Assembly (NCBI GenBank): GCA_051294905.1
Contig: CM119376.1
Coordinates: forward strand, 30,070,001 to 30,134,000
Source of the DNA: Botryllus schlosseri
Taxonomy: Eukaryota
DNA: 64,000 nucleotides
Direction of reading: 5' to 3'
Made by a program: the position numbers and the translations under genes
The notes under the pieces: generated by a model
Databases searched by the model: none
Seen by the model: only the letters and a program-made list of their open reading frames with translations
What the model was told of the DNA's origin: nothing
In this document: positions 1 through 64,000 of the stretch, in pieces
Numbering within the stretch: the stretch's first letter is position 1
How the letters are laid out: each line of letters opens with the position of its first letter

Positions 1-329
1 GCTCAGGTGATATCATAATATACTAATTTTCCTCACTATAAACAGTTTCTGGCCCTATTTTTGAAGTACCAGCACTGATAGACGAATACCAATAATGTGG
101 TAACTTTACTATTCTTCGTAGTTACAATGAAATGCGTGTCTTGGCTGTCCTAGTCTCTTGCGCATGACTCGAGTACACAATCAGTCAATATACAAATTGA
201 CTCAAGTCGAGTTGAGTCATTTTTATATTTGAAAAAATGACTCGAGTCAAATCGAGTCACTAAAAAATCGCGACTCTGGTATTGATGCAATTCCCTTGTG
301 TGGTCTAGAAAAAACGTTACCTCGCTCAC

Positions 330-557
330 CTTCACATAGTTCATTTTCATACGGCGGTTGCCAAGCGCTCTCACTGTACGATATTCTTTGACAAGTTGAC
401 TTGAAAGACGTAGACGATTCTCGACCGGTAAATACATAATTTTCGATACATTTGTACGTGACCGTTGAGCCACGGAGAAGCAATCCTGATTCCTTGTTTC
501 CAATCACTTTGTACTGGGTAGATGGAAGGAATTCGGGGGGTGAAGTGCATTTGATAT
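330..557 (-). CDS. Gene 2 CCP exon, probably opening repeat unit 5
   Basis: 228-nt exon IKCTSPPEFLPST...YKCIENY...STCQRISYSESAWQPPYENELCE, then a G|gtgagc donor; the next exon is not in the window. Confidence 0.88.
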
Positions 558-3500
558 CTGGAAGTAAGAATTAGTCATAATAATGATCCTTACAGATCAA
601 TGAGTTCTTTGTGCTTCTACAAACTACTGGGTTTTCAAAATCAGCTTCTAGAACCAGAACTAGACCTTATAAATATTCAAAACTTACTACTAGAACCAGA
701 ACTACTCACTCTTACAATCCAGGTACTAGAATTAGGACCAGAACTAACGACATTCAAACCTAACCACAAAAATCACACCCCTGACTACGTCACTGTCAGT
801 AGCGATGCCTCCGGGCTGGCGATGGCTGCAAGAACATGGCAAAACTGAAAATTCACAATCACGCTAAACTGCTTGGCAGCTAAATATTTTTTTTAATGTG
901 CAACTACAACTGGAATACTCACTTTACTCCTCAAGCAGAACTAGAACTATAACTACTTGAAAGAGCAGTGATTGGATGAACGTCATCTAACTACATTAGT
1001 AGTTTGTACAGTGCACAGTACCATTTACTGATATTTGCGACAGGTGAGATGTTCATAAAACTCACCATTCTGACATCGATCTCCATTGAATCCTAACGCA
1101 CAGAGGCAGACGAAGTTTCGCAAACGATTGCGACAAGAACCGCCGTTCTTACATGGCCGAGACAGACAGAAGATATCTAAAAATATTTTGAAACGGCTCG
1201 CAAATGAATGAAAAAAAACGATGATCAGCAAAATAAATTCAACTCACGACACTCTGCCCGTTTCACTTGTATTTGCTTCAACGTTGCCCGTCCAGAGCCC
1301 AGAAATTCAAATTGGATATGACGAGGGAAAGGAATGTTCAAGAATGACACAAGATCAACATCTTTGTTCTCCAGTGGATGCGATGCCCATCCCTGGTGTC
1401 TTTTACCAGACTCGTCTCTAAATAAAACCATCAAATACAAATTTTTTGAAAAGTAAGTAGTTTCGCCCAAAAACTGGTCAAGTCGTAGTGTTTACACATA
1501 ACAATTTGAGCAAGTGGACAAAAGCTGCTTGAACACATGGAAATATTAGAGCTACAGTCGAATCCACTTAATTAGCACTCCGGATAACCCAAACAGTAGA
1601 GTTGTTAAAAATAACCTTTTTTTCGAATTCCAGGGTATCTCTAGTTAAATAGTTAGGTTGCCTAAAAAAACGTTGTACTTCAAATTTGGCTCAATTCAAA
1701 ATGCTAGGTGACAAGGTGCAAATTGTACTGCCTACTTGATGAAATCGTTAGGTTACCTAAAAATACTCTGCACACCAATTTTGGCTCAATTCCAACCTAT
1801 AGAGGCCTTGCTATAATAGAATAAAGTTTTGGATTTATTTAGGAAAAATAAATATAAATTTTTCGAATTTTACTCTCGACCCCACGAAATTGTTATGTTG
1901 TGTAAAAGAGCGATGCATAACAATTCTTTCTCACTTCCAACCTATAGAAGCATTGCTACAAGAGAAAAAAGCTGTGGATTTATATAATAGTAGTACTCAA
2001 GGTGGCCAATTCTCACACTAATTATTTTTATAGATCTACCCACCGTAAATACTATGATTGGAAATCCTAAATTTTGAACATTAATAACTTCGCTCCTACT
2101 AGTTGAAATTGAGCCAAATTTGTTGAGTATCTTTTTTTCAAGCAATTTAATCAGGTAGCCAATGAAATTTGAATAAAATTTATATGTAATTTTGTGAAAT
2201 AATTCCAAAACTTCTTCTTTTGTAGCAATGCTTCTATAGGTTGGAATTGAGCCAATATTGGTGTACGGAGTTTTTGTTAGACAACCTAACAATTATATCA
2301 TGTAGCCAGTAGCCTACAAATTGCAAAAAATATTAGTTATGAACAGCCCGAAGCAACACTGTGGCCTGAAACCTACAATGACAGTAAGCTAAGTGAACCC
2401 ACTCACATCTCTCGTAGTTGGAGACTGGACCCGTCATGAAGTTTGTATGCAAACACAACACATATATGTTCACCAGGCACATAATCGACATTTATCTTTG
2501 GGGAAGTAAGCACAGATGTAGGTCGAGTTGCAACTATTCCGCGATCTGTAAAATAACGCATTCATCTCACCATAAACTTGGGCAAAAAACTACAAAATGA
2601 AAAATAATACAGGAACAGGCAAAAGCCGAGAATTCTGATCAGGGATTTCAAGGAATCCCTGATTCTGATATTGGAAAAAATTTATTGGATGATGCTGTTT
2701 CTACAGCTTTTTGGAGGTACAGAACTTCAGTATACAATTGAGTAGTATATTGATATTAAAGGAACCCGAATATTTTCGGCTGATACTCGTCAGGGTTAAC
2801 CATCAGCAGCTAGTAGAGAATTCAAAAGAACATTGTATATCAGTGGTTCCCAACGTGGGCGATATCGCCCCCCAGGGGGCGATTTGGCGGTCTAGGGGGG
2901 CGATAGGGGGGCGATGACGCGTCAAAACGGCTGACCTTTTCTTTTTTAGTCAACCACCGGAAATCTAGTTACAAAAGTGTCAAATTAGACATCGAGCCGT
3001 AAAAGCTGACCTTTTTTTTGTTTTTTTTTCAGTCAACCCGCTGGCGATTACAGTTTGTACGCCCAATTTTCGGAACACAAAATTTGGGGGGCGAAGATCG
3101 GGGTTGAGCTTGAGAAGGGGGCGATGGGTCGAAAAAGGTTGGGAACCACTGTTATATATCAACAATCGTATCACAAATATGACGTCGGACGTCGCCTCAC
3201 CAGCATGAAATGTCGAATATGAGAGTGTTCAATCCAACAAGTGTTTGCCAAATGCAAAATTTATGGCCTTTGATTGTTCCGCATCAATCTTGAGCTCACC
3301 CTTGACTCATCCGCTCAAGATTGATGCTGAACAATCAAAGGCCATAAATTCTTGGCAAAAACTTGTTGGATAATCCCGCCTGTGCAAAAAAAATTATCGA
3401 GACGACAGATTTCGCGTACTCGAAAAGGGTCGTTCACACTTTCATTTGTATCGACTTTCATCAAAATACACCAGCCAAGGCTGTGTCAATACAGCGAGTT

Positions 3501-6500
3501 CGTGTATCATCAAAAAAGAGTACATTGTATTTGACATTTCATGCTGGTGACGTCATATTTTGTGATACGATTGTTGATATACGATGCTCGATTGAATTCT
3601 ACTAGTTGCTGACGATTACCCCTGACGAGTGTCAGTCGAAAATATTCGGGCTCATTTCAATATCAATATAGCGTTCAATAGCATATTGAAGCACCGTACA
3701 TCCAAGAAGCTCTTCAAATACAGGAATATTTTTAAAAAATACATCAATATTTTGAAAAGATTTTTCGTGTGAATTGTAAAAAAATGCACCACTTCAATGT
3801 ACATAGAACAAAGTCTATCCAGTTGCTTCAAAGTTTGTAATTTGAAAGGTGAATGTCATGCAGTGATGGCATGAGATGAGCATAAAATACTTACGTTGAT
3901 AATCCTCAAACCCCCACCCTACGTTAGTATATCCACATGTTTGTCGGCTAGAGTGTCGCGCCAACGAGCAGTTCAGATCGGCTGTTTGAAGACAATAAGA
4001 TCTCATTTTGTTCTAAAAAGCACTGCACTTTACCTACCTTCACATCTCACATTTTCAAACGATGGTATCCAAGCACTCGTGCTGTACGATGTATTTTGAC
4101 AAGTCGAATTGAAAGAAGTAAAGTATTCTTGACCAGATAATTTATAATTTTCGAAACATTTGTAAGTGACAGTTGAGCCGCGAAGAAGCAATTCTGATTC
4201 TGTATTTCCAATCGCTTTGTGTTCGCTGGATGGAAGGGTTGCAGGCGGCGAAGTGCATTTGATATCTGGAAATGAGAATAATTATAAGGATGGATAAACA
4301 CTAGGGTTGTTCAAAAATAACTTTTTTCCCGGATTCCGTAGATTCACTGATTAAATTATTAATTGGCCTATAAAAACGCTGCACGCCAAATTCGGCCTAA
4401 TTCCAACTGTTAGATGTCAATGGAAAGGAATTGGAGATTTTGAATTTATTATAAAAAAAAATTAATAATAAGAAAATTTTAAACTCTACTCCCAACCCCA
4501 TCAAATTGTTAAATTTTCTAAAGAAACGATGCTTGACAATTTTGTAGAACCTGTAGAAGCAAAGGTATTGCAGTTGCAAATTTTGGATTCATAAAAATAG
4601 CCTGGACGGCAGGTAATCCCAGAATTATTAATAATAAAACTCAAATACCTCTGCTTCTACGGGTTGAAATTGCATCAAATTTGTTTTGGATCGTTTTTGT
4701 ATACAATTCAACAATTTGATGGGGCCGACAGTAAAATTTGAAAAAAATTAAAATATTTATATGATAAAAAATTTTCAAACTCCGGTGCGTTCATCTCTAC
4801 CAGTTGGAATCGAGCTAAATTTGGTGCGCAGAATTCTATAGGTAAACTAATAATTTAATCAGTGAATCCACGAAATTTGGAATTTTTTTTATTTTTGAAC
4901 AACCTTAAGGGGACTAGCAAGTCAAGAAGCGTTTTTTTTCAAGTTCCCACCAAAAGATTACATGTTTCGTCCGATATATGGTTTGACCGTTAGAACATAT
5001 ATGTATGTATATTATCTCCGGGTACAAATTTGTTAGATTGTTGTCAGTTGTCATTCAAGCATTCTGGCACTCATTTTTATCATTAAATCGGTAACACTTG
5101 TTCATTGACTTTTTACTTTGCAAATGTTTGTAAGTGTTTTTCTCAATTATAAAATTTCATTACGTCGCATCACGGTAAACCCACAATTTGTATGATATAT
5201 TTGTCCTGAATGATTTTTTGAAAATATGACATTCAGACCTGTGGTATGCTAAACTTTTTTGACATAAGTCTACCGTGTCAAAAGTTACAGAACTGCAAGC
5301 AAACTTACAGCAAATTTATGACAAAAATTTGAATTTTCAATTTCAAAATGAAATTTCGCCTAGATGGGTATCACATAATCCTTCAAATTTTAGCATAGCC
5401 CAGCACTGTCCTTGTACTTCCTAATGAAGGTGCTAGATTGGAAAAAGGGCTTCACAATTTTGATATTTTGCATTCCCCGTATCGGTGCATTTTCTGTCCT
5501 TCAAATTTACAATATGCCACAATATACAGAGTAGAACTAATTTTTTTTGTATGCAGCATAGCGATTACTGGCTGATGTGCAAAATTTCATGGTGATGGGG
5601 ATAGCCATCCGCAAGTTGGGTTTTTGAGTTGCTAGTCCCCTTAATACACACTCAGGATTTGTTACTCGTGATAAAACATAGTAGGCTACCATTAAACAGG
5701 GTGTAACCAAGTCACAAGGTTCCGAGTCAAGAGACAATTTTACAGTCTGACTCGAGTCAAGTCATTTTCAATTAACCACTGAGTCAAGTCCGAGTCCAAG
5801 TCAGGGATCAACGGGTAGTGCCCAAATCATAGTGTTCACTGTTCATTATCGAATTGAACTCGGGTTCAGCTCACTTTTTTGAAACTATTGTGTGATGACA
5901 AAGTCTCGCATTCATATTATACTCATTTTTCTCACTCTTAACAAGTTTATTCAAACAAATGAAATGTTCTGGGCCTATTTTCAAGTATCAGACCTGACAC
6001 ATGACACTTGAATTCAAATCAAATAGGATACTTCGAGTCGTATGACTTGGTCTGGTAATGCGGAATGACTCGATTACAAGTCGAGTCAATACACGAAGTG
6101 ACTCAAATCGAGACGAGTCAGTTTCCATTTTTAAGAAAATGACTCGAGTCAAATCAAGTTAACGGGACATTGTGACTCGAGTTTGACTTACCATTCTGAC
6201 ATCGATCTCCGTTAAATCCCGGCGCACAGAAGCAGACGAAGTGTTCCAAACGATTGAGACAAGTGCCGCCGTTCATACATGGGTCAGGCAGACAGAAGTC
6301 ATCTGAAAAGATATCCAAATGGAGTATGGCTCAAAAATGAGTAAATCGATGATCTAAAAAATTTCAACCCACGACATTCAGTCCGTCTCACTTCTATTTC
6401 CTTCAAGAATACCGACCCAGAACCCAGAAATTCATATTTGGGACGACTGGAGATCTGGATGTTCAAGAAGGATTTACGATCAACTAATTTCTGCTCCTGT

Positions 6501-9500
6501 TGATGTGATGTCCATGTCGGGTATCTTCTACCAGACCCGTCTCTAAATACATCATAAGAATGTCCTTAGCTATTGATGATGTTACAGCAACTGCTATCGG
6601 GCTATATCGTTGTGCTAGAATCAAAGTAGCTTTACTCCATTTTTCAAATTTCTTGAAAATCAAGATTTTATAAGATTTTCATTTTTTCAGCCATATCTTG
6701 GCCATGATTATGCTTGTCAAATTGTTTCTCAATGCCAACCATGGTAAAGATACGAGTAAATTTTCCCAAAATGTGTAACATCATTAGGGCTGTGCAAAAA
6801 GATTTTTGATTTTAAAATTGTTCTGGCTACTTGATGAAATTGATAGGTTGCCTAAAAACGCTGCACACAAATTTTGGCACAATTCCAGCCTATAGTAGCA
6901 TTGCTATACAAAATAAAAGTTTTGGATTTATTGAATCAAAACATATCTGAAAATTTTTCAAATTTAGCGGCTAACCCACACAAATTGTTCAGTTATCTGA
7001 AAAAACAATGAGTAACAAATTTGGCTCAATTTTAAACAGTAGAAGCGAAGATAGTGGAGAAAAAAATTTTGAATGTAAAAAAATAATATTTACGGTGGAA
7101 AATTATTTATTATAGATCCACCCACGGTAAATATTCTGATTTGAAATCCTAAATTTTGTGATCCAATAACTTTGCTTCTACAGGTTGGAATTGAGCCAAC
7201 TTTGTTGCGCATTTGGGCAACCTAACAAATTCAAGGGGTAGAGAGTAAAATTTGAAAATCTTATATATTTCTTTTTATTAAATAAATCCAGAGTTTTTTT
7301 CTACATAACAATACTTCTATAGGTTGGAATTGAGCCAAAATTTGCGTACAGCGTTTTGTTAGGAAACCTAACAATTTTATCAAGTAGCCAGTAAAATTTG
7401 AAAAAAGCTATTTTTGAACAGCCCTAATCGACATAAGTAACTTTGATTTTACAGCGACGATATACGGAAAGCCAGTGACAAAAAATTTACATAGACACTG
7501 TTGGCATGCAGATTGCTCAGAGCCACAGGTAATGAAAGTAGTCAACGATTCTACTCTCAAGTAAATTTTTCTCAATTACAAGTAGAATAGCAATTTCAAA
7601 GGCATGTCAAAACTACTTCAAGTAGATGTAGAGAATGAAAGGTCTGAAAATTATTTCAGAAAAATAGATTTGGTCAAGTTAATCAGAGGAGGCTACGCTT
7701 GAGATTGCAGAATTCAATTCAATTTCAATTCAATTTAGTCTTCTTCAACAATTCATTGCACCACAAGACTGCCATACAACGAAAAAATAGGAAGGTGTCA
7801 AAGGAATGAAAAGTAAAAGAAGATAATATAAAAGGAAAGGCGACAAAATGAGGTGGCATGTGTCGGAAGGCGAGATCGATATGTCAGGTCGTGGTCCGGT
7901 AAAGTTGGGGGCTGACTAGTATTGATTCAGTAGAAATTGTTTGTATTTCGACTTGTATGTGGACAATTTGGACAGGCTCGAATACTGTCAGATAGCCGGC
8001 GAGTTACTGTTTCACACTGCAGTTCGGCATATTTGATAGAGCTTTGATCTTTTTTGTCTACCATATGGTAGTTGGACAACGTGGACACTCGTGTGTCGTA
8101 CTCATGCACTTTTGATAACGATGTAAAGAAGTCATTGAAGTTTTCGAGGTAGTCACCATATACTTGGCAATTTCTAGTTTCTGCATATCTTTTATGTGTA
8201 GGACACCGAATCTTTTGAGCAGTGATCTGTTGGACACACATCCAACCCACTTTGAGTAATTGTGCACTTTTGATACCGATAGACTTATCTTATTAAAGAA
8301 TCTGTTGAAGTTAGTTTACTGAAATTGAAAACTGCTGATTTTGAAATATTTACTGGAAATCTTGTTGTCTTGACTAAAAAAAGGTCATCATTAGGGCGAT
8401 TTCTTTTTGATCAGTCAAAATAATGTAAAAATTTTGTCAAAATCTTACCTTTAGGTCAAAAAATGTCAAACTTGTTTACAAAGTCCAAAAATTGTTGCAA
8501 CCTGCATTTCGTTTCTATCATAGATTTTGCACTGTCGGTGAACTTATCAGTTGACATTTTACATCTTGTAGCCTACTTCATAGGCCTACCGTTGAAGACG
8601 GCCCATTGTCTGCTCATTGTGAATCATAAACATTCAAATGAAACAAATTGGTTGACATGGTGTTATGCTCAACGTACAGCGATATCCTAACTGAAGCAAG
8701 ACTGCGTGGGTATTGCATGGTTCTTATATCAAGAAGCGCATCATGACAAATTGTGATGTAAACACCATTGTCAGAATGAAGCAACACGGTGTGTCACCTT
8801 CAGTGTTGTCAGGCAACAACTGCTACTGTTGAACGTTCTTTCTCTATTCTTGGCAAGCTACTTGGTAAGACACCCGAGAATGTGGGAAAGTATCTGTAGT
8901 TGTATACGTTGTACTACAACAAATTTTAATTATTTCTACCATAATATGTGGAGTAACTAATGGAATTCTTCATAGGGACAGATCTCGTTCAAATGAAGTT
9001 TTTCATGTAAAAATTTGTCAGTTTTTATGTCAAAAAAGTTTTTTCAGGCCAAACTACTTCGTAAGGACAGACAGTTCCTACCAGAAATGAAGATGAGTAC
9101 TGGTAGTACAATTCTAACATTATGTGGGTAAACAACTAATTTGCATATACATACGTTAGATCAAAATTTTGTCAAAAGTAAGATTTTTACAGTAAAAAAA
9201 TGTGAAAATTTTGATATTTTAGGTCAAAATCTTCCGTTTTTTAGGTAAAAAAAATGCCCTACTCATCACATTGGCTCGAATTCCTCATTACACGCTTTTT
9301 ACCGTGCTTCTATGGTGGTGACCAGGGCTTTGGAGCAGCCGTAAATTTAAACTGCTCCAGCTCCGGCTCCGGAGCTTTCTTCTATCATACACTAGCTCCG
9401 GCTCCAGCTCCGGAGCCGCATTATTACCACTGCTCCGGCTCCAGCTCTGGCTCTGAAATTATCGAATGGGTCTGTCTATATCAGGGGTGGCCAACCCGCG

Positions 9501-12500
9501 GGGCAAATGTGGCCGCGAGAGGGTTTTACGTGGCCCGCGAGGTAATTTCCTATTATATTATCGAAAATGAATTGTTCAGATTGTGAACTTGCAATGCAAT
9601 GCCAACCAAAAATTACAATTCTGGCTGCGACACTTGGGATGTTGATGACTAAAATATCAGTTCCGACGCATTGGCAGATCCAGGGTCCAGTCACATTTTC
9701 AGTAAATCGCCGTACATTACAATAAACTAAAATAGTAGCGAAATTTTTCTTCACGCTTCGCGTGTTTAATTGTCACACGATTTCTTGCTTGGTAGCCTAC
9801 CCCCTACTGTAAATGAAATAAACGCCTAATTTACCCGATTGAGTCTAACTGTATTCGCAATTTCGGGAGAAAGTCTTTTCGCGTTTGCGCTCGCATAAAG
9901 ATCGTCGATGGTGAAATGTAGGCACAAAATGATTGTCGCATATTATCGGAGACCTTCGATATCGATGTGGCCAGACGCCGAATAGTCGTGTCCTTGCAAG
10001 CCTAGCGGGCGGTATACAATAGACCCGCAATATACTCAAGTAATAATATTATTGACCTAGTTTATTTATAAACTTTGAAAATTTTACCCGCTTGGCGCGA
10101 CTAGTGGACCTCGAACTCGTTCGTCAATTGCATGTGCCCCTTTAGCCGACAAGGTTGGTCATTCCTGGTCTATATAGATTACTAATCTACCCATAGGTTA
10201 GTTATCTATAGTAATCTAGAGTCTGTCAGCCGTCAGTAATATCCGATGTAGCAACGAAGACATATATGTGCCGCCGTGCCGGCTTGTGACGTCATAATGA
10301 ATACTTGTCAATTGTCGAGAACATCATAGTTGCATTAGAACGCACTTTACTCTATGCCATTGCCGTGCACAGCATCAAAATTCAGGCCTGCTGTTCAATT
10401 ATGATGAATCAGCAGATGTGGTTGTTGCATATATAGTAGCATCTTATGAAATAGGTCGGAGCCGGAGCTACTCCTCAAATAACGGGCTCCAGCTCCGGCT
10501 CCGGCTGAATTTTATGTAGAGCTCCGGCTCCGGTGAAAATGCACGGCTCCGGGGCTCCGGCTCCAAAGCCCTGGTGGTGACTAAAAAGAGAGGTCATCAC
10601 TTTGATACGTTTCTCAAACGTCTACACTACCTATTTTGCGTCATTTATGCCCATTTTCAGTTAACCCTGTATGTTAGCCTAGCTGTAAAAGCTGTAAAGG
10701 AGGACGTATGGTAACGTTAAATACCGAGGTACAGAAGTCATTGAAATTTTCCAGGTTTCCACATATCTTTATGTTTAGGGCACCGAATCTTTTGAGCAGT
10801 GATTTGTTGGGCGCACATCCTGGCCCCTTTGCATCTTCACAACATAACACAAAAGGACATAACGAAAAAGTACAATCTTCATAAATATATTCAGTTACCG
10901 TTATGCAAGGCCTATTTAACATGGCTCTTATGACAGCTTCCCTAATAAAAGTGCCACAGAATTAAACAAAATCTACATAGTACATTTTGAAATCCAAATT
11001 GCAAAAACTATGTAGTTTTGCCCAAAAACCGGTAAAGAAGTAGTCTAAAACAGTGGTTCTCAACCTGATGTTTTCTTTCTATAATAATGGACAAATGTCC
11101 AACTTCTTGCAGTTTGGAATTTATATCTATAATTCTAATATATATGGCGGACCGGCAACAGTCCGTGGAACGGCGGTTGGGAACCACTGATCTAAAACAT
11201 AAGAACTTGGGTAAAGGATGCAAGTAGGCAAAACCAACTGGAGAACTCCAAAAAAGTATCCACTCACATCTCTTTCAGCTGCAAACTGGCCCCTTGATGA
11301 AGTACGTATATAAATACGACACAAACGTATCCGCTGGACGCATAATCGTGATTTATGTTTGGGGATGTAAGCACTGAATCAGGTTGATGTCGAGCAACTA
11401 TCGCGTTATCTGTAAAATAACAAATTCATCTCCCTGTGAGCTGGGGCACTAACTGGAAATTGCCCTGGAGTGCAGTAGGGTTGCTTAAAAACAACAATTT
11501 TTTCCGGATCCTGAGGATTCGCTTATTGAATTTTTATGTTGCCTAAAAGTACGCTGCACACCAAATTTGGCTCGGTTCCAAAGAGGAGAAACCGACGCAA
11601 AAGCTATTGAAATGAACTAACGTATTATTTCAAAAAATTTCAAATTTTACTGTCAATCTCATGTCAAGTTGAGTTTTCTATAAAAATGATGCAAAAAAAA
11701 TTGACGAAATTCCATCCGTAGAAGCGAAGTTATTTGAGTTTTTCATTCATAATACTTGGACTACCCTCCGTCCAGGCTATTTTTGCGAATCCAAAACTTC
11801 AAACTGCAATGACTCCGCTTCTACACGTTGGAAGTGAGCAAAAATTCTTAAGCGCACAACACCCCACAATTTTATGGGGTTAAAAGCAAAATGTGAATGT
11901 TTTTTAAATTTTTTTAGAATGAATTAAAAACTTTTGGGTCTAAAATAGGGTCTACGTCGGCTTTGACTGGTTGAAACAGAGCCAAATGTGGTGTGCAGCA
12001 TTTTTTAGGCAATCTAACAATTGGATCAGTGAATCCCAGAAAATAAGTTCTTTTTGAACAACCCTACAGTACTCAAAGTGAAAACGGTTGCTTCAAAGCA
12101 GTGGTTCTCCACCTATGGTACTCAAATTCATTTCGTGCGCTACCAGTAGGAAGAAGACAGTTTTTCGTTAACGTATTATTTCTAATGTAAGAACTGTCAC
12201 CATCGAATGCATGGTTGGGCCGCGCGTAGTTCAGCTTGCGGAATAGGAACAATGGATTCGAAAGGTGAATCCAATGCAGAAACTGTATGAGCTGAGTATA
12301 AAATACTTACATGAATAATACCGGGAAAACTCCCACCTTACGTTAGTATATCCGCATGTTTCTCGGCCAGAGTCCCGCGTAAATGTGCAGTTCAAATCAG
12401 CTGACAGAAAACAAGAAGATCTCATTTTGTCCTGAAAGCCACTGCATTTTCCTCACCTTCACATCTATTGTTTCCAAACGGCGGTTGCCAAGCACTTGCA

Positions 12501-15500
12501 CTGTACGATGTACTTTGACAAGTCGAAGTGAAAGAAGTTGAGGATTCTTGCCCGGATAATTTATAATCTTCGATACATTGGTAAGTGACCGTTGAGCCCG
12601 GGAGAAGCAATTCGGGAATCTTGTAATTGACTTTTCCGTCATTTGTGAACTTAAGTGATACTGGCGGTTGGTCGCATTTGATGTCTGGAAATTATGTGCA
12701 TGGTATTATAATGCTAAAGAATAATTAAATGCGGAGTGCCGATAGCACTGAGGTTTCGACATGACCACAGCCCGTGGCAGTATTCAAGTGAAAAGTTAAC
12801 CAGAACAACCTGGATTTGATCCCGAATATAGCATATACAATTGTATAGCGTTAATTAGTAGAGTGGTCCTTGGGCACGATTCAAGTTATTTCCTTGACTG
12901 AAGTCTCAACACGAAAAGACAAACCGGACTTCGACCTCCTACCCTTTCTTTCTACTACCATCCTTTAAATATGGGGGGGACGCCAGACCTAGCCAATTTT
13001 CGTAAAGGGGCACTGCAGGATAAAAGGTTTAAGAACCACTGGTCTGAAGGAATGATGCTTGACAATTTTTGGTCACTTGCACCCAGTAGAAGCAAAGGGA
13101 TTGCTGTTGAAAATTTTGGCTTTCCGAAAATAGTCCGGACGGTGGATAATTCCAGTTTTATTTATAAAAAACTCAAGCAACTAGCTGCTAGTACTGGTTG
13201 GAATTGCGTCTAATTTGATTGGCATCGTTTTGTAGATAACTCAACAATTTCATGGGGTTGACAGCAAAATGTGAAACTTTTCCCAAAATTTTTTTATCAT
13301 AAATTCAAATTTGAACCAAATTTGGTGCGCAGCGTTTTTATAGGCTAACTACTAATTTGATCAGTGAATCCCCGAAATCGGAAAAAAGTAATTTTGAACA
13401 ACCCGAACACACACTCAGGATTTGTTATTGCTGATGAAACATAGTAGGCTACCATTAAACAGGGTTGTAACCAAATCACAAGGTTCCGAGTCAAAAAGTC
13501 AATTTTGCAGTTCGACTCGAGTCAAGACATTTTCAACTCAACAACGAGTCTCAAGTCCGAGTCCAAGTTAGGGAGCAACGGGTGGAGTGATTGGAGTCCA
13601 AATCATTGTTCACTGTTCATAATCGAGTTTTGAAACTATTGTGTGATGCCGAAGCCTCGCATTCATAATATATTCATTTTTATCACTCTAAACATGTTTA
13701 TTCAAACAAATTAGGAGATTCTCAGGGATTAATTTTCTAGCATCAGTCCTGACACATGGGACTTGAATGAAGTCATATAGGATGCTTCGAGTCGTATGAT
13801 TTGGTCTAGTCATGCGCTATGACTCGATTTCAAGTCGAGTCAATACACAAAGTGATTCAAATCGAGACGAGTCAGTTCCATTTTTAACAAAATGACTCGA
13901 GTCAAATCAAGTTAACGGGACATTGTGACTCGAGTTTGACTTACCATTCTGACATCGATCTCCGTTAAATCCCGGCGCACAGAAGCAGACGAAGTGTTCC
14001 AAACGATTGAGACAAGTGCCGCCGTTCATACATGGATCAGACAGACAGAAGTCGCCTGAAAAGATATCCAAATGGAGTATGGCTCTAAAATGAGTAAATC
14101 GATGATCTAAAAAATTTCAACCCACGACATTTTGTCCGTCTCACTTCTATTTCCTTCAAGAATACCGACCCAGAACCCAGAAATTCATATTTGGGACGAC
14201 TGGAGATGTGGATGTTCAAGAAGGATACAAGATCAACAAATTTCTGCTCCTGTTGATGCGATGTCCATTTCGGGCTTTTTATACCAGACCTGTCTCTGAA
14301 TATAATATGAAAATGTCTCTAGCTGGTGATGATGTTATAGCAACTGCTATCGGGCTTAATCGTCGCGCTAGAATCAAAGTAGCTTACGTCCATTTTTCAA
14401 ATTTAGAGAAAATCAAGATTTGGTAAGATTTTCATTTTTTCAGCCATATCTTGGCCATGATTATGCTTGTCAAATTGTTTTTCAATGCTAACCATGGTAA
14501 AGATACGAGTTAATTTTCCCAAAATCTGTAACATCATTAGGGCTGTACAAAAATAATTTTCTTTATATTTAATTTTTCTGGTTACTTGATAAAATTGCTA
14601 GGCTGCCTAAAAAATGCTGCACACTAATTTTGGCACAATTCCGACCTATAGTAGCATTGCTATATATAAGAAAAAAGTTTTGGATTGATTCAATTAATAT
14701 ATATATATATATATATATAAATAAAAGATTTTCAAATTTCACTGGCTACGCCATGAAATTGTTAAGTTGTCTGAAAAAACAATGCACAATAAATTTGGCT
14801 CAATTTAAACCAGTAGAAGTGAAGTTAGTGGAGCACAAGATTTTGGATGTAAAAGAAATAGTATTTATGGTGGAAAATTACTCATTATTATAGATCTACA
14901 CACCATAAATATGATGATTTCAGATCCTAAATTTTGTACTTCAATAACTTTTTTTTAACTTTCTGCCGAATCGAATGCTATCTTGTATTTTGCTGATAAT
15001 TATAGACTGGTGCATACCTTTTCATGCGTACTTTAGCAGGTCAACGTATGAGCAAGCGATAAAAAGCTTTTTCGCGCTATATTCAACTCTATTAAGCCTA
15101 TATTCGTTCCTATCGATTCAGAATAAATAGGGACTCGATCAGTATTTAAAACTAGCGTTGGGACCCCGGGAAATCCCGATCCCGGGATCCCGGGATTTGA
15201 AGCAATCCCGATCCCGAGATTAACCCCAATGAAATCCCGGGATTTGTTAAGAGCATCTACCAGGGCTTACGTAGCGTCATGTGTCATTTTTTGGTAATAA
15301 AGCAGTGTCAAAAACTAGACAGGTTGTCTAAAACATTGTTTCTTAACCTTACATCCCTTCAGCGCCCCTTTTCGAAAAGGGCCTACGTCTGGCGCCCCCA
15401 ACCATATTTTAAGGATATTTCGCCAACAAATTACGAAACCGTCTAAGCGATGATACTCTTTATCAGTGGTTCCTAACCAATTTGAATGTCGGAGCCGCAT

Positions 15501-18500
15501 TTCAAACTTCAGAGTATACGTTGGGAGCCGCATTAAAACACCTGATTAGACTATATACTGATAACGAAAATTCTAAAGGTAGCTATTAATAACCTACCTC
15601 TAAATCCCACCATCTAGCAAACTCAAAAGCATGCACATGCACATAGACTTCTACAGATTGTATATCTGTTATTTTAGCATTGGTAGACGCAGATTGGCAA
15701 GTGCTATACATTGAAATAAATTGAAAATGCATTACTTAACATACTATTTACTTGTTATGTGATAAGATAACTCTTCATAGATTCCAGCACTTGATACACA
15801 AGTTTGCGGAGGATTATTCTATGAAAAATATTGGACTTATTGCAATTTATACTTGACTATGAGCCGTTATTTTAATGTTAGTGAAATTGTATCGTAATAA
15901 TCTCTTCAAAAAGACGATATATGAAGGTCTACGAGCATCAGAACTCAAGATATGTCGTTGTCTGACGGGTATTCCTCCGTGCGTTTGACGCTAGTCTGCA
16001 AGAATTCTGTTTTCAGAAGCGGCCTTGGACTGGTTTAGAGCTATCTAATATCCCTCATTTCAGCATTCATATACAAAAATTGCCTATAACTATATATGGA
16101 AACAAACAACAACTGTCGTCCATTATATTTTGTGGCATATTTAGAGGTCACTCAGAGCTGCAAGAAGGCTACCTTGGAGCCGCGGTTGGGAATCACTGCT
16201 CTTGATGCTCTCATGTTTTGAGTCAATATTACAAGGAATAAATGTTGTTTATGTAGCTTGTATTATGCGTATTTTACTATTTTGCTAATCCAGGGAAATC
16301 CCGGGATTGAGAAGCGAAAATCGCGGGAAATCCCGATCCCGGGATTTCAAATTTGATCCCGAAGTCCCAACCCTATTTAAAACAGCAAGCAAAATGAAAT
16401 GACTTTGAATCATGCCTCGTACTTTAAAAATCCAACTTGACTTGACTTGACTTGAGTAACCTCCAAATATTGAGTGACATGACTCGACTCATCGTCAAAA
16501 ATCGATTGACTTGACTTGACTCTAGTCAAAATTTGCAATGACTCGAGATGACTTGATTCCAACACTGTTACAAACGGCTAAATAAATTTAAGATTTGATA
16601 TTTATTTCTATGCATGTAATTAATGGACAAATTTTCAACTTCTTGTAGTTTGGAATTAAGATCTATAATTCCAATATATTTGGGGTCCGAGGACCGTCAG
16701 TTGAGAACCACTGGTCTAAAACATAAAAACTTGGATAAAGGGATGCAAGCAGGCAAAACCGACCTTGAATACTCAAAAATAGTATCCACTCACATCTCTT
16801 GTAGCTTCAGACTGGCCCCTCCATGAAGTACGTATGTAAATACGACACAAACATGTCCGCTGGACGCATAATCGAGATTTATTTTGGGAGAAGTAAGCAC
16901 TGATATACGTCGAGTTGCAATTATCTTGTTATCTGTAAAATAACAAATTCATCTCGCTGTGAATTGGTGTGCAAACTGCAAATTTCCCTTGAGGTCGATT
17001 GACGCGCAGTTGTTATGCAACTGCTTGATACGACCAGATGATGTGACACACAGATCGCATCGCGTAAACCAGGGTTGGGCAACTTCTCCGGTCGGCGGGC
17101 CGGATATGGAAAAATGAAGTATTTATCAGGTCGGATTACAGAACATATACATTAATCATGTATTTATCCACCTATAGAAGAAATAAATCGTATTTAATGT
17201 CAACTTTAAGTTTAAAGCGTAGACACCAAAAACAGTATCTAATGAATTTATTAGCAGTAGCTGTTGAAGTCAATCAGACATCTGTGGGTCGGTCAGAGTT
17301 GTCGACAAGTTCTTTGAAATCTGGCTGCATGTCGTATGTATAGAAACCCTTAGTAGAGACTGCACGTTAACATCAGTTATATTGGAACGCAGCCTTGTCT
17401 CGTTAATGTTCATGGTCGAAAATACACGTACATCCGAACAGAGCAAGTAGTTTCATGTCCATCTCTCTCATATTGGCAAACTTGGATTCATTCTGTGACG
17501 CATAAAATTTGGCAATACTTTCAGAATAGAATTTCACTTTCAGGGTAGCAACTCTCTGCGGGCCGGTCAAAATCCCTTCGCGGGCCGTAAGTTTCCCGTC
17601 CCTGGCGTAAACGGATTATGTGACAGAAAAAGGGGTTGACAACAATATTAAAATATACATGGTAAGAAATCAGGGTTGTAATGACTCGAGTCATAACTCG
17701 ACTTGAGTTGCTATTTTTGAATAACTCAACTAGACTGAGTGCTGTTCTTAAAAATGGAAGATGACTCGACTTGACATGAGTCAATTTGTGTATAGACTCG
17801 ACTTGTACTCGAGTCATTGCGCATAGCTTGAGATATTCTATATTACTTGCTTGAAGTCTCGTGTATCAAGACCAATACTTATAAAAATAGGCCCATAAAC
17901 ACTGTTTTATCTGTTTGAACAAACACCCGTCTCTTCATTTGTTGGAACCCGTCTATAACTCGATAATGAGCGTTGAACTTGGACTCGGACTCAAGTTTTA
18001 ACACTATGACTCGGACTCGACCCCTTGCTGCCTGACTCGGACTCGAGCTTGACTCGTTGATGAAGTGAAAATGACTCGAGCCAAAACTCTAAAAGTAAAT
18101 ATGACTTGTGATTCAGAGCCTCGTGACTTGGTCACAACCACAATAAAAATGGTACAGGATAAGTAATAAAGCTAATATTAAGATTATGGAAAGATTTGTG
18201 TGTGATTCGCAACCAGATGCATCACTGTAGAAAGTGAAAAGTTTGTAATAATGGTGAATCCAATGCAGACATTGCATGAGCGGAGCGCAATATACCCACA
18301 TGCATAATATGCGGCAAAGTTCCATCCTACGTTGGTATATCCGCATGTTTCTCGACCAGAGCGCCGCGTAAATGTGCAGTTCAAATCAGCTGACAGAAAA
18401 CAAGAAGATCTCATTTTGTCCCGAAAGGCACTGCATTTCCCTCACCTTCACATCTATTGTTTCCAAACGGCGGTTGCCAAGCGCTTGCACTGTACGATAT

Positions 18501-21500
18501 ACTTTGACAAGTCGAGGTGAAAGACGTAGAGAATTCACGTCCGGATAATTTATAATCTTCGATACATTGGTAAGTGACCGTTGAGCCACGGAGAAGCAAT
18601 TCGGGACTCTCGTAATGGATTTTTCCGTCATTTGTGAACTTAAGTGATACTGGCGGTGGGCCGCATTTGATGTCTGGAAATTATTATCATGGTCTTATAA
18701 TGGTAAAGAATAATTAAATTATTCAAAGATTTTCCATCTGCATGATGGCAGGAATATATAAACAAACCGTGTTGACATTGCTCCCCTATAAAACCCATAA
18801 GACAAAAGCAAGTGTATGATCTCAAACGTGAGACGCAAGTTCCTCCGTTCATACATGGTGCCGACTCGCAAAAATCCTCTGAAATCATCAAAATTTATAT
18901 GTAGGTTAGAATACAACGCCTCTTTGCGCAATGACATTCTCACCGCAATTGCTTCTTCTCAATTTTACAAATTCCAACTGCACCCCAATCGAAGCTCGGA
19001 ACTGATATTTAAGATTTCGTTCGGCAGGAAAGTTTACGAACGAAGTAAGCCAATTATTTCGAATCTCCTGCGGATGAGCAGTCCAGGCTGCGTAGTCTGA
19101 CTGGTATCGGTTCCTGTATGTAATACATCGCATAAATCAGCATGGCCGGATAAAGCAAGAACTGAAAAGCCTTACAAGGCTATATCTGTACATTCCTTGT
19201 CCAGCGGCATATGCACATCATGCACTTATGGTATGTATTGGAACACAGATTCTGAGTATTTACATCATGAGTCGATGTATATGCCGCAAAGACAACATTG
19301 GGGACAATAATATACTACATCCTATTCCACAGATTTATTAGAACGAGCGCATCAGGCTCGAAGAAAACTGCCCCGAATTCTGCCATTCGCAAGCATTCAA
19401 TGGATAACACTATTTGAATAATATATTCATATTTATTCCCGAAGCTTTTCGGCTGAGACTCACCAGGGGATATCGTCAGCAATAATCCGAGCATTCAAAA
19501 GCTATTTGCGATTTTTAAACGGTACACAAATTCTTTCTGATGGCATAGACTAGGTTGACGCATAGTGATGATGGTGGACTCAAGAACACACAAATGAAAT
19601 AAATTACGACCCTTTGCCAATATAGAGAACATGTCCTCAAGATAATTGGCAACACACGTTAGATTTTCCAGCAAGTGTATGCCGATAGAAGACTTTCAAC
19701 CCATGGCCTTTTTGTATTCGAGAACGAGCAAATTATTCTGCTGCGACTTTGAGATGTAGGATTTGATAGAATGTGGAATATGTTCTTTGATGGTCCTGCA
19801 ACCATTAGGAAGTGTTCGCTACGTACCGACAATCGCAGCGGCACTTGAATCCATAAATTACGTTAGTTTTTTGTGAAGCCAGGAGAACATCCTTTCAACG
19901 TCTAGCCGATCAAGCTTCGGAAATAAATATGAATATAATATTCAAATGTATGAGATTCTGTACTCCAAAGCGTCTCTTTACAACACTATTTGTGCGGAAA
20001 ATTAGCGACATGAGATCGGAGCGGCCGTTCATTCTTCCATTTATGTACCTTGAGTTAGTTGATTTTGCTTTCAACGAGACTTTTATGCGAGACGTTGCAT
20101 TTATCTCCAAAGAATTACTGTAGCCATTAAACGTGCCGAATTCCTGGTTTAAAAAAGGTTTTCCAACAAATTGCCCTAACAGCCCCCCACTCTTGAGTGT
20201 TATTGCAAACTTGTTCGTCGTTTTCTGTAACATCTATGTCTTTTATATGCTTTATTTTTGGATGGGTTATTTTTCTGGTGCAAATTTTAACTTAACAGAC
20301 ATAATTTCAATTATATTTCTCTGTGACCAATTTTACAAACTCAATAAAAACGATAATTCCTCATTGGCAGAAGTTAAGGGAGCTAAAAAGTATTAATGTG
20401 TTGAATCAGAAAATCAAATTTGATTTGATGAGTTTGTGTCTGTTCTTGTTAACTTTTGCATTGCTTTGTTTTGTAACTCTTGCCTGCAACTACCAAGGAA
20501 ATGTAAAACAACATCACAATTATACTTCGGTTTTATTCGCCAGTCAAAAATGTGCTCTTTTTTGGTGCTGAAAATATGGTAAGCCCAAGTTTGAGTTAAC
20601 AAAAGTGCAACACTTTGCAAGGGGAAGCGTCGCATTTATGAACTGATAACTTGAAGGGAACAGTAGAAATCGCACTGATTTCAGATAAATCTGCATTGCA
20701 ATGGCTGTGTTGTGTGAAATTCACATTTTATTGGTTTGTTCTTTTAACACACCGTTGGTGCAGTTCATCTTATTCCATTATTTCTTTTTATAGTAATATA
20801 TTACATGTCTAGTTAGGTGTGTACTGTGGTACAGGTTTTGTCTTTATGACTCAACGAAAATTTGGTAAGTATTTCCAAGGTTAATACAGGTTAAGAACCA
20901 CTGATCTAGGGTTGTAATGACTAGAGTCTCGCGACTTTTCGGTGACTCAACTTGACTTGAGTCCATTTCGTATATATTGGAAATTACTTGACTTGAGTAA
21001 ATTTGTGTACTGACTCATCTTGGACTCGAGACTCGGACAGCCGAGACAGGCATTTCATTGTAGCTTCGAAGAATAGTATAGTTCCACATTTCATCTATCA
21101 CAGTGTTTCGCAACCTGGGAGGAATTCCCCCCTTGGGGAAAATTTTGAAATCTTTAGGGGGAATCTGGTATAGGGTTGTATCGGAAGATACACTGCGTTT
21201 ACAAGGTTTTCAGGTTTTTATGGTAGAAATGTTGAGTATCAAACTGGTTAATTACAATTGTATGTTTCTTTGGCGCATTTGTAGCTAGATGTATGTTTAA
21301 ATGCTTTCTGTAGAAACCCCACCCCCTGGCAAAATGAGGCGATACACGAGTTCGTTGAACACGCGACAGGACAGCCTCTCAACCAAATTGCTACTAAGCA
21401 GGGAAAAGTCATGCCGAATTCAGCTGGTGGTGAAAATGTTTATCTTTTTTAACCCAACATCTGAGCTAACAAGAAAAACATACGAAATTCATCGATTCAT

Positions 21501-24500
21501 CTCAAAGCGATCGAAGGCAAACTTGGTGATAACTTTTTCGTCGGCAGCTACCTGACCGGTAAAAACACAGGTCAAATTTAGTGCAATGTTGACACAAAGG
21601 AAAGTGACGAACGAATTTCTACTAATTTAGTTATATTCTAAATAATTGATACAAAAGTAGCCTGCGGTACACTAATAAAGTGCAATGCGGTCCACATTCG
21701 CCATAGTTCGGTCATATTTTGCTCAGTCAACAAATGGTTATGCGTTAAAAATCACCTTTTTTAGTCACAGTACGACTTTGTTATAGGGGGGATTTCAGCC
21801 CCGATATCTGCACGAGTTGGGAACCACAGGTCTATCAGTACTCGTACATCGAAATTATGGCCAGAAATTGTAAGAATGTTGAAAATTAGCATATTATAAA
21901 TGTGAGGCATTGGATATCATCCAAGCAAGGTTGTAAAAATTGGTTGAACATGACTTGAACTCAAAACTGAACAGTCTTAACGCAATGACTCGGACTTGAC
22001 CGTCCGCACCACGGCTATTCTTGACTGGATTCAAAACTATAAAAGTAAGATTGACTTGTGGCTCGGAACCTTGTGACTTGATTACAAACGTTGTGTCGTC
22101 ACATTTCAAATTAAATTACAGATCACTCACATGAATTGTAAAATTGTGCGTGTGTTGCGGTTCAATAAGTACCTAAACACCGCGCATAAGCGACCTTCTA
22201 TCGCGTAATCTTCATTGATGTGGGGCGATGTGAGCAACGAGTTCTCCTGTGAGGCAAAAATATCTGGAAAAATATCAATGAAAAACATTCTTCATTAACC
22301 AGTTAACGCTACATATTCTATATCAGTGCTTTTCAACCTGTGGGATGGTATGCCCTTGTGCGAATGAAAAAAATTGCAGTGCTGATGACGAACGTGGTGC
22401 GGACGAAAATCCACCAGATGATTGCGGATGAAAATGGTAAATAATTATGTCTTTTTCTGACATGGAATAATTCAAATAAACCTTATAATAAGTTCAAGGG
22501 CAGTGGCTCTCTAACTTTTGCAGTTGCGAAACAATTGTAAAAACTTATATATATAAAAACTTATATATATGTATAACTGACGCATCACTAATCGTAGCTT
22601 TTACAATAGCTTTGTCTCTCAACAGCCATAGTGAATTAATATTTGCACACTGTAATTATTACGTTATCAAAATCCTGGTCCGATAGCGGGTGCAGTGGCA
22701 GACATAAATTGTATCAGCACGTCTGAGGCTGTAACGTGCTGGAAAAAGTACGTCAAATTGATTTTCTGCATTCTTTCCCTGAACAATCATCATATTTTCG
22801 TAATAATATTGCGATTAGCACAAGGCCCGAGGATAGTAGTAAACACCATCATTACAGACTCATATTTGCAAGTCACCAACAACGCAAATTTTCACCTAGC
22901 TGTAATGAGACGCTTGATGGTCTAACTCTAAAGGCTATAGTAGCCTATTTGTTGCATATTTGTTGGATAACAAGCTATTGGTAAGTATCTTCATCTACTT
23001 TTAGTACAACAATTTTTGGTGGGTTAGTGCGAGTGAAATTTATCTTGCAAAAAAATACGGATGGTGCTCAAAAAGGTGGAAAAGAAGTGTTTTATATAAT
23101 TGAACAACCAGATCTTTTCTTCATACAGAATTGTGACCAAATTTTAAAATAGGCCTCTTAATTGGTGCCTTTTGTTTATACCAGACTTCAACAGAGAGAT
23201 AATTCTACTTTTCTAATTAGACTAATTAAGAGAAATGCCACTAATCTAATTTCTGGTGTCCCAGAAAAATTCTACAGGAGAACTGTATAGTGTTAAACGG
23301 CCCAGAGCATGGTTGGCAGAAATCTGACTTTGGTGTGTTTATGAAAATGTACTTTGATTTGATATGAGCTAAATATGATTTTAGTTGTGTCATTCTCTCC
23401 AATTCAGAAATTCAAATTCTAATCTAATTTGGGAAATCTGAAAATTTTCAACTCTGGGTTATATAGATAATGAAGTTGAGCCTTCGGCATCCACCCTGAC
23501 AAGAATGTCTTTCTTTATCCAATGAGCCAAATCTAATCTGTATTGTGACGTAGTTTCCAACCTCACATGCAACATAGGTCCTATCACGCAGTGAATGGAT
23601 ATGAGCAAAATGCAAAATATTGAACTCACAATTTTGAGATTGCTCCCAGTACTGGTTGGAGTATCCACATGTTTCCACCGAGAAACGGGCAGCAGAATTC
23701 GTAAATGTGCAGTTTACATGGGCTAAACAAATTTTGCGAATGGACATCACGATAGATATCAAAATACCGAAAGCGAGGGCAGGGCGAAATTGAGTACTTG
23801 ATTGATTCGATCCTGAATCGAGCATTAGCCCTCGAGTCAATTATCGCTCATTACGACGCCGCAGCAGTATAAACGATGTGGAAAGTTCAAACATGTAGCT
23901 TCTATTCGACCACAAAGAATAGAATGCCAGTTCTACAACACATTAAAGATATAGTTTGATATTTTTTCGACCCCACCTATTTCATTGCACTTTGTGACAA
24001 GGCTGTGGGTTGATCACGACTTCAGAGATATCTCATGTTCAGTAACGAGCGTACCTTTTACCATGTTTCATATTCTGCAATACGACCTACCGAGGTTTAC
24101 AGCATTTCATAGAAGTAAATAGTATCAAAACTATGATACCCGTTGGTATAATTTCTGTGTTCGAGTAAATCATATCACACAACTCGGCTTGAATCATTAG
24201 AATTAATATTCGATACATATCCAAGTACTCAAATCTTTGTGATCAGCCCTGCCAAAAATCTCACCATAACAATCGGGGATCGCCCCCCATTCACTCTCCT
24301 CATTACACTGTCCCAATGAGTCACCCTCCATCTCGTAGCCCTCTTCGCAGCTGTAACTGATCTCAGTCCCAAACTCATCTCTAGTGACCGAAACATATTT
24401 TACAAATCCGTTTCTAGGCTTGAGAGGCGGCGGACAGCGTATCTCTGCACGAGTGGCATGAATCAAACAAAATCCACAAACAAGACATAACGAGCAATAC

Positions 24501-27500
24501 TTGAGCATCTTGCCAATGACGAAGACCATTCGGCTGAAGAGCCTGATTCATCACCTGCCTCACAGTATATCCTCAATGCGCCGTTCTTTGGCTCATGACC
24601 TGTACAAATGAAAACAGCATCATTGTCTAATAAGACAAACTTCAATCTAGAACAGCAGGATTGTAATGACTCGACCCGAGTCGCAATTTTTCGTTTACTC
24701 GACTTGATGTGAGTCATTTTCTTAAAAATGGTAAATGAAACGACTCGAGTCAATTTGTGTATCAACTTGTACTTGAGTCATTGAACACGACTTGACACAT
24801 TCAATATGACTTATTAAAGTCTCGTATATCAGAACTGACAATTGAAAAATTGGTCAAGAAAGTGTATTTTATCTGTTTGAATTAACATGCTTAGAGTGAG
24901 CAAAATGATTATACCATGAATCCTAGGCCTTCAATATCACCTAAGAGCTTCACAGGAGTGAGATGAACCTGACTTGAACTCGATACTGAGAAGTAAACAC
25001 TATGACTTGGACTCGAGTCTTAACATGATGACTTAGACTTGACCCGTTGCTCCCTATCTTGGAATCGGACATGGCTCGGTGGTGAATTGAAAGTGACTCA
25101 ACTTTACCCGAGTCAAAACTATAGAAGTCAAATTGACTTGTGACTCAGTTACAACCTGGCGAAAAGTGCTTTTCAACCTGTGTGATGGTACGCAATTGTG
25201 CCGATGAAAATTGTGCATATTATTTTATTTTATTACTTATATATTTAGCTTATTATAATTCAAAAAAACTTAAATACACCGGCTTCATGACTTCTGTCAT
25301 TTCGGCGCATTTCTAAAATATTGTAGGACAACACACTGTTAATGGAAGCTTTTACAATGTTTTAGTCTCGCATTAGACAGAGGGGAATAATATTTTGCAC
25401 AGTATTATTATTATTATTACATAATTAAAAACCTGGTTCGAAAGTAGGTATAAAGTCCTGGCACCGTGTCCTCTTACAAAATCCCATGACTTATTTGGTC
25501 GAAAAGAGCACTTGATGGCCAAATGCGGGGAGTTGAAGTGGTCTGGGATTGCATTTTGCATATGTAATAATTTTCGGTAGGTTTGTGCGGATCAGTTTTT
25601 TACAAAAATGAAAATTGTTAATGGTTCCTCTAAAAGGTTGAATAGCACTGCACTAGAATAATCAGGCTCGAAAGACTAAATGAGGAGTTCTGTGTACGCT
25701 TTCGAATTATCTGCATATATGGACTACCCATTAAAAGCAATGTTGCATAAAGCGTACTTAATTGAAAGGCAAAAAAACTATGTATTTCACCTTTCAAACC
25801 TTGCTGGCTTGCTGCCAATCCAGAAGTAAATCTACGGTATTCTTGGAAGGTTTTGGAATGGCACACACGTAAATGATGTTTAACATATAGTCCAGCACGA
25901 AATCTGTTCTTCACTGCGCATGTACGAAAACCTTGCTCGCAAGTCACAATGGTAAATGACTCTCCACACATTTTTTTACACTGCCGGATACGGCGCTCTC
26001 ATACTGGACCAGTCCCACAAACTATAACGTGCTTATCATTGTATAATGTACATGAGCCAAACACTGAAGATTGCAATAGCGCTAATCAAACATCATTCGT
26101 AGTAATCAGATGACACTGGTTCCGGTAGGAGATCCTACAGTAGGCCACGCAGTTACTCTCATAACGAGGCAGTTTAGTAGAGAAACAGAATTTCAATACT
26201 GTTGATGTGGGTGAGGCGAGTAAAAGTACACAGCGATGTACAGATGAGTTGAATCAATTGTAATTTGTAATTGAGTTGAATGTAATTAATTACATTTTTT
26301 CATGTAATTTTAATTGTAATTGAAGCATTTCTATTTTGTGTTATTGTAATTGTAATTTGAAGAAAATTTTTCCGAATTACAACTTCAATTACATTGTTAT
26401 TGAAACCTGACAATCACAACATAAAATGATTAGCCTATTTACATCGTTGCTCTATGCGTGCCTCGTTAACTAGATAATTCAGCAATGCTAAACTGTTTCT
26501 CATACTTGAGTAGCAACAGAAAACGTAGCGAATTAAAATATAGGCTATACCAGTGGTTCTTAAACTGGGGGCGTGTGATATGACGATAAGGCACGGAATA
26601 TTTCACCGTCATAAAGGGGCCGTGTCTAAAAAAGTTTTAAGAACCAGTGGGCTAAACTAAATCGTAATATTTCAAAAATGGATAAACAGCAAATAAACTC
26701 TTCTGGAACCTGTACTGAACCATTTCCTACACCACGGTCAGAGTTTTTTTTTTAAATCTCTGATCAGTACTGACGCTTGCTGCAACAATTGTAAAAAGAA
26801 ATTCAAGTTTTCAACCAAGGATTCATCAAACTTGATCACACATTTTTAGAGATTTATACCAATCTTAGTCAACTTTACTGGGGTCAGAAACTTTTCGCAC
26901 CCTAATGTTAATCAAATGCAATCTAACAGTTTTTGAGCAAGTGAAAATGTAAATGTGAACCAAAATTTTGTAATTCGTAGTGATCAGGAGCTTCTTTCCT
27001 TTTGCAATTATTTTAATTTTACACACCTTATCATTATCATCCTTATCGCTGACACCTAACCAATTACATTTCATTTGCTTTACTCAGCTTCGTGTATTCG
27101 TTTGATTACATTTCACTGCCTGTCTTGTAGCCTATTCGCTGATAGTTGTTGCTAGTCGCTCAAACTTTTGGTTGTTAATAGTCGCTTGAAAAAGTTTTCT
27201 GTGTTTATAGTTTTCACTACTCGTAATTAGGAATAGCTCGAATATGTACGCGTTTTTTTGATTAACGGGTATTCTACGTATCATCAATGAAACATGAATA
27301 GCTTGAGATTGTTGCTCATTACGTCGCTACTGTTGCCAAAGGGCACCTCTCTACCGATAACATGTTCAACAGTAATTGTAATTGTAATTAATTACATGTT
27401 TAACAGTAATTGTAATTTAATTGTAATTTGATATTTTTAGCATTGAGTGATTATAATTGTAATGTAATTGAAACATGCAAGGAAGTAATTGTAATTGAGC

Positions 27501-30500
27501 TGAATTAATGTAATTGATCCAACTCTGATCTACAGATGGTGATTTGAGCCCTAATAAATACTGGAGTTGTTAAGCTTCAATTTTTTTCTATCTTGTCGCA
27601 TAAACTTTAAAATCAATGTTGCAGAAAATTGTCATAGCACCAGAAAAATGTAGTGGCTGGCGTACCCCTGAAAGTTCTTTTGCGTACCCCACTTTCATAA
27701 CCCCAGGACTAAATTATAATGAACTTCTACTGTGCAGAAAATGATTTGAGTTGAATGTTTAGGAATAAGTAATGACAACTGAACAACTGAACATCATTCA
27801 TTTCAAAACAAGATATTTATTCATTACTGACGATTACCTTTGTTGCAGACAACCGTTGCGATGGATCCAAAGTAGTATTGTGACGTGTAAGTCACTCTTC
27901 CATTCAGTACTTCTGGGATGGGGTCACATATTTGCAGTTTACAAATGAACCTTCCGACCGACCATCGTCCAGATTCTTGACACCTGACTCGCATGGGCTC
28001 ATCATCATTATTGTAGTAACCTGAAGATATTCAAATGCTCATAAAATTTGAAATCACACCGAACCCGTCAACGAAATGCAAAACCTGTGCGGCATTGGTA
28101 CGTGACTTCGGCACCAACATTGTAAAGGGTGTCGCCCCCTAACAATGGGTAGGAGTTTCCAATATGATTTGGCCTTTGACATCCACCTGAACATAGTCAC
28201 AATTGTTCTCAATAAACAATCAATAAGTATATACATATTGAAGTAAACCGACTGAAACTCTTTGTATGATGTTTTAAGCTGTCTGCAGCAATTTTATGTT
28301 GCAACTTTTTTCTATTTTTCATGCAAACTTTTATCAAATATCGCGCAAAATGTTAAGAAGTGATTTAAAAAACACGCTATAAAACTATTTCTAGTATGGT
28401 TCTATTCTCTTTGATTTGCATAACAAAGAGCTAGGTGATGGATTAGCTGGATCTCAATATAATCTATGACTCAATGGCTTGCAAACTAAGCGCTACCTTA
28501 GCTAAGCGCGATCGTGCCCGAACTACATGTAAATAGATCGCTTGATTAACTCTCTGTTGTTTAAATTTGAGGTGGTTTTTCATTTCACGGACGACCTCCG
28601 ATGGGTCACGTTTTTCAGGCTATTGATGTTGTTCCAGTGGCCAACGATAAGTTTTGCTGCAATGCCTGGGATCAAATTTGTAGACCTAAGGGGTTTGGGG
28701 TGTGATATTTGACTTGTTTTGGGGGAGGGAAGGCCCGGATTATCGATTGCTGTTTTTGGCTTTTGGGGGAAAATTATTTACGCATTGCGGTATTTTCTAG
28801 CTCTATCCGGCAGAAATGTAATTTTCGGCAGTCTCGCCATATCGTCCATCAAATGGGAAAGTACTGAATTTGACGCCTCTACAGGATCTGACAGAGAAAC
28901 GCTGTCATGTATGTCAATGTATACATGATCGGTTGAATGGCGGAGAAAGAAACGGAACATGCAGACAACCTGGACGTTAGGTTACAAAAGGAAACGTTTA
29001 GAGCAGTGGTTCTCAACCTTTTTGGCCTCGCGGACCCCTTTTGGCAGTCACGGACCCTCGCAGACCCCCTCAAGTTTTAGTTCAATTTTAGCTCTATTTT
29101 GGTGCAACCTTCATCTGTCTTGTGCAAATATGAACTGTAGGCTTGTGATAAACAGCAAAATAATTGATTTTCTTGAAGATAACATCATACTATTTATGTA
29201 GAAATTGGTGGACTTTTATTATTTCAAAGCTAATTTTGCTGCTGTATTTCTTGAAGTACGTGGTCGTGTCTTGAAAATCCGCGTCTTCGTTTTGATATGA
29301 ACGAGGAGTGCCGAAAACCATTTCAGCAAAGATAGGTGGAGGCTAATGCAATATTAACACATAACGCTTCCGACGATACTTTTGGTGTGATCGCAACATT
29401 TATGGCACCAAAATGAAGAAACACATATTTTATGAACATATCACGTCCAGCATCTAGCGCAGGGACGGGCACCATACGGACCGCTGGCCGGATTCGGCCC
29501 GCGACGGCATTTTGATCGGCCCTGCAGAGAGTTTCTACCGTCAAAGTGAAATCCTAATCTAAAAGTATAGACAAATTTTATGCTCCAAAGAATGGATCCA
29601 AGTTTTCCAACCAGAGAAAGACTGTCATGAAACGACTTGTTCTGTTCTGGTTCACATATATATTTACGAGCAAACATTTTCGACCATGAACAATTGAACA
29701 TTAACAAGACAAGGCTACATGCCAATATAACTGATGATATGAATTTCAGGGTTGGAGCGTAATGCCTTTATAGCAACGAAACACTCCTTGTTCATCAAAA
29801 AATCAGCCTTGTCGATAGGGCATCCATAATAAGAATGCGCAAAATCTGATAGCCGAGCTTTAAGAGCAGGTATATCATTGTCCGATTTATGACGAGTGTA
29901 AGCCGAAAATATTCGGGTTCATTTCAATATGAATATACTATTCAATTGTATAATAAAGTTCTGTACCTCCAAGAAGTTGTTCCCTGCATTGGGACAAATT
30001 ATGGAAATACTTCGGAAATTTTTATTTCAAACGACTATTCACTAATTTGATGAGACTGTCAACTTCAAATCGAGAAGGTTTCGCAGACATTAAGTCACCC
30101 TGATTGACGTTACTATTCCCATACGGTATCTTAATTTTTTCCACAAACCCCAATAAAACGTCTATAAACAGCAATAAATTTGTATCAGCAGGTTATTGGA
30201 AAACTGGGAATGGAAATGAGTTTCCATACTACGATAGTCCATGTCAGACGATTATTATGATGATATGAGTCATGAGGTTTTAGCAGCTGTGGTGCGAAAC
30301 TGCCTCATGCTTTCTCAAATTAAAAAATATAATAATACTTAGGTTATCAACCTTTTTAAAAATTTAGAGGTCTCGCGGACCCCCGGTTGAGAACCGCTGC
30401 TTTAGAGTATCTCATAATAAATGCAACTTTTTACAGGAACTTTTGGTAAAATGAAGTGCAACTTTCTCACGATTTTAGTGCAAAAAACTTGCCCAGTAAT

Positions 30501-33500
30501 CATCAGTAACTAGTCGAGAATTGATAAGAACATTGCATATCGACAAGAGCATCACAAAATATGCGGTGTGCGTCACAAATAAAAATATGGGTGAAAATTA
30601 GGGCAAGTTTTTGAAACTTTTTTACAACTTCCGGCAGCTTGCTAAATACTCAGAAGTTATGTAGTATGGTGTTTTAAGCTGTTTGGAGAAATCTTATATC
30701 GGAAATTTTCATCATGTATTTCATGCAACTCTTCGCAACTTTTTCGATTTTTCATACAACTTATTGCAATTTTTTTCGATTTTTTGTGTAACTGTTTTAC
30801 TGGAAATATTTGGCATTATATCTATATAGATTGCTTGAATAATATTTCACAGTCGTTTAAATTTTTGGTCCTTTCTGATTTGACTTCACAGGGTCAATTT
30901 TTTCAGGCTATTAATTTTGTTGAAGTTGCCAACATTGAGTTTTGCTACAGTGCCTTGGATACGGAACGATTCGAGTATTTCATATCGTAAAAATTTCATG
31001 GAACTTGTTCAAAAATGCAACTGTTTAGTGTAACTTTTGTGAAAATTATATGCAGCTTTCCACGGATTTGACTGCAACAGAAACTTTCATCCTAGTGATA
31101 ATGCTGTTGAATGCACACATTGGATTCGTATTGAAAGTTGTCGGTTATATTTTACAACTATCGAGACATAGAACGTACCAGTACCAGGTTCGTAATTGGG
31201 CCACAGATGTTTTGGCAAGAGTGAAGAAAAACGAAAGACTTGCATTCGCTGTTTAACCCTTACACGGTACTCCACTCACGTTGACACTTCGGGGCTTCAG
31301 GATGCCATTTCTTATCAGCGCAGCATGTCCGTATGTAGTCGCCTTCCAACACAAATCCATCGTCGCATATGTATGACGCCGTGCTCTGCATGGTAACTCC
31401 ACTGACCGTCATTCTACCGTGTGCAATTTCTTCAGGTTCACCGCAAACAGCGTCTTCCGATAGTGTTGCAATCAATTTATGATTTCAAGCAGATTTGGAC
31501 AAATGGATAATCCTAGTTGCCTAATTAGACTAATCAGAACGAAACGCCAGTAATCTAAGTCTAACTTGAGAAATGTTTCTATGCTCCAATTTTAATCCTA
31601 ATTTCTGGTTTTCCCGAAAATGCTTCAGGAGAACTGTAACGTACGAAACAAGCCAAGCTTGGTGTGCAGACATTTGCCATTCCCATGCTTATGAGAATGA
31701 ATTTAACTTGATTTTTGTTGTATTTGTGTCAATTCGAAATTGAATTCAATTTCCAAGCTTTTGCGAATTCAGCAATTCTAATTCTAATCTAATTTGGAAA
31801 TGAAGACAATTTTCTAGTTGTCCAACCCTAAAAGAGAGTAGCCTACTGACCTGGATTGTAGCAACTCATCCCGCACCATCCATCGCAATTACACTTCTTG
31901 TTCGGAGCTTTGCAATCGGCATCGGTGATGCACGGTCTGCGGCATTTCCTGCCTTCTCCGATTCGATTAAGTCTTTTTCTGCATATCCGCGCATTGCCAA
32001 CTGCAAAATATTTCAATACTGTATTCATATTTAAATGAACCGGGATATTTTCAGAAATTATTCGGGTTCATTTCAACATGAACATACTGTTCGATTGTAT
32101 ATTGAAGTTATGTACCTCCAAGAAGCTCTGCAAAATATTTGCGTCTGATGGAAGCCGATTTGCAAAAATAGTCAGTGTTGGGAGCAAGTCACTACCTACG
32201 AGTCACAAATAATGTTGAGCAAATGCACATTTCGACTCGAGTCAAGTCAAGTCACTCAAATTTCAGGTATTGACTTGAAATTGACTCCAATATTTTGCTT
32301 CGAGTCACAAATCCGGGCTGTAATGACTCGAGTCGTGATTTTTTGGTGACTCGACTTGACTCGAGTCATTTTTTCAAATGCATAAAATGATTCGACTCGA
32401 GTCAATTCGTGTATTGACTCGACTTGTACTCGAGTCATTGTGCATGACTCGAACTAAGTCATATGACTCAAGACTAGGACTGCCAAGACAGGCATTTCAT
32501 TGTAACTTCGGAGAAGAGTTAAGTTACCACACATTGGTTTTTCCTCTATCAGTCCTGATACTTGGAAAATAGGGCTGGAAACTGTTAGTTCTGAGGGAAA
32601 ATTACGATAGTATAAATGCGTGTCATTCTATAACGCTCAAGCAAAGTTGAAAAAAGTTGCTTGAATTGGATTGAACTGAAAACTGAACAGTGAACTTAAT
32701 GACTTGGACTCGGACTCTACCCTCTAATCAATGACTTGGGCTTGACTCGGTGGTGAATTGAAAATGACTCGACTTAACTCGAGTCAAAACTATGAAAGTG
32801 AGATTGACTCATGACTTGGTTACAACCCTGTCACAAGCCAATCCAAATTTCTTAACCGGTGAGTCATGTTAAGTCATTTTTGCAAAGTGTCTCAGGTCTC
32901 AGGTCATTCCATGTGAAACAGATGACTCGAACCAAGTCGTGACTTGAATCATCCAAATACTGTGAAAAGCATATTTATATCTGATCAAAACGTTTCCACC
33001 AACACAATATTTGATTCCGATTCAAATTCACAATATCATGCCCCATCACCAACAATGTAATTTCAAGTTGATGAGGTCACAGCCCATACAATTAAATGAG
33101 TTTCAACCCGAAATCCAACCCACTGAGATCATAGAGTTTAGCAGCTCTACTTCTATGTGAGTCATACAATGCCCCCGTGAATCTGGGTTACAATGACTCG
33201 AGTCCAACGCGAAGGCGCGATTTTGTGGTGACTCGAGTCAATTTCTTAAAATACAGAAGTAACTCAACTTGACTTGAGTCAATTTGTGTATTGATCCGAC
33301 TTGTACTCGAGTCATTGCACGTGACTTGACCAAGTCATACGAGTCGAGACTCGGATGGCAAAGACATGCATTTCATTGTAACTTCGAAGAATAGTAAAGT
33401 TGCATAATATTTCGTAGTATCATTACCGGTACTTGAAAATATGGCAGGAAACAGCTAGCAATGCGGAAAATGAATATATTATGAATGCGAGGCATTCGAT

Positions 33501-34761
33501 ATCACCCTAGCAGAGTAATAACAAAGTGATTTGAACATAGCTTCGAAATTGAACAGTGAAGACTTGGAAACGAGTCTCAACACTGCGACTCGGAATCGAC
33601 TCCCTGGACCCTGACTTGACTCGTTGGTGAATTGAAAATGCCTCGACTCGAGTCACATCTATAAAGTGAGATTGACTCGTGACTTGGTTACAGCACTGCC
33701 TCGAAAATATATACTCAACTCGATATTTGTTACGCGATTCAGAATTAATAGTGATTCAATCTGTACGTCAATCATCTTGCAAAATGACATGACTTAAATC
33801 ATGCCTTACAATTTATTCGACTTGACTTGATGACTTGACTCGACTCGACCTGGCTCGAGTCATCTCCAGTGAATTGAATTGAGTGTTACTCTAGTCATTC
33901 CATGTTAATTTAAAAGGGTTCAATAATTTAGGAGCCATATTTGTATTCGCTAGATGGCGTATGCTTGACTTTTCTTGGTCTTGTCTAAGGGAGTATTCTA
34001 GAAATTGCTGTCATACGGTACTGTGTGTAACAATGGTAATCGGCCCACCGGACGTTCCCCACTGTATCTACCAGTCTTGTTGGGTCAATATCATATTCGT
34101 ACTACTACTTTGTCGTATTATAATTTTGGATTTGAAGAAATTTTTAACAATTGGGACTTCAAGCAATATTCTGCTACTACCGTAATTCAAGATCGCGTAT
34201 GTTTACCTTAGGAAGCTATAGGACTTTACGGCGCTGGCATTTTATAGGAATTTCAGTGACCTCAACATTGAGTCACCTTCAAAATTCAAGTGACATGACT
34301 TCAATCGAGTCAAAATGTGCAATATTTCTCGATAGGACTTGTGACTTGATCCTGACACTGGGTGATCGCCTATATCGTGTCAATGAGTGACATATTGAAA
34401 TATGGAAGTGCATTAGCAACTGCATACTAAAATTTGACCAATCCTGACTTTACTAAATCACTAACTGTAGCATTAGTAACAGAAAGTTATAATGTAACTA
34501 AGCCACAATTACATGAATTGAACTGCATCAGACAAATTCAAAACAGACACACAACAATTGTTTCCAAATCAGCTACATTTCCCATGACCCATAGATGATG
34601 ACTCAGTTAGTCAGTCGGCCATTTATTGGTATTTTTATCAATTCAAAAACACAAGTTTGTGATACAATGAAAAGGTACGAGGCCATTGAAACGACTTAGA
34701 GGAGTCTTTTACAGGTTACCTGTCGATGTCACAACGGATCATCCAGGCCTCAGAGATCACG

Positions 34762-34792
<31 letters not shown>

Positions 34793-35193
34793 AGGTCTGG
34801 AACAGCATATCATTTGTGACCTCTCAAACCCAATCATATACGAATTCTGCGATGTGCTGTAACTGGGGGTCATGTGAAACATGGCTGGTCGGTTTGCTTA
34901 ATTTGTAGGCTGTGATCCCACTTGAATAAGCTACTAGTTGAATTTGCTGGACGCCCGTTTGATTTGCTCGTAATCACATCGCCTAGGCTCCGGTGTGTGT
35001 CTGTTTTCAAAGACTACCCCAAGTCGTTCCGACACCCTCCTATCTTTTTTCATTGTATATCGATCTTGTGTTGTTTTTAAAGGGCGGAATTGTTTTTAAT
35101 AAACTGATACTGATATTGAGGTAATCTTCTTCGAAACTAACCTTTCAAGTACGCACACAAGACCAACGCCACGTACAGAATGATAAGTTTCAT
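330..35193 (-). CDS. Large secreted modular protein SP-WAP-(CCP)3-[CCP-MAM-EGF]x4-CCP..., 3'-incomplete; LEV-9/Hasp-like N-terminus
   Basis: Hand-spliced exons (minus): 35142-35193, 31851-32000, 31280-31453, 28085-28186, 27838-28020, 24501-24599, 24265-24444, 23630-23722, 22131-22263, 18944-19113, 18768-18878, 18446-18673, 18300-18389, 16794-16932, 14126-14295, 13945-14055, 12457-12684, 12311-12400, 11268-11409, 6373-6542, 6192-6302, 4038-4265, 3895-3981, 2407-2545, 1248-1417, 1066-1176, 330-557. All introns are GT-AG with matching phases. The total is 3889 nt open with no stop, and the last exon ends at a GTGAG donor, so the gene continues left of the window. Confidence 0.9.
1066..4265 (-). 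CDS. Gene 2 repeat unit 4: CCP-MAM(3 exons)-EGF
   Basis: Exons of 228, 87, 139, 170 and 111 nt at 4038-4265, 3895-3981, 2407-2545, 1248-1417 and 1066-1176, with the same phases as units 2 and 3. Confidence 0.9.
2841..3151. mobile_element. hAT-type MITE
   Basis: TIRs cagtggttcccaac / gttgggaaccactg; 8-bp TSD ttgtatat / ttatatat (7/8). Confidence 0.85.
4302..4906. mobile_element. About 600-bp TA-flanked MITE family; other copies at 6785-7426, 11476-12066, 40478-41099, partial copies near 1590-2350, 13000-13343, 14538-14950, 38795-39060, 54600-55076
   Basis: Ends TAGGG(T/C)TGTTCAAAAA ... TTTTTGAACA(A/G)CCCTA; shared internal motifs (gctgcacaccaaatttgg, cttctac..gttggaat). Confidence 0.8.
4909..5640. 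mobile_element. TTAA-flanked MITE, Kolobok-like
   Basis: Perfect 12-bp TIR GGGGACTAGCAA / TTGCTAGTCCCC with TTAA on both sides (4905-4908 and 5641-5644). Confidence 0.8.
6192..12684 (-). CDS. Gene 2 repeat unit 3: CCP-MAM(3 exons)-EGF
   Basis: Exons of 228, 90, 142, 170 and 111 nt at 12457-12684, 12311-12400, 11268-11409, 6373-6542 and 6192-6302; very close paralogue of unit 2. Confidence 0.9.
7715..8330 (-). mobile_element. 3'-truncated remnant of a CR1/L2-like LINE
   Basis: Minus translation NDFFTSLSKVHEYDTRVSTLSNYHMVDKKDQSSIKYA, homologous to 36235-36516; frameshifted, with a simple-repeat tail near 7715-7740. Confidence 0.75.
9323..10573. mobile_element. hAT-type MITE (GCTCCG-rich) carrying a nested second MITE
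   Basis: Perfect TIR CAGGGCTTTGGAGC / GCTCCAAAGCCCTG and perfect 8-bp TSD gtggtgac. Confidence 0.92.
9482..10167. mobile_element. Nested hAT-type MITE
   Basis: Ends caggggtggccaacc / ggttggtcattcctg; perfect 8-bp TSD gtctatat. Confidence 0.9.
13945..18673 (-). CDS. Gene 2 repeat unit 2: CCP-MAM(3 exons)-EGF
   Basis: Exons of 228, 90, 139, 170 and 111 nt: IKCGPPPV...YQCIEDY...STCQ...[105 protein letters not shown]. Confidence 0.9.
15153..16375. mobile_element. hAT-type MITE (ATCCCGGGAT-rich) with nested MITE at 15464-16198
   Basis: Ends tagcgttgggac / gtcccaacccta with perfect TSD tttaaaac; inner element cagtggttcctaacc / ggttgggaatcactg with TSD ctctttat / ctcttgat. Confidence 0.88.
17070..17604. 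mobile_element. hAT-type MITE
   Basis: Ends cagggttgggcaact / agtttcccgtccctg; perfect 8-bp TSD gcgtaaac. Confidence 0.88.
18768..23722 (-). CDS. Gene 2 MAM-like domain 1 (3 exons) + EGF 1
   Basis: VNCTF...TCGYSNQYW (23630-23722); SLLTSPHINEDYAIEGRLCAVFRY (22131-22263); WTAHP...KYQFRASIGVQLEFVKLRRSNC (18944-19113); [36 protein letters not shown] (18768-18878). Confidence 0.85.
19490..20400 (-). mobile_element. Degenerate Penelope-like retroelement 3' part (GIY-YIG endonuclease region)
   Basis: Minus-strand pieces with stops and frameshifts: KDVLLASQKTNVIYGFKCRCDCRYV ... IKEHIPH ... SSIGIHLLEN..CVANY...FSILAKGRNLFHLCVLES..ITMRQPSLCHQKEFVYRLKI. Confidence 0.8.
24265..31453 (-). CDS. Gene 2 CCP (sushi) domains 1-4 (five exons)
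   Basis: CGEPEEIAHG...YICDDGF.LEG...TCCADKKWHPEAPKC; CQRPNHIG...YQCRTGY...RCQESGRWSVGRFIC; CDPIPEVLNG...VVCNKGH...YCEAG...EWSSSLARC; CPPPLKPRNG...YSCEEGYEMEG...QCNEESEWGAIPDC. Each has the 4-Cys + Trp CCP pattern. Confidence 0.9.
26246..27529. mobile_element. MITE with TAATTG-rich subterminal arrays and a small nested hAT-type insert (about 26551-26650)
   Basis: Inverted ends gagttgaatcaattg / aattgatccaactctg; approximate TSD atgtacag / atctacag; tandem gtaatt repeats at both ends. Confidence 0.6.
29004..30399. mobile_element. hAT-type MITE, composite
   Basis: Ends cagtggttctcaacc / ggttgagaaccgctg; TSD gtttagag / ctttagag (7/8). Confidence 0.8.
31851..32000 (-). CDS. Gene 2 WAP (four-disulfide core)-like exon
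   Basis: ICRKRLNRIGEGRKCRRPCITDADCKAPNKKCNCDGWCGMSCYNP has 8 Cys; cag acceptor and gtcag donor, 150 nt, phase 1-1. Confidence 0.88.
34762..34789. repeat. (CT)n microsatellite; others include (TA)n near 14697-14719, poly-C/(CA)n near 35919-35950 and (CT)n near 54236-54258
   Basis: Read directly from the sequence. Confidence 0.95.
35142..35193 (-). CDS. Gene 2 exon 1: start codon and signal peptide
   Basis: MKLIILYVALVLCAYLK followed by a G|gttagt donor (phase 1), joining the WAP exon to give ...LKVGNA-RIC. Confidence 0.85.
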
Positions 35194-35881
35194 GGCATTC
35201 GCCAGTTTTCCCTTCGCAACCACACTTCAACAGCAATGCCGACGTATTTGCAATTAGACTTCGACATACCTACAATCGGAGTCGAAATACTTCCGTCCTC
35301 GTCTCGACAGTACTTTGGTTGATTTGCGTTCCCTACCTCCTGTATAGCCGGCGCAGAATATCGGGTGTTTTCCTCGAACTATTTCCTCGACAGTGCAAAA
35401 CTAGATGCTAGCGGCTAAAAATAAACCGCCACAAATCCAACTTCATAGTTACATATTATCTGAAATCTAACCCGGCGAGTCGAGCTCCTACTGACATCTG
35501 GTGGATGGAATATTAATGATGCGTACTGGACTTTGCACAAGAGCCATTTTTATTTCGATAAAAAGATAAAGATTTACACGTGAAAATATTCTACAAATCT
35601 AAAACATCCAAAGCGTTACATAATTTCATTGGCCTGGATTTGAATAAATCAGCCGGATTGTGTTACGTTTAGTTGGCAGGCATGGGCGCCAGAGATGATC
35701 GGATATTGATTTCTGAGAATACGAATCCATCCCACAGCTCGAGTCTCTGGAGAACTATCCGTCTGAATCCGAAAACAATCTAAACCAAAAATCCACGCAA
35801 ATCCGAATGATGCCGTTCAGAATCGGAAAAATCCTAATCGAATACTATGATATATATGTAAAATATAACTATATTCCGAAG

Positions 35882-37619
35882 CAGTGACGTGCGGTGAGGT
35901 TCACGGCTGGTGAGGCACGCCCCCCCCCCCCCCCACACACACACACACATACAAAAGAACAACACGCACGTAAAGAGACTTGAAATATGAATAACAGCAG
36001 CGGGTATAGAGAGCATTTTCTTTGCACACTGGTAGCCGGTGCAATTTCACATTCTATAACTCATGTAGGACTGGTGGCTATTGAGCCAAATGGGCATGGG
36101 CATGTTTAGACAAATAATAATTACTATCTTTTCAAGTAGGCCTTTCGGTATAAATTATTCGAAGAACATGAAAAAAGCATCAGTTACAAATTTTATTCAG
36201 TAAAAGACCCTAGATTTGGTGAATTTCGAAAGAAATGTATCAGTTTCACTGCAGTCGTTGCCCCGAATACTTCAATGACTTCTTTACCTCTGAATCAAAA
36301 GCGCACAAGTACAACACACGCGCGTCCACGTCGTCCAAATATCATATGATCGACCGAAAAGATCATCGCTCTATCAAATATGCCGGACCTGATGTGTGGA
36401 ACAGTATCCCGCCGGCCATCCGGCAGTCGACGAGCATGTCCACATTCAAGTCGAAATACAAGCAATTACTACTAAATAAATACAGTCCATCCTCAAGATT
36501 ACCGGACCACGACTGACCTATCGATCTGGCTTCCCATGACATGCCGCCCTGTTTCTTGTCGCTTCTTTATTCTATACTATCTCCTTTACTTTCATTCAGT
36601 GTGCAGTGCATGCCTCCTCTTTACATCGCCTAGGCCCTAGGCCAAGGTGGGTGTCCGATTCCATAGACAACTCCTAGTCGCTTCGACATCTTCCTTTCTT
36701 TTCATTGTATCGCATTTTTTTTGTGGTGTATTGAACTGATAAAATTGCTAATAAACCAATGATGATGATGATGATGAAAATCCACAAGTAGGTCAAGTCA
36801 AAATACATTAGATCTAGTGTTTGGGAGTGGCACCACTACCACAAACAACAACGCAGGCTTTGTATATGGCTATCACAATCACATACCACAATTAACGGTT
36901 AAAGGGATTGCAGTCGAACACAGCATCAAGGAGACCAACAACGACAATGCAGCCTATGCAAATAGCTATCACATACCATAATTTAACGTAGCCATGGGTG
37001 CAAAATACATAACAGCTACATAACTAGTAAGGGAATGTATTAGCTTCGCATTACGCATTGAGCGTCGCTTCAATCTTATACAAGGCTGTTGGATTCCAAA
37101 ATCGGTAGCGGGTTTCACTCGGTTTCGATTGCCCAATTGTTAGCGAATAGTGCATGAAGCAGATTCGTTTGTGCCTCACCTAACCATTGTTTCTCTACGA
37201 TAGCATTTTCTGTAATAAAATCGAAGGTCACCTTCCTTCGCGATTTTTGGGGGTTCTGGTGCTCCGACACTATTAATATTTAGATTTTCAGGATCAGTGT
37301 GACTATAGCATTTCATTGATTCCAGTTATTAAGAATTCTAAGCTATTTATGAGGAATTGCATTGTTGCAGGTGAGGCACGACCCGCCCTTGCCTCACCTG
37401 TGCCTCACCTCTCCTTTCACACTGTGTTTTTGAATAATAATTATGCAAATTGATGATTAATTTTGGTGAAAAAAATGTTCCAATTTAGTTATTTATGAAC
37501 ATCGATGTGTAATATCAACATAATCATCGACTCATGGAGGGGTTTCACAATTTTCACTTACTCATCCAGACGACAGGTGAGGCACTGCCTCACCTGCCTC
37601 ATTGGACCACACGTCACTG
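35882..37619. mobile_element. hAT-type MITE interrupted by a LINE 3' end
   Basis: TIR cagtgacgtg / cacgtcactg; TSD ttccgaag / ttccgaat; repeated gtgaggca / tgcctcac motifs. Confidence 0.85.
36130..36776 (+). mobile_element. CR1/L2-like LINE 3' end with (GAT)n tail; related 3' UTR pieces at 34620-34715, 34900-35115 and 44955-45110
   Basis: NDFFTSESKAHKYNTRAS...SIKYAGPDVWNSIPPAIRQSTSMSTFKSKYKQLLL*, then 3' UTR, aataaa at 36750 and (gat)n at 36761-36776. Confidence 0.82.
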
Positions 37620-40149
37620 TTCCGAATAATCATAAGTAGATCTGAGCTGACTGAGCAGAGTAGTCTTTACAAAGGCTACGGTTAGTGTTAGCTGGACCAT
37701 TGACAGAACATGTTCTGAGTGGTACCAGTTCTATCAGAATGTGTTTACTGTCCGTGTTTGGTTGTCGAGGGGATGATTTTCTCTTTTGACTTGAAATCAA
37801 AAATCACGGCTGGTCAGAACTATCCTAGAATATCCGAAACAGAAGTTACAACTATCCGAAACAAAATCTGCACTAGAATCCTAATCCGATCCGACTGTAT
37901 CAAAACTGTCCAAAATCCGGTCCTAGCCCGCCTATCCGAGTCCGTCCGATGCTGATCACTGTGTGCTCTGTTGCCTCTGTACTCCCGGTAAATAGTAACG
38001 GCAATAACTTCGCTACCACTGGTTGGAATTGAACAAAATTTGGTGAGCATCGTTTCTATAGACAACCTAACACTTTCATGGGGTAAACAGAAAGTTTTCA
38101 AATTTTTCATTATTTATTTTTATATAATAAATAGAAACTTTCTTCTCCTGTAGCAAAGCGGTTACTGGCTGGAATGGAACCAAATTTTGTGTGTAGACTT
38201 AAATTAGGTAACCTAACAATGTTATCAAGTAGCCAGTACGATTTGAGAAAAAAAGTCATTTTTGAAGAGCCCGACTCTATATACAAAATGCGATGATCAG
38301 AGAAAAGTTTGCTACATCTTATCCATTGCGAATGTGTGCTCAAGTTCCTACGAATAGAGTATTAATTCTAATGAATCGTGTCGAGCAGTGAGAGATAATT
38401 TTTCCGGGTAGCCTACTGCAATTACACACTCCTTGCCACTAAGAGTTAATTTCAATTTAGTTCAATTCAATTAATCGCTACTTGACTCTGTCAACGTGAA
38501 TTGGACTTTAGGGTATTATTAGGACTATCATGTGTGGCCAACATACATTGTATCGGGTCCGTGGACATATGAGCATTCGACATTACAGCATGCGAGACTT
38601 CGGCATGCGACAATTTGGCAAGCGACACATGAGCATGCGGGTTAAATTACGGGTGAGGGGTAGGTTAGGGACAGGGTTTGATTTATGGTTGGGTTGGGTT
38701 AGGATTAGGCTTTAGGTTAAGTTAGGTTAGGCTATGTTTCGGTTTAGGATAAGTTTTTGGGTTATACAGTCACATGCTGAAGTGACGCATGCTGGTTAGG
38801 GCTGTTCAAAAATAACTTTTTTTTCGGATTCCAGTCATTCACTGATTAAATTGTCAGGTAACCCTAAAAAATGCTGCACACCAAATTTGGTTCGATTCTA
38901 ACAAGTATAGGACTCCGCAGATCCAATTAAAATTTTTAAATTATTACGGAAAATTAAGAAAAAAATTCCAAATTTTTCTGCCAACCCCATGACATTGTTG
39001 AGCTGTCTTCAAAGACGTTGCAAAACAAATTTGAGTCAATTCCGACCAGTAGAAGCGGAGATATGTGAGTTTTTCGATGATAATCCTCGGATTATCCTTG
39101 ATCGGTGGATAATTATAGTCTCGATACCATTTTTCACCATGGAAGCCTTCGACCCTCAATTGAACGTTGCACAGCATATGAAACATGAAGTACTGACTTA
39201 TGTCAGTGGAAATGACTAATCTGTGAAGTCCAGGTCTACCCGCAGCATTGTAACCAAGTAGAATGAAATAGGTGTGTTCGACAAAATATCGAACTATCTT
39301 TATTGTGATGTAGAACTGCCATTAGATTCTTTGTAGTCGCATAAAAGGTACGTATTGGAACTTTTCACATCTTTCATACGGTTATGACTGATACTTAACT
39401 CGAAGTCTAATACGCGATTCAGAATAGAATCACTCTGGAACTAATTCAGTACGAAACGGCAAAGATGATGCACACCATCTTCCACACAAACAGGTCATAC
39501 TTTAATTCGCATTTTACAACTTTTGCAAAAACTCATGGTTATGAAACTAGACAGGTATCGAGAAATTCTATTTTGCTGCCTCTCCTGTCCCGATCTTCAT
39601 CCCGCAATAGTTTACATTTTGTCGGTGCGAAAACTTAGAATGATCTCCCAGCAAAGCTGATACCAATACCGTCATCGCCCCAGTTAAAAAAGAAATATAA
39701 AAATTATATACTCCAAACGTACTGTTGATTTTTTTCTTTTATACAATGCTTGTTCTAATGTTATCCTTTATTACACCTTTACTAAAGCTTAATATCGTGT
39801 CGTTAGTCATATATTTACTGAATGTTGACTCTACGTATATGTGTGTGATTTAATATATATGTTTCACGTAATTATTTATATATGCATCAAACACTCCAAA
39901 CGAGTGGCGACTGACTCTGAAGGCCTAACGGCCCCTCGTCGTCTCCCAGTATATACCGCAATATTTGTTTCGTATACTTTATTTATTGATGTGACGAATA
40001 AAAGACTATCCATCTATCCATCGATCTATCTATACTCAATATTGGCCAGCCCACGTAGCGACCCAAATAAACATTATCCCTTACCAAGCCTTGAATGCAA
40101 TAGAAAATATAATCAGATAACCACACAGAAGATGTTTCTCGAAATTACA

Positions 40150-40155
40150 TTTATT
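40150..40155 (-). terminator. Candidate polyadenylation signal AATAAA for the contactin gene
   Basis: tttatt on the + strand, about 180 nt past the stop codon. Confidence 0.45.
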
Positions 40156-40336
40156 TTATCGTAAAACTCAAAACACTAGAAGTGTCGCTTCGGGACGCCA
40201 TCGTATTGACGTTCCTACAGCAGCAGGTCATGTCAGCTCACCGCGAAATGAAAATTGGAAATTCGGAATCTTTTTCATTCGGAGTACAATAAGCTGAGGA
40301 TGACGTCACGCGAAGCAAAATGCAAATATGATTTCA

Positions 40337-43300
40337 CTACAAGTCCAATTTGACGAAGAGAATCCAAAGGAGAGAGACGAGAAGGACGATCATCCCGTTG
40401 AACTTGACGGACGCGGCCCCGCAGCATTCCAATGAGCCAGGCGGTGCAACTGAATGAACGATTTTAGAAAATTTAAGTAGGGTTGTTCAAAAATAACTTT
40501 TTTTCGGATTCCAGGGATTCACTGATTAAATTGTTAGGTTACCTAAAAACCGCTGCACACCAAATTTAACTCGACGAATCCAATGGTAGATGCAAACTTA
40601 CAGGCAGGAATTCCAATGATTAGAAAGGAAACTAATAGATTTTGAAAATTTTGAATTTATTATAAAAAAAATATATATTTTATTTTCAAATTTCACTGGC
40701 TAACTCATGACATGGTTAAATTGTCTAAAAAAATGATAAAAAAAAAACAAATTTGACTCAATTCCAGCTCGTAGAATTGAAGTGATCCAACTTTTTCAAT
40801 AGTAATTCTTGGATTACCCACAGTAAAGACAATTTTTTCAAATCCACGATTTTGAACACTACTAATTTCGCTTCTGCAAGTTGGAATCGAACCAACTTTG
40901 GTGTGCATCGTTTTATTAGACTTTACTTGATAATCCAATGGGGAAGACAGCAAAATTGAAAGAACTCATTTTTATAGTAAATTCAATATTTTTCAACTCT
41001 AATAGCTTCACTTGGTGTGCAACTTCTTATAGCCAACCTGACAATTTTAGTCAATAGCCGCGAAAATCTGAAAAAATAAATGTATTTTTAACAACCCTAT
41101 TGACCAGCCTGAGCGATGCTACGTCATCGTCAGACTTGCAATGAAGAGTGAAGAGTCGTTTTGATGTTAAAATTACCGGATTTGGTTGAAACATATTTGA
41201 TCGTCGACGTGGGGCCATCACCGCCCTTGTTGTAGCCCCGAACCCATACGTTGAAATTTCCGTCTCGCGGTAGAGTGAAAGAGTAGTGAGTGTTCATTGT
41301 CACGAACGTGATAGCGGTGTTGGAAGACAGTCCCTCTCGCCAGTATTGAACCTGAGGGTGGAGATTGCTATGAATCAGGCAGTCAGTCATTTTAATGAAA
41401 TTTTCATCAGATCAACACACTACAACATTGACACATAATGAAGAGATAGCAACAGCGTTGCAATGACTTAAAAGTGGAAAATGACTCGAGTCAATTTGTG
41501 TATTGAATCGACTTTTCCTCGAGTCATTGCGCATTTTATGACTTATTCAAGTCTCGTACGACCGATAATTGAAAAAAAGACCCGGAAGCCGTCTTTTATC
41601 TGTTCAGCGTGAGAAAAATGAGTATTATGAATCCGAGGCCTTTGATATCACCCAAGAGTTTTACAGAAGTGATTTGAACCTAGCTTGAAATCGATACTGA
41701 CTTGGACTCAAATTCGACTCTCAACACTATGACTCGTATTCGATCCGTCGCTCCCTGACTTGAACTCGGACTTGACTCGGTGGTGTATTGAAAATGACTC
41801 GGGTCAAAACTATAAAGGTAGAATTGACTTGGGACTCGCAACTTTGTGACTTGGTTACAACCATGGATACGAGGGTGTCCAAACGACTTGATGGTGAACG
41901 ACTTTTGGTGTTTATTACTAATGAAAATATTATTAAACGTGGTAACAACGAATTGTCATTCACCTTGTAGCCTAGCAGCATCTCCTCCTCGGCATTTTCC
42001 GTTCCGTCGTTCACGATGGGCGACCAGGAACCCCTGATTTCGCGGTCTACGATGGACAGCTGAAATCCGGTCGGGGCTTTGCTGGGAGGTTTCTTGGTCG
42101 TCGTGAATTTAAGAGAGTTACTCCAAGGACCTTGACCTGCAACCAGAGTTGGACACCTATAAGATGTTCAGTGTTTCCAAATTGATCGAACCTTTTCATC
42201 ATCAAATTAGAATTATACGAATTGAGTCCGCAAAAACTTTGAAATTAAACTAAATTCATAATCAGAATTACAAAAAAATCTGGTTCAGTTGATAGCCAAT
42301 CAGATTTCATACTCGTAAGCATCAAAATGACAAATGCCTTTACAGCAAACTTGGTTTGTCTCCGACTATACAATTCTCCCGTAGCATTTTCAGGAATATC
42401 AGAAATTAGATTAGAATTGGAATGAGAGCTTAAAACATGAAGTTGAATTGAGATTTGAACACAAAAACATTTCATCAATTAGATTAAAATTAGAATGTCA
42501 GAATTGGAAATTTGAGATTCAATTCAATTCCGAATTATAAATACAACATCTTAAATCAGAACTCCTTTCCATAAGCGTCACAATGGCAAATATCTGTACA
42601 CCGAGCTTGTCTCGTTGCGACCTATGCAGTTCTCTTGTAGCATTTTTAGGAAACTATAATTGAGACTAGAATTAGAATTAGAGCATTGAAATATTACGCA
42701 AATTATATTATAATTTAATTGTCGGCGTTTCACTCTAAGTAGTGTATTTAAACAACTATAATTATATTGTTGTCCAACTTCGCCTCACCCGCGCTGTTGT
42801 AGCCCGAGACTCGCGCGTTGTAAACTTGATTGGTCGCTAAATGTTCAACGCGGACTGTGGGCGACGGTCCTCTCGTTGTTAAGCTTTTTTCCACCATGTC
42901 AAAGCCAGCCGCTGTAGTGATTTCAACCTACACAAGACAGATATATTCTTAGTGCGTGTGGTGCGACGATATCAGCACCGTATCGGCCAGGGTGTAATGA
43001 CTCGAGTTATCCATCGACTCCGGTAAAGATTTTTTGGTGACTCAGCTCGACTCGAGTCATTTTCTTGCAATTTTGAAAATGAATTGACTCAGTTCGAATC
43101 CATCTGTGTATTGACTGGACTTGAGTCATTGCGCGTGACTTGGACCTAGTCATATGACTCGAGACTAGGACTACCAAGACATACATTTCATAATAATTTC
43201 AAAGAACAGTAAAGTTAGCACACTTTGGTATTTCGTCTATCAGCACTGGCACTTGAAAATGCTACCATAAAAACTGTTTAAAATGTGAAAAATGGGCAGC

Positions 43301-46300
43301 CCTACCGTTACCTTATATTATGAATGCGAAGCATTCGATATCACCAAGCAGAATTCTAAAAAGTGGGGTTCACCAGGGTTGTAACCAAGCCACAAAGGCT
43401 CCGAGTCACAAGTCAATCTCACTTCCACAGTTTTGACTGGACCCAAGTCGAGTCATTTTCAATTCAACACCGAGTCAAGTCCGAGTCCAAGTCAGCGAGC
43501 CGAGGGTCGAGTTCGAGTCATGGTATTATGACTCGAGTCCAAGTTGTGTTGACTCATCAGTTTCCAGTTAAAGTCTTGCTAAAACCACTGTTTATAACTT
43601 CTGTTTGGTGATATCGAATGGTTCGCGTTTATAATATACTAATTTTATCAGTGTCTGGTCGCATTTTCAAGTACCAGTACTAATAGCCGAAATCCCAATA
43701 GTGTGGTTACTTTACTATTCTTCGAAATTACAATGAAATGTTGGTCTTAGCCGTCTGAGTCTCAAGTCATATGACTTGCTTCGAGTCATGCACAATGACT
43801 CGAGTCCAAGTCGAGTCAATACAGTATTGACTCGAGTCGGGTCATTTCCTTATTTTGAGAAAATGACTCGAGTCAAGTCGAGTCATGGGAAAATTGTGAC
43901 TCGAGTCGAGTCATTACAACCCTGGGTTTCTCATGAATTCAACTACAAACTAAACAGTGAGCACAATGACTTGGACTCTGACTCGAGTAAAAAACTCGGA
44001 CTCGCTCCCTTACTTGTACTCGGAATTAACTCGGTGGCGAATTGAAAATGACTCGACTTTATCTCTCTCTCCCTCTCTCTCTTTCCGGAAATGAGGGCAA
44101 CGTCCGAAATTTTACCACATAAAGATTACCAAATAATGCATTAATATTTCATTCATCTTTTCTCACATGATATCCATCAATGCGTCCCGTTTCCGAAACG
44201 AGTACGTCCCACTTCAAAACGGCTTCGTACGCCTTCGCTGATACCAGCCAGGGTGTCGCGGGAGCACTGTTTGGCGCTGGAAACAAAACGATTCTTCAGC
44301 AAATCTCAGCGAGACACAATGAGAATGAAATTCACCTATTTCGAAAGTGCGAACAGTTCTGACGGGGCTCCAAGGCCCGTCCCCTGCGTCGTTTCTTGCC
44401 CGGACCTTCACGACGTAGGGCGCGAACACCTCGTCCGTCCCGACCTGCTCAGATAATTATTGTCATTTAGACGGATTGGCAGCAAAAGTAGCTGTCAAGA
44501 GGGTCAACCATAGTGTTATACAATGGTGTATACACAACCAAATCACACGGCTCACTGCGTTTGGGTCACGTCATTCTTTCATTTGACCGGAGGATATTTA
44601 CGGCAATATTTGGACTGTCCTGCTGAGTTTGATAAAACCGCTGCGAGTCGAAAGCTACTGTTGTAATCTACTAATTACTGAAATATACATTTTATTTGCC
44701 CATGGCCCTGCAACATCCACAAAATCAGCCTTGAATTTAAATTATGACGGAATTTGTCACTGTGACGCGCAAATTACGCGTTCGGCAAGCGTGTCCAAAT
44801 ATTTTCAAATTGAAATAAACCTTAATATTACCGGCTGAAACTTGGCACGCATAATTGTCAGCAACAAGAAGATAATTCAAAAGTACATTGTATATCAAAA
44901 CTCGTATCATCAAATATGAGGTCACATGAATGCAATTTAGAATAATCGAGCGAAACATCATCATCGTCATTGGTTTATTAGCAATTTTATCAGTTCAATA
45001 AACCACAAAAATGCGATACAATGAAAAGACAGGAAGATGTCGAAGCGACTTGGAGTAGTCTATGTAATCAGACACCCACCTTGGCCTAGGCGATGTAAAG
45101 GCATGCACACTGAATGAAAGTACAGAGAGCTGGGCTCAAATTTACTGTTCTTAAATTATACACAAACTTCTTCTGTTGGCACAAAACTTTCAAGAAAATT
45201 CGATATTGCAAAAAATCTCACAGTAAACGTTTTTTCCCCGGATCTGCCTCCGTAAACGACTGTTTCCTCCCAATCTTCTGCAACCTTAGACTCCAGCATG
45301 CTGTTGTTGTGGAGCGTGACCGGAAACGTGATATGAATGTTGTCGCTGTTCGCCTTTTGAATGGCTACAACGTAATCGACGTCGTCCGAGCCGTAATATT
45401 CTTCGTGAAGGGGCTGCCGATCAAGAGCGGAAGTTTCAGCCAATTTTTAGTTGACTCGAGGTATTTTCTTAAAAATCGAAAATGACTTGACTCGACTCGA
45501 GTCACTTTGCGTATTGACTCGACTTGTACTCGAGTCATTGCACATGACTCGATCAAGTCATATCTCACGAGATATTCTATTTGACTTGATTCAAATCTCG
45601 TGTATCAGGACCGATACTTGAACACTGTTTGAGTAAATATGTTAAGAGTGAGAAAAATGATTATGTCATCAATGTTAGGCTTTCAATATCACACAAAAAT
45701 TTTAATAAGGCGAGTCGAACCCGAATAACTCGAGTCCAAACCATAAGAGAGTGAATGACTAGTGACTTAGCTACAGCTCTAGTCACTTGTTACGCATCTA
45801 TTGTAGGTTAGTTATACCCAAACACCATCATCAGTTACAGCCTCACCTCCCATGAAACCACCAGCTGTCCGACGTTTCCCCCACCACCCCCGACACGATG
45901 CGGCGCTTTTGCTGGAGCTGTAAACGCATGCCGGTTATCATTTGAAGCCGCTGACGTTCGACTGACAACCAACCTGCTTTCAAAGTGCTGAATGCGGCCG
46001 ACGATTCGCTGGGGTCGCTTTTTCCTTGCTCGTTGACTGCGTAGATCCGGTAGATGTAATCGTTGTGAGGCAGCAGGTTTACAACAATGCGTCTGGTGTG
46101 GTTTGAAATTGCTGGTTCTGAGTTACGAAGAGAGAGATATGCTTATATTTTTCGTATATAAACAAAATGTAGTGAGAGAGAGGGAGAGAAAAAAAGAAAG
46201 AAAGAAAGGGAATATTTATTTGCTCGAAATAGCATATTCATCAAAGCCGAGCCACCTGGGCCAGGAGCGTCAAACACAGAAGTAGTTACCCTCAAAACTT

Positions 46301-49300
46301 GAGATTAAAAAAGAAAAGTAAAACAGACGATAGATCTTGAAACGATAAAAGTCACACTGAAACTCACACATATTTTGGTTGCTGTTAATGTTAATAAAAT
46401 GCCAGGATACGGACAGACGATTTTATTGAAGACAGAATCACTATCGAAATACAGTATATGTCAGTGTTTGGGTCAAGTCACTACCTTCGTGACATGAGTC
46501 ATCTCGAATCATTGCACATTTTGACTCGAGTCAAGTCGTGAATAGATTTTCGAATGTGACTCGAGTCAAGTCAAGTCACGAGTCAAGTCATGATTCAAAT
46601 CAAATTGAATTTTCGAAGCATGAGTCATGATGCATGTGAAAGACAGATTAGTTGGCCATTTATCTTGAATCAAATAACGAATATTAGTTAAATATACATG
46701 CAAAACGGCGTTGTATCGCTCACACACAGGTAGAACAGCTGAAAAAATACGTGAGTAACTGCGTATAGCTACATGCTACAGTCTGTTATCATCAGCCAAA
46801 ATAGAGGATCGAATACGAAGCCTCGAGAAGTTGATACAAATACGTTGCTATTAAATTAACCTTCTACTACTACTACCACCACGATGACAACGTAAGCTGT
46901 GATTGTAACGTTTACGGTCAAGTTATTTGTGATGTAACAAGGGATGATCAGTTAAACGTAATCAGTGAATGACTGGCTACTTTCACATGTGACATCGGCG
47001 TACCGCGAACAATCCGTAAATTTTGCTCCGAGTCACGAGTCAATCCACATTCATGAAGCGCCAAGTCAAGTCAAGTCATTTTTGCAAAGTGACTCGAGTC
47101 AAGTCAAGTGATACGAAAAAGTTGACACGAGTCAAGTCATGATTCGAGTCGCCCCAACACTGGTATATGTAGGTGCCACGCGGATTATCCAGTCAACTGC
47201 GCTAGTGAAGCGCGACAGTCATGCTACAATAAGTGGGAAACTGTTTCCCACGTCATCAATAAATTGAAACAAAGCAAATTGATTACTGGACGAACATTGG
47301 AAATAAAGTTGGAATATCAACTCTTATAGTTAGGATACTATTTGGTTGGATAATACGTATATATTGTATTCGGATTATCTTGGATGATGATGAAATAAAA
47401 TGGATGTCTCAATGCCTCACCTGTTTTCGCTATCGCCCATTCGGTGCTGTATGAATTTTTGAGTTCGACGATGTAAGAAGTGATTGGAGAGTAATTGTCG
47501 AAGCCGGCCTCCCAAGAAACCGTCTGAGAGTCACTCGTCCATCTATCGATGTTGATCTTCGTCGGCGGGCCCGGTGGTGCTGCGATAATAATAATATTGC
47601 TAATTCACAATCTGCGACGTACGATCGAATCATATTCTCACTCTTTACTAGGGCTGGGCAAAATCGAGTACCTGCGTGATTCGATTCTGAATCACGTATT
47701 ATGCTTCGAGTCGAGTCGAGCATTCGAGTATCAATCATTACGACGTGATAACAGTATATAAGATGTCACGGTTCAAATATATACCTGTTATGCCACCTCA
47801 AAGAATATAATGCCTGTTATCTATGGCATTAAAGATACTTTGGTATTATTTCGACCCTATACCGATTTCATTGCACTTTGTGACAATGTTGTAGGAGGAT
47901 GGTGACTTCGGAAATGTGTTATTTCCAGTAACGTTTGTAGCTTTGTACTATGTTTTGTATGCAATCAAGGTTTTAAGGCTTCCCCATTGAAAAATAGTAT
48001 CAAGCCATAACTCTCGTTAACAAAATAACCTCTCAGCGGCGAGTAGCATATAATGTCAGTACTCGAAAAAATCGTATTTTGCTACTCGACTCGAATCACT
48101 AAAATAATTACTCGATTCAGATTCAGATCATTGTGCCCAGCCCTACTCTTTACTAGAAACAAACCTGTACGCACTACCAATCTAACTAGTTGGCGGTCAA
48201 CTAACTACTGATTTTTGAGTAGTTCTATTTCTAGTTGTGTATTTTAAAAAATAGTTGCTAAACAACTAGAAAACACTATCGACAATTATTGGCTTCCATT
48301 GTGATACCGGTGCTCTGTTATGTGATGTTCTTGCAGCCATTACTGGCTCAGATTCAACCCTACAGCGGCTTATTCAAGTTTTAGGAGTCGAAACCCCTCC
48401 CATTTCAAGCCCGGAACCCAGTCTTTTTGAAACGCCAATTCTTCCTTCAATATTTGATAGCTCATTTACAATTCAGTAAACATCTTATCAGTGCTGAGTT
48501 GCTTCCGAAATGAATCTAGTTATAGTTTGTTGCGGATTTTGTAAGGTCTTTAGCTCTATTTCTAGTTCTGGTAGTGAGTTTTCAAAAGTGAGTAGTTCAA
48601 GCTCTAGTACTACTTACTAGTTCTGAAAATACAGTAGTTTTTGCTAGTCTCGTTAGAATCGAACAAATATTCGATATACCAATAACATCGTGTATATATC
48701 CCAGCTCTCCCAATATAGTCTCTTATACCACTTCTCGGTACTGAAAACATTCTCAGTGACTCCAAAATTGTTCATTCCTATTTGGGTACTCCGGGGGAGT
48801 TCAGAAGTAAGACACTTTTAAACTGCTCCCATTTCGGTCAAATGAATTTCCCCGAGATGTCATAGCGGTTTGACACTTGAATGCAAAGTACATCCCTAGT
48901 TGGATCTCGTTTTCAATACTCTCATAGCTCTGCCTCAGAAGGCTATTTGTTTCAATATATTTAGACCACTTTTAATATATTGCCATCATTAGTTTGATTT
49001 ATAGTGATAATATGGAGGATTTCCAGCTCGTTTCAACCAACAATTTAGATCGATTTGCGATGTTACCTCAACGGGTAAGCAATGTGAAGATATAACAAAA
49101 GTAGTACACATAATGGAGTCCTGGCAATGAGACGACCCTGAACTGCGACTTACCTGTCACAAATACTTGGGCTGAAGCGCACGGACTGTTGACGGTTGTT
49201 TCAGCGCAGCAAGTGTACACTCCTGTGTGTTGACTGGCGATGTTCTTGATCTGTAAACAGAAGCGGTCAGTAACAGAGTATCTCTTCTTAGTCGGCTACT

Positions 49301-52300
49301 TGAGTAGGTTTTTGGCTGCTCGCGTTACTTACTTCCACTTCCATGTAAGACTCTTTTGGAAAAACTTCTTACTTTTTACGTGTCGGAGCAGTAAGTACTT
49401 TTTGCTGAGTTTGCATAATTTTTATCAGTGATATTTTCATCTCAGCCGAGCCAAGTAGCCTCGGTATCAGGATAACTAAATATATTTTCAACATTTCCAC
49501 TATATGATTTTGGTATTTTTAGTAAGTCGTAAATACCACTTCGTAAATTCGAAGGTAGCCGACTCGAAGCGCTGAAAGCATGCCATATCCCTAGACCGAT
49601 AAACCTTTTGAATTTACTCCCTTGAAGCATTGTCAGACTTTCCTTTCTATACTTGTTATTCAAGTAGCTTTGGCACATCTTGGAAACCGCTACATACTTC
49701 TACTTGTAACTGAGTAGAAATTCATGGCATTATATAGATATACTTATACGTGAGTGGTAGGAAAGCTGGAAATACTTTGTGCAAGTATGTCTGTAAATAT
49801 AATTTGCATTTATAACGGGGTAAACGATCGATTTTGACCATGCTGACTTTTATCCAGAAGGAATAAAGCTGATAATTCACTTCACCTTTAGAACTACAAT
49901 TGAATAACATATTCGAATATTTTCGGCTGACACTGGTCAGGGGGCATCGCCAGCAACTATTACTGAAAGGTAAAGAACATCAACAATCATATCACCTCCA
50001 AATCTCCGCCGTTCAAGAAATAGTGGTTGTCTAGAAAGCCGTCGATGACATCTTGGTCATGAGTCCACGCCCAGTTGAGATTAACAGAGGGATCTTTGGT
50101 CGCCGCGCATCGCAACGCAACGCTTTCGCCGGCTTGGGCTCGCTGGTTTTGCGGCTTCTCCGTCATCTCGGTTGCGTCTAAATCGGGAAGATTTTGAGAG
50201 GAGTCCGACCGCACTATTCGGAAGGGCGGCTGACGAAACGTCAGGGTTGTAACCGAGTCACAAGGTTTCGAGTCACAAGTCAATCTTAGTTTTATAGTCG
50301 AGTCATATTCAATTCATCACCGAGTCAAGATCGATTCCAAGTCAGGGAGCAAACTGTTCGAGTCATCGTGCTGGGACTCGAGTCCAAGTCCAAGTCATAG
50401 TGTTCGCCAGTCATTATCGAGTTCAAGTCACGTTCAAATTACTTATTTTGAAACTTTATGGTGACATTCAATGTCTCGCGTTCAAAGTAAACTTAACAGA
50501 TTTATTCAAACAGATAAAAGACAGCTTCTGGGCCTAATTTTCAATTATCGGTACTGATAGATGAGACTTGAATCAAATCATGTGTCTTATTATTGTTCGA
50601 TTCCTGCGCAACGACTCGAGTGCCAGTCGAGCCGATGCACTAAGTGACTCAAGTCGATTCAACGAAAAATTGCGACTCGAGTCGGATTCGAGTCGAGTCA
50701 TTGCAACCCGGCGAAAAGTGTTCGATGATTGTGCTAGACGAAAAGCTATACAGTGTTGCCCCGATTTTCGGTATTGTGTATTACTGCATATTTGTTTAAT
50801 GTATATACTTTAACGGAGTATATTGGTATAACGCCATTTAAATATTATTCGATAAGGAGTTGGTAGACCTTACGTAATTCCCGGAACTGAAACCTGATAA
50901 GACCTTTGTGAGTCGTATATTTTATCGTGTGAACGTAGATAACAATTTGGCATGTACTTTCTCGTGGTTGTGAGAGACGGTCATTCAATTCATGATATTT
51001 GGCTGATTCGGAAGTCCGTTACATTGTCGTACGTAATTCAATAAAGTTACAAGTCGTGGAGACGGAAACAAATATATTCGTCAGTGTGATCCATCGAATA
51101 CGTGTCCAATAGACAGGCTTCGTGGTACTTCAGCCAACAAGGCCGTACGGCGCGGTTACGCCGGTTCGTCGAACGAAAGAAGAAACACGCAGCGAATTGT
51201 AAACGCAACCTTCTTGGAGTCAATAATACATCTTGGAGTCAGATATACAATTGTACAACTACAAACATTCGCTCTGCGTTAAATATATACCTTGTTTCTA
51301 CTGCTTTCTAATGCAGGTATCTCCGATCGATTATATAATATATCACGTGATCACGTAGCAGCCAATTCAACCATATGGTTCTGAGACTCTCCCACTATTC
51401 TACGGCATGCACTTCAAACAATATACTCGATATGAAACCACTCTTATCGTGTATATGCGTTGAAACTGTCGGCTAATACCCATAACTACTGTGTCTACCT
51501 GTTCTGCTATTAGACGAGATCGACTACATGGTCCTCCGAGGACGCCTAAATGCCGTTTTCTTCGTATTTCGAGTTAGTTGCTTATACAATAGTTTTAGGC
51601 GAGACGGATTTATTTCCAAAATAATTACCGTAGCCACCCTATAAGTTGGAAAAGTTTCTGGAAGCTTGACGGTTGTCTATAAACTTGAAGGATGTCGTGT
51701 AAACAATTTTATGAAATCGTTAGAAGTCAAAAGTTGAGGGAATCGCCAAGAATTCCTGGAATGAATTTATATAATAAATTTAATTTGTTCTTTTTGTATC
51801 TGATTTTATAACTTTTGCTTTGTTTTTTGTAATTTTGCCTGCAATTATCAAGGAAATGTAAAACATCATCAAACTCGAACGTAACAATTCTTCTTTCGTT
51901 TTACTTTCGACAAAAACATGTCCTATTTTTGGTGCTGCGAATGGTATGGAAAGGTATGAGTATAACTTTTGAGCTATCGGACTAGACATTGCTACATTGC
52001 GCCCCCAGTAAGGAATTTGACGGTTCGAAATATGACTTGATATAAGATATAAGATATAATAGATATCACGGATGTCACAGCAAGGAACTCGTGTTCCTGC
52101 CTCGACAATAATCCATATTATACTTATTGGTAGTTGTAGTGTGTCTGATAATGGATTTTAACAAGTGCTCACCATGAACCATCAACCTTCCGCTGCTCTC
52201 ATCACTACCGAGCTTGTTCGATAACTTGCAAGTGTAAAGACCTGCGTCCTCCTCCATCGTCGCGCTAATTCGCAGGCTTGCGTCTTCAAGGATCTCGAAT

Positions 52301-55300
52301 CTGCTTCGAAATTCCGACATATCCGTGACCCAGCCCACCTAATCTAAGATTCCACCCACCTGCTATCGTTCACCGCCACCCCGTCTTTCTCCCAAACAAT
52401 ATTGGCCGCCGGTGCGGCGGTATGATGACACGCGATCGTGGTCGGGTGGCTGAAAGCGGCTTGCGTGGTGGACAGGACTGGCGGGTCGATTGCGGGGGCG
52501 TGCGCTGAATGCATGTGCGGTTGAGTGAGAGCAGAGAAATTCGTCTATTTTGTAGCAGACTTCGACAGCCAGATAACTCTAGTTATCTAAATATAGAGCT
52601 ATCTAATCAGAATTTAATTTGCTGCTGTATGATCTCATTTTTATACTAGTTTAATTTCTGGTTTTCTTGAAAATGCTTTAAGACAACTGTATAGTGCGAA
52701 ACGAGCCAAGCATGGCGTTCATATATTTGCCATTCTCGTGTTTTTGAGAATAAACTATGATTTGATGTTAGCTGAACTTTATATTTGTTATATCTCTTTA
52801 TTCTTCGGAATTTAATTTAATTTCTGAGTTTTTGGAAATTCAGTAATTCTAATTTTACCATGGAAAAATACTGTGTAGCAATAATTCAAATTCAAATTTC
52901 AAATTTGGAAAAAAGGAGTATAGCTATAATTTTAATCATGATCTGATTCGGAAAAAAACTGAGTAGTTATATTATTCTAATTTTAGTCTAATTCGAAAAT
53001 GCTGAAATCATTCTAGTTGTACAACTTTGTTTGGTAGAAACGGGGAAGAAACTCACGGCGAACTTTTAGGGCAGCGGCGGAAATGGTGCTGCCGACCACG
53101 TTCGTTGCGACGCATTGATAAATTCCCGAGTCCGAGTCCGATGGAGTCGCAATGGAGAGTCGCGAATATCCGGCTCCGGACTGCAAGAAAAAGTGGAATT
53201 CGGGGATAACAAATGTTTGAGTTACCGTATTTTGAGATCCGAAAAAGAGGACACTTTTTACAAATCACAAAACTTCTAATGTCGGACGAGAAACGGTGAA
53301 TTTGAATATTCACGAGAAATACTGTCGTGTTGATCAAAACAAAGGTCATTTTTCAAATTCGACTCCCGAAAGACCCGCTCTAACGAAATTTAGGTTGTGG
53401 CTGACCATTTTTTAGTTAACCTTGCCGTCACTTATGGCGATTTTTAGTTGCGCCTGTACTATCGCCTGGCTGTCAAAGCTGTGAAGGAGGAATGGATTGC
53501 CAAAACGAGGACATTTGGCGTCCTCGGAGGACATTTTCGATTTCTTGAAAGAGGAGGACAAATCCTCCTAAAAGAGAGCGTGTGGCAAGTTGGTAACCCT
53601 AGTCACGCGTTTTACTACTTCCACTGCTATTCAACATTTTCTATGATGTAGGTAACACTAACCGCAAAATCCACTTGTACTTGTATTTGAGTATACATTT
53701 ACGGTGTTACGTTGACTTACGTACTTAGGTACTTTTAGATTTACGGAGTACTCAAGTAGCTATTGGACACTTGCACCTTGTAACCTAGGCACAAGTTTCC
53801 GAATCATGAGTCAATTTAACTTTTATAGTTTTCAATCGAGTCAAGTCGAGTCATTATCAATTCACTACCAAGTCAATTATTCCGAGTGATGGAGCAACGG
53901 ATCGACTCCAAGTCATAATGTTGACTGTTTATTATCGAGGTCAAGTCAGATTCAATTCTGTTGAACTCTCGGGTGATATCGAAGGCCTCAGATTCATAAT
54001 ATACTCGTTTCTCCCACTCTAAACATGTTTATTCAAACAGATAAATATGACCTGGTCGAGTCATGCGTAATGACTCGAGTATAAGCCGAGTCAATACACA
54101 AAGTGACTCGAGTCGAGTCGAGTGATTTTCCATTTTTAAGAAAAGGATTCGAGTCAAGTCAAGTCGGCGAAAAACTGTGATACGAGTCGAGTCATCACGC
54201 CCATGACTTCAACTACGACCGCACTATCAGAAGTATCTCTCTCTCTCTCTCTCTCTCTGCTCTCTTGCTTGGAAACAGTACAGACGAAGAATCGAATCAA
54301 CCCTCTCTTTTCAACGAGTTCAACCCACCTCGATGTCATAGAGGGTGGTATCTAGCACGTCGTTGTCTTTGTACCATTCGTACGTGGCGCTGGGTGAAGC
54401 GTCCGCGGCGCAGGAGAAAGTCACGGTGCTGCCGAGATCGAATAATCCAGAAGTGATTTCGTTAACCCAACGAGGAGCGTCTAAAATGGAAATCGATTTG
54501 ATGATTTCAGGCCCATCGGACTGGTACGAAATGTAAGAGGTTTAAGCGAACAGATGTCTCCGCACTTTACATACAATTAGATTGTAAGGTCGGATATAAT
54601 AACTCTGCAGACGAAATTTGGCTTAATTCTAACTGGTGTAGCGAAGCTATTAAAGTTGGAAAATTTCCAAGTCATCAAAAATAAATTTAATTTTTTTTCT
54701 TCAAATTTTACTATTTACCGCATGGAATTGTCAAGTTGTCCAATAAAGCGATGCGATGCAAATTTGGCCCAGTTCCAACTGGTAGAAGCGAAGCCATTGG
54801 AGTTGAAAAACAGTAATAATTGTATGTAATCAGAGAATTTATGAAAAACCCGAATAACTTCACTTCTACGTGCTGGAATTGAGTCAAATTTGTTTTGCAT
54901 CGCTTTTGTAGACAACTTAACAACTTCATGGGTTAACCGATAAAATTTGAAAAAGAATCTGTCACAGCTTCCTTTCTATTCGTTGAAATTGAGCCAAATT
55001 AAGTGTGCAGCGTTTTTAACCGACCTAACAATTTTTACTTCTAGCCGAGATATTAAAAATAAATTGAACAACCCTAGTGGTTAGTTACAGAATACTTTTT
55101 TCTAGTATTCAATCATATGTTATTCCTACCTTGAACTGCATACTCCAGTGCTTGTTTTTTAGACTAACGTCTTCTACCACGTTGACCACATCAGCTCGCA
55201 TATACACATTATATATATTTAAATATTTCGCAAATAACCGCACGACCACTCACATTTCAAAGTCAGCCTGCCTTGGGCTGATATTCTGCCCTCAGAGTTT

Positions 55301-58300
55301 TCCGCTGTGCATTTGTAGATTCCTTCCACGTCTCTTCCTGCGTCGATGAAAGCCAGTTGTCCGGACGGGGATACGTGAGCGGTGGTTGGGAGCTCGATAG
55401 AGCCGACCTTTATCCACGTGATCTTTGGGGTCGGGCTGTGAAGCAAACACTTTTGATATGGCGATAGTGGGGAACAGACTTGTACGAACTACCGGGTTTT
55501 CCAATTACGTGACTAGAACTACTCACTTATCAAAATGTGCAACTAGAACTAAAATTAGAATTAGTCACTTTTCAAAATCTGTAACTAGAACCACAACTAG
55601 AACTTGAACTACTCACTTTTCAAATCCCCGGCTATAATTAAAACTGAAACTACTCACTTTTCAAAATCTGTAAATAGAACTAGAACTAGTACTAGTCACT
55701 TTTCAAAACCCCCAGCTATTAATAGAACTGGGACTACTCATTTTTAAAACCTGTAACTAGAACTAGAACTACTCACTTTTCAAAATACACAACTAGAACT
55801 GGAACTACTAATTTTTCAAAACCTGTAACCAGACCTAGAACAAGTCACTTTCAAAATATGCTCAACTAGAACTTGAAATAGTCAACTCACTTTTTAAAAT
55901 ACGTAGCCACAAGTAGAACTGCAAGTACTCACTTTTCAAAATTTGTAACCAAAACTAAAACTAGTACTAGTACTACTAGAACAATTTCATGAGGTAGCCA
56001 GTAACATTTTGAAAACATTTTCAACATTTTTCACTTCTACACCTCCGCTCGTGCTGGTAGGACATGAGTCAAATTCGATGTGAGGCGTTTTTTCGGGCAA
56101 CCTAATAATTTTATCGAATAGCCAGTGAAATTTGGAAAAAAACGTTGTTTTCAATCAACAAACCTATGCATGCACTGCATTACACTATTGTGTAACGTCC
56201 ATTCTTGGTAATAGCATTCTCGATAATGGATTTCTCAGCCGTGTCATGTAAGCTGTTGTCTCACCTTCCCGACGCGAAGCACTCTATGTACGTCACCCCA
56301 TCTAAAAGTACTTCGGTAACGGCGGCAGGCTGTACCATGAACTCAGGCTCGTATGTTGCGACTGGAAAACGAGAGTCTTGTGTAACCGCCTTGATCCTTG
56401 CGCATAATTAGGGCATATCAAAGAATATCGGCCCGGTGTGAATAACAATTTCAGCAGACTTCTAGTTGACTAATTAGACTAATCAGAGCGAAATCCCGGG
56501 AATCTAATTCCAATCTAATTTGTGAAAGTTCCTTTGCTCTCGTTTTAATTTCAATCTGATCTCTGGTTTTCCTGAATGGGCCAGGTTACAAGAGAACTGT
56601 ATGGTGTGAAACGACCAAAGCTTGGTGTGCGGACAACGACCGTTCTTATGCTTATGGGAATGAACTACGATTTAATACGAACTGAACTTCATTTTTGTCG
56701 CATTTCTTTGACGAATTCGGTAATTCTAATTCTAATTCTACAGTCTAGTTTAGAAATATTGTGAAGCTATAATTCTAATTCGAAACTAATTTGGATAAGC
56801 TGAAAACTTAATAGTTTTCCAACACTGCATTGCAGTCGACAAACACGATACATGCCACAAGACAACTGCAAATCCAGAATCTCTGTTAGGCAAGATCAGC
56901 CATAGGTACATTTTCGTGTGCAGAGAAAATGAGGACGCGTTATGTTGCTCTGACTTGAATTAGTTTGCTGTTTATAATTGTTCCTGCAAATTCAATATGC
57001 AACATTCAAGATTCACTTGAACCTGGATCATAGTAACCATTCACTTCCAACAGTTCGATAGAATCGACGACCGAACGTCTGAAAACCAACCTGAGGTTGT
57101 CACAATCAATCCGAAGTTGTTTGCGGTCGCCACCTTTTTCTGTCCTCTCTCTTTCCATGTCGTCATTGCAGTGCAGACGTAGTGACCGCTGTCATCTGGC
57201 TTCGGAACAGAAGGCTTATTAGTTGTTATTTTATCAAAATGTATTTTTATGGATTCATCGTTTCTATCGGTATCTTGTTACAACAATCGCCTGCACGCCT
57301 GCAAGCCCATACCATCAAACACATAACCTTAAAAAAACTTCAGGATGGCTTCGAAGGTTTCTTTCACAGTTTCGATATTTATGTTTCAGAGGTATGTTTA
57401 CAAAAGTATAAAGCATAATCCTGTGGATTGATTTAAACAGGATGAATTCCGATTTAGTGTTGTTCATTCTGACGTGGTAAGTTTTATGGATCATGTAGAT
57501 AACGTCACGCTTTGGTATGAGGCTGTGATCTGTGTAAATTCGTGTTACTCATTCGAAAAGTTAATTTTGTGAGTTGCGGTCATCACTATATATATATTTA
57601 ATATTTACTATATCTTGAGTCTCGTTTACTTGACTGGCTGAGATAATTTTATTCCGAGTATAGCAAGTGTTATTAGGCTTAGTTTGCCAAAATGTGTTTT
57701 TATAGATTCTATGTTTCCATCTGGACTTGTTACGAAACCGTACAGGTTTCAGGCCTATACTAGTCTGCAGGCTTGATTTAGTCAAGATGCATTTTTATAG
57801 ATTCAATTTTTCTTGATAGAAAATCCCACATTTTCAGGCCTACAAGCCTGCACGCACACGCTTAGTTTATCAACATCTTTTTATGGATTCTGTGCTTCTA
57901 CAGCGGCCTTGTTAAAAAAAAACCTACAGGTTTCAGACGTTTGATACCATTGACCTACCTTCGGGTTTGCCAAATAAAGCGTCCCGTCGATCTGCGAGAT
58001 ATATTTCCCGTCGCCACCTTGGGGCGGAATACGTTTGAAAGTTTCGGGGTCCTCCCACATGTAGTAGATGCTAAACTCTGTAAATAGCCTGGCAGTCAGT
58101 TATTCAAATTTTCATCGGATGAAAACAGCGTAAGATTGTGATCTAATGAAAAGATAGGATATGAAGATATATAAAGAAACCAAGATGATGGAGCACACTA
58201 TCCGACTACAGAACAAAATGCTCACCTGGACTGTGGTCAATTTTACCGCACGGCAATTTCACTCCGCGTCCTTGCGATTCCAGCTGGACTTGTGTGGTGG

Positions 58301-58318
58301 GCGTCGGTGCGTGGAATG
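40337..58318 (-). CDS. CNTN: Contactin-family cell adhesion molecule (Ig2-Ig6, 4 FN3, GPI signal), 5'-incomplete
   Basis: Exons (minus): 58226-58318, 57959-58077, 57091-57199, 56265-56361, 55254-55435, 54329-54480, 53057-53180, 52360-52504, 52173-52300, 49996-50177, 49154-49250, 47421-47579, 45974-46117, 45847-45917, 45222-45413, 44336-44444, 44167-44276, 42789-42927, 41964-42136, 41177-41351, 40337-40449; phases are consistent through to TAG. Contactin-like motifs: YEPEF..ECFASG, DAT...CAATKDP..NLNWAW, PPGPP...DNYSPI, APHRVGGGGGN..LVVSW, YVVKVRARNDAGDGP, and the tail GAASVKFNGMIVLLVSLLWILFVKLDL*. The symbol is family-level only; no specific vertebrate paralogue is assigned. Confidence 0.92.
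43374..43924. mobile_element. GACTCGAGTC-rich hAT-type MITE family; other copies near 1-280, 5697-6190, 13459-13940, 17671-18141, 24655-25160, 32305-32830, 33180-33700, 41450-41860, 42990-43240, 45450-45790, 50242-50711, 53790-54220
   Basis: TIR CAGGGTTGTAA / TTACAACCCTG; the copy at 50242-50711 has TSD cgaaacgt / cgaaaagt (7/8); dense gactcgagtcaagtc subterminal arrays and a shared AT-rich core. Confidence 0.85.
47649..48145. mobile_element. hAT-type MITE (related copy at about 23775-24210)
   Basis: TIR tagggctgggca / tgcccagcccta; TSD ctctttac / ctctttta. Confidence 0.75.
52560..53020. repeat. Interspersed repeat rich in TCTAAT/TTAGAA; copies near 23200-23445, 31500-31820, 42240-42690, 56450-56815
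   Basis: Shared core gaactgtata..gtgcgaaacgagccaagc.tgg.gt and aattctaattctaatct arrays; class not determined. Confidence 0.7.
55500..55980. repeat. Minisatellite-like tandem array (roughly 30-40 bp units)
   Basis: About a dozen degenerate copies of tagaactagaactactcacttttcaaaa; related motifs at 640-960 and 48540-48660. Confidence 0.8.
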
Positions 58319-58519
58319 CTGAAATCATTGAATAATATACATTGATATGGATGAACCCAAATATTTTCAGCTAACACTCTTCAAGGGTAATCGTTAGAAA
58401 CTAGTTGAGAATTGGAAAGAACATTGCATATCAACAATGATAAATATTGCTAATAAACAAGTGAGTGAACTGCAATGATATAAATGGAGGCGCTTGTGAT
58501 AGGAACGTGTTACGAAACA

Positions 58520-58870
58520 GCATGTTGCCGACATAAGTAATCAAAGTAGTCATATTTAGTACTCAAGTAGAAGTAGAAGTGAAAGTAACGCCGTCAATTT
58601 GTACTCAAGTACAAGTTGAAGTAACTGTCTACAAGTAAGTAAACAAGTAAGTACTCTAGGCCTATTTTTGCCAGAAAAGATGAAAACTTTCAAGTAGAAG
58701 TAAAAGTAGTCTAAAATCATAACCACTTGAGTAAGTAGTGCGAGTAGGCAAAATATTCTTGAAGTACGTCAAAATAAGAAGTACTTCGCTACTGACCACC
58801 CTAGATCGGATATATTCTTGGTCTCAGCAAAACTTACTTGGAAAGCGCTTATGTACTTGAGTAGAAATTC
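58520..58870. repeat. AAGTAG/TACTT-rich interspersed repeat; related pieces at 7540-7630, 49258-49450, 53660-53770
   Basis: Recurrent tactcaagtagaagtagaagt motifs; end-like sequences tactgaccacccta / agcggtcagtaac. Confidence 0.6.
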
Positions 58871-59084
58871 ATAGTATTAATCTCACTTTTGATTTACAAT
58901 TTTCATTCATTTACTTATCAGGAAATATCTACTTTTACTTGCACATAAGCACATATATAGGTAAGTAGAAATTTTTGACGTTTCTTGCGCTTCCACTCGA
59001 TATTTTCAGTATTTTAAGAACATCTAGTCCTAGAATACTTACTGCTTTACGTACTTGGAACTAACTTGCAACCAGTACATTAAT

Positions 59085-59330
59085 GAAAAATATAGGAACC
59101 ACACAAGGATCTACAGTGACGGCTTTAAAAACGACCACGGATGTGGCGCAGGATTCTTTGTCGAGAGTGTTAAGTACTCTTTTAATGTCGCTCTCCCACA
59201 ACAAGTGTCCGTATTTACTGCGGAGCTTGTCGGGATATTAAAGGGTCTTTTGTGGGCTGAAAACAATCTTCGCCCACAGTGTGAATTGGCTATTTTTTCA
59301 GACAGTCTGAGTGCCGTTTGGGCCATAGCC
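59085..59330 (+). mobile_element. Isolated RNase H domain fragment of a non-LTR retrotransposon
   Basis: HTRIYSDGFKNDHGCGAG...SVFTAELVGILKGL...AIFSDSLSAVWAI contains the D..E..D pattern; no flanking RT ORF is visible. Confidence 0.85.
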
Positions 59331-59654
59331 AGGCCGTGTTATTTTTGGCATATGCCAAAACTGCCAAAAATAAGTTATTTTTGGCATTTTTCGATTTATA
59401 TTTTTGGCAGTTTTGGCATCGTCCTCTAAATAGATAGTTTCAGCCTCGAATTAGTCACAAAAACACTTTATTTGGGCTAGTTTGTCAAAAGACACCACAA
59501 AATGTGCAGCATCCACTTATAATCAGTGCCAACAAACAATAGGAAGAAGGAAAAACCTAACGATTTCATAGGTTAATAATATCAAACGAAACCACAAAAT
59601 GTGCAGTATTCATCGGAATCGGTGCCAATAGGCAAAAAAAAGAGGGAAAAGCCT

Positions 59655-60560
59655 AACAAACACGCTCAACAGCTGATGAATAGACTTAAATCGTTTGCAC
59701 TGTAACAGTGCTTCCAAACCCAGGTCAGCTAAGTTTCTCCTAAATTCATTACTCGCCCGGAGAATCTGGGAAATATCGGCTTCAACAGTAGCCGTTGAGG
59801 GAAAGAATGTTTCCAGTCATCCACAAAAGGTTTTCAGAGCTTCAAAATCTTTGGAGGGCCGGACCGGCTTCCATGCATCATGAATAGAGATCACTTCGCC
59901 AGTGCCATCGATCTCGTCGCGGAAAGAATTGTCTTCCCGATCCTTTTCCAGGAGTTTCCTGTGTTGTCTCTCAACTCATCCTATTTAGTAGCCCGACTAT
60001 CATTTCTCCTTCAGTCTACTGATATATTCACTTCAGGTGGCTTTAATATTACAAACTCGCATGGAAGAGTCCTGGGAAGGTTAGCTTGTTTAAAGGTCAA
60101 CTGCATCTTCAAAATGACTTCACCTTATTTCGTACATTATGTGGTTAGGAATATGAATAAAATAATGAAAATTGAAATTACCTGATAGTTTTCAAGTAAT
60201 TTGAATTACAAATCGAAATTCCGGAAAACGGAAACGAAATCACCCAGCCGTGAAATGACGTCAAGTAGTTGACACAACAAAAAGTCCTTGTTATTTCTGT
60301 TGGCTGTTAGGTGGGATTATTGCTTAGATTTGCTGTGGATTTGGGTCTTTGAGTGGGATCATGAAAGCTGTGAAGGAGATAATTCATAGAGTCAGATGTT
60401 ATGTCGCGTATGGTTGGTCCAATACGCAATATGCCGTACCTACAATGCATTGACATCGCTGCCAAAACCCATCCATATACCGACAGGCGACCGGACGCCA
60501 TTAAGACCAAAAGTGCGGACTTATAGACAACCAAAGGCAGAGTCATTTTCAAATGCGAAT
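59655..60560 (-). pseudogene. Decayed hAT-like transposase C-terminal region
   Basis: Minus strand: W..VRPSKDFEALKTFCG*LETFFPSTATVEADISQILRASNEFRRNLADLGLEALLQCKRF resembles the hAT dimerisation-domain PST..VE..FS...R..L..L pattern; stops and frameshifts are present. Confidence 0.6.
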
Positions 60561-63500
60561 CACGAACAAGTATCTTGCTTCAATGAAGTATCCGAGATAC
60601 GCAACACGCAAGAAAACTGACTACTGAACACATGCAACTCTTGCCGACGTACTGCAGTAGTGCCGTTCATACTTTATTTCCACGCACCAGTGAAATTGTG
60701 GTAATGTCAGAGGAACGCACTTCTAAAGCTATACAAAGTGTCCGAAATCGGTAAGTGAAAATGTACTGTGTCAGCTATAGTTTTGTAAGAGTGTAACTAA
60801 CCGCTTATAGTAGTATTGACTGTGCTATGGTAGTCATCGAAGTATTATTATTGTTTACACTCACGTGCATGTGCAAATAACTGAAATATGTATGCCTTGA
60901 AAAACTTGTAAGTAGAAGTGTACATAGTCTGAAATAAAAACATTTGAAAATCAATTTAGAAAAAAAGATCTATAAATGCATTAGTTACTATAAAGGGAGT
61001 TCATAACCTGCTGACTTCATGACGTATAATGGTTATATATCGCTGACCTCCTATTAATGGAAGAGTTGCTATTACTTTTGAAAATACACTTCTTTTTGTG
61101 TACGGTACATGTGCGGTCATGTAATCATATTAGTTACTTTGGTTATTGAATGAGGAGTGTCAGATATCTGTGACTGAACCTATCAATATTGACCGCTCAG
61201 TAAAAGATGAAAACTTATCACTATCATCATAATAGCCGTAAAGTTAGGTAGGATGCAGTTGGCAATTCTTCATTTTTATGATACTTCCGAACAGCATTTG
61301 GTATAGGTCTACTGCCTTCGATTCGACTTTGTTATAAAACTCAGTGATATTTTTACTCCTGCTCTAGATTCCTGCAATGAAGTTGACGCATTCATTAAAG
61401 CAAGACCAGAAACGGCCGAGTCGACCAAGTCTATTGTGATGATTCATCCTCATTCGACAAACGGCATCGTCAAAATTAGTTGAAAGAAGCTATTGCTGGA
61501 CACAAAACTCTATATTTCTCTCCCTGACACAGTAGTACTGTTGATGGATTGGTTATGTTGCATTTATTATTTTCAATACAACTATTCCTTCACGAAGCAT
61601 TGTAAAATTGAAATCCTTTGAAAGTACTGGATTTGATTGGATGCGCAGACAGGATTTTTCGTTGGCTTTTGTTGCAGAATCCCAGTGGCCAGCCAACAAA
61701 ATTTCCGTGTACAGTTTTTCTCAGCTTCCTAAAAAGCGTAATTGTTGTGTTACTGACGGGTAATTATTTGGCACCCGACTCAACATTTCATGTGATGAGA
61801 CTCATTCGCTCATGCATGAAACTGGATGTTATAATTATATGACAATATTCCTGTTGATATCTATAGCGAGACAATCTCCAATACATACTCTTGATTGAAA
61901 TCCTGATAATGCTGTGATGCACTAATAATTCATTCGTTGCTTGAGGGACCTGTTTGCAGCACTTCAACTCTCCCCTGATAGTTTGCATAAGTTGGCAACC
62001 TCCATCCTCTCAACTGTAATTGATAATACCAAGATTAATAACTGAAGGAGGTTCTCCACCAAATTACACATACCGGTGTATTTCATTTGGTCTAGACAAG
62101 CGGCTTAAGCTGAACAAGCTAGGCTGATCATACTATATATCACTAACATCCTTAGGTTATAGTCATCAATAATCATACTCAAACGACCCCTCGTTTTCGG
62201 AGCAGCAAGAAGTTCCACTGATATGGGATCGAGCACATCAACACTTGAAACGTGTCCTCGTTTCAACATTACTTTCGTAAGTGAGAGGAAAAAGCATACT
62301 TACATTCGACATCTGAATACTCGGACTCGCCTGGTGAATCCATTACAAGCGAAACCTCCGCCATAACTAACCAAGCGCCCTGCTACTGCAAGACCGCCAA
62401 CCCTATAGCATACATCTGCAGCGGCCAGAAGAGATGTCAACTACATGACGTCACAATGAACATTCCGCTTTTTCTGTAAACATACCAATATTGGGACTTT
62501 CGGTCCAAATTACGGCAATTTCCGATTAGTTTGAAATACGGAAAGTCGGCCATTTCGGTATGAAAAAAAATTCTGAACATGATTCCGCAAAGTTGTCTAT
62601 GAAGATGCAGTTGACCTTTAAGAACATTGACGCAACAAGACTGTCTGGCAAAACGAGACTATACAGCTCAGAAATAGCCAGACAGTTTGTTGCGTCACAA
62701 TGTTCAACTCGATCACAATGCAAAAATTGTGGTTGATTTTGGGGGTTCCAGTTCCATGAGCAGAATATAATTTATATTTTGATAATCAGTACTGCGGCAG
62801 CTTCTCATTAGGCCTGGTTACATGTTCAACTCGACTTGGCGTTCAAGTCGTCTCCGGTGACGTCACGCCTCATCTCCGAGCTGACTCGTAAAAGGGCCCT
62901 GTTTACATGATCCTTCAGGAAGCTGTACCGTGGACGACCGGGTGTCGCTTTACCCCTTACAAATTTATATTCGTAGTAAGTCTGGTGGGCAAAGGTACAA
63001 CGACAATGTGTGTTTGGTCGTACTCTGAAACGTTTCTTATCCTCGAAATTAACGAGGATGATGAGATACTCAAATTATCGATATTTGTAGAGGAAAATAA
63101 TCTTGTTCATATCATGATTGTAGAGGAAAACAACAAGTATAAGTTATCAGCTAGCTTTTTCGGCGTCAACGAAGATGGGCCGTGGAGTAGGCGGGAGTAA
63201 CAACTGTTTTGATATTTCAGGCATCACTTGTCGATGCGGTTAAAATAAGGTCATTAACACTCAAGTGACCCACTTGCAAACCCCATGTTCCCTCTAGTTG
63301 TTCGGCCGCTCCTCTGTAACAGACTACCCCATGTATGCCGGTGACTCAAGAGTCACGATACAGCAACTACTGCAGAGACTTTATTGAAGCATCTTGTCGG
63401 CATGATATACCAAATAGGAAGTTAACAATACCAAGAATGTCTATAAAAACTGCCACAAAGAGCAATATAGAGCACTACTACTAAACTGCTACAACACACC

Positions 63501-64000
63501 AATTAAACTTTGGGAAGTGCCAATTTCAGCACCCTCACAACAAACACATAGGCTACCATGAATACAATCTCAAAAGGGCAAGTTGAAAATCGTGAACACC
63601 CGCACGACCGCATCATATCAGCAGAACACTATAACTCAGAACCCAGAACTAAAAACAAAGCAATATTCTCAACACCGCTGCGCTTCATCATCACCAGGAG
63701 AGTCACAAATCTCAATATCATCCTCCCGGGAGGGACACCAGCTCCATCCCATCACACGCGCGCTCGCATCAGTTTAGCCAGTGGAACAGTATGTACGAAA
63801 TGCAGCAATCGTTCATGTATTCCCGTATCGATGTAGCACACTATGCACAGTTCACTATGCATGTCGTAGTCGAATTGTAATACCGGTACAATCCACATAT
63901 CTTCCGCACTGTATAGGCCTAGTCTGAGAAGCGGAAATACAGATGTAACGTTTTACCTTGTCTGCCATTTTATGTAGCTGATGACAGCAACTAGGCTACT

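What the first reader, a model, noticed from the sequence alone, without database searches (positions are those of the whole stretch)
330..35193. Unfamiliar giant secreted protein: WAP-(CCP)3-[CCP-MAM-EGF]x4+
Seen: ORF fragments that look like separate paralogues splice into one open frame of about 1296 codons: signal peptide, 8-Cys WAP domain, three CCPs, four CCP-MAM-EGF units (about 246 aa each for units 2-4) and another CCP, with no stop or transmembrane segment yet. Knowledge: WAP+CCP occurs in C. elegans LEV-9 and Drosophila Hasp; MAM repeats occur with LDLa (MALRD1/apical endosomal glycoprotein) or Ig/FN3 (MDGA, PTPRM). Inference: I do not recognise a strictly repeated CCP-MAM-EGF trimer behind a WAP head, so this may be an undescribed extracellular scaffold or recognition protein.
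Basis: partly seen in the sequence, partly recalled or inferred. Interest (0 to 1): 0.9.

Follow-up and report, generated by a model that had tools for sequence, protein, structure and literature searches.

The report
Secreted WAP–CCP–(CCP/MAM-like/EGF) repeat protein gene
The scattered ORF pieces are exons of one real, weakly expressed animal gene for a large secreted "beads-on-a-string" protein built by duplicating a five-exon cassette; it is a lineage-specific mosaic of common extracellular modules, and the module called MAM could not be confirmed.

Summary
The splicing claim holds exactly. On the minus strand, 27 exons (35193 to 330) join through 26 GT-AG introns into 1296 codons with no stop. 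RNA contigs from the same species show all six junctions in the 6 kb I could test, including head to unit A and the EGF of unit A to the CCP of unit B. So the units are not separate genes.

Pfam on single exons confirms Sushi/CCP and EGF, and WAP only just (21.0 bits against a cut-off of 20.8; elafin is the best solved match). The 133-135 aa module called MAM is not confirmed. No exon hits Pfam, solved MAM chains, 1.84 billion representative proteins or the ESM Atlas. It keeps MAM-like motifs and four cysteines in the right order but is about 30 aa too short. The spliced module could not be handed to Pfam or AlphaFold.

Units B and C are a recent tandem duplicate (83% identical, dN/dS 0.56). 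The C-terminus lies left of the window.

Most likely this is a lineage-specific secreted scaffold or adhesion protein with a LEV-9/Hasp-like head. The function is inferred only. Two other first-stage notes of this scan cover the same stretch. Interest is moderate.

The parts
35142..35193 (-). Exon 1: ATG and signal peptide (17 codons + 1 nt)
   Evidence: donor GT, phase 1; only hydrophobic segment of the model; in-frame stop 12 codons upstream. No RNA test.
31851..32000 (-). Exon 2: WAP four-disulfide-core domain (8 Cys)
   Evidence: Pfam WAP 21.0 bits (cut-off 20.8); the only PDB hits are elafin (E 0.14). RNA-type runs of three studies hold 7-18% of the words of 31280-32000.
31280..31453 (-). 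Exon 3: CCP1
   Evidence: Sushi 46.6 bits, full length. AG/GT, phase 1-1.
28085..28186 (-). Exon 4: CCP2, first half
   Evidence: AG/GT, phase 1-1; a 64-nt intron follows. No Pfham hit alone.
27838..28020 (-). Exon 5: CCP2 second half + CCP3 first half
   Evidence: Sushi 27.1 bits, 2 stretches. X1 contig record 5 has 121 nt lying upstream of 24599, outside the laid stretch; the previous exon is the likely source.
24501..24599 (-). Exon 6: CCP3 second half
   Evidence: joint 24501|24444 in an X1 contig and 7 raw reads of X6.
24265..24444 (-). Unit A exon 1: CCP (4th consecutive CCP)
   Evidence: Sushi 34.8 bits; joints on both sides seen in RNA. The signal-peptide-like ORF just upstream (about 24450-24487) is the 56-nt T-rich intron.
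23630..23722 (-). Unit A exon 2: MAM-like module, part 1
   Evidence: joints 24265|23722 and 23630|22263 (X1, X2). No Pfam hit.
22131..22263 (-). Unit A exon 3: MAM-like part 2 (ends in phase 2)
   Evidence: joint 22131|19113 (X1); alternative donor at 22173 (-42 nt, in frame) in one contig.
18944..19113 (-). Unit A exon 4: MAM-like part 3
   Evidence: joint 18944|18878 (X1; X2 with one extra letter).
18768..18878 (-). Unit A exon 5: EGF
   Evidence: EGF 45.3 bits; joint 18768|18673 to the CCP of unit B (X2 contig, side 74).
18446..18673 (-). Unit B exon 1: CCP (divergent, with insertion)
   Evidence: Sushi 23.5 bits; joined to the EGF of unit A in RNA.
18300..18389 (-). Unit B exon 2: MAM-like part 1
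   Evidence: AG/GT, phase 1-1, 56-nt intron before it. C-x-F...C-G-Y motif.
16794..16932 (-). Unit B exon 3: MAM-like part 2
   Evidence: S-x-L-T-S-P and C-V-x-F-x-Y-x3-G motifs.
14126..14295 (-). Unit B exon 4: MAM-like part 3
   Evidence: 82% identical to unit C.
13945..14055 (-). Unit B exon 5: EGF
   Evidence: EGF 43.9 bits.
12457..12684 (-). Unit C exon 1: CCP
   Evidence: 92.5% nt identity to the CCP of unit B.
12311..12400 (-). Unit C exon 2: MAM-like part 1
11268..11409 (-). Unit C exon 3: MAM-like part 2
6373..6542 (-). Unit C exon 4: MAM-like part 3
6192..6302 (-). Unit C exon 5: EGF
   Evidence: 96.4% nt identity to the EGF of unit B.
4038..4265 (-). Unit D exon 1: CCP
   Evidence: Sushi 20.8 bits (cut-off 20.7).
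3895..3981 (-). Unit D exon 2: MAM-like part 1
2407..2545 (-). Unit D exon 3: MAM-like part 2
1248..1417 (-). Unit D exon 4: MAM-like part 3
1066..1176 (-). Unit D exon 5: EGF
   Evidence: EGF 34.7 bits.
330..557 (-). Last exon in the window: CCP of a fifth unit; donor GT at 329-328, frame still open
   Evidence: 63-68% identical to the unit CCPs. No Pfam hit at E<=0.01. Downstream 1-329 is intron-like, with a MITE and no MAM-like exon.

Best explanation
This is one protein-coding gene of an invertebrate animal (species hidden by the tools), on the minus strand. It has at least 27 small exons, nearly all in phase 1, and runs off the left edge of the window.

The product is a large secreted, cysteine-rich 'beads-on-a-string' glycoprotein. 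Its order is: signal peptide, one WAP domain, four consecutive CCP/Sushi domains, then alternating MAM-like module - EGF - CCP. Written as cassettes this is four CCP / MAM-like / EGF units plus a fifth CCP.

Shown here:
- The gene grew by tandem duplication of a symmetrical five-exon cassette of 687-741 nt, always a multiple of 3.
- The B/C pair is recent (dS 0.17) and still under purifying constraint (dN/dS about 0.56).

Inferred, not shown:
- The protein acts outside the cell as an elongated scaffold or adhesion molecule.
- The WAP + CCP head binds partners in the way of the LEV-9/Hasp synaptic-cleft scaffolds.
- The MAM-like beta-rich modules, spaced by rigid EGF and CCP modules, give repeated self-association or ligand-binding sites, as true MAM domains do in meprins and receptor phosphatases.

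The confidence of 0.6 is for the whole statement. The gene structure alone is about 0.9; the scaffold/adhesion function is about 0.4.
For: - Splice model with 26/26 GT-AG introns and 1296 open codons.
- RNA junctions across CCP3 -> unit A -> CCP of unit B, including the 56-nt intron that mimics a signal peptide.
- RNA-type runs of several studies hold words of the WAP/CCP1 exons.
- Pfam Sushi, EGF and WAP on exons; elafin as the only solved match of the WAP exon.
- A single N-terminal hydrophobic segment and no transmembrane segment.
- Unit identities of 83% (B/C), about 60% (B or C against D) and 34-42% (A against the rest), with dN/dS 0.5-0.6.
- Homology between B and C runs through introns, and only the exons are conserved between B and D.
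- LEV-9 and Hasp are WAP followed by CCP arrays, secreted, and cluster acetylcholine receptors (PMC9083331).
Against: - Nothing here bears on function: no tissue, partner or phenotype.
- Expression is very low in the bulk RNA-seq sampled: 7 junction reads in 12.9 million reads of X6 and none in X10.
- The MAM-like module is not recognised by any profile at exon level.
- The junctions SP->WAP...CCP3 and B->C->D->E rest on splice-site logic only.
- The C-terminus is unknown, so a membrane anchor cannot be excluded.
- LEV-9/Hasp contain only CCPs after the WAP. Orthology of the head was not testable.
Confidence: 0.6

Rival explanations
1. The units are separate small paralogous genes (CCP / MAM-like / EGF each), or the array holds pseudo-exons. 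On this reading the single 1296-codon frame is an artefact of choosing compatible splice sites.
For: An ORF at 24203-24529 starts with a signal-peptide-like stretch just before the CCP of unit A. The junctions B->C, C->D and D->E have no RNA evidence.
Against: That 'signal peptide' is a 56-nt intron that is spliced out in an RNA contig and in 7 raw reads. The EGF of unit A is joined to the CCP of unit B in RNA. No unit has its own ATG with a hydrophobic leader or a stop. All cassettes are phase 1-1 and multiples of 3. dN/dS is below 1.
Confidence: 0.04
2. Same gene, but the middle module is not a MAM domain. It is either an unclassified, lineage-specific cysteine-containing beta module, or a MAM so reduced that it is a family of its own.
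For: No Pfam hit on any of its 12 exons at E<=10. No MAM chain among solved structures with exon profiles. Nothing real in 1.84 billion representatives. It is 133-135 aa against about 160-170 for MAM. The recalled PROSITE signature is not matched in full. RNA shows no missing exon in unit A, and there is no further conserved exon between B and D.
Against: The hallmark motifs occur in the MAM order, with 4 Cys: C-x-F...C-G-Y, S-x-L-T-S-P, C-V-x-F-x-Y-x3-G and a terminal Cys. Each motif is 50-100 times more frequent than in shuffles. Pieces of 30-57 aa are too short for a fair profile test.
Confidence: 0.3
3. Same gene, but its role is innate-immune recognition or regulation rather than scaffolding. 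On this reading the CCP arrays work as in complement regulators, the WAP as in antimicrobial or antiprotease proteins, and the cassette is fast-evolving and recently duplicated.
For: Recent cassette duplication and fairly high dN/dS, 0.65 in the MAM-like part. Other first-stage notes report many CCP, WAP and complement-like mosaic genes in this genome (unchecked).
Against: dN/dS is below 1 everywhere, with no sign of diversifying selection. There are no expression data after immune challenge. The neighbouring gene is an Ig/FN3 adhesion-type gene, which says little either way.
Confidence: 0.25
4. Not every cassette is in every mRNA. Because each five-exon unit is symmetrical (phase 1-1, length divisible by 3), the units could be alternatively skipped to give isoforms with different numbers of units.
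For: Cassette lengths of 687, 738, 741 and 735 nt. An alternative in-frame donor inside the second MAM-like exon of unit A was seen once.
Against: No skipping joint was seen in the 6 kb tested. The coverage there was only a few contigs.
Confidence: 0.2

Closest known systems
LEV-9 (C. elegans) and Hasp (Drosophila), secreted synaptic-cleft scaffolds
   Same: Signal peptide, a single N-terminal WAP domain followed directly by tandem CCP domains, and secretion (PMC9083331). Here the order is WAP plus four consecutive CCPs.
   Different: LEV-9 and Hasp carry only CCPs after the WAP (8, and up to 17). This gene interleaves MAM-like and EGF modules. Sequence orthology was not tested.
   Same: A beta-rich adhesion-type module repeated many times in alternation with small cysteine-rich modules.
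   Different: The partner modules here are CCP and EGF, not LDLa. The module here is about 30 aa shorter and is not recognised by the Pfam MAM model at exon level.
Nephronectin / EGFL6 (MAEG) and meprins; from my own knowledge
   Same: EGF and MAM occur in one extracellular protein.
   Different: Those proteins have one MAM, no CCP, no WAP and no repeated trimer. Meprins are also proteases.
CSMD1-3 and SEZ6 (alternating CUB-Sushi units)
   Same: A giant extracellular protein made of a strictly alternating cassette that includes Sushi. These are neuronal proteins discussed together with LEV-9 (PMC9083331).
   Different: The cassette partner is CUB, not MAM-like + EGF. They are membrane-anchored and have no WAP.

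Membership tests
LEV-9 / Hasp type (WAP + CCP scaffold) | Signal peptide and one N-terminal WAP domain | tested here: met
   (signal peptide). WAP 21.0 bits against a cut-off of 20.8, 8 Cys; elafin as best solved match. The support is borderline but consistent.
LEV-9 / Hasp type (WAP + CCP scaffold) | WAP followed directly by tandem CCP domains | tested here: met
   CCP1-3 plus the CCP of unit A make four consecutive Sushi domains.
LEV-9 / Hasp type (WAP + CCP scaffold) | Rest of the protein made of CCPs only | tested here: not met
   MAM-like and EGF modules alternate with CCPs from residue 314 onward.
LEV-9 / Hasp type (WAP + CCP scaffold) | Sequence orthology (reciprocal best match) and a synaptic receptor-clustering function | not testable with these tools
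MAM domain (Pfam PF00629) | Match to the family profile at or above the gathering score | tested here: inconclusive
   All 12 exons gave 0 families at E<=1 or E<=10. The pieces are only 28-57 aa, and the whole spliced module could not be submitted.
MAM domain (Pfam PF00629) | About 160-170 residues with four conserved cysteines (from my own knowledge) | tested here: not met
   Four Cys are present in the expected order, but the module is 133-135 aa. RNA shows no missing exon in unit A.
MAM domain (Pfam PF00629) | PROSITE MAM signature (pattern recalled from memory, so a lead only) | tested here: not met
   The full pattern gave 0 matches. The core C-[LIVM]-x-F-x-[LIVMFY]-x3-[GSC] matched in unit B only. 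The N-terminal C...CG[WYF] matched in B, C and D. [STA]-x-L-x-S-P matched in all four units.
Sushi/CCP (PF00084) | Profile match above the gathering score | tested here: met
   46.6, 27.1, 34.8, 23.5 and 20.8 bits. The CCP at 557-330 is below E 0.01 but 63-68% identical to the unit CCPs.
EGF (PF00008) | Profile match above the gathering score | tested here: met
   43.9, 45.3 and 34.7 bits. The EGF of unit C is 96% identical in nt to that of unit B.

The most novel reading that the evidence does not exclude
The 133-135 aa three-exon module is a previously unclassified domain family: a 'mini-MAM' that lost about 30 residues yet still folds. The gene would then be a deuterostome-lineage counterpart of the LEV-9/Hasp synaptic-cleft scaffolds, with added self-associating modules. 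That would give a new handle on how extracellular scaffolds cluster neurotransmitter receptors outside nematodes and flies.
Probability: 0.12. Interest if true: 0.7.

Novelty: new variant of a known kind. Interest (0 to 1): 0.4.

Why it matters
If the architecture is truly unannotated, it adds a clean, RNA-supported example of how phase-1 exon cassettes build giant extracellular proteins, with a datable recent duplication.

It also flags a short MAM-like module that current profiles miss at exon level.

The WAP + CCP head is the only link to a known function, synaptic receptor clustering by LEV-9/Hasp. That link would be worth testing by expression mapping.

Without such data it remains one of many lineage-specific mosaic proteins.

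Tried and rejected
- Pfam on each MAM-like exon at E<=1 and E<=10 gave nothing.
- Profiles of the four copies of each MAM-like exon against all solved-structure sequences gave only chance hits: a phage repressor, ribosomal protein S10 and TCR alpha.
- A profile of MAM-like exon 3 against 1.84 billion representative proteins gave two hits. Both are unrelated repeat proteins matched over 14-21 positions.
- The search for homologous proteins with the 107-aa open stretch around the last CCP gave no hit. Its length filter excludes full-length relatives, so this is a weak negative.
- The ESM Atlas on MAM-like exons 2 and 3 gave noise, with scores of 0.59-0.63.
- Rfam on the whole window gave nothing.
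- Literature searches for the domain combination found no family with this architecture.
- A look for local HMM libraries in the sandbox found none.
- Rejected: the signal-peptide-like ORF at 24450-24487 as a second gene start. It is a spliced-out intron.
- Left out: Pfam, HHpred-type and AlphaFold runs on the spliced module or the whole protein.
Full report
**Observation.** The window has about 39% G+C and no assembly gaps. On the minus strand, between 35193 and 330, short stop-free segments recur in a fixed order. Their translations look like CCP, a Cys-containing module, and EGF.

I set the exon borders by eye on the sequence and checked them by script:
- There are 27 exons of 52-228 nt.
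- All 26 introns are GT-AG and measure 56-4725 nt.
- Every junction is in phase 1, except the one inside the middle module (part 2 to part 3), which is in phase 2.
- The joined frame is 3889 nt, which is 1296 codons with no stop, and it ends open at the donor at 330/329.

Unit sizes are 229, 246, 247 and 245 codons. The ATG at 35193 follows an in-frame stop 12 codons upstream. Residues 1-19 are the only hydrophobic stretch of the model, so there is a signal peptide and no transmembrane segment so far.

**RNA evidence.** Runs labelled with the same species were found. Four of them were laid on 18600-24599. This stretch was chosen because it holds the link from the head to the array, the unique unit A, and the first unit-to-unit link. 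Every predicted junction in it is seen:

| Junction | Exons joined | Support |
|---|---|---|
| 24501\|24444 | CCP3 to CCP of unit A | X1 contig and 7 raw reads of X6 |
| 24265\|23722 | CCP of A to MAM-like part 1 | X1, X2 |
| 23630\|22263 | MAM-like part 1 to part 2 | X1, X2 |
| 22131\|19113 | MAM-like part 2 to part 3 | X1 |
| 18944\|18878 | MAM-like part 3 to EGF of A | X1, X2 |
| 18768\|18673 | EGF of A to CCP of B | X2, 74 nt on the short side |

- One 567-nt contig runs from upstream of 24599 (probably the CCP2/3 exon), through CCP3 and the CCP of unit A, into the first two MAM-like exons.
- The ORF that looks like a fresh signal peptide in front of unit A is therefore a T-rich 56-nt intron. 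The 'separate paralogues' reading fails at the two places where it could be tested.
- The contigs are 95-99% identical to the window, which fits a polymorphic species.
- Expression is low in the two bulk runs sampled.
- RNA-type runs from three further studies hold 7-18% of the sampled words of the WAP/CCP1 stretch.
- The junctions SP->WAP->CCP1->CCP2->CCP3 and B->C->D->E rest on splice logic alone.

**Domains.** Because the tools take no spliced sequence by reference, each exon was scanned on its own.
- Sushi is found for CCP1 (46.6 bits), CCP2/3 (27.1), and the CCPs of units A (34.8), B (23.5) and D (20.8).
- EGF is found for units B, A and D (43.9, 45.3 and 34.7 bits).
- WAP scores 21.0 bits against a cut-off of 20.8.
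- The WAP exon's only solved-structure matches are elafin (E 0.14), and it has eight cysteines.
- The last CCP (557-330) has no Pfam hit at E<=0.01 but is 63-68% identical to the unit CCPs.

**The middle module.** It is three exons of about 30, 46 and 57 codons, 133-135 aa in all. No tool confirms the MAM label:
- Pfam finds nothing for any of the 12 exons, even at E<=10.
- Profiles of the four copies of each exon find no MAM chain among 177,635 solved-structure sequences.
- The exon-3 profile finds only two unrelated repeat proteins among 1.84 billion representatives.
- The ESM Atlas gives noise.

What does speak for a MAM origin is the order of short motifs and four cysteines:
- C-x-F...C-G-Y at the start;
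- S-x-L-T-S-P;
- C-V-x-F-x-Y-x3-G;
- a terminal Cys.

Each motif is 50-100 times more frequent than in shuffles. However, the full PROSITE pattern as I recall it is not matched, and the module is about 30 aa short of a normal MAM. The missing part is not a missed exon. RNA joins the three exons of unit A directly, and between units B and D only the five known exons are conserved. I therefore call it 'MAM-like' and leave its fold open.

**History.** Unit identities are as follows:

| Pair | Protein identity |
|---|---|
| B vs C | 83% (81-96% in nt per exon) |
| B or C vs D | about 60% |
| A vs the others | 34-42% |

B/C homology continues through introns: a 1.57-kb block, 14951-13406 against 7173-5643, is 85% identical. 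This is a recent tandem duplication of the whole five-exon cassette, as another first-stage note proposed (s1-236870). For B/C, dS is 0.17 and dN/dS is 0.56. dN/dS is 0.5-0.6 for the older pairs and about 0.65 in the MAM-like part. The copies are coding and constrained, but not strongly. Every cassette is phase 1-1 and a multiple of 3, so units could be gained, lost or skipped without breaking the frame.

**What it most likely is and does.**

Shown here:
- It is a single gene for a secreted, cysteine-rich modular protein.
- The order is WAP, four CCPs, then MAM-like-EGF-CCP repeated.
- At least 1296 residues are encoded, and the C-terminus lies outside the window. Positions 1-329 are intron-like with a MITE.

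Inferred:
- It is an extracellular scaffold or adhesion protein.
- The head has the same order as LEV-9 (WAP + 8 CCP) and Hasp (WAP + up to 17 CCP). Those are secreted proteins that cluster acetylcholine receptors in the synaptic cleft (PMC9083331).
- The repeated MAM-like modules could give multivalent self-association or ligand binding, as true MAM domains do. That last point is from my own knowledge.

An innate-immune recognition role is a serious rival, given the CCP and WAP content and the recent duplication. No data here separate the two readings.

**Comparison and novelty.**
- It is not a member of the LEV-9/Hasp type in the strict sense, because the body is not CCP-only.
- Membership of the MAM family is unproven.
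- I found no described family with this cassette in the literature searches.
- I could not run a domain-architecture or full-length homology search, and the empty exon-level searches are weak negatives.
- Other first-stage notes, all unchecked, suggest that this genome is full of unusual mosaic extracellular genes. This lowers the surprise.

I rate it a new variant of a known kind (phase-1 mosaic extracellular proteins), with interest 0.4.

Noticed in passing
window 22131-22263 (alternative donor at 22173): One RNA contig (X1, depth 3.7, 29 nt on the short side) joins 22173 to 19113. It uses a GT inside the second MAM-like exon of unit A and removes 42 nt (14 codons) in frame. This may be a minor isoform or an assembly artefact.
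   Followed up: partly
window 19193-19235 (intron of unit A): About 40 nt are shared with a very abundant RNA. 2378 reads of X6 and 965 of X10 lie on it only partly, with loose ends on both sides and on both strands. It is probably a fragment of a highly expressed repeat or transcript from elsewhere.
   Followed up: no
window about 41100-55450, minus strand: Exons of an Ig I-set / fibronectin-III adhesion-type gene lie upstream on the same strand (Pfam I-set 30.5 and 25.5 bits, fn3 17.4 bits). Another first-stage note calls it a contactin. Its 3' end and the gap to exon 1 of the present gene were not mapped.
   Followed up: partly
introns, e.g. 32259-32453, 24466-24777, 17524-17865, 33241-33372, 13880-13910, 160-257: There are many copies of short palindromic MITE-like elements containing GACTCGAGTC. 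They give repeated pseudo-ORFs and account for high contig depths in the RNA-type runs at 21000-21200, 22000-22200 and 23800-24200.
   Followed up: no
window 7930-8289 (-), 10677-10961 (-), 36235-36516 (+): Three related ORF fragments share a conserved tail motif. They look like remains of one transposable-element family, two of them inside introns of this gene.
   Followed up: no
window 14951-13406 vs 7173-5643: A 1.57-kb block is 85% identical between units B and C and spans MAM-like exon 3, the EGF exon and the following intron. The EGF exons themselves are 96% identical. That is higher than the rest of the cassette, which could mean gene conversion after the duplication.
   Followed up: partly
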